A DNA stretch of 64,000 nucleotides from Phallusia mammillata (taxonomy: Eukaryota). Positions 1 through 64,000 of this stretch are shown here, one piece after another. Position numbers and translations under genes: made by a program. The stretch is taken from assembly GCA_965637545.1 (NCBI GenBank), contig OZ281494.1:31496001-31560000 (forward strand), written 5' to 3'. How positions within the stretch are numbered: the first letter of the stretch is position 1; each line of letters begins with the position of its first letter. The notes under the pieces were generated by a model. That model had not been told where the DNA came from, searched no databases, and was given only the letters and a program-made list of their open reading frames with translations.

Positions 1-324
1 GTTTTTGACAAAAGTTGAAACTTCTTAGGGTTATCAGAAATTTTATGTCCTAAAATTCTTTCAACAGCAGACTAAAAAATCAAGAAAGTAGAAACCTCAT
101 TTGATCTTGCCACCCACCACCCACTTAACCAAATGAAAAGGAAATCCTATAACTTGTGTACATTGCGCGTGATCAGCCATGCGTATCAGTGACTTATCTC
201 TGGACTTTGAAGTCTTGCAGAACGATTGTTCTTCGTGTGACTGTACAGATAAACTGCTGTTACCAGGCATATTATATCAACAATAATCAATCTGCTGCAG
301 ACAGTGCACACTGTTTTGACCCAT

Positions 325-449
325 ATAGTCTCATTAGTCCTTCTGGTTCTGGTGACAAGACATTGGCCGTATTGGCTAATGTAGCCACCCTACGGCACTC
401 CAGTTTGATATGCTTAGGGGTAACAGGCTTAAAAACCATGCCTTACCAA
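325..449 (+). repeat. Dispersed repeat, second copy at about 45397-45518
   Basis: Shared CTCATTAGT...GGTGACAAGACATTGGCC...GTAACAGGCTTAAAA-CCATGC. Confidence 0.7.
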
Positions 450-3400
450 ACCTTTTCGAATCCTTAACTGGGCAATATCAACCTGTATGTGCAATTTTTC
501 TGTGGTGTATTTGATGGTTTAACATACTGGTCCGGAATACAATGCAGAACGTAACAAATCTTTTCTTGTCAGATCATCAACGTGATGATTGCACGATGAA
601 AGACAAGGTTGTTTATAAACGTCAACACGTTTGGAAACCATCAACACCTACAGCTATCGACAGTTTGCCTTTGTCAGTCATTTCATTCAGGAGAACACAG
701 TTTCCCATATACTAGATGTATGATTTTTCTTGGTATTTTGAAAGCATTCACGCTAAAGGTTACGTTACCGCACAGACTCTTATTGCGCAACGGAACGTGA
801 AAAACGATTCCTTTCACCACCTGTCGCACTTCAAGCATTGGAATGTTACGCAGTTTTGACGCACGGACGCAGTCACGTAAACTAATAATTGAATCGGTGT
901 GTGGGTGTTCTTAGCACGTCGTGTGGAAACTGTATGAAGTCACCCGAATCGAAACGTACAAAACATTTGCTTGGACGGTTTGACTGCTAACGTGCCGCTT
1001 AATTTGATTGTGGAAAAGCAAGTCGACGTTTGGCTATTTGTAAAACCATTCTTGCATGTTAAAGTTTCAAAGAACGTTTTATCTGCCGATTCGGTATAAC
1101 TTCTTTAATTGGATTCGTTCTTTCAATGTTATTTACCACAAACCGTTGTAAAGTTGTAAGCGTGCCAGAGTTTAATCCAAACCATTTTTAACAGGAATTA
1201 TGGGCCTCAAACTGAAAGCGAGTCTCTATGTGGCGCTGTTAAGTTTACTGATGTTTTTGAGGGAAATTTGGCCAATCTTGTACTGGATAAATAATAAACG
1301 CGCGTATTATACAAAGACTGAAGGAATTTTATGCAGTTACTATACGCTGGACTAAATATAAACCTATATGCAAACCACATTTACCGTACAGTTGTGAAAT
1401 TTCAAGAAAGCTAACGAGGATTATTTAGACGTCTAAACCCTGGACTGCAAAGCAATTTGGCAACCCAACTGGCATTTTTATAAAAGTATGCAACTTATTA
1501 AACACGTTCATGTTTCTTTGCATAAACGCATTTAAAAAAAAATCGCCCAACGTTTTTCATTTTTCTTCAAGGGATTTGAACCCAGAACGCTCCCAAACAC
1601 GAATCAAAATTAGTTTTTTATGTATGTGTATGCATTAGGCGCCCTGCACGAGACCAAGTTTCTTCCCTCGTTCAAACACCACTCGTATTTTTTGTGGATA
1701 AAAAAATTAACATAATCTTGTCACTAGAGGAGCTAAAGCGCTAAACCGGGTAGATTGAGTTTTTACCAAAGACGCGTAAAGTGACCAAGTAGTTCTCAGC
1801 CAGGGGTCAAATTCGCGTTTTACAAAAGACAAAAAAACATGCCTTAATACTTTCTTGATAGGCGACAAACCAAAAGATTTCAACACCGAACATGGTTGGT
1901 ATATGTGTAGGCTACTGTGCTCTGGCTTAAAATCCTTCTAAAAAACATTAGTTTGGTCATGTCGAAAGGGGTGCGCAAAGACATAAACTTAAGTTTAGAA
2001 CATAGATATTATATGTAATAAGTAGTTGAAAAAGCCAGCGTATAGGATCAACCCCACAGGGGCAAAAATTAATATACAGTCAAAAGTTTGTGATAATGTG
2101 AAAATGTAGTTAAAATCAATAACACGAGTAGTTAAAATGTCAACAAAAGATACTTACTTTACACAGTATTTTCTAATATATTTTATAATTGAACCATTGT
2201 TATCTCTCTGTGTAGGCTACTTATATATTGTGGTGTTTGGTGATGCTTATTTTGTAGCCTTACACTTACTTTTTTGACTCAAATGTAACAAGTTTTGACT
2301 CAATGTAGCTTTTGTGGCCAAAAGTTTAGGAAAATCAGCCTAGAAGCCGGAATCAAGTTACAGCAATCACCAGGAAATGAAAACGCTTAATCGGATATTT
2401 AGGACATTTTAGTGCCGTCATCGGAAGTTTGCCCGGGATTTTCATTGCGAAATATCCTTCGAAATACTACCAATGCCAACAATTGTGACGCTAAAATTAT
2501 GTAAATTTGTTCTAGAAAACATTACATGTAAAGCATAGTTCAACCAGCGTGTCGTTTCTGACAAAAGTATGTGAAAAGTTTATACTGTGCTACTGCTTTT
2601 AACAGTAAAAACTGTGATGTCAGTTTATCAGCTCCCAGCTTTCATGTAAAAATGTCAAGTTTTTTGTGCTAAAATTGTAATAACTTGCCGGTTTCGCTTA
2701 AATTTCAGTTGCGTTATTAACCGTTGTTGGCCCTGGTGTCAGACCTAGCAGTGTTCTGTATTCGAACGGTCAGTTTCCTGAATTGCCTGCTTCGTGCCAT
2801 CGATTGAAGCGGACTCATTACTTGAATGAGTTACGGCACGTGTAGCACACCAGAAGCAGTCGTGTTGGGGGTGTTGTGCCGGTCCGCTTGACTGTTAAAA
2901 GTCTTATACAGCTTGGATAACAATTAGAAAGATGGCTTAGCTCTAGTTTAGACCAGGGAAACGTAAAACGAAACCGTTTGTGCACTTCACGTAAGACCGC
3001 ACGTCGTGAAGTATTAACCCGTGTCATTTATATTTATTGACATTTATAATTCAGCTGTGACAATAAAAACGCTTTTGTGTATGTAGCCTACGCTTGATGT
3101 ACAGTTGGTAAAATACAGGTACAAATTTCATTAAATATTTGCTAGATATAAGAAGCCCTTTCCTTGGATTGAATCAGTGTTGCGTTTCCAATGTAGGCCT
3201 ACGTAGTTTACTTTTCCTGGATTGCGCGACTAACGGGGAAATGTAGCCCCCACACCGTACACAAAATTTGACGTCACTGCTCGATCTGAAAAAAAAACTT
3301 TTCATGTTTTGGGGAAAATGTAGAGACTTGGTTAAATAATTGCTACATCTTTAACTAATTTCTGGCTTTGATCGCCAAGGAAAACCGAAAAATTGGATAG

Positions 3401-4499
3401 CGTGTTTTAAAGCCTAAACATTGTCATTATAAACTGTGTCAGCAAGTTTGTTTCAATTCAAAAACTTGCGATTGTTGCATCACAAAGGCTGTTGAATCCA
3501 GTGATTCGAGATTGTTACAAGGCAAGCTTTGATAACAGTTCTGCTGCATTAGTTTTTACCACTGTAGTTTTTAACACAAAAACTACTTTTGCTGTTTAGG
3601 TTAAAAATATGTACCAGGCAGAAAACATCATTGGTGCTCAGTAGGTGCTGTGATGTTGGCTGCAGCAAGATGATCTAATTTCCTGCCTAGACCTATGCCA
3701 GTGCAGCGTTTTGTTTTCGTTGTTCTTGTGTTGTCACTTAGTTTAGCCTAGTGATAGTCCGGCAAACTTTCCTGTTTAGCCGAAGGGAGACTTCCTTTTT
3801 CGCTTTTACCACCAACTGGTTCCTGGATTAGAACTTGGCCATTCGTCGTTTTCTGTTACAAACACAGAAGCAGAAACACAGAGACATTGTAGTGTATGTT
3901 GCAGTTAGTTGTTAGGTGCAGTTATGACAGAATTTTGATGATGACGTTTTGTTTAATTCCCTTTTTTGTGTTGATGGTTGGTCTTTATTTTAAAGCTGTA
4001 GGTAGCCATATTATCAGGAGTATTGCAAACAAACAAACACAGTTCTTTGTGATATATATTTAAATTACAGATTATTTGGATAAAATACATGCATTGCCAA
4101 GTTAGTGTAGCCAAATATGGAACATAACAGTGTATGATGTGATGGCCTTGGCATCTTGCTTTGATATATCTCGTGGAGTAATCATCATAACAAACGTATC
4201 AATTGCTACACAAATAAAAACGTTGGCAAGCCATTGTGGTTTAAGCACACTATCAAGATTGGCTGTAGTTAATGCTGACAAGTGGGTAATACGATACTGA
4301 CGCTTAAACAAATGAAGGGGAAGCCAGAGTCACTGCCGGGTTATGCTATCCGTGCAATAATATCCAGCAGGTCACAGACTCACAGTAAACCGACAAATTG
4401 CGAGCTGGTATTGTTTGGGGCAGTCGCGTTTGTGTTATGACGCACAGATAAGCGCTGTTTTAGTGAATTTCGACTTTTGGCGACGAAATACTATCAAGT

Positions 4500-4967
4500 G
4501 ACTCACTTTAGTAGCTAACAGAACCGGCCTCCTTCAGATTAACGTCGCCGGGCACTTATATCTACATCTCTGACGTCACAGGGGGGGTCGGAAAACGTCT
4601 GGATCTCCAGGAAAGCTTGACAAAGTTGCGTTACACGGTTTCCGAAGGTTGTGAGGGTGCAGCTCGGTCTTAAATTTTGAGTAAAATCTGGCGCTCCTTC
4701 GAGACCTGATAAGACCTATTATTTAAATTGCTTTGACAAGAGTCGTTTTATCAGATCTAAGTGATTAATCGCTTTTGGGGCCATCTCTCTCGTAATTGCT
4801 TTAAATGCTTGGCCTTTTTTTCTTCCCTCTATGAAAGTTTGGACGTTTTGCCAGATTTTACAGAGGTAGAAGACTTAGCTGGCAGCGTTATTGCTGAAGA
4901 AAGTGGTCATATGATACTGTGTATATCAGAAGTATTACGTCAGAGTATCTTTTACTTTTAAATTCAT
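4500..4967 (+). promoter_or_regulatory. Candidate MYO10 promoter and non-coding first exon
   Basis: Locally GC/CpG-rich, TGACGTCA at 4571 followed by a G-run, GTAAGT donor at 4968; acceptor at 5415-5416 precedes the ATG exon. Confidence 0.4.
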
Positions 4968-5451
4968 GTAAGTGGGTATCACTGCTAGCGACCAATTACC
5001 AGCGTTAGATTCAGTTTGTAGGAGGGTTGTGTTAGCAAGTGGTACATTCTAAAAACGCGTGCTGCCGTAGAGAAACCAGTGTGTGGAAAACTAGTGGGTG
5101 TCCCAAAGGCACCAAGCGCATTTGCGTAAATTGTCACAGAGCTACGCTGCCTTTGTACAGTACGGGGATTAAATTTGATCGCATTACACGAGGCAGGAAA
5201 CAGCTGACTAGAAATTGAATTGAAGCCTAAACCAAAATGCTAGTCCAATTCAAGAAGGCTGTTTTAAAGCGGTAGTACTGTTAATTAGGTACCAGTTGAC
5301 TAAATATTGTTATTGCAGGCCAAACATTTTATCTGTAGCCAATCTATGACACAAATTTAGGAAATGTGTGTTTGAATAAGTTCGTAAGTACTTTGGATAT
5401 ATTTTCACCTAACAAGACTGCCTAAGAAACATCAAAACAAAACTGCTAGGA

Positions 5452-5478
5452 ATGGCGGAATCTGACGTCACCACCGTG
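5452..5478 (+). CDS. MYO10: Myosin-X exon 1 (MAESDVTTV)
   Basis: ATG followed by a phase-0 GTAAGT donor; matches the short first coding exon before the RVW exon of vertebrate MYO10. Confidence 0.7.
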
Positions 5479-8400
5479 GTAAGTGTGCTAAAATAATCGA
5501 TTTTTCGGGAATAAACTATCCCTTTGTTACGCAAGTAGCATTTTTTCATTATGTTACATTTAAGCATTCGGCCGTTGTTCAGCATAAGTTAACAGCACAG
5601 ACACGTAAAGGGAACATAAAAACTATGGTTTGTTTAACAATAAATTGAGGAACTCTTATATTTATGTCGTCATACACGTGGGATTGTGATGACCAAACGC
5701 AACGCACCATTGCTCGAAGTGTCTGCGCTTCATGTTTGTTTCTCCTTACTGGAGCCGCTTTCAAGCACTTGGCCGTCTGAAAAACGTGTTGTATGTACCG
5801 GTGGTTACGTAAGCCCTTAAAATGGGTTTTGACTTATAGGCTTTCATTGCAAATTTCCTGTAATATGATTGAGTTGTAAAGTAAAGTACACCACCAAAAA
5901 CATCTTAACAACTGCATTAAGCTTTACCAATAGTGAAAATATGTCGATGAAATGTTTGTGATTATAGGCACTATGGCACAAGACACTAACAATAGCCAAA
6001 AGCTTTTGAAATCCCATCTAAGCGGCACATCAATCGATAACTTTGCCATATCCTACATTGGGTGTTAACAGGCTGTAAACAACAGGGTTAGTCATCAAAG
6101 TTTGCCTTTACATCACAAACTGTGCTTTTTTATCTAGGGTGGACGAGTATGGCTGGTCAACGGTTCGAATGCTGACGAATGGACGCCGGCCGTTGTGGAA
6201 CAGTGCGACGGTGTCGAAGTAGTTTACAAGAGCGACTATGGCGAAGTAAGTTGTCCATGATGTTTGTCCGGTCTGTGACTCACGCGACTTCCTACCAGCA
6301 CTGCTGTAAAGCAACTACCTGGGTCAGCCTATTTGTTTACACTGTGTAGTGATTGCTTCCTCCAAGGTTTTACTTTTTTGTCGGGTGCGCAGGCGGTGTA
6401 AACCGGCTACACATGTAATTCAGTTGCCTTTTTTGCTTTTTATTGTTTACTGCGGGGCACAGATAAATAACACTAAGTTTGATTTGTACACGCAAACATA
6501 ATTGTTGATTTTTAAGGTTGTAGTGTGTTTTGTCTCCAACTTGTAAGATTGTAGTCTCAAAAAACAGTTATTGTGTATGTTTAGGTTGTTCGTACAGCTA
6601 GACACAATCAAAAACTAAATGCAAACAAAACCAGTAGATTATATAACCTGTTTATGTCAAACATTTTAAACAGATTGCGCAGCTATTTTAGACTTTTTGG
6701 ATATTTTAGCGCACTTGTGCTGCTACGATTTCTTTTTAACTAAACGAAATAAACACAAATTAACTTCACTTAAACACATTTGTTATGAAAACTTTGCTAA
6801 TAGAATAGCTTGCATTGGTGTGCGTGAATAAAGACCAAACTGTTGTGCAAAATCTTTCACAATTGCTATTTTGTCAAAACCTCGGCTGTAGAGGGCCAAG
6901 CATTCGTTTGTACTGTTACTGAAATGTCACACCGAAAATTGGCAAAGTCTCACGATTGAGCGCGGAAGTTTCTGTCACTCTTTCACACGAAAATTTAATC
7001 GATGTTTATGACGTCATAGCGACAATGGAACCGTTTATTTTTTTGCCAAGCAATCCGGTTAAGAAACATGGTTTTTGTCTTTATTGTCACCATCGTATAG
7101 GGTTAATGGCTACTATACATATACATAGTTGGCATTGCAACATCAAATTCATTACCCCATTCAAACCATGTTTAACAAGCTTAAAGCCCTTTTGTTTTAA
7201 AATAGGCTTGCTTTATGGCAAATAGCTTACCTTGACCTATCTCTTTTTATAATCATATTATCTATTTTGGCAGTGAAGGTTAAAATCAGGTGACATGACA
7301 GCCCGAACATTTTTGAGTCTTTGTGCCAAAGGCCACTGCAGGCAAATGGTAGAGCTACTGACACCATACGTTATTCCTGATCCAAAAGTGCTTAATTTTC
7401 AAAACGGTATATCTCAAAAAATGCTAACGGTTAGGGCTGTTAGGGTTGGGGTAAGGTATTAGAACTTAAAATTCAATAAAACTAACCCCCAAAAAATTAG
7501 TTACTAATGTAAAAGTTTTATGTAAATATTTCCCAACCCAACCCATTTATAGCCGCTAAATAAATAATTCAGCTCTTTACGCCACCTATCGAAAATTAAG
7601 CACTTTTGGATCAGGAATAACGTATGGTGTAAGTAGCTCTACCCAGGCAAATACTTAGAACGCTCACCATTGTCGAACTAACTGGAAGGCATTAAGTTTA
7701 ACATTTGAAACGGGCGGGGGGGTGTCAAAAAATTTGCTTCTGCGCCAGTTTCTTGGAAACAAGTCTCTTTTGCAGCAATGCAATGTTTTGAGCTATTGAC
7801 CACCTTTTGGGTAACGGTACATTGTCACGGGATTTTGACTTAACTTCGAATTTAAATGTTAAATGAAATGACTGCCAGTCGTTTGGTTTTAAAATTATTG
7901 CCTTTAAAATATGTGAAACCAATGGATGTTAATATTCCTGGTTAAAATAAAATCAGTCACTTATGTCAACTGAATATACATTTCGACTACCCTCATCATT
8001 TTTTTATTCATATGAAACCCTTCTACTTGATTCTATTTGAATAAGGAACGGAAAATGGAGAATAGCCACAATATATATTTTTAGCACTGGTTTTCTTCAA
8101 CAAACGAGTTTCACGTCTATTGTGGGTATCTACTAAAGTGTTTTCATTTATCAGTAAAACTGTTGTTATAAAAGATCCGAATTAACCTTAAATAATAACT
8201 TTAAAACAAAAGTAAATAATAACCTTATTGTTGAATTGGTCAGTGATTTATGGTCGAGTCATTTGTGAACTTTTCTTTGTTAAATTAAAACAATCGGTGC
8301 GAAAAATGCCAAAGGCCGGGTTTAGCTACTTCCTGTGTTTGCTGCCTTCTAACTTTTCAAGAAGACCTGATCGAATAATTGCCCTTTCCCTGGAAAGTAG

Positions 8401-11400
8401 ACTGGGAAAAGGGTTAAAATGCCGTTGGAGTTTCCATGTAATTATTTCGCTAGTTTTCAAACAGTTTTAAACACAATAACCTTAAACCAGTGTTTCTTAA
8501 CCTTTTTATCACGGCCGAATACTTTAATATTTTTCAGCCTTTGGTCGAACCCCAAAAAGTTACATCCTAGGTTTCATACTCATTTTGTGCTTTTGACCAT
8601 ACGTTTTTGCTGCCAACAAAGATTCGTTGTTTTGCTGCTTACGAACAATGCGCACAGTGATCTTGGTTACTTCAAATATAACCACCTTCCTATGTTTTGC
8701 CGTCTAGCAAATAAAAATTGCTTTTTTAGCAATAGTTTGATTAAAACGTTTGCCGACTATTTTTACTTCAAAAGACCTTCGTCGAAACCCTGATTCAGCC
8801 TTACCGAACCCCTGGGGATTGGTTAAGAACCATCTACCTTAAACAGTCATTTTGTCACTTTTTAGGTCAACTGCCTATTTTTGTTTATTTCAAACATAAT
8901 TTATACCTTAGCACAAAGTTTGTGAAAGAGAAAAATAACTTTGTTCACGCTTTTCAAGATTTATATTCATTTAAATGCTTAACGTTTCTATGTTTATCTA
9001 GGAACATCGGAAATGGGTGTCAGAGGTCACCAGTGCAGAGGTCAAACCCATGAACGGCTTATTATTGGAGGGTGTGCCGGATATGGCCAAAATGACCGAA
9101 CTGAATCAGGCTTCAATTCTCTGCAACCTGAACACACGATACCAAAACAATGACATCTATGTAAGTTTTTTTACCCTAAAAAAATTAAAGTAAACCCAAC
9201 AGAGTTTAAGTATGGCGAAATTTGTTTTAAACAAAACTATTTCTGACCTGTCTAGTGTTTAAGCGTGACAGTTTACACAGTTGTGCATTTGATAATAGTA
9301 ACACCCGTTTTCATTGTTTTGTTGCAAGTTAGTGCATAGCGTTATTTATCCCCAAGCAAGATATTTTTTGGAATTAGGTAAAAAAGAGAAAGCATTTTAA
9401 GTTTATTTCCTATATGCGTCAAATTTATCTGTTTCATGCTCAAAGATAACGTGTGTTTGGGAGTGTTATTGTTTTTACCTTAATGTTGCTTTGATAACTG
9501 TCTGGTATTCTTAAATTAAAAGAAAATTGAATGATTAAAAAAATCACAACCACATCCAGTTTTATCCAATTTTTATCGACTTTTTGACCTCATTGCGCAA
9601 TCGCTACAGCGTCAAACATAGAAATATAACCTCCAACCCCATGTTACACCAACTAAAAATTACCTAAAAGCCTAACACGTTTTTTCATGTTATAACCGCA
9701 GCTAATCGGTTTGTGTAGTTTAACGGACTTTCATGTACCATTGTGGGTTTGAAATTGATGACTTTTCCAAGCGCCTTTAGGTTTATCTATCGATAAATAC
9801 GATTTATCCAAGTACCGTTATCGTTGTCTACTTTGGTAACGGTCTAATCTTAGAAGTTGTATATTTTGGGTTGATTAGGTTACTTGACTTTGTTATTGCT
9901 TTCGATACCTATCAGACATGTTAGTAGGATTCGAATAAAGCCGAGTTTAAACTTGCTTGAAAGTTGAAACATTAACTGAGGCATATGCGAAAAGTAAATG
10001 CCTTTGGAGCATACAAACTTCAACCCAGTATTTCTTATATTCACCGCAACCTATTTTACATCATGGAGATTATGCGAATGCTATGATATTTTGGTTTTCT
10101 TAGTCAATTCACTCAATTGTGATATATTGACCTCGCAAATCAAAAGTAATTAACTGTTACGTTATTTGAAGTATCATATTTCGAAAATAAACAATAGATC
10201 TATTATACTACACGTAAAAGATGCTGCTTCCCTCGGAATTAGGCTTATTAGGCAAGTTAATTAATCGGTAAAATCGAACGCTTGTTTTCACCATCTGCTA
10301 GTGATCAATCATCTTGGTTGTTTACGCTAGAATGAAATGCGGTATCGATTAATCGCAAGTAATTTGTCATACAACTGGGAAAATTTGCCAAGATACGCAG
10401 GGTAACCAAGCGGTTCTCAAGCACTATTTTGCGGTTTCGCGGGCTGCCAAGTAGTTTTACGGTGCCACGGAAAGCTTGTACTTCCTTATCGATAACATCG
10501 CAAATTGGGATTGCAGATTTAACCGTTAACTTTGTTTATGACCCTGTCTGTAATTCAAGTCCATTCCTAAACGATGTTGCCTAATTGGTTTGGGATTTCT
10601 GGCACAGCGTAAAGGAGAATCACAAGAAAAGAAACATGAATGTTTTTCAAAAACAAACAAAGTTTAGGAACTGATTCGAAAGCCAAATATGCAAGTATTT
10701 GACGAGATCGGGTGTTATTCGATTTGTTGTAATTCCCTGAAATTCGAAAGCTATTAAATCTGTTTTTGGCATGTTTTGTAGTTGGTATGTGGTTCAAGAG
10801 TTTAGAGCGGGTTCGGGCTTTGTTTTTTTTTAACAAAGGGGCTTGATTCGGGTCTGACTTTACACTCTTTGCCCATTTTTTTTCAAATGTATATTACTTA
10901 GCTAAGTAGCTAGTTGCTGGATATTACCTAGTGCGAAACAGCCCTAAAAGGTCTTGTTCAGGCCATTGCTTATTACTGTCCATTGTGTATGTCTTCATTA
11001 TTATAGACCTGTCAATTAAACTTTCGGGTTCGGGCCGGTTTCGGGCTCGAATTTCGGACCCGCTTACAACTTTGTGAGGTTCGTAACAGAACCAACGGCC
11101 CATGACTGTAGTTTATTAATTTCAGTTTAAATCAAAATGGGCTTTCATGCGCTATCTTCAACGAAGTAAACTGCTCGAAAGACATAAAATACGTATACTG
11201 TTGCTATATTACGTTGCACGCAAGATTTTGAAAGGTAATCGGTTTAATTTTTTAACTTTCAGACTTACATTGGTTCCATTCTGATATCTGTGAACCCATA
11301 TAAGCGCCTGCACGACCTTTACTCTGATCAAGTCCTCACGAAATACAAGAACAAAGATCTCGGAGATGAACCTCCGCACGTGTACGCTATATCCAATGAG

Positions 11401-14400
11401 TGCTACACGTGTATGTGGAAACGCGAAGAGAATCAATGCGTTCTGATCAGGTAAGGGACCTCCTTATTTTTCTATTCGAATAAGGTTTCACTATTTTTTA
11501 ACTTATTTCACCTAACTGATAGGATCATCAGTGTCTTATTCAAATAGAACTGAAAATCTTTAAAAAAGCTGTGGATGACTTCAAAGTTTTTAGCCTGTAT
11601 TAAATTAACTATTAAGTTTGCTTGCTTTATGAAGGCAAATAGCTTTTTTTACAGAATTGCATTACAGCGAAAGTTGAAGGTTTAAATGTGCGGTGTTTCC
11701 AAATTTGCATTCTATTCCTAATTACCTTAAATGCCAGGCTGCCTGTTTATTAACATATCTCTGGGTTGTATGCAGGGTTATATATATTAAGGCCTGATAG
11801 AGTGGTATTATTGTTGTAGTAAGGTCGTATATTCAGTCATGGGAAAGTGTCAAGTAAAGGTCGCGCTTACTGAAATACTAGATGCCGGATGGCGTGTGCT
11901 ATTATAACGGCGTTGATGTAAATAACGCATTGTTTGAACAGTCATTGTTTGGATTCGAATACACACTCGTTTGAATAAAGCAATATAATGAATGATCGAA
12001 CGCAATGGTTCTCAACTGGTGACCTATATTCCGCAGGACGTTAACTATATTTGGCGATAAACTGGAAATATAATTAAAAATAGTTTATTGAATACTTAAT
12101 GCTAAAAAAACTTATCCAATTTGTTGACCATATATTGTTAGTTTTCAGTTATTTGATATCACTCCTCGAAATTCTGTATTGAAGGAATATATTTTAAGCC
12201 AATATGCTTGTTGAGGTTGCTGTCTTTATCGTTACTTTACAATGGACTGGTCCTCGATATTATGTTAATATTAGTGATGGTCTATGGCCTAAAACGAGTT
12301 GAGAACCACTGACCTGACGAAAATCCAAATATGCAATACATGGGCTAAAAGCCATTAGTGCCATGCACTTTGGGTCTCAAAATTTGTCAGTTTGCAAATA
12401 CCTTATTAAGAAGTTTTCTCTCTTTGGTTTTCTTTTTGCTGTAATTAATAGGGACGTTGTAACGTGCCGGGTAACGTTCTTTATTGGTTGTCATGACGAC
12501 AGGCCACGTTCTGGTTATTTACGTGACGTTGCGCGTTATTAAAACACGATCCTTGCCCGGTTTTGCTAATTTTATTACTTTGGAACATCATTCGGCAAAA
12601 TTCTCAAAAAATCGTGTTAATTTTAACTTGTCGTTCCAAGATTGAAAGCCAACTAAAAATACAACTTTTATAATGCGTTTGTTTGTGTCAATTCTGAGTG
12701 AATTGTTGTTTTCGTTAATTTTACTTCTTTCGAATATCGTTCAGCAAAATTCTCGAAAAAAACGTGGTAATGAAAGAACGTATTTTCAAATGCGTTTCCA
12801 AGATTAACTAAAAATGCAACTTTATAATGTGTGTGTATATGTCAACTTTGAGTAAGTTTGTGGTTTTTGCTCAGCTCGTTAAGTGAAATGTTATACCGCA
12901 GCTGGACGTTTAACAATTTCCCCTGTTTTGTTGGTTCACCTAACAAGATTAAGTTGTTATGGTTTAAAAAGATTGAACACTTTGGCGCTTTGCGATGATT
13001 GATTGAAAATTACCGTCACATTTACCTAACTTTACATACGATATGGAAATTATTTTATTGCTTTAAATGACATTGACTTCGCTAATTCTTCAAAATAAGT
13101 TTATAATGTCAAAATACTGGCTTAAAAAGTTGATGATAATAAGAAAATTAGGGTTCAAAACTGGTAAAATGAAAACTTGTGAACCCTAAAATTCTCTATT
13201 TTTCCAACACATAGCCCAATCAACTCGTGTTTTCAAAAGTGTCATTTTCGTGCGTCAAAACGTCTTAACGTTTCTGAACGAATTAACCCTTGCTCAGGTA
13301 TAATAATTGAGGTTGTCAAAATTAACAAAATGTTTACACGTTTTGAAATTTTAAACCACCTTGGGTATGCCAAGACTGTATTGGCTATTTGTAGGTATTT
13401 CAAATTATGGGATCAGGTTTGGAAACGTTATTTGTTCTAAACCTGTTAATTGGTTTAACACATGAACCGCAATGTTATTTTGTACACCGTAGAGAAATGT
13501 TTTAGCGCCCCAAAACCAAGCTAAATGGCGTTCGTTGGCAGTTTAAAAGATTAAGTTGTCAAGTTACAATTAATTTGTTTGACTAATTTCATTCAAAATT
13601 GTAACATGTTGACTCATGTTTGTTAAGACCACACTCTCGGGCTATTGGATACCAAAAACATGCGTAGAGAACCGATTAGCAGTGTATTTTAACGATTACT
13701 GTCACTCTCTGTCTTGTTAGCAATCGCAAATCCTCAACTTTTAAAAAAGTTGTCTTTTTCTCTAGAACGGATTATGTTTGACTGTGAGGTAATTTTTGCT
13801 GGCGCAGCAGAATTTTACTTCAACGAAAAAACGTCCGGGAAAAATTTTGCTGATAAAAAAAAAACTTCACCACCTAACTACACTTGACCCCTTAAATGTT
13901 GCTTATCATATATATTATACCATATGTTTATTTGCAGTTGCTCATATATTTACAAGTCATGCAAATGTAACTAATTTTGCAAACACTTTTGCGCATAGTG
14001 AAGCTACCAAGGAGGTCATCAAGTCATCTGTGTTCATAAATAGATTGCACAACTCAAAAAACCTAAACGAAAAAACAGCCACGCTATTGGAGTAATGAAA
14101 ATAAACATTTTTTTCTTCAACCTTTTTGAGCAACCTCATGTTTTGTTTTATCGAACGTTCCGTGATGTCACATCAGGAAACAATACCGTACTTAAGGCGT
14201 GACGTGATTCCTTACGTCAATTAGTTACCCGTCAAGCCCTCGGAATGTTTATGTTACGTTGCTGCGTATGTTGATAGTATTCTCGGGCATGTAGGTTGAT
14301 CAATTCGTAACAATGAAAGTTTTGGGTCACTACACGGACCTGCTCGTGAGTCTAATGAGGAAAAACGGCCCAAATAGAAACTGATGTGGCACCTCATATC

Positions 14401-17400
14401 ACTTCTGATGGCATTACCATTTGCCGAAACGTTTGATTAATAAAGCATGTCGCATTTTAAATCTATTTAGGCCGTTATTTTCCTTGGAATAAATTAATGG
14501 AATTAATAAAAGTTTTGTAACTTTGTCCAGGCAACGCGAAACAAACATCAAGCCAAATTTTGTTTGCAATTTTTCTTCATCAAATTATTATTGTTGAACG
14601 GTTTCGTAAAACAACCAAGACACCAAAAAATATGGGTTATCAATTCAAGTGTCTTGTTGTTTAAATGATGCTTGGAGTGTTCTGGGTATATTCTGCCGTA
14701 GGATCGCAACCGAACGCACAACCTAACAGGGTACAGCCGGTTGCATATTGTGCTTGAACCAGCAGGTTCTAGACGAGATAAAGTACGCCATACGAAGTCG
14801 ATTACTGGGTAAATCAGAATTGATTTTCTTCTACCTTTACAATTAAACGTGCACGTAGTAAGGCGATTCTTGGCTTCCCAACCCTAACCATCTGCCAGCA
14901 GAAGAAACATTTCGGTGAAATTTCGTTTTTCTTTGACTCGTGTCAGAAACTGCGTCAATACAGGGACTTTCCCGGCATGGCTATCCTTTTTTGCATATGT
15001 GCCAACGCGAAAGCAGGTCTTCTCTGGAAATCACGGCATTCTGGGCTATCGTGACCTTATTATGACCTTAGGTAATTGGTCGTTGAATTAGCATTTGTTG
15101 GACCTGCTATAAGGATTTTAATTGACGGAAAGGTTAATCTGTATGAAGGACATCATTAGGATATGCGTCCAACCTTTATTTTCAAGCTGTGTTATCAATC
15201 CTAAATTGTTCAAAACTTGCAAATAGTTTAAAATAAGAAATTAAAACAAATTTTCAGCTCTAAGAATTAACGTCTGAACCAGATTGAGAATTTGTTAAAA
15301 AAACAAGCAATTTTAATGCATGTTGGTTCGTTACACAAAATTTCTAATTCAAATATACATAAATTATGTAATAAATGGCAAAGATTTTAAAAGGAAACAG
15401 AAAAAAACGTTTTTGTAGTTTGCCACTCTTCAAATATTTTAAAATTACCTAAAAATCTAAATTCACGTTTTCAATTTTTTTTACATTCATAAATCCACAT
15501 ATAAGTACGCCTAATTAGGTCAAAGTGTCACTCAATAGAACCAACACTTAACCTGATCGGCAAACCCCAACGGCCTACAGTTAAACCCATTTACCCATTC
15601 CATATACAGAACTGCTGTGCATACAAAAATCCTGCATTAACCTTCTTAACCTTTTCCATCTGTTCAGTGGGGAGAGTGGAGCCGGAAAAACGGAGACGAC
15701 CAAATTCATGCTCAGTTACCTGTCTCACGTCAGCAAAGCTTCGGGTAAAACCGAGTAAGTGCCGTCTGCCACTCGTCTGTGACGTAATTATAACCGGCGT
15801 GACGTAATTAGGCTATGTGTGAATTAGTTTTTAGGAATGAAAATGATAGCAGTGTGCTTACTGTGTAGCTTTTTTTTCAACGTTTTTTGAACATTTAAGT
15901 GTTGAAATGTCCTTTAGGCTTCCTTAAGTTGTGTTATTAATTAATGCATTAGTTTTAGTGTTTAAATGTCCTTTAAGCTTCCTTAAGTCGTGTTATAAAT
16001 TGATGCACTGGTTTTACCAAGATAATTCTATTTAGTGTATCATCAATGTAAACCTTATATCTTTCCCAGACCATCAAAGGAAAATGGTCGTTCGATTGAG
16101 CAGTCGATTTTGGAGAGCAGTCCATTACTGGAAGCCCTTGGGAACGCAAAGACAGTGTACAACAATAATTCCAGTCGATTTGGCAAATTTATCCAACTTC
16201 TGTTTAGCGAGGCTGGTCAGATCAAAGGAGCTCGGATTACAGACTGTATCCTTCTAATTGTTATTGATATATTTTAATGTATAATGTACAGAGGGAATTT
16301 TCTTTTTGACTTGTTTCCATTTTGAGTGCCTTTGCTAAACATTACCATAATTTGTTGAAATTTTAGACTCAACAACATAAAGATAAATAGGATTTCTTTT
16401 TAAAATCCTAAAAATGGATTGATTTATTCGATTTGCTAAACTGACGAGAAATTACTATAGCATTTGACGTTTTATACTAAAAGCACCACTGTTTATTTCG
16501 TTTTCCTTTACTCGAAGGCTTTTACTTTCATCCACAAATCAGATCTACTAGAAAAGGTTAGTTTTGCTTTTCAATTTATTTCTTATTCATTTACGTTAAA
16601 TACGTGAAATTCAGTTTTTATTGAACTTTTAAATGCGCTTGAATTCAAATTATTGCATTCTGTTCTGGAGCTTCAATAGTTTCTATAGCTTTAAACTGTA
16701 TAGCAAAGAGCGTTTTTATTGACCATTTAAATGGACTTAAATTCAAATATGTTCATTCTTGTCTAAAGCTTGAATAGCGTATGCGAATAAATTTTCAACT
16801 GCACCGAGGCTAACCATGGAAATTGTTTTACAGCACAGAGTTGTTCGTCAGAATCCCGGTGAAAGAAACTACCATATTTTCTACCAGCTCGTTCGTGGAT
16901 TATCTCAAGACGAAAGAGGTAAGAAAAGTTGACACCCGAAAGTTCGCGGGTTCGAATCCCATCGACACAAGTTTTTTAACATACAAACCACTAACGGACT
17001 GACATTTTATGTTTATTCACTGTGTTGGACCTTTTCTTTCAGTTAATAAACAACCAAGTCTTTATACTGTATTTTGGTGTAACGTATTTGCCTTGTTCAG
17101 TGTCCAAAACGACACAAGCTTACCAATCCAGATAAACGTTGCAAGAGTTTTTTTCAGAAATAATACCATTTACAATTGCTGAATAACCAATAAATTATAC
17201 CACCAGTTTGGAAACGTGTATCTCCATGTTAAAATCTGTTAGCTTTTTTATATTAGAGAAATGTATTTCGCTATAAAAGCATAGTCAGTGTCTGTAAACT
17301 AACTAACCAATAAATTTGTTTGATTAATAATAATTGGACTGCATCCCCTCAGACCAAAACTTAAAAAAACTGATGTATTAGAATTATAATCAGACTTGCG

Positions 17401-20400
17401 AGGCAGACAGCCATACCATAATCAATTATTGTTTTTTTTTTACACAAAATTAATGCAAGAATTAGTTGTCTACAAACTTTGTTTACAGAAAAGCTCCATC
17501 TGCGTGAACCTTCCGAATATCATTATCTCAACCAATCAGGATGCGACTCTGATCCAACACTTGATGACGTCAAAGACTGGGAACAGTTTGAGGTATGTGA
17601 GCTACAATTTTATAAAGCGACCATGATAGGCAAAAGTTTGCCAGTCATAAGGGTTATAGGCTATAGGAATATTGTTGTTGATTTTTTTAATTTATAAACA
17701 TGTGCAGATGTGTAGCAAGAAAGTGAAAAATAGATTGGAAAATATATAAATTTGACTTTCAATTGTACAATGTTCAAGTCTATTTTATATTTTTGAGAAT
17801 TTGTCTCTAATTTTTACGTCTCGTGCGTAATAATGTATGTTTACCTGTAGTTTAATGTTAAAGCTTTAATTCATTGATGATAATGGCATAACTATCTTCT
17901 GAACATTTTTTAAAGAAATTGTGTCCTTATAAACCATTATTTAAACTAGAACGTGCTTTTATTCCAACAATTAATCAACATTAACCTAACAAATACTCAG
18001 AAATGAGCAAATCCTTTAAAATAAAATAACTGGTTGCCCGAAAACAGAAGAGCATCGTTTAGAAATTTGCCATTACTGGGTAAAACTTCTTCGAAAGTTT
18101 GGTTGCGTAGTGACCTTATTTGAACGATGCCATTTCGAATTCGTGTTCGGAAATAATGACGTCGGCGTTACTGTGCCAACTCCACAGGTCGTAAATGTTC
18201 GAGATGCCACTTTGTGACGTCACAATGATTGATAACCCTCGCTGGGGTGGGACGATTGATGAATTTTTTTAATTGCGTTGGTTTGACATTTTTGGACCAG
18301 GGAACGACTTTTTTCAATAACATACATTGGCTGGCCTAACTGTGCGCCTAAAATTTGCTTGAAAATAAAGAACTATACTAGTAAACTTCGGTTAATCCGG
18401 ACCCATTTGGACCAAAAATTTGTCCGGATTAGGCGAAAATCCTGGTTAACCGATGTCAAATAGTTTAAGCCTTACCACGTTACGAATCATTTGTACCTCA
18501 AGTTTTGTCCGAAATGGGCGAAGATCCGGATTAATCGAGATTTACTGTATACTGTTCTGAAACAAGACTGCATTGAATATATTGTGTTTGCGAACAAATC
18601 ACAAGAAAAAGGTGACGTAGTAAACCGATACCCAAGAAAAATGTCCAAAAATCGCACATAACGTTAAGAAGCAGCCAATTTGCCAACAATTACAAATTTA
18701 ACGGAATGACGTCAGGTTCATTTCTGGCTAAAAACTTAACCACGGTCGTTTGCCAACTGCTTGTATGCAAAACTACTAGCCAAGTGTTCGTACAACACTT
18801 CCAAGTAGGGTAATGTGAAACTTTTGTTTCATGCAGTTCCGTAATGGTAAAAAAACACGGTTGCTAATCCATAACAGTTACCCGACATTTTACCAAGAAC
18901 GCAAACTTTTTTCTGGGAAACAGAATTAGTCAATGAATTTACATGGAAAATAAACATTTCGCCTGACTAGCATCTTCAGTTTTTATTTAAATAGATTCTG
19001 TTCAGTTCAAACACTCACACAGTACTAATGGTTTATCATTCAAACTTCTTATGAGTTGTTGCTGCCAGGCATAATGACTAGATGAGTATTGGCTCTTCCA
19101 GCAGTACTATTATAAACAACCGACGTTTTGATGTCCCATACGGGACGCATTCATCAGGATAATGGCATATCTTGAAACACAATTATTCTTATAAAGCGAA
19201 AAAATCGGTGACACATAAACACACTTGTGCGTCTATAAACTAGCACCAACAGGGAAATAAAACTATGCCGTCCTTACTGAACTATGAATGGAACTGATCA
19301 TCGTGGTATGCCAGGCCCATCGAAGGCTTCATACCGAATCAGTCGGTACCAAAGCATTCCCACATGGCAAGGCCTAGGCTAGAAAAAAAAATCTAGCCTG
19401 TGGTGGGATTCGAACCTACGACAGGAGTCTTTTCGGGACTCACACTCTGCAACTAGTGAATAGAAGTGTGTCATTGTGTATTTCTGAAACTGTGTAATAT
19501 TGTTTTTGCAGCAATCCCTTGTGACTATTGGCTTTAAAGATGGCCAACGTGAGGATATGAAGAGCGTGTTGGCTGGAATATTGCAACTAGGAAATGTGGC
19601 TTTTGCAAATGCTGGTGGTGCCCAAGTGGTCGAAATGGACGGTAAGTTTCCTATCTTAATGCTTGACCTATATGGTTATCATCAAAAACCTAAACAAAGT
19701 TCACTTAAAAGGATGTGAAAAACCTCAACTTAATATTTTTTTGAAGATTTGACCTAAAATTACAACAATGTTACATCTCTATTCTTTTCATGTTGTGCGA
19801 AGATATAAAGTTACTGCAATCTTTTAACACTGTTGCTAAGATTAACTTCACAATATTTAGTTATAGACTGTCTTTAGGAATTTACTTTTTATGCTCTCCT
19901 TAAACTATTCTTTAGTTTTCTGAACGTTATTTTCAAATTTTTAACAATACCGTCTACTTTATTGTGCAATTGGGAATATTTTTCAACTTTCAAACATAAC
20001 AAATTTATTTTTCTTCCTATTTCTTTTTTTTTTCACTTTTATTTTCATTTATCAACTGAAAACCTTGTTTTCGCCTCCGGTATAGGAAAAGCGATTTTGC
20101 CTCCACGCAGTTTACCAGGTACTTTCCCTGTAGTAGTGATACCGTTGCCGTAGCACTCGTAGTGACGTCATTGCATGCATGGAATTAACTCCACCGCATA
20201 ATTTCTGAAGATTTGCGACTAATATTTTTGCCGCACTGGCCGTAGAGTGGCGTTTGCACTAAGTCCCATCACCGCAATTAATATCCACGGAAATTTAATC
20301 ATTTTGTGTGCCAATAGTTACGAGATTTTGTTTAAAATCTTGACTACAGTAGTACACCATAAGCGTAATTCTTGTTTATGGTGATTAAATTATGATCAGT

Positions 20401-23400
20401 TAGACATAAAAATAATTTGTAGGTAGTGTTTTTTCATGTGTTTTTAAGATGGAAAAATTAGATAGATTTTATCATTGTAGTCAGCGATTACCTTTTCATT
20501 TGTTTTAAAAAAGATATAAGAGATATGCAAGTCAATATATTTACTTTATTGTTACGTTTTGGCATTTACCAAAGCATTGGTTTACGTTGAACAACTTCTA
20601 GATTTGAAAAACAAATTCCAAACGTTGCAGTAAATTGTAAACAAAACATGCAGCCCATGAGCAAATTACAAATGTAAATTCTCCACAATGTCGTAAATTG
20701 AAAACAACATTTGCTTTATGCAAATTCCCTGGCAATTAAATTCCAATTAAACTACCATTCAAGACCATCATTTATCCAAATTAATTTGTGCCTAATTGGC
20801 TGCCAAACTACATGAATTGATTTGTAGTGATTTCACTAACACTGGCATTTACATCAGATACCAAGCTATTGCTCTATTAGTGCATGCTATTATTGTGTTG
20901 TGTATATATTTGTGTGATTAATTTCCGCACTGTTCAATTCGACTTGGCCACCTGCCACGTTGTAGCATGTGATGTGGAAGTACTTTTTCCTGTGTGGTTT
21001 CTGCTGTGTGGTGTATCACAATGCAGTTGGTGTTTTGTTCAAAATATGCCAATATGTCACTTGCGTTTTCTGAGCGGGTTCCGGGCACGCTTGATGCGGT
21101 AAACTGTAACAAACCTACATGGTAAATCACTTTGTTAACAAAATCGTGAAATTCGTTGTGTCTGACTGCACGAAGCTTAAGAACGTAGCTTTTTTGACAG
21201 CACATAGTGACATAAACTTGATTCATGTTTCTATAGTTTCTTCTTATTTATTGACGAATATAACGATTCAAATAGACGTAAAAAGCGTCATGCCTTATTA
21301 TGCAAACGTTTCGGCAAATGCTCATGCCATCATTAGTAATATGAGAGGCTACAATGGTTATATTTGTAACAAAATATAGTTAATGTCTTTTACTGTTAGC
21401 ACATCCAACCAAACACTCACTACGAAGTGCAAATAATAAAACAGCGTTTGTTACTTGAACATAAATTCATTAGGCTACTGGGTCAGCCCTGCAGCGTTCA
21501 TACAGACCAGCGATCACGGCATACACAGTCCCCCAAAAACTTGATTCAGTGCAACGCGTTTGATTAGCCTGGCGTACTATGATCAAAAATATTAATGGTA
21601 AGCTTGAAATGATGTTGACATAAATTGACTTTGCAATTTACAGTGGTGGACCAAACATCTCAGCTTCTCGGAATTGACAGTGAAAGACTTGAAGCTGTGA
21701 TGAAGGAGAAAACGATGAAGTTGCGGGGAGAAAATATCACATCGCCACAGAGTGTTGATCAGGTTAGGGGTGCAACGACTTACGGAAAATGTTTTTGCAC
21801 TGTATTTTAATGGAATATTTCACATTAATTTTAAGTAAAGCAGGTTATAACTGGTTGCATTGTAATTTGCTGAATACTAACGCAATATTTGCTGTTTAAG
21901 TAAAATAGATATTTTTTAAAGAGCTTATAATGAAAACAGTATGATAAATTAAAGATGATTTGCTCTACTTTTTATTTTTTTAGGTGGCTTTGAGCAAAAC
22001 TTAAAATTGAAAAAAAATGTTTTTTGTTATTGGAGCACCCTAAACTTTCACATTTGCGAAGTTAACAAACTATTTGCAGAGATTGCTCTTTAGAACCCCA
22101 ATCAACATTTTTAACTTTTCATAAAAGAACAATGAGTATGACTTCACATAAAAGTAAACCCTGGACGTCATTGAGCGAACGCAAATTAGTTTGAACGCTG
22201 CTGACTTAATGACTCAGCAAATTACGGAATTGCGTCACCGTGACTCGCCAATTGTTGAATAGTTCTCACGCACAGTAAACCATGGAACCTAAAAAAACAA
22301 AATTGAAAAAAGAAAACAGTCTTGTAATTAAAACCGTAAAATGAGCTAAGATACTTTGTTGCGCTGTCGATAAAGTGTGACTTTGATAAACGTTTACAAT
22401 TAAACCCAAACAACCAATTATTTTAACACCATATATCATACCCCTTTGGTGCTTCGTGCTTCTAGAAGGTACAGGGGGTAAATATATAAGTATTTTGATT
22501 TTCTTCGTAATGTTTTGGTGGAATTACCCCAAACGAGGTTAGGAACTGCTTAAATTTACGACTTACGGCAGTTTATACTCATTGTATGTTTTATTGCGTA
22601 TACCATATACGGTTCATATTTTTGCAGCGAAAAAAACCCAACAGCTTTTTTCTGTGTTTAAATGAACCTTGCCTAATTTAAAAGTCACACATTGGCGCGT
22701 TTAAACTTTACTGCTCTGTGATTGGCAGGCTTGCGACTCACGTGACTCCCTTTCCATGGCGCTATACTCTCAATTGTTTCGTTGGATTATCTCCAGAGTA
22801 AACCACAGAATCAAGGGGCCGGATGATTTTCATTTTATCGGCATCTTGGATATCTTCGGTTTCGAAAACTTTGCCGTAAGTATATGCACTTTATAACAAC
22901 TGTGCCTGTTAAATAATGTTCCGACTGGATGTAGATTGCGTGTATAAATGTCGTGTGCTTTAAAACATTTCAACATTAATGTAAAAACTTTAAGCCAATA
23001 AATTATTTGATGCAGACAGTGCACACTGTTTTGAACTATATTTCAGCCTTACCAAAAATGGTTGCTGTGTTTTAGGTGCAAGACTAACAACTTTAAAGTT
23101 ACCATTTTTTTTAGGTGAACCGATTTGAACAGTTCTGCATTAACTTTGCCAACGAGAAGCTTCAGGAGTTTTTCAACCGTCACATTTTCAGTTTGGAACA
23201 AATTGAATATAACAAGTCAGTTGCTACAATATATTAGAATTTAGAGTTACACTGAGGGGCACTAAAAAGTGTATTCTGCATCATATGGAACAAAAATCCA
23301 ACATCTAAATTATTTTTTATTTGAACGCCAATTACAGTTAAAATTATGGTGTAAAACCAGATTGTTTTTGTTAAAAAATCCAACAAAACTGTAATACAAC

Positions 23401-26400
23401 CGTTTTCAACGTCGATTTTGTTATTTTAAATGGCCGAATGGCACTAGAATCAGACTGACATAAACAACCGAAAATTGATCTTTTGCTATTTTGTTTTTGA
23501 CCAATAGATCAATACATTTTTAAGTTTAGACACATCGTTCTACTGTCATAAATATTAGTACAGTAAAACCCTAAGATGTGACATGTACAATAAAAATTCC
23601 AAGATGATTAAGCAAAGATTTTAATGAACTTAATTTCACAGGGAGGGCATAGACTGGTGCGACGTACAGTGGTCAGATAATAGTGAATGTCTGGATCTAG
23701 TTGAGAAGAACTTAGGATTAATTTCACTCATCAACGAAGAGAGCAGATTTCCCAAAGGAACGGATAAATCCCTGCTGCAGAAACTCCACAGCCAACATGC
23801 AGTAAGTAGAGTTGAAAACTGCTGAACTACAGTTTGGTATAAGCTTGGGTACAATATACACAGACTCGATAAGTAGTTTAATTAACAAATCAACTGCCAG
23901 AGTTGGTGATCTGCACTGATGATGGTTAGAGCGAATGATTAAACGTCTGCGCCTGGATGTTGGTTAACCTTGGTATTTGTTAAGTCCGCCCGACAAATAA
24001 TTATAGCCTTAGGATAAAAAAATGTAAATTTGTTGTCATCTTGTGTATACTAGACTTGACAAACACCAAACTGCAAAAAAATGCCGTAAATGCCATATTT
24101 TTGGCATACAATTTATGGTTGTTAAATTTCAATTAATAAATAAGCAATCTTATCTTATTTAGTATACCACTTCTAATGTTTCGTTTAATGTTAATGATAG
24201 AAACATTGAAAAGTTAAAACCAAAATTGCTTCTGCTGGATTTTGTAAGCTTTTATGGGTAATTGGCCTTTTTGGCCCTGAAAAAAAAAAATGTATATAGG
24301 TGCAGCACTGAAATACTGGCTATAAATTACACTAATATACTGCCTTACCAAGAATTTTTTATTGTCAAATAGTTTTTGGTTTTAAATGGTCACCACTTTT
24401 TATCTGCAAAGTAAACCATGACTCACAATCGGGTCATTGGGGCAACATTTAAGCCAAAGAAGTTTACCAGGAAATCAGTTTCGTTTTAGTGGTAACTTCT
24501 TGCCAAAAAATGAACTGGCAATCTGCAGTTTGTGTGACGTTCTAAACTTTTCCAAGATACAACGAAACTTGCTGACTGATATACCAAATATGCTGAGTGG
24601 TCTGCTTCCGTGTGTTGTTTTGTTGTGTGTGAAATTCACATCTTTTCAAACGTATATTTGCCTCAAAACCTTGTGTTATTTTTTTACTTGCTACCAAATA
24701 TCTACATTAGATTAAAAAACGTAATTTGTCAGAACCTGATATTTAAAACTGTGTGAAAAAAAGTATTTTTTCCTTGGTTAAATTTTGCGATCATTAGTTT
24801 GCGTTATGCGCAGTGGTGGGATTCAGCCGGTTCGCACCGGTTCTATAAAACCGTCTCACGAAATTTTATGATATCAGCGAACCGGTGAGCATTACTTTCA
24901 ATGGACTTTTTGTAACAGAATTGGCTGAAAACTATGACTTTTGTGATAGAACCGGCTGACAAAAAAAATTGAATTCCACCACTGATTATGTGGTAAAAAC
25001 TCCAAAACAACCTATAACCCTTGACCCTTTAGTATGGTGGTTTTTCGTCTTCAAAAAACAGTATGTTAGATTGTTATCTTCCACTACTCAATGCCCTTGT
25101 TTATTTTCCGCAGAAAAACGCGTTTTACGTGAAACCGCGTGTCACAGGAAACAAATTCGGCATCAAACATTACGCGGGAGAGGTAAGACTTGTTTTGTCA
25201 ACACAAATGTTCGTATTTGTGTACACACTGGTCGATATATACAAAGCACTACATCCAATAACTTACTGCTACTAATATAAGGCATCATGTACTTTTTGTC
25301 TTAATGCAAGTGGCACTGTTTACAACTTTTCAAACGGAAATTTCTTTTTTTCCAATGAAAAGTTTATATTTTTTAAACAAAACCTTAATGCATGTTTCTT
25401 GGCTTTGGTACATAAGACAAGGATTAAAAAAAAGATTAAGTGAGAATAAAATTGCCATTGAAGTTGCATATCGTGCTCATTTGTTGTAAAATGTTGGCTA
25501 TTTGCATAATTAGACGTTTGAATAGCATGTATTTAAGTCTATAGCTAAGTTCAGGGCGTAAAACTTCTTTTTTTTAAAGGTTCTTTACGACATCGACGGT
25601 TTTTTGGAGAAAAACAGAGATACATTTAGAGATGATCTTCTCGGGTTGTTAAAAGACTCAAGGTAACATTATCTACTGAGTTTTTAGCAACACACGACAC
25701 TGACTTGAAAAGTAACTTCATAAAAAAAAACTGCCAAAGACCTTGTATAGGTTGTACATTATATTGCGGACGTTTCAACAATGGCTGTGACAATACGGTT
25801 TCAAATTATTCGACACTCTGTACTGATAAGTACAATAGTGCCCGGTAAAAGGTCTACAACAGGATACATCATTCAATACATACAAGCTTTCTTACCCTTT
25901 GCACAAAAGGTTAAACTACAGCTTGAATACCGCCAAAAACACGTGTTCATTTTTTTAGCTGTGACCTCATATACGACATGTTCGAGAAAGTTCGGGGAAA
26001 TTCGGAAGACTCCGGAAAGGCTCGGAAAAAGCAGTCTGCCGTGACCGCAAGTGGACATTTCAAAGTAAGCATTTTTACACAACTTTTTGTCGATAGTTAA
26101 CAAGCATACAGAACAAAGTTTGAATCCTAACCCAACCACTTTTCCTTTGCAGAAATCGCTACATGCTCTGATGGAACGATTGTCGTCAGCAAGTCCGTTC
26201 TTTGTGCGATGCGTAAAACCGAATTTGGAAAAGGTAACGACAAAAATTTTGTTGTACTCTGAATGTAGATCAGGCCGGGCTATTTGGGTCAGGTTTGGGA
26301 ATAAAATAAAACTGGCTTGATTCGGGCCTGGCTTGCACTTCAAAAACTAAAATTATCAACTATGACGTCACAAAAGCATGACGTCACGCAACATTTGTAG

Positions 26401-38663: not shown

Positions 38664-41600
38664 ATTTGATAAATATGCATCTTATGCTTCTTAAAATACA
38701 TGTGTAAATAAAATAAGTCATTCAAGACGGTTTAAGCCTTGTAGTAACTAAAATGACTAAATGACAATTCATGCAGAGAGTTCAAGGAAAAATACAGTTA
38801 ACCAGTCTCAAAAGTATATATTCTTGTGTTCAAATCTCGCCCCAGCTAAAGTACACTGCCATAAAGCTTTTTAAACAAAATGTCACATATACGATGTTTA
38901 TCAACAGAAACAGACCGGTTTATGGGAGATTGTGGTTTACGGACGCAAACACGCTCTTCGTCTCAGTACAGAAGTGGAGGAAGATGCGAATATATGGAGT
39001 AGTGAGATACAAGCCATGATAGATGGACAACCACAAATTGTCACCAAGACCAAAGTGCTCATGGACAAAGTTAAGGTAAGTTGAAAAGACTTTGTTTCTA
39101 ATACAAAACAATTTCATATCTGGTTAAAAGATTTAAAAATTTGCCAGGACCTCCGTGTTTTTTCGTCGACGAATGACAGCCATAAGTTTAAAAATGCAAA
39201 TATCCGTTACACTTCCGTTAAGAAGATTCAAATAAAAAAACATATTAGGCTGGAAAACGAATATGAACCACATTTACTACTCGCTATTGTGTACTGCTAA
39301 GCATAAAAAGAGCACGTTGAAAATTATATAAATTTTAATATTTCAAAAATTACTTTCAAGCAAGAATATAGAGTAGAAATTAAACCTGGTTTGCAAATTC
39401 TCTTTTTGCAGAATGCCCACGACAGTGAAAAGGAGATTGACCTGATTTACAAGAGGAATCCAATTTTCCGTCAAACCAATCAACCTTTAAGATCTCCGTT
39501 GTTATCACTGCCATATGAACAGGTAATCATTTATACCCTATTTATGTATTTATTGATGCCCATTGCTAGAGCGCCAGCCCCAGTGAAGCTGTCATGGATT
39601 CGAATCTCGCCGCTTGCCAGAATTTTCTACCCATGTCTTGCCATATGTAGGGATGCTTAAGAGGCCGGATTCGGTATAAAGCCTCTAATAGACCTAGAGA
39701 CTGTGTTTTAAATCCTGGTGTGTCGTTATAGCTAGTTAGCATTGGCGATTTAGGGCTGATCCCAGTTTTGAACATAGATTCATAATCTATTTGTTGAAAA
39801 CTTTTGCAGTTGTGGCTCATATGTCAAAATTTAAAAATTATTCTTTTCAAAATTTTAGGCTGTAGATTTTGCTCCCCAATTTTTTAATTGGTCTACTCGC
39901 AGGTGCCCTCGCGTGACGACCATTACACGTTACGTGATGAGGCGGTTCGAATCTTCAACGTTTTGCTGCAGATGGAAGAACAGACCTTCGGTAACATGCG
40001 AGAGGAGGCTCAGGCGCTGCAGGTAAACGCTTGATATTTTTGCATAAGTTTGCCCGTGTTTTGCCGATGATATTATCTCACCACGGTGAAAGGAGTAAAT
40101 GTTTTAACGATTCCTATGGCCTTTCTTGGGTGAAACAGAAGCGGTGTGACTTACATTGGTCAGCTTTTTTTTTAAAATCAGCCTTATTACTTATAGTGCA
40201 AGGACAAAAAACGAATGTAAAAGGTAGATCTACTAACACCACAACTCACTTGAGCCCAACATTTACTTAAATATCGCGATAGGTGGCGTAATGTGACAGC
40301 TAGAGAGGTGTTAGGGGAAACAAGTTTTTAAAAATTTTGCATTAGGAACTAAGTTTTAAAGTTGGTTTTATTGAATTTTAATTATAATACCCTACCTAAC
40401 CCAAATAGCCCTAACTGTCAGCATTTTTGAAGATATCGAAATTTAGCTAAATGCGTGGCTTATGTGTGGTATGGTGTTTGTAGATTTAAAAAAAAATATA
40501 TAAAATATTCAAAATATTCTGCTAACCACCCACAAAAGCTGCATGTCAGTGTTTATCAAGATTTAAAGTAAGATAAGTTCACTGTTTTATGTAAAAAATA
40601 GAAACAATAATTTCTGTACATCTTTGCATTCTTTGTATTCATATAATATGTACCATTCGGTTGCAGGCAATTCTAAGGGCATGTCATGGTTCCAAGCTGT
40701 TCCAGGACGAGCTATATCTGCAGCTGATAAAGCAGACAGCAGTTTACACTCTACAACTAACCACAGAGGAACAGATGGGCGATCAGCTACATGTTACTTC
40801 ATGTCCACATTATTGGCATCTGATAGCTTGTATGTGTTGCGCATATCATCCATCTAGGCCTGTTATGGCTTATTTGAAAACACATCTTGCCAGGTGAGTG
40901 TGTTGTTACGAATATTGATTTTCCGCAGTTAGTACAAATCTTATAGTTAATGTGGTGATCATTTTTAGGTTAGGGGTTTTGTTACTATTTTTGGTTTTGG
41001 GTATATTAACTATAAAATGATACCTTAACAAAAAAAAATCCGTACTGCAAAGAATCCGATTCAATTTTAAATATTTTGTTCTGTACTACCAAAGCCACAT
41101 GGAGCGCGTTTGTTCCAGAAATAAGGAAAGCAATTGCCAACAGAAAAATTCTAGTTAACTCTGCAAATGTCAACAAACAATATGCTACCATAAGCTCATA
41201 TTGGCATGAATATATTCTATTAGAATAAAAGGCCCTATGAAAACCACCACTATTTGTAGGATACATTGCAAACACTACATTTATTATGGGTCCTCTTCGC
41301 TGAAAGGACCCATTCGTTTCTTCTTGCCTAAAAATCATGTTCTTAAATGCCTTACAAAAAAACGGGACCCAATAAAAATAAAAAAGTTGCAAATACATGT
41401 CCGTTATATGGTTAGTATATGTGGTTATTCGTTATACAGCGTGTGATATATGATATATATCAGTGGTTCCCAACCGGGGAGGAATTTTATGAGTTCAGGG
41501 GAGGAATTTCATAAAAACTGCAAAAAAATACATTGGATATGTTACAGAATATTTTTGTGTATACATTATTATGTCCATTATAATTTGGACCCGGTTCACA

Positions 41601-44600
41601 TTTGGTAAAGGATTCTGAATGGACATCCCTAATTATAAGGTCTATTTCAAATTGCTTTAATTTTTTATGTTATATTTGATTTTCGTCGTATGGGGAGGAA
41701 TGAATAGTTCGAAAATGGGCGAAGGGAGGAATGTAACAAAAAAGGTTGGGAACCACTGATATATATGATAGGAAAACGTCTTTTTGGTTGTACATTAGGT
41801 TAATGCAAGTTCGGCTTTTGCAAATTTATGAAACCTTTATTTTTTTTCAGGGTCCAAGAACGTTTTCCAGAAACTCTCGGTGCCGCTTATGCTGAGTTTG
41901 GCGAAAACGCGCTGAGTCAGCAGACGTCACGACGGCGTGAAATGGTTCCATCGATTGCCGAGATTTGCGCAGTGCTCGAAATGAGGGACCTGGTCACTGT
42001 GATAAACTGCTACGGTGGAGCGACCTGCGATATTTACATTAATTCTTTTACCACAGCCGGCAAGGTACGAAAACATGGCTGAAATGTATTGAGAATTTGC
42101 AAATATCTTACGTAGCGCGCAGGCCAATACTGATTTTTTTAACAATTGAATTAAAAAACACATCGTGGATTTAAAAATTACTTGCATTTTTTTAAACGTT
42201 GAAAAAAGAATACCTGAATGGATATGTTTATAAATCATAAAAAAATGTTTTACGCGGCGATGAGGACTGGTTTTAGTAACAAACTTAAAATTAAGTGTTA
42301 GCTTTGCCTTGTACATCTGTATTTTGTCAACAAGTTCTAAATTTTAAACTTTAAAACTCTTAAACATCACATGAGAGTTGCAATCTGCGAAATAAACGAT
42401 TTGCAAAGCGCGTTGAATATTTTAACAGTTTTAAATGCATGTTAAAATTTAACAGAATTACCACATTTCCGTCCAAAATTATGATGTTTTAAATATGTCA
42501 CGCATTTTGATTCAGGTTGTCCAGAAATTGCGGCATGGAATGCATGTTGAAGGAAACAGAAATACTTTCGCTTTGTTCGAACACAGAGGACAAGTCGACA
42601 GAGCGATAGAACCAAGCACTTACCTCGCTGATGTTGTGGCCAAGTTTGAACAGTAAGTTTCGTTTCATTTCTACAGCTTTGTAGCTTGGATTCAACCAGT
42701 CAAATTTTGTAGCTAAGACATGTGGGAATTAAATGGATCGTTTGCATGAAATGCAGTGGTCGAAAATGAAATTTGTATTGCCTATTACAGACCAATCCTG
42801 ATAATGACATACCAGTCTATCGCATAATTTGTTTAATTGTATAGGGATGCTAAAACTGCTAGAAAAATCATCTGCTCAATCGCGAACTCTGTTTAATGGC
42901 AAAATAAGATTGGCAAATTGGTCATCGATAAACGAAAAAAAATGACAAAGTCTTAATTGTGCGAATTATGACACTTTTAAATACACGTTGCAAATTTTAT
43001 TGTTAAAAAGAGGACGGGATTCAAATTTTGTTCAAATACTTTTAAAAATTGATCTTTAGGCTACACACCACTAAATTATGTATAGAATCCCATACTTTTG
43101 TCACCACTATATTAAATTTCATTAAAAACAACAATAAACAAACATGCTTATTGGTGAACAGAATGAACTTGGAGCTTCAAGCGAGTCCAGATAACGGAGG
43201 AAAAGAGTCGGAATGGGTTTTCTACTTCAAACTCTACTGTGTGTTTGATCCGATCGACTCACAGGAAGACTCCATCGAATATCACTTTGTGTATGAAGAT
43301 GTAAGTTTTCTAATTTTCTAAAATTTCACAATGAACCTGTAACCGTTTAAAAGTGTAGTCACATCAGTTTTGCCAGAAAACTCTATTGGGGTGCAAATTA
43401 AGTTTTTTTTTGCATTGGTATTATATTAGGCTTGTGAAAATAGGTAGTTATTAAGTAGGTGTGAAAATAGATTGCTATTAAGAAAATGCAGATAACACTG
43501 ATGGATTTTTAGTTTTTGAAATCGATTTTTTTAACATTTTAGGTCCATGAGCAAGTTATTCAGGGACTTTACCCTGCTTCTGATGACGTATTGCGGGATT
43601 TTGCTGCACTCAGATTACAGTTTGCCGAAGGAAATTATCACCAAATTAATATCGAGTAAGTTTTATAGTTGTTAATAAACACCAAATCAAAATCAAAAAT
43701 GTAACTTTGCAAGGTAAATAGTTTTAGATTTACAAAATAAATCGTCTTTACATGAAATATGCAAACTTTTCTTGCGTTTATGACTTGTCAGATTTGGGTG
43801 CTACTATTAAGAATCCCAAATCCTGAATATTTGTGCCTGCCGGGCTGCAGTATTGTAATAAATTAATAGTGCAATAAATGCTACGTAAATTGCGTAACCT
43901 AAACCCAGTGGTTCCCAAACTTTTTTGTTGCGACGCCTGTGGAAAAGTTTTATGGACTTGCGACGCACCAGCAAATTTAATTAATGACAAAACTTGTTAT
44001 TAAAGTTGTGTTTATTGATACAACAACAAAAAGCCACGAAACGGAACTATTCTGCGACGCCCTTGGAAAATTGAAACGACGCACCAGGCCGTCTCGACGC
44101 ACAGTTTGAGAACTACTGCCTTAACCCTTAAACACTAACGTCACTGACAGACATGAAAACATAGTAAAAAATTTTTGGTTTTAACAATATTTTGTGTTTT
44201 TACGTTGTAGCACTGAGATTGGCAAGTATTATCCGCTTAACAAGCTTCTTTCGGCTTACGATATAACACACGAGAATGAGGATTTCTACTTCAAGAGGAC
44301 CGACTCATTTGGAGATGCAAATGCAAATGCAACACCATCCAAAAAGCGTTCAGTAAGTAGAACAGATCGCATACGCCCGAAATTTTTTTCTATTCTAATT
44401 TCTAATCTAGTGTGTATCCTGTTTGGTGTATTCATTTAATATTTCACTGAGATTTATAGAAATGTCTACTTTGACAGATTATGCAACTAAATCGAACAGT
44501 TATTCCTACAATCTTCTCTGTACATTATCTACAATCTTTCATACGTTTTATGCAATTTTCCATTTTTCCTACAAGTCTCATGTAAGGTTTCAGCAGATTT

Positions 44601-47091
44601 AAAGGTCCACCTATAAGCTATTCCCTACAACTAATAAAATATTGTACAGAACAAACAGGTCACAAAGTTTGTAAACGTTATGAGTACGTATAAATATAAA
44701 ATTTGATCAGACCAGGAAGTGATGACCCCCTTAGATCTAAAAACCCATTTCTCTAAAAAATATACACTATCTATCTATTATTATTATCCAGCATACATTT
44801 CCTACCATGTTGCATAACTTAAACATATTTTACAATCTCTCATTCGTTGTCCATAAACTTATACATACCTTGTTTTGTTGTAGGGTCTATGTTTCATTTT
44901 CCTCCTATTTGCATTTTTATTTGCTACTTGTCATGTGATAATTCATGATTATTTTTTTCCCAGGGTTCGAGTCTCTTCAACACATTCCGTAAGAGAGGAA
45001 TGAAGAAAGTTAAAGAAGAAGCAGAAAGCGACGACATGAAGAGGACTCTCTTTCTGGAGGAGTTGCAAGATGTAAAATCCAATGTCCTGGATCGCTGGAG
45101 AAGATTAAAAGGGATGCATGCTGAAGAAGCAGTGGTAAGACTTGCTGAAATTTGGACTAAACATAGCATACTAAACTTTCGGTTGTGGGTTGTAAAAACG
45201 AGGAAATTTTCAATTTTTGATAGAAAGTATGGTGTCACACAAAAGCATTTTTTCAGAAGTTAAATACATAACCTTGTCCTAAAAAGTGTATAAAACACTT
45301 AACTACTTTGAAAACTTTTCTTTACAATTTTGAATCAGTCTTCAGCTGCAAATTTTGTGTAGCTTCCTTACAATGCTGTTGTGAATTGTTTTATCTATAA
45401 GACCTCATTAGTGCAGTTGGTGACAAGACATTGGCCCTATAAGCTAGTATAGCTTTGCAGCCCTTCAGTTTGTTGGGAGTAACAGGCTTAAAATCCATGC
45501 TTAGCCAAATTTCGTGGGTGCCACAACTGAGCTTTAACCACAGCGGAGTTTAAAGTTGTAACATGTAGATTTTAGACCAGTGGTTCTCAAACTCGGTTTT
45601 CGGGGCCGCATGCGGCTCCCAACCACTTATTTTGCGGATCGCACCAGACCTCAGAAAACCACCAAACATTGCTATTTTAGTTTTAAAGTAATAATCTGTA
45701 GTGATTTTCTCCAGTGTTCGTTTTTTTGGCCGCTCCCAACACACTAAAAAAATACCATTTGGCCCCGACAATAAACAAGTTTGAGAACCACTGTTTTAGA
45801 CCATATATAAATACCGTTAAAAACTTACAACTTGTCGGTTTAAACTGAGTTTTTAAACAATAACGGCCCAAATAGACGTAAAAGAGACATGCTTAAACGG
45901 GTGTAACTAATGTGGCCCTTTATATCGCTGATGACTTGAGCATTTGCCGAAACGGTTGGACAATAAAGCATGTCGCTTTTTACGTCTATTTGGGCCGTTA
46001 TTTTCGTCATTAAACTTATAAACAGATCTCTATATAGTGTTCCACACATACTTTATTTTATCCCTTTCGTTGATTTACTTAATAAACTTGTTTTAGGTGG
46101 AATACGTCAACTTAGCCCGGCGTTGGCCCGGATACGGATCTTACCTTTTCAAAGTTGAAAACCATGACGCACAGTTCGGCCAAACCCTCCTATCTCTGGC
46201 CGTTTCCGCACAAGGAGCTACTGTGTTTAAACGAGGTCATCCACAGTCGTTGGATCATTTCTCCTACGAAAAGTAATGCTCCTAATTATAATGAGTTATT
46301 TTTTCTGTTAATGTTTTTACCAAGTACTATTAAAATATAACAGTGACACATGAAGTGGGCCCCGGCTCTCCCCTGGGGGCGTTTGCAATATCCAATGAAC
46401 AGAGGCGAAAAATGGGTAATAAATCTCGACAGTCATTCATAAGATAAACCGGAGTACAACGATAAATGAAATTTGGTCATATATGTCTTTTTTGTCTAAT
46501 ATAAGCAATTTGAAAAAAGTATTTAGATTTTTTTTGGTAAGATACTGAAGATGCCTATAGGTGAAATATGTGTATAAAACGGTGGATGACGTCCGCTAGT
46601 ATATGCGACTGTTCTCTCCAACCTTATACTGTGTCTCTGGTGACTTGTGATTAGATAATACACATAGTTCATATTTGGTGAAATGTTTTAGTACTATTGA
46701 CTACTTTTAACATGTAATCCGAAGTTTTTACACCGCTGGCGTGCATCAACCTCACACATTATCGTATTTTGATATGACGGAAGGCGTTTTTACATCAGCA
46801 AGCTGTTGCAACAGCCAGACAGAAAAAAGTTTAAGAAGCACTAAAATAGACACAGGAAAGAGGAAAAAAAACAAATACAGCAGTTTTTAATTTCCAATGT
46901 CGCAAACTGAAAAACAATCCTAAGTTTTCTATCTTTATTTCAGAATTCAATCTTTCGGTGCGAGCACTGCCAACGTTTTCCGCCTACAAACCGAATCTCG
47001 TGGAGACATCTCTTTCACAGCCGAGCAAGTCAACGAAATTGTGAAACTCATGCGCGCCTATGTCAATGCATTGTATCGACGAAAACATTGA
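5452..47091 (+). CDS. MYO10: Unconventional myosin-X (whole gene, 47 coding exons, about 2061 aa)
   Basis: All 47 AG/GT-bounded exons join in frame (6186 nt including stop). P-loop GESGAGKT, switch [10 protein letters not shown], switch [12 protein letters not shown] motifs, SAH, split-PH/PH/PH, MyTH4 and FERM appear in the class-X order. Confidence 0.96.
6138..6245 (+). CDS. MYO10: Myosin-X exon 2 (SH3-like)
   Basis: GGRVWLVNG...[13 protein letters not shown] bounded. Confidence 0.9.
7348..7643. mobile_element. Mutator (MULE)-type MITE
   Basis: About 53-bp near-perfect TIR starting GGTAGAGCTAC; perfect 9-bp TSD CAGGCAAAT. Confidence 0.85.
8488..8836. mobile_element. hAT (Buster/Charlie-type) MITE
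   Basis: CAGTGTTTCTTAACC...GGTTAAGAACCATCTA; 8-bp TSD CCTTAAAC. Confidence 0.75.
9002..9160 (+). CDS. MYO10: Myosin-X exon 3
   Basis: [30 protein letters not shown]. Confidence 0.93.
11263..11450 (+). CDS. MYO10: Myosin-X exon 4
   Basis: [14 protein letters not shown]...PPHVYAI...NQCVLIS. Confidence 0.95.
12003..12311. mobile_element. Older hAT MITE
   Basis: CAATGGTTCTCAACT...AGTTGAGAACCACTG; TSD not conserved. Confidence 0.6.
12575..12870. repeat. Tandem duplication, period about 150 bp
   Basis: TTC(G/A)GCAAAATTCTC...AACTAAAAAT(A/G)CAACTTT occurs twice. Confidence 0.75.
14353..14484 (+). mobile_element. Foldback element with internal hammerhead-like motif, copy A
   Basis: Inverted arms (...ACGGCCCAAATAG / CTATTTAGGCCGTTATTTTCC) enclose ATCA-CTTCTGA-T-GGCA-8 nt-TGCC-GAAA-C-GTT-TGAT. 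Confidence 0.7.
15668..15754 (+). CDS. MYO10: Myosin-X exon 5 (P-loop)
   Basis: [15 protein letters not shown]. Confidence 0.95.
15898..16015. repeat. Tandem duplication, period 59 bp
   Basis: AGTGTT(G/T)AAATGTCCTTTA(G/A)GCTTCCTTAAGT occurs twice. Confidence 0.85.
16070..16245 (+). CDS. MYO10: Myosin-X exon 6 (switch I)
   Basis: [30 protein letters not shown]; donor is GTATCCTT. Confidence 0.95.
16246..16542 (+). other. U12-type (minor spliceosome) GT-AG intron in MYO10
   Basis: 5' site GTATCCTTC; branch-site-like TTTCCTTTAC at 16502-16511; no strong polypyrimidine tract. Confidence 0.8.
16543..16556 (+). CDS. MYO10: Myosin-X exon 7 (14-nt microexon, YLLEK)
   Basis: AG|ATCTACTAGAAAAG|GTTAGT supplies the invariant myosin YLLEK and fixes the frame between exons 6 and 8. 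Confidence 0.92.
16834..16918 (+). CDS. MYO10: Myosin-X exon 8
   Basis: [19 protein letters not shown]. Confidence 0.95.
17489..17592 (+). CDS. MYO10: Myosin-X exon 9
   Basis: [17 protein letters not shown]. Confidence 0.94.
18378..18547. mobile_element. Tc1/pogo-type MITE
   Basis: TIR AGTAAACTTCGGTTAATCCGG / CCGGATTAATCGAGATTTACTG, TA-flanked; inverted copy at 31329-31485. Confidence 0.72.
18947..18984 (-). ncRNA. Near-intact hammerhead motif
   Basis: Minus strand: AAAA-CTGAAGA-T-GCT-AGTCA-GGC-GAAA-TGTTTA-TTTT; stem III weakened. Confidence 0.5.
19118..19160 (-). ncRNA. Hammerhead motif with G12A core change
   Basis: Minus strand: ATC-CTGATGA-ATGC-GTCCC-GTAT-GGGAC-ATC-AAAA-C-GTC-GGT. Confidence 0.65.
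19295..19460 (-). mobile_element. tRNA-derived SINE
   Basis: B-box GGTTCGAATCCC; body ends ...GGGCCTGGCATACC...TGATCA. Confidence 0.75.
19512..19641 (+). CDS. MYO10: Myosin-X exon 10
   Basis: [22 protein letters not shown]. Confidence 0.94.
21250..21372 (-). mobile_element. Same foldback/hammerhead family, copy B (one arm)
   Basis: Minus strand: CTAATGA-T-GGCA-TGAGCATT-TGCC-GAAA-C-GTT followed by the family arm. Confidence 0.7.
21644..21762 (+). CDS. MYO10: Myosin-X exon 11
   Basis: [29 protein letters not shown]. Confidence 0.94.
22729..22875 (+). CDS. MYO10: Myosin-X exon 12 (switch II)
   Basis: [17 protein letters not shown]...[12 protein letters not shown]. Confidence 0.95.
23115..23215 (+). 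CDS. MYO10: Myosin-X exon 13
   Basis: [31 protein letters not shown]. Confidence 0.95.
23642..23801 (+). CDS. MYO10: Myosin-X exon 14
   Basis: [22 protein letters not shown]...[10 protein letters not shown]. Confidence 0.95.
23912..23951 (+). ncRNA. Degenerate hammerhead motif
   Basis: TGCA-CTGATGA-TGGTT...AATGAT-TAAA-C-GTC-TGCG; G12 lost and stem II mismatched. Confidence 0.5.
24811..24984. mobile_element. hAT MITE, CAGTGGTGGGATTC family
   Basis: TIR CAGTGGTGG; similar over its length to 27717-27900; TSD 6/8 match. Confidence 0.8.
25114..25182 (+). CDS. MYO10: Myosin-X exon 15
   Basis: [20 protein letters not shown]. Confidence 0.95.
25580..25662 (+). CDS. MYO10: Myosin-X exon 16
   Basis: [20 protein letters not shown]. 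Confidence 0.95.
25959..26064 (+). CDS. MYO10: Myosin-X exon 17 (loop 2)
   Basis: CDLIYDMFE...VTASGHFK. Confidence 0.92.
26153..26233 (+). CDS. MYO10: Myosin-X exon 18
   Basis: [23 protein letters not shown]. Confidence 0.95.
26339..26519. mobile_element. Foldback MITE with about 54-bp inverted arms
   Basis: TTCAAAAACTAAAATTATCAACTATGACGTCACAAAAGCATGAC... and its near-perfect reverse complement. Confidence 0.75.
26681..26805 (+). CDS. MYO10: Myosin-X exon 19
   Basis: [25 protein letters not shown]; weak donor GTCCTT. Confidence 0.93.
27419..27530 (+). CDS. MYO10: Myosin-X exon 20 (converter)
   Basis: YGMICAL...NWRLGHTK. Confidence 0.93.
27717..27900. mobile_element. hAT MITE, CAGTGGTGGGATTC family
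   Basis: Perfect 8-bp TSD ACTAGAGT. Confidence 0.85.
28050..28211 (+). CDS. MYO10: Myosin-X exon 21 (IQ1, start of IQ2)
   Basis: AFVKE...[16 protein letters not shown]...HAQRFVR. Confidence 0.92.
28958..29155 (+). CDS. MYO10: Myosin-X exon 22 (end of IQ2, IQ3, IQ4)
   Basis: GFVARRKF...[14 protein letters not shown]...[15 protein letters not shown]. Confidence 0.92.
29579..29656 (+). CDS. MYO10: Myosin-X exon 23 (SAH)
   Basis: [26 protein letters not shown]. Confidence 0.88.
29752..29826 (+). CDS. MYO10: Myosin-X exon 24 (SAH)
   Basis: [25 protein letters not shown]. Confidence 0.88.
30145..30291 (+). CDS. MYO10: Myosin-X exon 25 (proline-rich insert)
   Basis: [13 protein letters not shown]...[13 protein letters not shown]...DGEH; phase 0/0. 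Confidence 0.82.
30875..31105 (+). CDS. MYO10: Myosin-X exon 26 (coiled coil)
   Basis: ...[21 protein letters not shown]...; the 3' boundary could be 31102 or 31105. Confidence 0.82.
31329..31485. mobile_element. Tc1/pogo-type MITE (inverted copy of 18378-18547)
   Basis: Shares ACAAAACTTGAGGTACAAATGATT; TIR CAGTAAACC...GGTTTACTG. Confidence 0.72.
31561..32178 (+). mobile_element. Internally deleted Buster/Charlie/SPIN-type hAT transposon with BED zinc-finger fragment
   Basis: TIR CAGTGGTTCT(C/T)AAA, perfect TSD AATTAAAT; 31910-32011 reads [34 protein letters not shown]. Confidence 0.88.
32353..32448 (+). CDS. MYO10: Myosin-X exon 27 (acidic region)
   Basis: [20 protein letters not shown]; phase 0/0. 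Confidence 0.8.
33258..33344 (+). CDS. MYO10: Myosin-X exon 28
   Basis: [15 protein letters not shown]; phase 0/0. Confidence 0.8.
33743..33830 (+). CDS. MYO10: Myosin-X exon 29
   Basis: [10 protein letters not shown]...SDMDD; phase 0/1. Confidence 0.8.
34047..34498. mobile_element. Degenerate hAT MITE
   Basis: CCTGGGTCACCAAAC...GTTTTGTGACCCCTG with GCGGGCCG subterminal motifs; no TSD. Confidence 0.5.
34581..34730 (+). mobile_element. tRNA-derived SINE (full head)
   Basis: A-box-like GCTGAGTTGGTAGA, B-box GGTTCGAACTC, tail TGGCGTACGATGATCA. Confidence 0.7.
34795..34928 (+). CDS. MYO10: Myosin-X exon 30 (PEST, start of PH1)
   Basis: [12 protein letters not shown]...[10 protein letters not shown]. 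Confidence 0.9.
35088..35214 (+). mobile_element. tRNA-derived SINE
   Basis: GGGTTCGAATCCCACCGCAGGCTAGATTTTT; same family. Confidence 0.75.
35282..35451 (+). CDS. MYO10: Myosin-X exon 31 (PH1N/PH2)
   Basis: [14 protein letters not shown]...[16 protein letters not shown]. Confidence 0.94.
36258..36385 (-). mobile_element. tRNA-derived SINE (head and body)
   Basis: Minus strand GTAGCTTAGTTGATAGAG...GGGTCGAATCCCACC. Confidence 0.72.
36478..36551 (-). mobile_element. 5'-truncated SINE tail flanked by a 14-bp direct repeat
   Basis: TACTCAGTTATTGA at 36478 and 36538 flanks 46 bp of SINE 3' end. Confidence 0.7.
36567..36770 (+). CDS. MYO10: Myosin-X exon 32 (PH2)
   Basis: [15 protein letters not shown]...[11 protein letters not shown]. 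Confidence 0.94.
36775..37170. repeat. (TG)n microsatellites in a TG-rich low-complexity tract
   Basis: Pure GT runs near 36849-36866 and 37042-37068 within about 400 bp of TG/TTTG-rich sequence. Confidence 0.9.
37266..37399 (+). CDS. MYO10: Myosin-X exon 33
   Basis: [20 protein letters not shown]. Confidence 0.92.
37720..37850 (+). CDS. MYO10: Myosin-X exon 34 (PH1C)
   Basis: [30 protein letters not shown]. Confidence 0.94.
37992..38195 (+). CDS. MYO10: Myosin-X exon 35 (PH3)
   Basis: QGWMLKT...RRWFVL...[12 protein letters not shown]. Confidence 0.94.
38610..38665. repeat. (AAAT)14 microsatellite
   Basis: Perfect tetranucleotide run. Confidence 0.95.
38908..39075 (+). CDS. MYO10: Myosin-X exon 36
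   Basis: [17 protein letters not shown]...WSSEIQ. Confidence 0.94.
39412..39522 (+). CDS. MYO10: Myosin-X exon 37
   Basis: [24 protein letters not shown]. Confidence 0.94.
39565..39694 (+). mobile_element. tRNA-derived SINE (diverged)
   Basis: GGATTCGAATCTC...CTTGCCATATG...GATTCGGTATAAAGCC. Confidence 0.68.
39903..40022 (+). CDS. MYO10: Myosin-X exon 38 (MyTH4)
   Basis: [18 protein letters not shown]. Confidence 0.92.
40223..40487. mobile_element. Diverged relative of the 7348 MULE MITE
   Basis: Starts GGTAGATCTACTAACACC; interior is the reverse complement of 7400-7610 (CGATAGGTGGCGTAA etc.). Confidence 0.65.
40667..40893 (+). CDS. MYO10: Myosin-X exon 39 (MyTH4)
   Basis: [13 protein letters not shown]...[14 protein letters not shown]. 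Confidence 0.94.
41461..41758. mobile_element. hAT MITE
   Basis: CAGTGGTTCCCAACC...GGTTGGGAACCACTG; TSD ATATATAT. Confidence 0.85.
41851..42064 (+). CDS. MYO10: Myosin-X exon 40 (MyTH4/FERM)
   Basis: [11 protein letters not shown]...INSFTTAG. Confidence 0.94.
42516..42652 (+). CDS. MYO10: Myosin-X exon 41 (FERM)
   Basis: RNTFALFE...ADVVAKFE. Confidence 0.94.
43162..43300 (+). CDS. MYO10: Myosin-X exon 42 (FERM)
   Basis: [12 protein letters not shown]...[10 protein letters not shown]. Confidence 0.94.
43543..43655 (+). CDS. MYO10: Myosin-X exon 43 (FERM)
   Basis: [10 protein letters not shown]...AALRLQF. Confidence 0.94.
43906..44118. mobile_element. hAT MITE
   Basis: CAGTGGTTCCCAAAC...GTTTGAGAACTACTG; TSD CCTAAACC/CCTTAACC; internal GCGACGC repeats. 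Confidence 0.8.
44211..44352 (+). CDS. MYO10: Myosin-X exon 44
   Basis: YYPLNKLL...TPSKKRS. Confidence 0.88.
44964..45134 (+). CDS. MYO10: Myosin-X exon 45
   Basis: [18 protein letters not shown]. Confidence 0.92.
45578..45793. mobile_element. hAT MITE
   Basis: CAGTGGTTCTCAAAC...GTTTGAGAACCACTG; perfect TSD TTTTAGAC. Confidence 0.87.
45859..46013 (+). mobile_element. Same foldback/hammerhead family, copy C
   Basis: About 35-40-bp near-perfect inverted arms AATAACGGCCCAAATAGACGTAAAA...GCATGTCGCTTTTTACGTCTATTTGGGCCGTTATT around CTGATGA...TGCC-GAAAC. Confidence 0.75.
46097..46272 (+). CDS. MYO10: Myosin-X exon 46
   Basis: [12 protein letters not shown]...FSYE. Confidence 0.94.
46542..46575 (+). 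ncRNA. Degenerate hammerhead motif
   Basis: ATA-CTGAAGA-T-GCC-TATA-GGT-GAAA-TAT-GTG-TAT; cleavage triplet has H=G. Confidence 0.45.
46944..47091 (+). CDS. MYO10: Myosin-X exon 47 (terminal)
   Basis: IQSFGA...[17 protein letters not shown]. Confidence 0.94.
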
Positions 47092-50000
47092 CACAGTTAA
47101 CTTTTGACCAAAGATGTTATATTCGCCAAATGAACGCTTGTGTGACGTTTTTCGAAGAAGAAGATGACGTCATGCCGCGCGCTACGGCATTTTGACGTCA
47201 TAGAATTGTCTTTCATCGCATGATTTCGTTCTCAAGTACCAGACCTAAAAGTTTAGAGAAACTTCGTTTTTACTGTTTATTAAAGAATTATTTGAAATCA
47301 AACTCAAAATCCGTGTATAGTTTCCGAAAATCGAATCCATTCCATTACACAATTTGTATTATGCAGCAAATTATTGTAATTTTTTCGTTTGGCTCTTTTT
47401 TTACGACTGAGCACTTGCCTAAGCCTCGAAACGCTTCCATTTAATCGAATAATAGAAAAACTGTCGTAGGTTATTGACTATGCACCGTATACCAGGTTTA
47501 TTGCACGAAGCGTAAGTCATTTTAGAAGCTTGCATAATTGGCATGCGAGTCCAACAAAAACGCTTAGGCCTTTTATAGCTTTTTATGTCCCCAAATCAAT
47601 GGAAAACAGCACATTATTATCACCAGCATCTGAAAATATATGTTACACATGTTCCATAACATTAATCCATTATTTTTTAAGTTACTTTTTTCATCCATTA
47701 ATTTTGTTTCTGTTTTGATTTCTTCAGCTGCCTTATTAGGATTCCACTTTGTTATTATTCACTGCTTTTAGTATTTATTGTACATGCGTCGTTTAGTTTA
47801 TTCCTATCTTTCTGCATAGCTGTTGTGACTAGTTCCAATACTTATTAACAATTAAGGCACTTCGCTCCGTTTGTTTTCGCCTATCGCTGCCGTTTTAACC
47901 CAATTTTCGCAGTTACTTCTCTGTCGCCAATTTTACTTCGCTTTTTCTTTCGATAAACGACAATAAACCTGATTAGGGTATTTCCCTGTGTCACATGACT
48001 TTTTCTGATAAAGAGCTAGATAAATCACTGTATCTGAGTATTGTAAACTCAAAACAACGGTAACAATACATGTGTGATTGATCGATTGTTCAGAAAGAAC
48101 TATTTTAGTGTACTGTAGCTTATTATCAAGCAACAAATTTTGGTAAGAACCTTAAAAATAAAAAACAGAAAGCCAATATTCATAGTACGTCAGATCTATT
48201 AAATGAGTAAGAACGAATCAATTTGGTCTTCAAGACCTTTTTTAAATGACAAAGCATTGGGTGGATGAGGTATCACGCTTTTCGGCCTGGCTTACCATAG
48301 CTTCTATATGAATGTGCTGTGTTCTTTGGTCTGCATGTATGCTTCAGGGCTGATCCTAGTAATGATTTTATTTCATAACAAATAATACTTAAATTTAGAT
48401 CAGCTGGGCTTTAATTGCTGTTTTACGTATTTAAGTTTTTTTTGTGATCAGGATTTCAAATTGATCCATCCTGTTCCACATCCACGTTGTTGTCTGTAGG
48501 CTACCCACCAACTTATGTATTTCTGACTTGCATAAACAAGTTGGCTTGTAAAAAGTGCATTATCATTACAGCAGCTGCAATAACAAAAAATACTTCAGTT
48601 AAATACGGGTGCAATAATGAATCCTTGAATGGTCAGAATTTTCACAAATGATTGACGTAGTCGTAGTACATTAGTGTTCTCGGTGTCTTGTGACGAAACA
48701 GTAAATTTCATATTCCTCCGCGAATCAGCAAAAACTTGGTGGCCATGTTTTTTGTTCTGCTTAAGTTACATCAGGTTTAATTTAATGTATTTTGGAGTCA
48801 GGCAAATGTTAAAAACTGGTTTAACAAATGCATTTAAATGCTACTAAGCAACTGCATGTCATTATTAGGCCAAAATATGGTTAGAAACAGCCATTTTTGT
48901 AAAGACTCGGTGGAACTGGCAGCACTTTTCGTTGAATTAAAATTAGAGCGCTTTTTGCCAACGGCGTGGATGGAGGAACGCAGTGATTGTTCTATTTTCT
49001 ACTTTAACCTACATAGCTTTGGAGTTGTCATAAGTTGCTAGTTTTGTTACCTGTGTGGTGTGTAATCTAATTGGAAACGTTATAAATGTAAAGTTATTGC
49101 AGCAAAAATTGAATTCTGCTATTTCTTGTTATTTTAGGTGCTTATTGTAAGTTACCTGCTTAATTCCTGTTTCAGGTGTTGGGATAAATGTTTAGTTGTG
49201 TGAAAGCTGTACTACTGCTTAAAAAAACGCAAGAAGCAAAACACCAAATTTTAATAAAGGAACTAATTGCAATTCGCTTGTTAGTTGCAGAAAGCTCATT
49301 TGGAAAACAGGTAAGAACTTAACAACCAATTGTAACTAAAACAGTGTGTTTCTGTGATTTGATAAAATAGAATCCAGGAATTATGTTGGCGGTTGTAATG
49401 TTGCAAACAATTAAAGAAATCAAAAGCGGAGTTTTTAGTTTCAATGTAGTCATTGTGCCCAGCATATTCTTTGTGAATTGATATCATACTGTATGTAGGC
49501 TACTGTTGCGAAGAATTGCGCTAAAATAAGTGTTGCAATTGCATGGTTTACATCTGTATTGAACGGAGCCTCTCACTCCCACCACGAACCAAGCACAAAT
49601 GCAATATTAGTCGGAAGTTGCTAATTTGTCCTAAATCACCTTTTTGTATTCCCAAGAGACAAACAAACACACGGCAAAAGCGGCGAGCCACCATTTAAAG
49701 CGTATTTTACATTCAAGTTATGATACCGTTTTGAGTATTCCTGCCATAACTTTTCATTAAGATTATTTGTTTACAGCTTTTCCGATTCGGAAATTCCGAA
49801 GTAGATTTTTCAGTCTTACCAGTCTTTGGATATGGATTAACTTCAAGCCATCATTTCTCAAACTGTATTGTGGATTTTATCTGGACCGGTAAGTCAAGTT
49901 ACTGCATGTTGTGTGTTGACCACTTTAGAGAGGTCATACGTCTGTCTGTGACTGTATTGGTGATCATATTCTAAGTCAGTAGGAGTGAAAAATATAATTG

Positions 50001-51606
50001 AGTTGGGGTAAATGTTGAGGCATTTTTCTGCTGAGAGGAAAAGTCGAGATACGTTGGAGGTGTAAATGCACACATAATGTAATTTTATAAAGGTAGTTTT
50101 AAGTGTTTGTTTTTTGTTTGCACAGTTTGGGCCGTTAATTGTAAAATAGAATCGACCTAGGTTTTTCACACTGATATGGCAAACTTGAAGTGATGCCCTA
50201 AAATTTTTTTGACTTTTCAACTTTGCACTTCGCTGGTCAGGACATATTTTGATAAATCTCGGTTGACACCGCTCTTAAAAGATATTTTTTTCTTTGTAAA
50301 GTCGTGTTTTTGTTAAAGCCACAGCCATTGATGGCTTTGATTGAAGTGGCGATGTTACAAAAATTCAGTCGATTACAGTTATATCATACTGACAAAGTGG
50401 AAACTAAGAGGTAATGAAATTAAACTACGTATCTTAACGTGTACTGTATTTCCAACCTTATATTAAAAAACAGAAACATTTCGCTGCAAACTAAGTGCTA
50501 AACCTCCAAAACAGAACACGTAACTTTACAAAAATAATTTAAAAATAAAATTTTGTCATCACACACTGCGCTATTGTATTTTTTCTAAACACACACGACC
50601 ATGTTTGAGACCGGCGGTTTCAGCAACCAAATGTAAAGCTAATCCGCAATCAGTTAAAAGACAAAAAATATAGTGCTTTTAGCTATCTTTAAAAAATGCA
50701 TTTTTTTCTCCAATATAGGCTACTCTAAAAATATATTTACAATTCAAAACACATTTAAGCAATTAACCGCATTTGACTTATGCACGGTAAATGTTATGAA
50801 TTGGGTTTTGGTAAAATCAGTTATTTTTAGCGTTCAAATGGACACAATGCATCGACAAACAACATATTACATGTACTAAAAAACGGTAAAAAGTTTGCAT
50901 ACAACATTGTATGGAATGTTCAGTTTTTAATAGGAATGACAGTAAAAATGAAGAAATCAGCCATAGGTCATAATTAGACGGTTATACCAACGGTTCCATA
51001 CATATGGTCAACTATTTGTCTATGCTTACTGCAAGCATTTTTGAGGAACGTACGCATACAGACATTTCGAGTACGAATAATCACGCAACATAAAACTACA
51101 AAACGGGATAGTTCTGTCGAACTTAAGTGCTGAGCTTTTATAAAAGAATTATATACAGTTAAAGGCATCGATTGACAAATTAACAACAGAAGCAAAACAC
51201 TAAAGCCAGTTAATCGCATATTCAATTTACCACCTTTTTTTGCAATTAACCAAAATTTTCAATGACTGTTAGGATTTACAATCCCCAAATTAAACGGAAT
51301 TAACAGAAAACGTACCAAAAAATAATAAAAGTACCAACAAGTAATTTAAAACTACTGAGATGACAATATTAATACACGTTCTGTACAGGTTGATGAACAA
51401 AATAGAAATATTCAAAATGTAAAAACATGCAGTTCATCTTGACTTGCAAGACCTACATGTAGCTATGTTACGAGATTTGAATCCCAGCAACAGCCATTCG
51501 CGAGTTTAAAAACTAATATTCTGTTCTGTTCATCTACGTTTGGTATGTTCAAGTTATGGGAAAAAGTTATCAGACAAACCAAAACGTAACCGACTGTAGG
51601 GACCAG

Positions 51607-51725
51607 TTAAAGACTGTTCCAAGGTGCGTTGTGCGAATAGAAGTCCACCACACTGCCTTTTTGGTAGTAATTCTGCAACAGTTCGTGCCATGTCTCTGTG
51701 TCTTTGTCCAGTGTATGGCTGTTAC
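51607..51725 (-). CDS. HELZ2: HELZ2-like terminal exon
   Basis: GNSHTL...TWHELLQNY...PWNSL*. Confidence 0.88.
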
Positions 51726-54700
51726 CTAAAAACCGATTGTGGTAAAAACGCTCAGTCTGTTTAACACCAGTAACGCCAACGTTTTTAAAATTAATAAGTT
51801 TCGAAATAGAATGTGTTTCGAATAGAATAGTATTTCTGTTTCAAAGTGGTCTTTCAGTGAGAAAATTAACTCATTTTTAAAAAATTTGTGGGCGTACCAG
51901 GGTCAAAAGTAACGTTCCACAACTTCAGTGATTGTGTGTGTAAATTTGGAAAAGTTTAGACACTCTACCTTAGCCAAAAGTCGAACAAACCTAGGTTAGA
52001 TAACCAAACGGAGGACAATAATATATGTTCCTTCATGAAACCAAAAAGAAAAAGACGAGCTACTGTACTAATTGCAAGTATTGTACGTGTTACAGTATTG
52101 GGGCATATTAAGAACTACACACTTATCTCTGCCTCTTACCAATAATGCATAGTCCACGCCTTGACCTCGTGATGGCTACGTTAATTTGGTGAGGGTCCGT
52201 AACGAAGCCAAGATATTTACGTCGCCAGTGCAGGGTAGCACTTTCGTCCATCAGCTCTTGTGGTTGAGAACGAACAGTCGAGAGAATAACATAATCTCGT
52301 TCACTTCCTAAACACGAAAGCTCTTTATTTAACACAACACAACAAAAAAATCAAAACAAATGCAACTTTTTCTTTAACCTTTTTTGGAAGATGGCATTTT
52401 TCAGTTCAGCTCAAAACTCAAACAGTAGCTTTACTTTCGTAACTGGCGTATTTTCAGCAAAACAATGCCACTCACAAAAGAATAAAACATTTTTATTACT
52501 TACCCTGACTGGTGACGACCGTTCCAATATGGACTCCGGATAAGCCTGCTCTTTCGGCACGAATCATACTGGAGATTTCCGAGCACTGAGCTTTATACGG
52601 CGACAGAACCATAATGTCTTCCAGTGGCACTCGTTTGGTCAGATGCAGCCAAACCAGAATCTTAATCTAAAGTCATTTATGCAACCAGCTTTAGAAATTT
52701 TACCTCGATCTTAACGTGATCCATACAATCCCCCATCAATTGTTGTGAACGTTAAAGCTTGTCGCTTTAACCTTATCGTTCTGAACAAGTTTAACACGTC
52801 CATGGACAATATCACCTTGTCCTTGGGCAAATAGTTGTTTTGATTGTTTTGTTGTCAACACATGTAATGGGCAAAACGTGCCCAAACATTTGGATAGCTG
52901 CGCACACGTTTTTGTTGTATTTTGCTCGCCAACTGGCCAGTGGTATAAAGCGTATTCATAGGGAAATCTAATACAGTGGTGTATGTATAAAACAGTTTCC
53001 AAATCGGCCTTTGGAAACCCAACATATGTAACTTTGCTAAAATGATGAAATAACGCTCGGAGCATCATTCACACTAATTAACTTTGAATGAAACTTACCA
53101 CTGCCCGCGCCTGTCCTTTGTTGTACTTGGAGTTGACACCACCGTGTTCCAGTTTGTTGAAACTGTTGTCTTCCTCTGACTCCACGTGCGCGAAAACTGC
53201 AGTGTTGCCTGGCGACGGGTGAAACAAAACGCCCGGCTTTCGGTGATCTCTATCATGAACTGAATCATCTGTTTTTAACGCGCTGTTGTAGAAATGTGAA
53301 GACGGAAAGTCGCAGATGGATTCATTCTGAAAAGGGATTTAAAATTGACACTGACTTGAAACATTGTTTGATTACCAGTTCTTTGACAGGTTCGTTTTTG
53401 ATCAATTACTTGCCATGTCCAAACAGCGTTAAACTCAAGCCGGCGTTAAAAAGTGCTATGATTAGTTGTTGAGCTTAGCAGGCGTAAGTTTTTCCATAAA
53501 ATAATACGACCAATGGTTATGCAATTTAATAGACGACGTCTTTTTTCACATACGTGACTATATCTCAAATGTTACGGTCTTCAATAAAATTAAATCCAGT
53601 TTTTAACAAAACATATAACAAATTTGACTCGCTACTCCCTTAAATAAATACTTTGCGGTCATAATTTGTCAAACTTACCATTCTGTACTGAAGAGTCAAC
53701 ATTTCTGTGTGTTCTTCCAATCTCTCAAACATTGAAACTCCCATACCGAAATCTCGCGCTCTATCGCATTGTATCACGGGTTGCAACTGCTTTTGGTCCC
53801 CAATCAGAACAACCTGGCACAAAATACAGGCAGGATTAACGATGTTTGACAGTAATCATCGTTAAACAAAACAAATAGTTCATATCCTTGGGCGTAAAAA
53901 AATAGAAATATACACTGAACTATAATCGCTTTGGTTTTGTACCAAGTTTCGCGCAGGTAACCTGTAGCCAGTGGTGGGACTCAATTTTTCAATTTTCATT
54001 CAATTCGAACATTGTTAAAAGGGTCACCCATTTTAGGGATTAGTTGGTTAAGTTGTGGTGCTACAAGGCAAAACATAACATTTGAGGACTTAGTATGTTC
54101 AAGAAACTTTGCAAATTTTATATAATTAGGACGTTTTTAAAAAGTTCATTTATTTTAGGGGACTAGTTGAGTAAATGTTGGGGCTACAAGGTAAAACACA
54201 TCAATCGAAACCTACAAATAGCATAGTCCACATGCTACCTAAATTTTAGCCAATCCAGACACTGTTTAATAAACTCACCCATTTTAGGGGGCTAGTGGGG
54301 TAACTAATGTGGTCCGACACACAAACTAAAAAAATATGAAACCTCAATGACTCAAATCAATAGTACTGCAAAATTTCAGCCCAATCCGCTAATGTTTAAA
54401 ATTTCGACCCCTAGAGGTGTTTTGAGCAACAGCTGTTAATGTTTCTGACGTCATAGGGCTGTTAACAAGCCCCTAGCTGCCATGGCGCAAAAACGACCAC
54501 CAAGCGACCCACAATGCCCCAATGAGTAACATACAGCTGGTTGCCCTTGTAATACTATTACGCCACAGAAATCTTTAATTTGTGGTGCCCAGTAACATAC
54601 AAATACGTTTTACACTTTGGGGGCTCTGTGGGGTAAATGTTAGGGATACAGGGTTAAACACAACAATTGACACCTATAAATGGCATACTCTACAAGCTAT

Positions 54701-57700
54701 CCAAATTTCAGCCAATTCTGACACTGTTTAAAAACCTCACCCATTTTAGGGGGCTAGCGGGGTAAATACTGGGGTTATCAACAAAAACAAAGTGGGATGC
54801 ACATCTACATGAATATATCTACCATCTGTGTAAATTTCAGCCACATCCATCAAACATTTGATGGCAAAACGAGTCGGACAAACTTTGGGGAAAAAATACT
54901 CATTTTAAGGGGCTAGCGGGGTAAATACTGGGGTTATCAACAAAAACAAAGTGGGATGCACATCTACATAACTATATCTACCATCTGTGTAAATTTCACC
55001 CAAATCCATCAAACATTTGATGGAAAAACGAGTCGGACAAACTTTGGGACGAAAATAACCAATTTTAGGGGGCTAGCGGGGTAAATACTGGGGTTATCAA
55101 CAAAAACAAAGTGGGATGCACATCTACATAACTATATCTACCATCTGTGTAAATTTCAGCCAAATCCATCAAACATTTGATGGAAAAACGAGTCGGACAA
55201 ACTTTGGGGAAAAGAAAAAAAACAAAAAAACAAAAACAATTTGAGTAAAATCAATATAATTACTGCTATAAATCTTTAAATCTGCAGTTCTTTAAGATAA
55301 TTAGACGTAGTTTGAATAGTATTGCACGTTAATAAACGTTTTAACACCATCAATTTTAAAACGAGCAAACAAACTCTTAAGCCTTTACCTGGTCAGCTAA
55401 TGACGTCACAACCGGAACAAGTGTTTCCGGTTCACTGCACATCCCCGCCTCGTCAATGATACAATGCGAGAATAGCATTCGCTTCAGTTTGGGATATTTT
55501 GACTTGAGTTTTCGTTTAAAGATCTTCACTGCAAACAAAAAAACTTGAATCAAACAAAAAGCCTTACTCTTCTGTTGACTGGATTACTAATGTTTTTTTA
55601 AACCCCTTGATTCGTAGCAATCTTTTCAATTTTGTATATTATGTATGAATTATCTGTGCATGTAGAGTAAGTGCGGGTGTATATGTTATATTCGTGTGTA
55701 AATTACAGTGGGGATTAAGATTCAGCATTGGAAATTTAGCCTAATCCGCTTTAGATCCACATAAATACATACATATTATTTCTATTATTCAAGTTATGTT
55801 TTACGGCGTGAAATCAACCAACTATTACAATCATAGTGGCAAATTAGTACGTTATTCTTTTGAACATTCTTAAACCGACTTACAGAGCATTTTAAGTTTA
55901 AGTAATTCAATCAGCTTTGACGACGACGTGGGCTAGTATTTTTGCTGCAAAAACCAATTTCCTACATTATAGCTTTAAATATAAAATTGGATCGGAGCAA
56001 TTGTTTTTATAGAATGGCTGGATTTTAATGAAGCAAGCATACTTGCGGAGCCTGTGCAGGTACAAATAATGACGTCATGTCGAGATAGTTCCTCCTCTTT
56101 TGCTGCTTGTACCGTAGCTTTGTATTCAAGGTACTCGCGGAGAGTTACTGGTGGTGTTTTGTCCTTAAACCTGAACAGACGATATCGGAAATTTTAAGCT
56201 TAAACTTATGTAGCTCATGCTTTAATTTTCCAAATCAAATAAACAAGGCGTACATCGGTTATTGAAATACTGCCTCATGTAATGCGTTTCCAAGCAAAAT
56301 TGTTGTGTTGTATATTGCATTGCAAGTCTCATACGAATTCAGACGTTCTTGTGTTTAGTGTGTGGTAAGCGCCTTGAAAACCATTTTTGTTGTCGGCTAT
56401 AGTTGTAATTTTTCCACGATTCTTATTAACTGTGTGAATGTTTCTATTAACTTTGAATCTTCCTATTGTCTGTGTAAATTCAGACGTCCTTGAATTTAAT
56501 GTGTGGTAAGGGCCTTGAAAACCAACTTTGTTTTCGGCCATAGTTACAAAACACAACGTACTTTTTGTCGTAGTCCCTGAGTTTCCTATGCTTGCTGTTT
56601 GTCTCATTTCTGATAATCTTATGAAGAGTTATCGATTCAAGTTTTCCTGATGGGTTCGGTTCGTTTTCTTTTTTAATTGAAGGATTGAGTGGATTGGGAT
56701 AATCCTGTTCTTCCATCAACTTTCCGTAAACTCTTAGTATTTTCATTCCAGTTTTCATCAAATATTCTAAACGTAAAATGACGCAAATGTTTTTTTTTTG
56801 TATTACGCAGGAATATTTGTAATGATGGGTTGGGTTTTAAGTAATATCATATTGTTGCCAGCAGATTAATGTTCTCAAAGGTTCGAATGCCCAAAGGTAT
56901 TTCACAAGGACTTGAAAAAAGCAAACAAACTATGCCAACAAAAAATCCCCAACAGCAACAAGGGTGTCTAAATTCTATGTCTCGTTTTATCACATAAGGC
57001 ACAACACAGCAGCCTACAACACAATTATCACCGAGTTCTCTCTTTTGCCCCAGGATATGGAATCGAGGACGTTTTTTTTTAAAAAAAAACGAGGCCGGAG
57101 TATTTTTGGCGACTCTCACTCTTAGCCAGTTTTGTTAAAAGACATTTATTAATTGTGCAAACGGCAACATAAAGGATTGTTTTTTTGGAGTCGGGATTTA
57201 TCAAAAAGTGGAGTTTTTAGGAAAAAGTGAAACTTACCAATAACAGATGTCATTTACAACTTATTGTACCTGCAACAACATCCACCGATTTATTAGAAGG
57301 TCCACAATAGAGAATAAATCCCTCATTGCCGGTTGCGATGTTCATCTGACGGAAGTAATGAACCATGTAAGCACCCATAAACGATTTCCCTGTGCCTGTG
57401 AAACATAAATAACGGCTGGAATGAATAATAAAGTTAAATCGATAAAACACAGCGGACTCTTTTAAACACATTAGCAACAGTTGTGACAAATGTGTTTGTT
57501 TAACCATAGTACGTCAGGCTTTTGAAGGTTCTATACCAAATTATCCGGTCACCGTTTGTTTCAACATATGACAAGCACAGGTTAGAAAGATTTAGCTGTT
57601 GGTGTGATTCGAATAAACGACACGAGCCTATTCGGGACCTCGCTCTGCCAATTGAGCTACACATGCTCAGTGGTTAAACCGTCTAAAGTCGAATCACAAG

Positions 57701-60700
57701 CACCGTTGCCTGTCCAACACGTCCGTTCGTTTAGTAGTAGGTGATTGCTAATTCGACTATTTATTTAATGTCCCTTTTTGTGACTTGAAAGGTGTGTGTT
57801 CACGACGTTTATCATGACCAACTGTGTTACGTCCTGCAAAGAAAAACTGGGACCAGAGTTAGGAATGTTTTGGGGTTAAATGATTTCACTTACCCGGTGG
57901 CCCTTGTACGAGTGTCAGTTTATTTCCCATGGCTCGTTGAACCTGTCCTTTTTGTTCGTTGTTTAACGGAAATTTGAACCCCCTGACCTCTTCGCTGCCA
58001 ACAGATTGTATAATACGTTCAACATCAGGGTTGTATTTGAGCTCATTGATTCGTGCTATATCTCCAGTACACAGCATTTCGGCAATTTCAGTGTTTTCTT
58101 TTGGACTCGATCCTTTTCTAATGCTTTGTAGCGACTTGGCCATTCGCCTACAGTAAAAGACCAAATTTATTTTGTACAAAAGGTGGGCGACCCTTGCCCT
58201 GATGAGAGACGCCCCCAAATGAGACGCCGAAACTTCAAATGATTTGTGTATATTTGCCGGTTTAGCAACAAGCAAAGTTTACTAAATCATTATATTGGAA
58301 AAAGTTTCATTTCATAAGTATCCACAACTTATCAATTTTCAATACTCCATTGTGGTCATTCACACACAGAGAATGCCATTGCGGTCATTCACATATTTTA
58401 CACACTTAGCTAGATTGAAAAAAAAACGATAACTTAGGATTCCCCAAGTAAATAAACGTACAATTGGCACGGAATGAACTACAGGAAATCACTTTGCGCT
58501 GATGTATTTTCCGTTTTATTTATTTATTTATTTACTTAACATATTTACCTGTGTGGCACATGCAGGGGTATGTATTCCACAGTAGCCAGTGTTTCACTTT
58601 TGTAGATGGGGTCAGTGCTCTCCACTTTGGACAGAATCGACCTGCACAGTATGAAACTGACTGTGGTCAAGTTGGTAACATTTTCCCTATCTTCTTCCAC
58701 CGCAACAATTAGAGCATGTGCCACCCAAGTGTACCGTGATTCTGCAACACAAGTTTAATAAGATGTGAAAAGGAGGGCAAGTTGCAAAATATACTGTTTG
58801 AATATATTTTGGACCGACAACCTATATTAAACTGTCATGGTCCAACAAACTATTGTGAAATAATATGGGTAATATTTCATGAAACACATTAATGGCCTCT
58901 GTGCTAATTTTAATACGTGTCAGAAACACATTTTAAACAACCGAAAATTTCAATTTACATGGCAAAATGGTCATTAAAACTTTACAAAAAAGAAACTTTA
59001 CCGTTGTCATTTGATAGAACATTTTTGACACGAATGCACAAAAAGCCATCTCTGTGCATGTGAATCATCCTTTCCTTGCAATACATAGTTTTCAGGGTGA
59101 AGTATCCAGCTTCTGTAAAGATAAAACATAATTTTTTTGAGGTCATACCTTGGACTTGGTATACAAATCAAAAGTGCTCTTAAATGGCCTTAAGAATAAC
59201 AATTATTAATCCATCAAAGCAACATTTCCAATTGCATTTGAAGTTCAAAAATGACTTCCTCGTGTGCACAGTGCAAGTTGTTTTTGTAACAAGTTGAAAG
59301 TAAAATATCCAACTGATACGTATAGAAGGTTTTGAAACCCGTCCAAAATCCAACTGTTTCATACACAGTGGTGATTGGTCACGTTACTGACAATAACAAA
59401 ACCTCATATTTATTATAGATTAATTACACTGACCTCCAGGCCTGGTCCAATGTATGTTAACTCCATTGAACGTGATCGAAAAGCCGTCAACCACAGCGCA
59501 ATAAACTCCATCCAGTCGCAGAACAGGTAGCCATACGTTGGCATATTGCTTCATTGTCATTGTCTCGTTTTTTCCCTGGACTAAACACAACCAGGTCATC
59601 GTATAAAAGTAAAATTAGAACAACCAATCAGTATCACTTTACCTCGCAAAATCGTCTATAAGTTTTTGATAAATATTGGGACAAATCTATTGTCAGACGC
59701 AAATATTTTTGTTAAAACTGGCCACTGTTTTATTCTATGTACTGTACTAATATTTCTAGTATTATCATCATTACTGAACTAAGAAAAGTAGACAATTTGG
59801 AAACAAACAGCTGAATTACACCACAACATTTTGTATCATTTAATGTAGCAAATTGTAAAAAAAACATGTAAATTTGGATTTAGTTCTGAAAGTCTAATTT
59901 TTTAAACTTAACATGGACTTCTAAAGTAACTTTATAGCAACAATTGCTGTAACATGTGGCATAACATGCTTTTTTATGTTAAAGCGGCTGATGTTTTTGA
60001 TCAATCCACTGGGCTAAAACTATAAAGCTGGCTCTCCAACACGCTGTTATTAAAAAACATGCGTCCTATGTAATGATTAACCATATAACACCGTTTGCCA
60101 AACTTGCGACGGATATACATTGGATACCTAATTTCAAAGAAATAATAACATACTATTGAGTGGTAAGGAGCCTACCGACTTACCGCGTGTTGGCCGAACG
60201 TCGGATGCAAAGGTTTCAACTGCATCAGTTTGATGGCTCAGACACAAATCGAAGTCATCAGCCAAACACAGAAGCTGTACTGTGGGTTCTAACATTCCTC
60301 TCCTAATTCTGGGATTCAATTGAACTAAAATCGGCAAACCAGACTCTACAAACGTGGAAATCACGCGCACGTGGCGTATATCATTCTTGGTCCTATAAGA
60401 CATGTGGTCATCGCATTTGCTGTCCTTGTGATCACATTTTCGCCCATCACACGGACCCAGCTGGTTAGATGCTTTTGCTGGACACCGTTGAGTTGGTTTT
60501 TGCTTTGCAACGATTCTGTCGATTTAAAACATTGTTTTACACTTACGAAAAATGGATACTTCATCTTTTGGGGGAGATTGTCATATTCGGTAAGAACGTT
60601 TTAAGCGACATCATGAAAGCTAATAAATGATTATAAAACGTCATCACGCTACGTCATCATACTAAAATACATAAAAGATGATAAATAATGTTGACAGGAC

Positions 60701-63430
60701 CTTAGACGTGGTCAAGTTCTCAAATCAAAAGATTGAAAAAAATACTACATTACACCACTATAACGGCGTTATAAACGGAACTCTACGGAAGTTTCAAACG
60801 TTTCAAACACAAGTTTCATGCAAGTGTTACATTTGGTCACCTCTTTAAATGTGCCTTGATCTCATTTGATGTTGTTTCGCCCATAACAGTCCCGGATGTG
60901 ATTACAGTGGACAAATATCCTACAAAATCCTTCACCCTTTGCGCGGGAACCGTTGAGTGTTGGAAATGACTGTGCTTGAACCCTTTTCCTTCGCTCTTAT
61001 CTCGTAGGTCGTAATATCTGTCGACGTGTGAAAGTTAATTTTTAAGTCTGCTGAAGTTACTGACGTGTTGGTTTTAAATTCCTTATTTAAACGACCGTAT
61101 TCAACAATTGACTGTTGAGGTGCGTGGTTTTACAGTCTAAGAACGTTTTTTAGGCTACAACATTGCAAGCCGCAAATAGCCTCGTGTTATGGGGTCGAAT
61201 CGATGCTTAATATAGATCAGTTTTTAGCCGACACCTTGTCTTTTGAAAGTGCCCGGAAGACCCAATCAATTCAGTATACTGCTTCTAGTAGGCCAGCCCT
61301 ATTGTGATTTATATATCAGTGTTCCGTTATCCCAGTTATAATGATGCTCTTCCATATATGTTTGTGAGGGATAATGACACTTCGTTGTTATTGATCAACG
61401 TTCATTTACCAAATAATTGTAATTGCGGTCATGCACCTGATATACCAGAACAGGTGGTTACTCTTCAGAATTTTTTCACCAGGGCGGCAAAACTTGGTGT
61501 TCACTTGTTCTCCCCAAATTGCTTTCCTGGCAAAGAGGTGGGTGTAGGGAAGAATTGATATCCTGCGCAGATTCGAATAACTGACCAAACTGAATTTAAT
61601 CTCCTTGTTTGTGATCTTCAAGAAAAAAACAAGTTTTTAATATTTTGTTCTTGTTCTTTACTTAGTTCGAGGATCCACCAATAAACGTTCTGGTACCATT
61701 CAGTTTATATTCTAAGTTATACCGGTATTTTTCGTAGCAAAAAAGGGCTTAGCTAAATTTGAATCCATAGTAAACAAGTAACATAGGAAGAATACGAATT
61801 TACACAAATATTGATTGTCTCACCCACCTCTGTCACAACAGCCTGCTGGTAACTTCTCTCTTGTTGATCCTGAAATAGCTTGGCCAGTGTAAACTGCATT
61901 AGTTCCCTCTCGTAATCTTTAGCGTCGTTTTGACGCAGAGACAGTTGCTTGCATGTTCTAAAACGAATTCATTAAAAATGCTTTCGCAGCCTTCCTAAAA
62001 TCTTTTTGAAGCAAAGCCCAGGCAAGAAAAAAGGTGATTATCCCTTTGAAATATTTACGTTCAAACAGATTGAAATTGCCAGAGATTATAAGCACTAAGC
62101 ATTAAATATTTTTCATTACATAGGTTCGAGCGTTCTAACTTTGCCGAATATGTTAACTTTAAAGCAGCCGCTTTAGGCCTGGTTTTGGAGAACCTATGTT
62201 CGTATTCTATACAGCCAAAAATGTAAACATGGCTTGCTCATATCATCTGAGATATAATAGCATGATGAAACGTTATGTGCCTTCATTTCTTTAAAACAGT
62301 ACAATTTAATTCGACCTACTCGTTTAAGCCTTTTTCTTGAGACATTTCTTCCAGTACAATAACATCATCCCGTCTGGCGGGCTGATTGGATTTCTTACAG
62401 ATTTTGATGATCTGGCGTTGTGCTATGATGTCTGTGTAACGCCGAATTGGAGAGGAGCACCAGGAGTAAAACGGGAGGCGGAGTGAGAAGTGGGAGTGAG
62501 AGGAGGGGAGGTTTTCATCAACACGGGAGGCTTCTTTAAGTGTTGCTCGCTTTTGTATCCCGATTAACCTGGTCAATGTTAGGTTGAAAGTTTTAGTCTT
62601 TTAATTGACTTTGAAAAAGATACTAGGCCTATCACTTAGTTGAAAAACATATGTATGTAAATTGATTTATGTAACATCCTTAGTAAAGGGTGCATGACTT
62701 TAGTTTAGACTTATCAAAGTTTACTTTTTTATGTTCATATACAGATTTTTGCACACTTATTAACATTAATTTTAAAAAAACATTGCATAACTGGACATGT
62801 TTTTCTGAACTTTAGTTTCTTGAGCTTACCCGTCATTGGCGGGGCAAATAGAAGGTTGTAGTCCATCACACGAGAAAAGCATCAGAGCTAGATCAAGATC
62901 TCCTTCTTGCAAAGCTTCTTTGATGCAAACTAATAGTTCGGGTAAAACGTGCAAGTCCTGTGCGGATAAAAGTATTGTGATATTCCACACATAATGAGGG
63001 TGCTTACCGGTTTCAGTCAGCACTGAGCCGAACAGACACTCAGTCTTGATATTCGAGTAAGTGTAAAAAAATCAAATAGAAAATAGTATTTCGTAAAAAC
63101 AGTCTTACAACCATCAAATGCTTAGTTTTATGTGTTATGGCTCTTTCGTCGTTTCAATTAATAGATGCGTCCCATCAAAGTTTGATAACCACTTAGCTAA
63201 TTTAACATGGCCACGGACAAAAATACCCAAAATCGTGCTTTTCTGTAATCAAAAAGCAATGGACGTACGTGTCTCGGTGTTGGCAAGTCCTCTGGAAGTT
63301 GTTGGTTGAGATAATTGACCCTTGACTTGAGTGAGAGCGATAGTTGGATTTGCGAGTCGTAGCGGAACATCCAGTCTCTCCATTCCTCCTCTAAGGGTGG
63401 ATCCTGGCACCGTAGGAGGAAATTGCACCT
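51607..63430 (-). CDS. HELZ2: HELZ2-like RNB exoribonuclease / UPF1-like SF1 helicase, 3' part (20 exons, about 1157 aa; 5' end outside the window)
   Basis: Frame-consistent exons encode the RNB end motif HFSL...YSWCSSPIRRYTD, then QGPPGTGKS, CGPSNKSVD, DEAG, GDQKQLQP, LQYRM, SQGSERD and LGFVTDPHQINVAITR. RNB followed by a C-terminal SF1 helicase is the HELZ2 architecture. Confidence 0.9.
52140..52307 (-). CDS. HELZ2: HELZ2-like exon (motifs V-VI)
   Basis: SERDYVILSTVR...LGFVTDPHQINVAITRSRRGLCII. Confidence 0.94.
52504..52666 (-). CDS. HELZ2: HELZ2-like exon
   Basis: DIMVLSPYKAQ...TVVTSQG. Confidence 0.93.
53099..53326 (-). CDS. HELZ2: HELZ2-like exon
   Basis: ICDFPSSHFYNSAL...NSKYN. Confidence 0.92.
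53679..53813 (-). CDS. HELZ2: HELZ2-like exon (motif III)
   Basis: VVLIGDQKQLQPV...SMFERL...LTLQYRM. Confidence 0.94.
54020..55209. repeat. Tandem array: three near-identical 160-bp units (54741, 54901, 55061) after several diverged ~125-bp units
   Basis: Unit CATTTTAGGGGGCTAGCGGGGTAAATACTGGGGTTATCAAC...AAATTTCAGCCAAATCC... Confidence 0.88.
55389..55528 (-). CDS. HELZ2: HELZ2-like exon (Walker B)
   Basis: CIIDEAGMCSEPETLVP. Confidence 0.94.
56043..56170 (-). CDS. HELZ2: HELZ2-like exon
   Basis: ELSRHDVIICTCTGSA. Confidence 0.92.
56335..56545. repeat. Tandem duplication, period about 140 bp
   Basis: AATTCAGACGT...GTGTGGTAAG.GCCTTGAAAACCA...TCGGC.ATAGTT occurs twice. Confidence 0.8.
56562..56766 (-). 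CDS. HELZ2: HELZ2-like exon
   Basis: KILRVYG...SITLHKIIR. Confidence 0.92.
57270..57395 (-). CDS. HELZ2: HELZ2-like exon (Walker A, motif Ia)
   Basis: TGKS...ILYCGPSNKSVDVVA. Confidence 0.94.
57503..57673 (-). mobile_element. tRNA-derived SINE
   Basis: Minus strand TGTAGCTCAATTGGCAGAGC...TTCGAATCAC; same body. Confidence 0.72.
57894..58147 (-). CDS. HELZ2: HELZ2-like exon (motif Q, start of Walker A)
   Basis: LNNEQ...TLVQGPPG. Confidence 0.93.
58549..58741 (-). CDS. HELZ2: HELZ2-like exon
   Basis: YTWVAHA...TVEYIP. Confidence 0.88.
59002..59112 (-). CDS. HELZ2: HELZ2-like exon
   Basis: GYFTL...FLCIRV. Confidence 0.87.
59434..59580 (-). CDS. HELZ2: HELZ2-like exon
   Basis: QYANVWLPVLRLDGVYCAV. 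Confidence 0.87.
60184..60515 (-). CDS. HELZ2: HELZ2-like exon
   Basis: ILVQL...LEPTVQL...DFDLCLSH. Confidence 0.85.
60841..61017 (-). CDS. HELZ2: HELZ2-like exon
   Basis: YYDLRDKSE...KAHLKR; phases fit, weak donor. Confidence 0.75.
61437..61615 (-). CDS. HELZ2: HELZ2-like exon
   Basis: ITNKEIKF...LPYTHL...LFWYIR; phases fit. Confidence 0.75.
61828..61957 (-). CDS. HELZ2: HELZ2-like exon
   Basis: QNDAKDYERELMQFTLA; phases fit neighbours. Confidence 0.85.
62320..62568 (-). CDS. HELZ2: HELZ2-like exon (RNB SPIRRY motif)
   Basis: HSHFSLRLPFYSWCSSPIRRYTDIIAQRQI. Confidence 0.93.
62830..62957 (-). CDS. HELZ2: HELZ2-like exon (RNB)
   Basis: DLHVLPELL...DGLQPSICPA. Confidence 0.87.
63269..63430 (-). 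CDS. HELZ2: HELZ2-like exon (RNB)
   Basis: RCNFLLRCQDPP...LSLSLK. Confidence 0.85.
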
Positions 63431-63763
63431 CTGTGTAAAGAGAAATCGTAAGGAACGATACATATCAACAATTTGAATGCACTTCGTGACCGACGTTTCG
63501 ATGTGCCATGTTTCAAATGCTGACAGCTTGAGTTAATCGCATACCGGTTTATATCAACACACTCCGTTTTATTGCATACTAAATCATATACGTTCTGTAC
63601 AGCAGTGTTTTCAACCTCTTCCGTCACGGGGACCCCTTGAAAATTTCGGCAAAATTCTGTAAACCACTTGTAGAATATTGGTTTGAAAATATTAGGTTAA
63701 TCCCACAAAAAAGGTTGTCTATATTTAGGATTCCGATTCACAACACAAACTACAAGAGCTTTC

Positions 63764-63811
63764 ATTGCTCTGAAGAAGCCCTTCTGTTTTGGTGGGCGAA
63801 ACGTCAGCAAT
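63764..63811 (+). ncRNA. Minimal type I hammerhead ribozyme (Penelope-like element type), intact core
   Basis: ATTGCT-CTGAAGA-A-GCCC-12 nt loop-GGGC-GAAA-C-GTC-AGCAAT: 6-bp stem I, 4-bp stem II, palindromic ACGT stem III, GUC cleavage triplet. Confidence 0.85.
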
Positions 63812-64000
63812 TTAATGTTCTTAAAAAAACAACTTTATTCTGTTTAGAATCACACCAGTTGAGCGACAAACTTTGTCAAACAAACAACAAAAGCAACAAT
63901 ACAAGCTACAAAACTTATTTAACGTGCTTTGTATACGCAAAAATGTAACTTAAAAAAATTGTCGTTTTTCAAACAAAAAAGAACGAGAAAAAGTAATACC

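What the first reader, a model, noticed from the sequence alone, without database searches (positions are those of the whole stretch)
14353..46013. A small foldback element family that carries a hammerhead ribozyme between long inverted arms
Three copies (14353-14484 +, 21250-21372 -, 45859-46013 +) align. Their consensus is a roughly 50-bp arm (TAATGACGAAAATAACGGCCCAAATAGACGTAAAAAGCGACATGCTTTA), a short loop, and the reverse-complement arm. The loop consensus is a complete minimal hammerhead: ATCA-CTGATGA-T-GGCA-TGAGCATT-TGCC-GAAA-C-GTT-TGAT, followed by AATAAA. Each copy is broken in a different way (A: CTTCTGA core; B: G5A; C: stem II deletion), so the ancestor had an intact ribozyme. As RNA this would be a rod-like hairpin of about 150-170 nt capped by a self-cleaving motif. 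It may be a non-autonomous Penelope derivative with inverted pseudo-LTRs, or a retrozyme/viroid-like element. I do not recognise it as a described family.
Basis: partly seen in the sequence, partly recalled or inferred. Interest (0 to 1): 0.88.

Follow-up and report, generated by a model that had tools for sequence, protein, structure and literature searches.

The report
Truncated Penelope retrotransposon ends with hammerheads
The three hammerhead-bearing "foldback" repeats are real, but they are old, broken-off 3' ends of an ordinary Penelope-like retrotransposon, whose insertions are known to leave such head-to-head copies and to carry this minimal ribozyme, so this is not a new kind of element.

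Summary
Three related copies lie at the stated places. Each has a differently damaged hammerhead core, and the genome-wide majority sequence has an intact one (at least 1,289 matches within 3 mismatches, against 0 for the control).

The repeat is the last 110-180 nt of the 3' untranslated end of a canonical Penelope-like element (PLE). About 250 nt upstream of the hammerhead, longer copies end an ORF with a reverse-transcriptase YVDD motif and a GIY-YIG/CCHH endonuclease.

The hammerhead is the helix-III-less "min-HHR" already described for metazoan PLEs:
- an extra base after CUGAUGA;
- a G10.1-C11.1 pair;
- a palindromic ACGU in place of helix III.

Five PLE families in this genome show compensatory changes in helices I and II.

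The foldback is not a discrete element. In 40 sampled copies:
- half were solo 5'-truncated ends and half were head-to-head pairs, with junctions that vary between copies;
- all 19 foldbacks scored carry a 30-nt "tail" on exactly one outer end;
- 24 have target-site duplications of 8-14 bp (0 of 40 in the control).

This is the published PLE insertion signature. Tandem, retrozyme-like dimers are almost absent (one in the genome within the spacings searched). RNA data were uninformative.

Other follow-ups of this scan reached the same reading on other pieces of this genome. Low interest: a new member of a known kind.

The parts
14328..14379 (-). Copy A, inverted (antisense) arm: the decayed 30-nt PLE tail plus the last ~25 nt of the element end
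   Evidence: Local alignment to the reverse complement of a natural family copy; sequence read.
14379..14508 (+). Copy A, sense 5'-truncated PLE 3' end. The dead hammerhead is at 14396-14436 (core CUUCUGA). A candidate 9-bp target duplication lies at 14316-14324 and 14509-14517.
   Evidence: blastn against the natural copy, positions 1197-1295, 84.6% identity; alignment and duplication search.
21227..21352 (-). Copy B, solo 5'-truncated PLE 3' end with no inverted arm. The dead hammerhead is at 21302-21342 (core CUAAUGA, G5A). A decayed tail-like stretch is at 21227-21247.
   Evidence: blastn 21247-21352, 83% identity; sequence read.
45859..45895 (-). Copy C, inverted arm (antisense copy of the element end, without the tail)
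   Evidence: Self-complementarity to 45966-46013; coordinates.
45894..46043 (+). Copy C, sense 5'-truncated PLE 3' end. The dead hammerhead is at 45922-45959 (5' strand of helix II deleted, ACGG instead of ACGU). The element end is 45966-46013 and the one-sided 30-nt tail is 46014-46043.
   Evidence: blastn against the natural copy, positions 1186-1333, 86.9% identity.

Best explanation
The three repeats are dead, heavily 5'-truncated insertions of one family of canonical (endonuclease-bearing) Penelope-like retrotransposons.

Shown here:
- The repeat is the last 110-180 nt of the element's 3' untranslated end.
- That end contains a helix-III-less minimal hammerhead about 250 nt after the stop codon of an RT/GIY-YIG ORF.
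- Genomic insertions are either solo truncated ends or two truncated ends joined head to head at variable points. A 30-nt tail sits on exactly one outer end, and target duplications of variable length flank the insertion.

Inferred from published PLE biochemistry (PMC11167929):
- The element's endonuclease cuts both target strands.
- Reverse transcription is primed from both strands on element RNA, starting at either of two adjacent internal sites. This gives the optional tail.
- Both cDNAs usually stop within the first 100-250 nt and are then joined, which makes the foldback.

Inferred from PMC4209133:
- The hammerhead works only when two copies pair through the ACGU palindrome, for example in a transcript that spans two element ends, cutting after GUU to process element RNA.

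The window's copies have lost the core and do nothing. The hairpin shape is a scar of insertion, not a designed RNA rod.
For: Family size and intact core:
- 2,130 first-look candidates for copy C.
- 1,289 core matches against 0 for the control.

Continuity with a PLE body:
- Class-b copies run upstream into shared sequence.
- L043:4615-5712 is a 365-aa ORF with a YVDD motif and the string VVY..YIGET..R..EH.
- That ORF is 47% identical to residues 417-748 of a 748-aa open frame of a sister family.
- RVT_1 scores above Pfam's cutoff in the sister ORFs.
- The GIY-YIG and CCHH residues are invariant across three families.
- L047 extends to about residue 118 of the sister frame.

Hammerhead:
- All four min-HHR hallmarks listed in PMC4209133 are present.
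- Sister PLE families carry their own min-HHR about 150 nt after the stop codon.
- Across five families, 86% of helix cells pair, against 32-50% when the partners are slid. Six pairs change on both sides, and helix II is 100% paired.

Insertion signature in 40 copies sampled by perfect core:
- 20 solo and 20 head-to-head, with 5' ends spread over 150 nt.
- Exact flanking repeats of 8 bp or more in 24 of 40, against 0 of 40 in the shifted control.
- Exactly one tail in all 19 foldbacks scored.
- Among the listed perfect hits, 8 close pairs are all head to head and none is tail to tail.

Literature: describe each of these features for PLEs.
Against: - No intact full-length copy of this particular family was found. 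The RT region has only 16 candidates, all partial. The source of the many young-looking ends is therefore not identified.
- Profile tools do not call the endonuclease in this family's own ORF. It is only sub-threshold in a sister family (20.7 against 22.6 bits), and the match to a solved GIY-YIG nuclease is weak (E = 0.075).
- Rfam's hammerhead models do not score even intact copies.
- Helix I is only 3 bp in the majority sequence, so catalytic activity is doubtful.
- No cleavage or expression evidence was obtained.
Confidence: 0.9

Rival explanations
1. The short hammerhead-bearing units are a non-autonomous, retrozyme-like element. Short RNAs, possibly cut out by the ribozyme and circularised, would be copied in trans by a PLE enzyme. 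They would not be failed, 5'-truncated copies of the full element.
For: - 3' ends far outnumber coding parts: 1,289 or more cores, against 233 candidates for the endonuclease region and 16 for the RT region.
- One locus (L082) has two sense copies 144 nt apart next to an inverted one.
- A 2026 preprint (10.64898/2026.07.22.740005) derives animal retrozymes from PLE pLTRs.
Against: - There is no discrete 5' end. The 5' ends of the sense copies spread from position 1068 to 1218 of the reference copy, and some copies run on into the ORF.
- Only one tandem dimer exists genome-wide at 124-154 nt spacing, and none at 154-184 nt.
- No 5' end lies at the predicted cleavage site; all sampled copies start upstream of the ribozyme. 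This partly follows from sampling by intact core.
- The window copies are single and 7-24 kb apart.
Confidence: 0.07
2. A DNA-level foldback or MITE-type transposon whose loop only happens to resemble a hammerhead.
For: Inverted arms and flanking direct repeats are present in many copies.
Against: - Flanking repeats vary from 8 to 14 bp or more.
- Arms are unequal, and the inner ends differ in every copy.
- Half of the copies have no second arm.
- One outer end carries an extra 30 nt.
- The sequence is continuous with an RT/GIY-YIG ORF.
- The hammerhead helices covary among PLE families.
Confidence: 0.01
3. The motif is kept in PLE ends for a reason other than self-cleavage, for example as a fold recognised by the element's own protein. 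The 'ribozyme' of this family would never cut.
For: - Helix I is only 3 bp and there is no helix III.
- Published min-HHRs cleave poorly in vitro (PMC4209133).
- Core mutants did not affect insertion in vitro, and no RNA-seq ends were found at the cut site in the anole element (PMC11167929).
- In foldback transcripts the rod buries the site.
Against: - The catalytic boxes CUGANGA and GAAA are invariant, while the helices covary across five families. That is the pattern expected for an active hammerhead.
- The ACGU palindrome needed for dimer formation is conserved in all five.
Confidence: 0.15

Closest known systems
Minimal hammerhead ribozymes (min-HHR) of metazoan Penelope-like elements (Cervera and de la Pena 2014, PMC4209133)
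   Same: - Type I topology with no helix III hairpin.
- CUGAUGA and GAAA boxes.
- One extra base between positions 9 and 10.1.
- G10.1-C11.1 pair.
- Palindromic 15.2-16.2, so that two copies can build helix III.
- Location in the terminal repeat region of a PLE.
- Thousands of mostly solitary copies per genome, some as pairs on opposite strands 100-700 bp apart.
   Different: Helix II is 4 bp with an 8-nt loop here, against 7-8 bp in the Schistosoma families. Helix I is only 3 bp in the majority sequence, against 4-5 bp. Activity was not tested.
Canonical EN+ Penelope-like elements (Penelope/Poseidon, Neptune, Nematis clades) and their insertion architecture (Craig et al. 2021, PMC8557442; Frangieh et al. 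2024, PMC11167929)
   Same: - RT followed by a C-terminal GIY-YIG endonuclease with a CCHH motif.
- Strong 5' truncation.
- An inverted 5'-truncated copy abutting the sense copy.
- A 30-nt tail on one end only.
- Target duplications of variable length.
- No poly(A) tail.
   Different: No intact full-length copy of this family was found. The clade was not assigned, because no phylogeny was made. Tandem pLTR arrangements are rare for the short copies.
Animal non-LTR retrozymes (tandem hammerhead repeats giving small circular RNAs)
   Same: They carry a type I hammerhead that needs a second copy to act. They are thought to derive from PLE pLTRs and to be copied by PLE enzymes.
   Different: Retrozymes are tandem arrays with one ribozyme per unit and produce circular RNA. 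This family is dispersed as single or head-to-head copies, with only one tandem dimer in the genome in the range searched. No circular RNA evidence was obtained.

Membership tests
Penelope-like element, canonical EN+ type | Reverse transcriptase domain in the same element | tested here: met
   - The ORF in L043 has a YVDD motif.
- It aligns at 47% identity to residues 417-748 of a sister 748-aa frame, whose RVT_1 hit (33.8 bits) passes the 29.6-bit cutoff.
- Its own partial RT scores only 15.2 bits.
- L047 extends the homology back to about residue 118.
Penelope-like element, canonical EN+ type | C-terminal GIY-YIG endonuclease with CCHH motif | tested here: met
   Met by motif: the string VVY..YIGET..R..EH..E..N plus C, C, C, H, H are invariant in a three-family alignment. 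Profile support is weak. Pfam GIY-YIG scores 20.7 bits, below the 22.6 cutoff, in a sister family only, and gives nothing for this family. The match to T4 endonuclease II (2wsh) has E = 0.075.
Penelope-like element, canonical EN+ type | 5'-truncated insertions with an adjacent inverted or tandem truncated copy (pseudo-LTR) | tested here: met
   20 of 40 sampled copies are head-to-head pairs with variable junctions, and one has an added tandem copy. The 8 close pairs among the listed perfect hits are all head to head.
Penelope-like element, canonical EN+ type | Optional 30-40 bp tail present at only one end of an insertion | tested here: met
   All 19 foldbacks scored carry the 30-nt tail on exactly one outer end. 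Of the 21 copies scored as solo, 5 have it and 16 lack it.
Penelope-like element, canonical EN+ type | Target-site duplication from staggered cleavage | tested here: met
   Exact flanking repeats of 8 bp or more in 24 of 40 copies, against 0 of 40 in a shifted control; median 9 against 5. Examples of 13-16 bp are seen.
Penelope-like element, canonical EN+ type | Intact autonomous full-length copy of this same family in the genome | tested here: inconclusive
   Only 16 candidates for the RT region, all partial or diverged.
min-HHR of metazoan PLEs | CUGANGA and GAAA catalytic boxes in type I order, with a cleavable NUH site | tested here: met
   The majority sequence reads CUGAUGA ... GAAA-CG-UU. 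There are 1,289 genomic matches against 0 for the control, and 83 perfect copies in the loci held. All three window copies are mutated.
min-HHR of metazoan PLEs | Extra base between positions 9 and 10.1, G10.1-C11.1 pair, palindromic 15.2-16.2, no helix III hairpin | tested here: met
   All are present in this family and in four other PLE families of the genome. The criteria are taken from PMC4209133.
min-HHR of metazoan PLEs | Helices I and II supported by compensatory change | tested here: met
   On the five-family alignment A4, 86% of cells pair against 32-50% when slid, 6 of 10 pairs change on both sides, and helix II is 100% paired. The sample is small. Helix I of this family is only 3 bp.
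min-HHR of metazoan PLEs | Self-cleavage, as a dimer | not testable with these tools
   Needs in vitro transcription. The RNA runs were contigs of uncertain kind and cannot show ends.
Rfam hammerhead families (type I, II, III, HH9, HH10) | Score at or above the family gathering threshold | tested here: not met
   No hammerhead hit at gathering in the window. None at E up to 10 on copy C or on intact copies in L010 and L059. This is expected, because those models require a helix III hairpin.
Animal non-LTR retrozyme | Tandem repeats, each unit with a hammerhead, giving circular RNA | tested here: not met
   The window copies are single and 7-24 kb apart. Genome-wide there is 1 tandem pair at 124-154 nt spacing and 0 at 154-184 nt. 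Circular RNA could not be tested.
MITE or foldback DNA transposon | Defined terminal inverted repeats and a fixed-length target duplication | tested here: not met
   Arms are unequal and variable, half of the copies lack one arm, duplications range from 8 to 14 bp or more, and the tail is one-sided.

The most novel reading that the evidence does not exclude
This PLE family may survive mainly as short hammerhead-bearing 3' units that are copied in trans, as a dispersed, non-tandem counterpart of animal retrozymes. The great excess of ends over RT regions and the lack of an intact parent would then reflect a parasitic mini-element, not failed full-length copying. Rare tandem loci such as L082 would release a 144-nt RNA.
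Probability: 0.08. Interest if true: 0.35.

Novelty: new member of a known kind. Interest (0 to 1): 0.12.

Why it matters
It matters little beyond annotation. It shows that hammerhead "foldbacks" scattered through this genome, in introns and intergenic DNA, are scars of Penelope-like retrotransposition and should be masked as such. They should not be reported as new ribozyme genes or viroid-like elements.

The family does give a clean, countable example of the PLE insertion signature: a one-sided tail in all 19 foldbacks scored, head-to-head joining and variable target duplications. This agrees with the two-strand priming and two-start-site model proposed from in vitro work on the anole element.

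Tried and rejected
- Rfam at gathering and at permissive thresholds found no hammerhead, even in intact copies. This is a limit of the models and not evidence against the motif.
- Pfam on the family's own 365-aa ORF gave nothing at 0.01 and only a sub-threshold RVT_1 hit at E up to 10. The PDB sequence search with the sister ORF gave nothing.
- The sequencing-run search found no run on record as RNA. Four small runs of guessed RNA type were laid on L082. Their contigs cover only the repeat, with many different flanks. They show no ends, strand or circular joints, so expression and cleavage remain untested.
The covariation test therefore rests on five families.
Shorter versions ran.
- A first reference copy (L045) carried a 14-nt deletion that made a false pile-up of 5' ends at one position. 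It was replaced by L044.
- A discrete foldback master, a SINE-like fixed 5' end and a MITE were each considered and rejected on the junction, 5'-end and duplication data.

Full report
**1. The observation**

They align with each other at 73% mean column identity. Each has two parts. One is a roughly 30-nt stretch that matches a hammerhead core with one hairpin. The other is a conserved roughly 50-nt stretch ending in ...CATTAA.

In copies A and C, the reverse complement of that last stretch stands upstream, which gives a foldback. Copy B has no such upstream arm.

- A reads CUUCUGA instead of CUGAUGA.
- B reads CUAAUGA.
- C has lost the 5' strand of helix II, and its ACGU has become ACGG.

Rfam finds no hammerhead in the window at gathering threshold, nor at E up to 10 on copy C.

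**2. Genome-wide picture**

The window lies at C1:31,496,001-31,560,000 of a 240-Mb assembly. A search with copy C gave 2,130 first-look candidates.

The common sequence of the family has an intact core. The 32-nt string from CUGAUGA to the GUU site occurs 650 + 639 times within three mismatches, against none for the reversed control. The first 100 places listed are all perfect.

Two classes of copy appeared at once. One class is foldbacks. The other is copies that match only the ribozyme side and run on upstream into further shared sequence.

**3. What lies upstream**

Two such copies share about 900 bp upstream. Reading them shows a coding region that ends about 250 nt before the hammerhead.

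- In L043 the open frame (4615-5712, 365 aa) has a YVDD reverse-transcriptase motif. Near its end it has VVYRLKC-CG-TYIGETRRNL-R-EH.
- It is 47% identical to residues 417-748 of a 748-aa open frame of a sister family in the same genome. A longer, frameshifted copy (L047) reaches back to about residue 118 of that frame.
- The sister frames pass Pfam's RVT_1 cutoff. One gives a sub-threshold GIY-YIG hit of 20.7 bits against a cutoff of 22.6.
- A three-family alignment shows the GIY-YIG residues and a C-C-C-H-H set invariant. A profile of that alignment weakly finds T4 endonuclease II, a GIY-YIG nuclease, at E = 0.075.
- Pfam does not call the family's own ORF, so the endonuclease assignment rests mainly on motifs.

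RT followed by a C-terminal GIY-YIG/CCHH nuclease is the architecture of canonical Penelope-like elements (PMC8557442).

**4. The ribozyme**

Cervera and de la Pena (PMC4209133) defined a minimal hammerhead in the terminal repeats of metazoan PLEs. It has:
- no helix III hairpin;
- an extra base between positions 9 and 10.1;
- a G10.1-C11.1 pair;
- palindromic 15.2-16.2, so that two copies build helix III together.

The family here has all four: CUGAUGA-U-GGCA-loop-UGCC-GAAA-CG-UU.

Sister PLE families carry their own versions about 150 nt after the stop codon. A fifth version stands in the window itself at 63764-63811.

On an alignment of the five versions:
- 86% of helix cells pair, against 32-50% when partners are slid;
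- six of ten pairs change on both sides;
- helix II is always paired;
- the catalytic boxes are invariant.

The sample is small, but the pattern is the one expected for a real hammerhead. Rfam's models miss even the intact copies, as expected for a motif without helix III.

Helix I of this family is only 3 bp in the majority sequence, so activity may be low. Published min-HHRs cut poorly in vitro.

**5. The foldback**

I sampled 40 copies on contig C1 that have a perfect core and mapped them to a natural long copy.

- Twenty are solo 5'-truncated ends. Twenty are two truncated ends joined head to head.
- The 5' ends of the sense copies spread over about 150 nt. The inner ends of the inverted arms spread as widely. 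No junction recurs, except in one duplicated locus.
- Exact flanking repeats of 8-14 bp occur in 24 of 40, against 0 of 40 in a shifted control. Longer ones, of 13-16 bp, are seen.
- A 30-nt extension (the sequence at window 46014-46043) is found on exactly one outer end in all 19 foldbacks scored. Of the 21 copies scored as solo, 5 have it at the 3' end and 16 lack it.
- Among the listed perfect hits, all eight close pairs are head to head.

These are the published hallmarks of PLE insertions: strong 5' truncation, an adjacent inverted truncated copy, and a 30-40 bp tail on one side (PMC8557442). In vitro, the anole PLE enzyme cuts and extends both target strands and starts reverse transcription at two adjacent internal sites. 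The interval between those sites is the tail (PMC11167929).

The foldback is thus a scar of two-strand priming and not a mobile hairpin.

Folding an intact foldback as RNA gives a perfect rod (-121.9 kcal/mol, z = -18). That rod pairs over the GAAA box, the cleavage site and helix I, so the rod would hinder the ribozyme and not present it. Copy C folds as a shorter rod with the damaged ribozyme region in the loop.

**6. Retrozyme test**

Tandem dimers are nearly absent. There is one place in the genome at 124-154 nt spacing (the L082 locus) and none at 154-184 nt. Four head-to-head pairs with both cores intact occur in a single 30-nt spacing window.

The RT region of this family has only 16 candidates, all partial. 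That compares with 233 for the endonuclease region and more than a thousand ends. The excess fits severe 5' truncation. It does not exclude copying of short RNAs in trans, and I keep that as the minor, more novel reading.

**7. RNA**

No run on record as RNA holds the stretch. Contigs of four small runs of guessed RNA type cover only the repeat part of L082, each with different flanks. They cannot show ends, strand or circles. Expression and cleavage are untested.

**8. The window copies**

Only these three copies of the family, and no PLE coding sequence, lie in the window. They are 83-87% identical to the reference copy. They share a CGTCA variant of the end where most copies read CACCA, and none has a clean target duplication except perhaps A. 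They are old and inert.

**9. Verdict**

- The Penelope link and the hammerhead are right.
- The ideas of a separate foldback family, a viroid-like rod and an undescribed kind are not supported.
- Other follow-ups of this scan reached the same reading on other pieces of this genome. I did not rely on them.
- I did not test their label "sea squirt" for the organism.

Noticed in passing
window 63764-63811 (+): An apparently intact min-HHR of a different PLE family. It has a 6-bp helix I (AUUGCU/AGCAAU), core CUGAAGA, a GCCC/GGGC helix II and a GUC site. It is close to the hammerhead behind the 845-aa PLE frame in L059.
   Followed up: partly
L043:3399-4307 (-), i.e. G000:C8 about 14,949,700-14,950,600: An actin-like open frame (302 aa, with an actin C-terminal motif) lies antisense between the 273-bp inverted arm and the truncated PLE body of one insertion. 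It may be a host mRNA picked up by template switching during PLE reverse transcription, or simply an insertion into an actin pseudogene.
   Followed up: no
L082:438-851 (G000:C1:23,256,937-23,257,350): One inverted copy plus two sense copies in tandem 144 nt apart, all with perfect cores. It is the only tandem dimer found genome-wide in the spacing ranges searched, and a natural substrate for a dimer-cleavage test.
   Followed up: partly
L058:2448-4289 (-) and 5206-7449 (+): Two long copies of a sister PLE family (614-aa and 748-aa open frames) lie head to head, each followed by its own min-HHR. A run of N lies between them.
   Followed up: no
window 36307-36378 (-): A tRNA-like sequence, the only Rfam hit in the window at gathering threshold (34.8 bits against a cutoff of 29). 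It has several non-standard pairs in the acceptor stem and could be a tRNA pseudogene or a tRNA-derived repeat.
   Followed up: no
L094 and L095 (G000:C1:34,357,100-34,358,300 and 34,379,800-34,381,000): Two foldback copies 22.7 kb apart share the same structure and the same flanking repeat. They therefore mark a segmental duplication, not two insertions.
   Followed up: no

Follow-up and report, generated by a model that had tools for sequence, protein, structure and literature searches.

What is a complete hammerhead ribozyme motif doing inside an intron of a protein-coding gene, and on the strand opposite to that gene? The motif lies near the downstream edge of the window (the whole 64-kb stretch of DNA analysed here), and it may be viewed as a chance match, as a ribozyme in use by the host, or as the remnant of a mobile element. 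On the evidence set out below, we consider it highly probable that it is a genuine minimal hammerhead (min-HHR) in a 121-bp 3′ remnant of a Penelope-like element (PLE), placed antisense in an intron of a HELZ2-like gene, decaying neutrally and most likely inactive.

Direct reading of the letters 63600–64000 revealed a complete minimal type-I hammerhead at 63764–63811 on the plus strand, the parts of which are listed in Table 1 together with the related features of the window. Every nucleotide of the core (C3 U4 G5 A6 N7 G8 A9, G12 A13 A14 A15.1, and U16.1 H17) is present, the conserved G10.1–C11.1 pair is formed by G63778 and C63797, and helix I has 6 bp in this copy. The scissile bond is predicted at 63805/63806, on the 3′ side of C17. 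The preliminary description of this DNA had placed all the catalytic nucleotides here, and each part was indeed read at those plus-strand positions. The unpaired A at 63777 is a detail additional to that description; it is a known trait of the min-HHRs of PLEs and no defect (PMC4209133). In the MFE fold of the monomer, the hammerhead secondary structure was obtained, with helices I and II around an open core (−14.1 kcal/mol). Because the ACGU palindrome stands without a helix III loop, a dimeric active form is implied. When two copies were submitted to RNAcofold, the MFE dimer was a trivial swapped duplex, 1 kcal/mol better than two monomers; this program represents nested structures only, and since the kissing ACGU helix is not among them, the result is uninformative on dimer activity.

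Table 1. Positions of the hammerhead parts, the fragment that carries them, the host intron and exon, and other hammerhead relics in the window
Feature	Position	Strand	Remarks
Helix I, 5′ strand, ATTGCT	63764–63769	+	pairs with 63806–63811 in the MFE fold
Core box C3–A9, CTGAAGA (CUGAAGA)	63770–63776	+	direct reading
Unpaired A between A9 and G10.1	63777	+	direct reading
Helix II, proximal 4 bp, GCCC (63778–63781) / GGGC (63794–63797)	63778–63797	+	reading, MFE fold
Distal helix II region and loop 2, 12 nt	63782–63793	+	distal pairs weakened in the window copy
GAAA = G12 A13 A14 A15.1	63798–63801	+	direct reading
Palindromic ACGT (ACGU), minimal helix III	63801–63804	+	direct reading
CGTC = C15.2 G16.2 U16.1 C17	63802–63805	+	C17 = 63805
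Helix I, 3′ strand, AGCAAT (AGCAAU)	63806–63811	+	reading, MFE fold
5′-truncated 3′-terminal PLE fragment, 121 bp	63761–63881	+	approximately unit positions 2556–2673 of 2677 bp
Host intron, 569 nt, GT..AG on the minus strand	63431–63999	−	spliced RNA contigs; fragment antisense inside
Host exon downstream of the intron	63268–63430	−	spliced contigs
min-HHR relic	14394–14441	+	24.6 bits; CUGANGA box disrupted
min-HHR relic	19114–19165	−	35.9 bits; core broken, G12 to A
min-HHR relic	21297–21344	−	26.6 bits; core broken, G5 to A
min-HHR relic	23908–23955	+	16.9 bits; core broken, G12 to T

To place the motif among its relatives, the window's own genome (240 Mb) was searched. A relaxed min-HHR pattern gave 2,117 exact matches there, as compared with 33 for a reversed-pattern control; the ACGU palindrome is common to the 2,117 matches, and three or more consensus families can be distinguished among them. 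In the family of the window copy alone, 244 pattern matches were counted, against 0 for the control. Among the first 100 matches listed for this family, the proximal helix II reads GCCC/GGGC in 67 (hand count) and GTCC/GGAC in 30, while the wobble intermediate GTCC/GGGC occurs once and the mismatched GCCC/GGAC twice. The difference between GCCC/GGGC and GTCC/GGAC is a compensatory switch at pair 10.2–11.2, which separates subfamilies and was probably a single event inherited by one of them.

The helices were also examined in an alignment (A3) of 30 motifs from three families, chosen by the core pattern and not by the helices. One feature of this alignment is that 77.3% of the cells of the 10-pair structure are paired, as compared with 31–55% when the 3′ partners are slid, and that the covariation score reaches 0.506, the slid controls not exceeding 0.213. 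Another is that both-sided changes are found in 7 of the 10 pairs: helix II is 92.5% paired, with both-sided changes in 3 of its 4 pairs, and helix I covaries between the families. The G10.1–C11.1 position is G-C in 24 motifs, G-U in 4 and unpaired in 2, and the unpaired column carries A or T in 30/30 motifs, across all three families. The columns of the C3–A9 box save N7, and those of GAAACGT, are invariant by construction, because the selection pattern fixes the CUGANGA box and GAAACGT. The A3 counts overstate the independent events, since the sequences within families are related; the helix changes between families are real despite this kinship. A covariance model built from the 30 motifs (R1) also detected four min-HHR relics of other PLE families in the window (Table 1), all of them more than 39 kb from the motif.

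The sequence around the hammerhead is repeated in the genome. A search with 63700–63920 yielded, from 492 candidates, at least 42 scored matches, namely the window itself and 41 others, and the scored copies match 63761–63888 at 81–86% identity. When the copies were aligned with their flanks, one common 3′ end about 75 nt past the hammerhead and many different 5′ break points were found, which is the pattern expected from target-primed reverse transcription; the homology of the window copy ends 2–3 nt upstream of helix I. In longer copies, the upstream part is coding sequence in which a GIY-YIG motif is plainly recognizable, and two members of the family, L063 and L074 (not the window copy), have a single ORF in which Pfam RVT_1 is followed by a C-terminal GIY-YIG. 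When the full L074 unit was compared with the window by blastn, only 63761–63876 matched (83%), at positions 2566–2683 of the queried L074 stretch (approximately 2556–2673 of the unit), and no similarity to PLE coding sequence was found within the window or 1.4 kb beyond. These results agree with the preliminary description in several respects: it had proposed a PLE hammerhead with a palindromic minimal stem III, had seen no RT ORF nearby, and had suggested a search for the family size and for a link to a GIY-YIG RT, both of which are now given. Its choice between a solo pseudo-LTR and a non-autonomous element stands in part. The window copy is a solo remnant, but a 3′ end of 121 bp is shorter than the 381-bp pseudo-LTR of the family, so that it is not a solo pseudo-LTR.

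Similar short stretches flank the fragment, at 63745–63760 upstream (ACAAACTACAAGAGCT) and at 63896–63907 downstream (ACAATACAAGCT). They might represent an imperfect target-site duplication, in which case the insertion would reach approximately 63895 and include an A-rich end.

The parent family is a canonical endonuclease-bearing (EN+) Penelope-like element. In L074, a 2677-bp unit with an 840-aa open frame carries the DKG, YVDD and GIY-YIG/CCHH endonuclease motifs; in front of it stands a pseudo-LTR, which repeats 381 bp of the 3′ end of the unit with one base different. The L074 hammerhead begins 133 nt past the stop codon, with about 77 nt left between C17 and the end of the unit; in the full elements, the hammerhead is also present in the upstream pseudo-LTR. 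Head-to-head inverted truncated copies (including L013) occur in the family, and a 38–40-nt "tail" corresponding to unit positions 1–38/40 follows many of the 3′ ends (L016 and L096). A pseudo-LTR arising by partial tandem arrangement, adjacent inverted 5′-truncated copies, and a tail of 30–40 bp are the hallmarks by which PLEs are recognized (Craig et al. 2021, PMC8557442). At the protein level, a search of the genome gave members of the same family with 845-aa open frames as well as many more distant PLE families, amounting to 1,008 candidates altogether. No CX2-5CxxC linker is visible upstream of the GIY-YIG in the L074 translation, and its absence suggests Penelope/Poseidon rather than Neptune/Nematis.

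Several further observations were made on the members of this family. The open 840/845-aa frames with RT and GIY-YIG are found at L074:4169–7226 (G000:C1:1488168–1491225), and similar open-frame loci at G000:C1:1679804–1681072 and C1:1698920–1700188. The single base by which the L074 pseudo-LTR differs from the 3′ copy is a G8-to-A change in the upstream hammerhead, and the near identity of the two copies suggests recent activity of the family. The 5′ end of the unit (L074:4550–4590), whose first 40 nt or so contain the first ATG of the frame, recurs as the "tail" at L016:1952–1991, L016:3067–3104 and L096:2106–2145. This 5′ end carries CTGGTGGACGAAACGCC, which resembles the 3′ half of a hammerhead (the 3′ strand of helix II plus GAAAC); a matching CUGANGA half was not found upstream of it. 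Possibly, the stretch is left over from a 5′ hammerhead of the kind present in the Anolis Poseidon element. Elsewhere, at G000:C2:14009876–14014895, PLE units are arranged in tandem with a period of 2021 bp; there are at least three of them, 75–76% identical to the query ORF, and because each unit has several in-frame stops, they are read as an old array of degraded PLE.

The window copy is the most diverged of the 49 unique copies sampled, with approximately 81% identity to the family majority as compared with 88–98% for the others. Its core and proximal helices are unchanged from the majority, whereas three substitutions, one of them CCG to CTG, are found in loop 2 and the distal helix II; one distal pair is lost (A to T) and another is now a G-U wobble. 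The earlier term "intact" is thus appropriate for the core and the proximal helices and not for the eroded distal helix II. The sixth pair of helix I is private to the window copy, the majority having AGCAAA. Relative to the majority, a hand count gave changes at 4 of 51 nt around the hammerhead and at about 14 of 70 nt in the remaining fragment, a difference that is not significant; it could reflect local constraint and is equally well explained by selection before insertion. No second core-intact hammerhead was found by the pattern or the covariance model in the 64-kb window and 1.4 kb beyond. Since a second copy is needed for helix III and none is intact nearby, the window min-HHR is devoid of a partner in cis. 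A weak covariance-model match at 58191–58244 was dropped as a dimer partner, as it has neither a complementary helix II nor the ACGU palindrome.

The gene around the motif was delineated with contigs, probably of RNA, that come from four sequencing runs on the same organism (X1–X4). The contigs lie on the exons 62320–62566, 62828–62956 and 63268–63431, which are joined across introns with CT..AC ends, corresponding to GT..AG on the minus strand. One contig passes from 63431 to the letters that follow window base 64000 (L001); the splice position is ambiguous by one base, and the CT..AC rule settles the intron as 63431–63999. When the exons were scanned one at a time, RNB (PF00773) was found at 62316–62576, with a weak second match at 63919–64224 (E = 0.003), and AAA_11 at 57250–57507, in a downstream exon. 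These domains fit an RNB plus SF1-helicase, HELZ2-like gene. With exons on the minus strand to either side of the motif and a HELZ2-like combination of RNB and AAA_11, the position assigned in the earlier work, intronic and antisense to HELZ2, was corroborated. The contigs of X1–X4 cover the flanking exons and leave the intron without coverage; X1–X4 are a few small runs, with which a rare antisense RNA would be compatible.

From these data, the following history may be proposed. The min-HHR would have come with the 3′ untranslated end of an endonuclease-bearing Penelope-like retrotransposon of the canonical type. The 5′ truncation most likely occurred at insertion, when target-primed reverse transcription would have stopped early, although a later deletion would look identical. 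In an active element, two hammerheads on one tandem or read-through transcript could come together through their ACGU palindromes in a 4-bp helix III common to both, and the dimer so formed could cleave after C17, as the mechanism is described in the literature. The intact core of the window copy probably reflects selection in the ancestral active lineage followed by chance survival, the fragment now presumably decaying neutrally in the HELZ2-like intron. Having no partner and no detected transcript, the solo copy is most likely inactive.

Other explanations need to be weighed against this history, and the simplest is that a short degenerate motif was matched by chance. This may be suspected because no hammerhead was reported by Rfam: cmscan with the models of five hammerhead families (Hammerhead_1, _3, _II, HH9 and HH10) gave no hammerhead match in the whole window at the gathering score, nor at E ≤ 10 on 601 bases and on 76 bases, so that a match to a curated Rfam hammerhead covariance model was not obtained. 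In addition, the folding-energy z-score is an ordinary −1.17. The Rfam miss is probably due to the models expecting a helix III hairpin, which is absent here, and we regard this null result as a limitation of the models and not as evidence against the motif. On the other hand, the pattern CTGANGA-N(8-38)-GAAACGTC matched once in the window and in 0/100 dinucleotide-preserving shuffles, the motif is situated inside a repeat linked to RT plus GIY-YIG ORFs, the genome contains a 64-fold excess over the reversed-pattern control, and the helices covary between families. By the shuffles, the repeat membership, the genome excess and the covariation, a chance motif is ruled out, its probability being practically nil. 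Quite different is the supposition that the ribozyme has been exapted and functions in the intron, either cleaving an antisense transcript or regulating the HELZ2-like gene. The core and both proximal helices have survived in spite of a divergence of about 19% in the fragment, and the hammerhead part is less changed than the rest, as this supposition would lead one to expect. Nevertheless, the motif is antisense to the host, so that the host pre-mRNA holds only its complement; the intron has no RNA contig, the partner hammerhead for the required dimer is absent, and the distal helix II is degraded. Moreover, thousands of equivalent intact relics exist, and one survivor among them requires no selection. 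We thus regard exaptation as highly improbable.

A source other than a truncated autonomous PLE should also be considered, namely a short non-autonomous, retrozyme-like derivative of the family. Such a form of about 509 bp exists in the genome (L095:1475–2171, L096:1410–2145 and L097:1238–1952, in G000:C1 near 5.639, 8.359 and 20.995 Mb), in which unit positions 1–140 are joined to unit positions 2476–2677 through some 165 nt of other sequence; in its 3′ end, this form is of one sequence family with the window fragment. A partial 3′ copy stands before it, so that two hammerheads in direct orientation are found 509–514 nt apart, and the whole has the appearance of a retrozyme-like non-autonomous PLE belonging to the GTCC/GGAC subfamily. 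Since the start of the window fragment, at unit position 2556 or so, lies within the region common to both forms, the two sources are indistinguishable by sequence there. The window copy is, however, single and not tandem, and it has GCCC/GGGC, whereas the derivatives sampled (C1:5639546/5640055, 8358981/8359490 and 20995322/20995836) have GTCC/GGAC; a derivative as its source is accordingly given a small probability. As for activity, a solo relic might be activated in trans by the hammerhead RNA of another, expressed PLE copy. This is conceivable because the identical ACGU palindrome is found in all of the min-HHRs, which number over 2,100 and come from three PLE families or more. Were it so, each dispersed intronic relic would, at times of PLE expression, serve as a conditional site of cleavage in antisense or read-through transcripts; we deem it a very remote prospect.

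Minimal type-I hammerheads in the terminal repeats of PLEs were described by Cervera & de la Peña (2014; PMC4209133). According to that study, they form large consensus families in each genome with compensatory changes, and are characterized by a conserved unpaired nucleotide, the G10.1–C11.1 pair, a palindromic 15.2–16.2, the absence of a helix III loop and a longer helix II. They are mostly solo, which was ascribed to truncated PLEs, with pairs on opposite strands also occurring nearby; a dedicated descriptor was required to find them, and the monomer was not cleaved while the dimer and trimer were weakly cleaved (PMC4209133). The present case has the same type-I topology, CUGANGA/GAAA core, unpaired A, G10.1–C11.1 pair and ACGU, the same extended helix II (4 + 3 bp in the family majority), the same placement within the terminal repeats of elements encoding RT plus GIY-YIG, and the same thousands of mostly solo copies per genome with opposite-strand pairs. 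Nothing essential differs, the window copy being a decayed solo fragment of 121 bp. Judged from its letters, the window motif has all the traits that define the PLE min-HHRs, and the element is a further instance of a class described since 2014 and present in thousands per genome. Annotation based on Rfam will miss this whole class.

A second comparison is with the Poseidon element PAc of Anolis carolinensis, whose hammerhead cleavage needed the protein of the element, was dispensable for insertion in vitro, and left no ends detected in RNA-seq (PMC11167929). Both are PLEs with a pseudo-LTR and a hammerhead, both show a genomic "tail", which in PAc was ascribed to internal initiation of reverse transcription, and both have the first ATG of the unit at the junction of the repeat and the ORF. 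They differ in that the complete hammerhead of PAc overlaps the start codon, whereas here it is located in the 3′ UTR, with about 77 nt between it and the unit end, and the first ATG is overlapped by nothing more than a stretch resembling half a hammerhead. The animal non-LTR retrozymes (PMC7229834; bioRxiv 10.64898/2026.07.22.740005) likewise carry type-I hammerheads on short non-coding repeats related to PLEs, and the tandem derivative of about 509 bp in this genome comes from the same family as the window copy; the window copy itself is single and truncated and forms no tandem unit. With the amniote intronic hammerheads (Rfam Hammerhead_HH9 and HH10), it shares a position within an intron of a protein-coding gene. 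However, HH9 and HH10 are sense, monomeric and conserved across species with a stable helix III, while the window copy is antisense, has no helix III hairpin and no Rfam match, and is a transposon relic.

The locus is thus an ordinary transposon relic with no sign of host use. The genome is rich in PLEs: over 2,000 of its min-HHRs have an intact core and belong to several families with covarying helices, and it offers open 840/845-aa frames, near-identical pseudo-LTRs and a short, internally deleted derivative with paired hammerheads. This set may be useful for two questions: the role of the hammerhead in PLEs, and the descent of the animal retrozymes from them. Finally, apart from the hammerheads, a tRNA-like match was found at 36307–36378 on the minus strand (Rfam RF00005; 34.8 bits, just over the gathering score); several pairs of its acceptor stem are non-standard, and it is possibly a tRNA-derived repeat or pseudogene.
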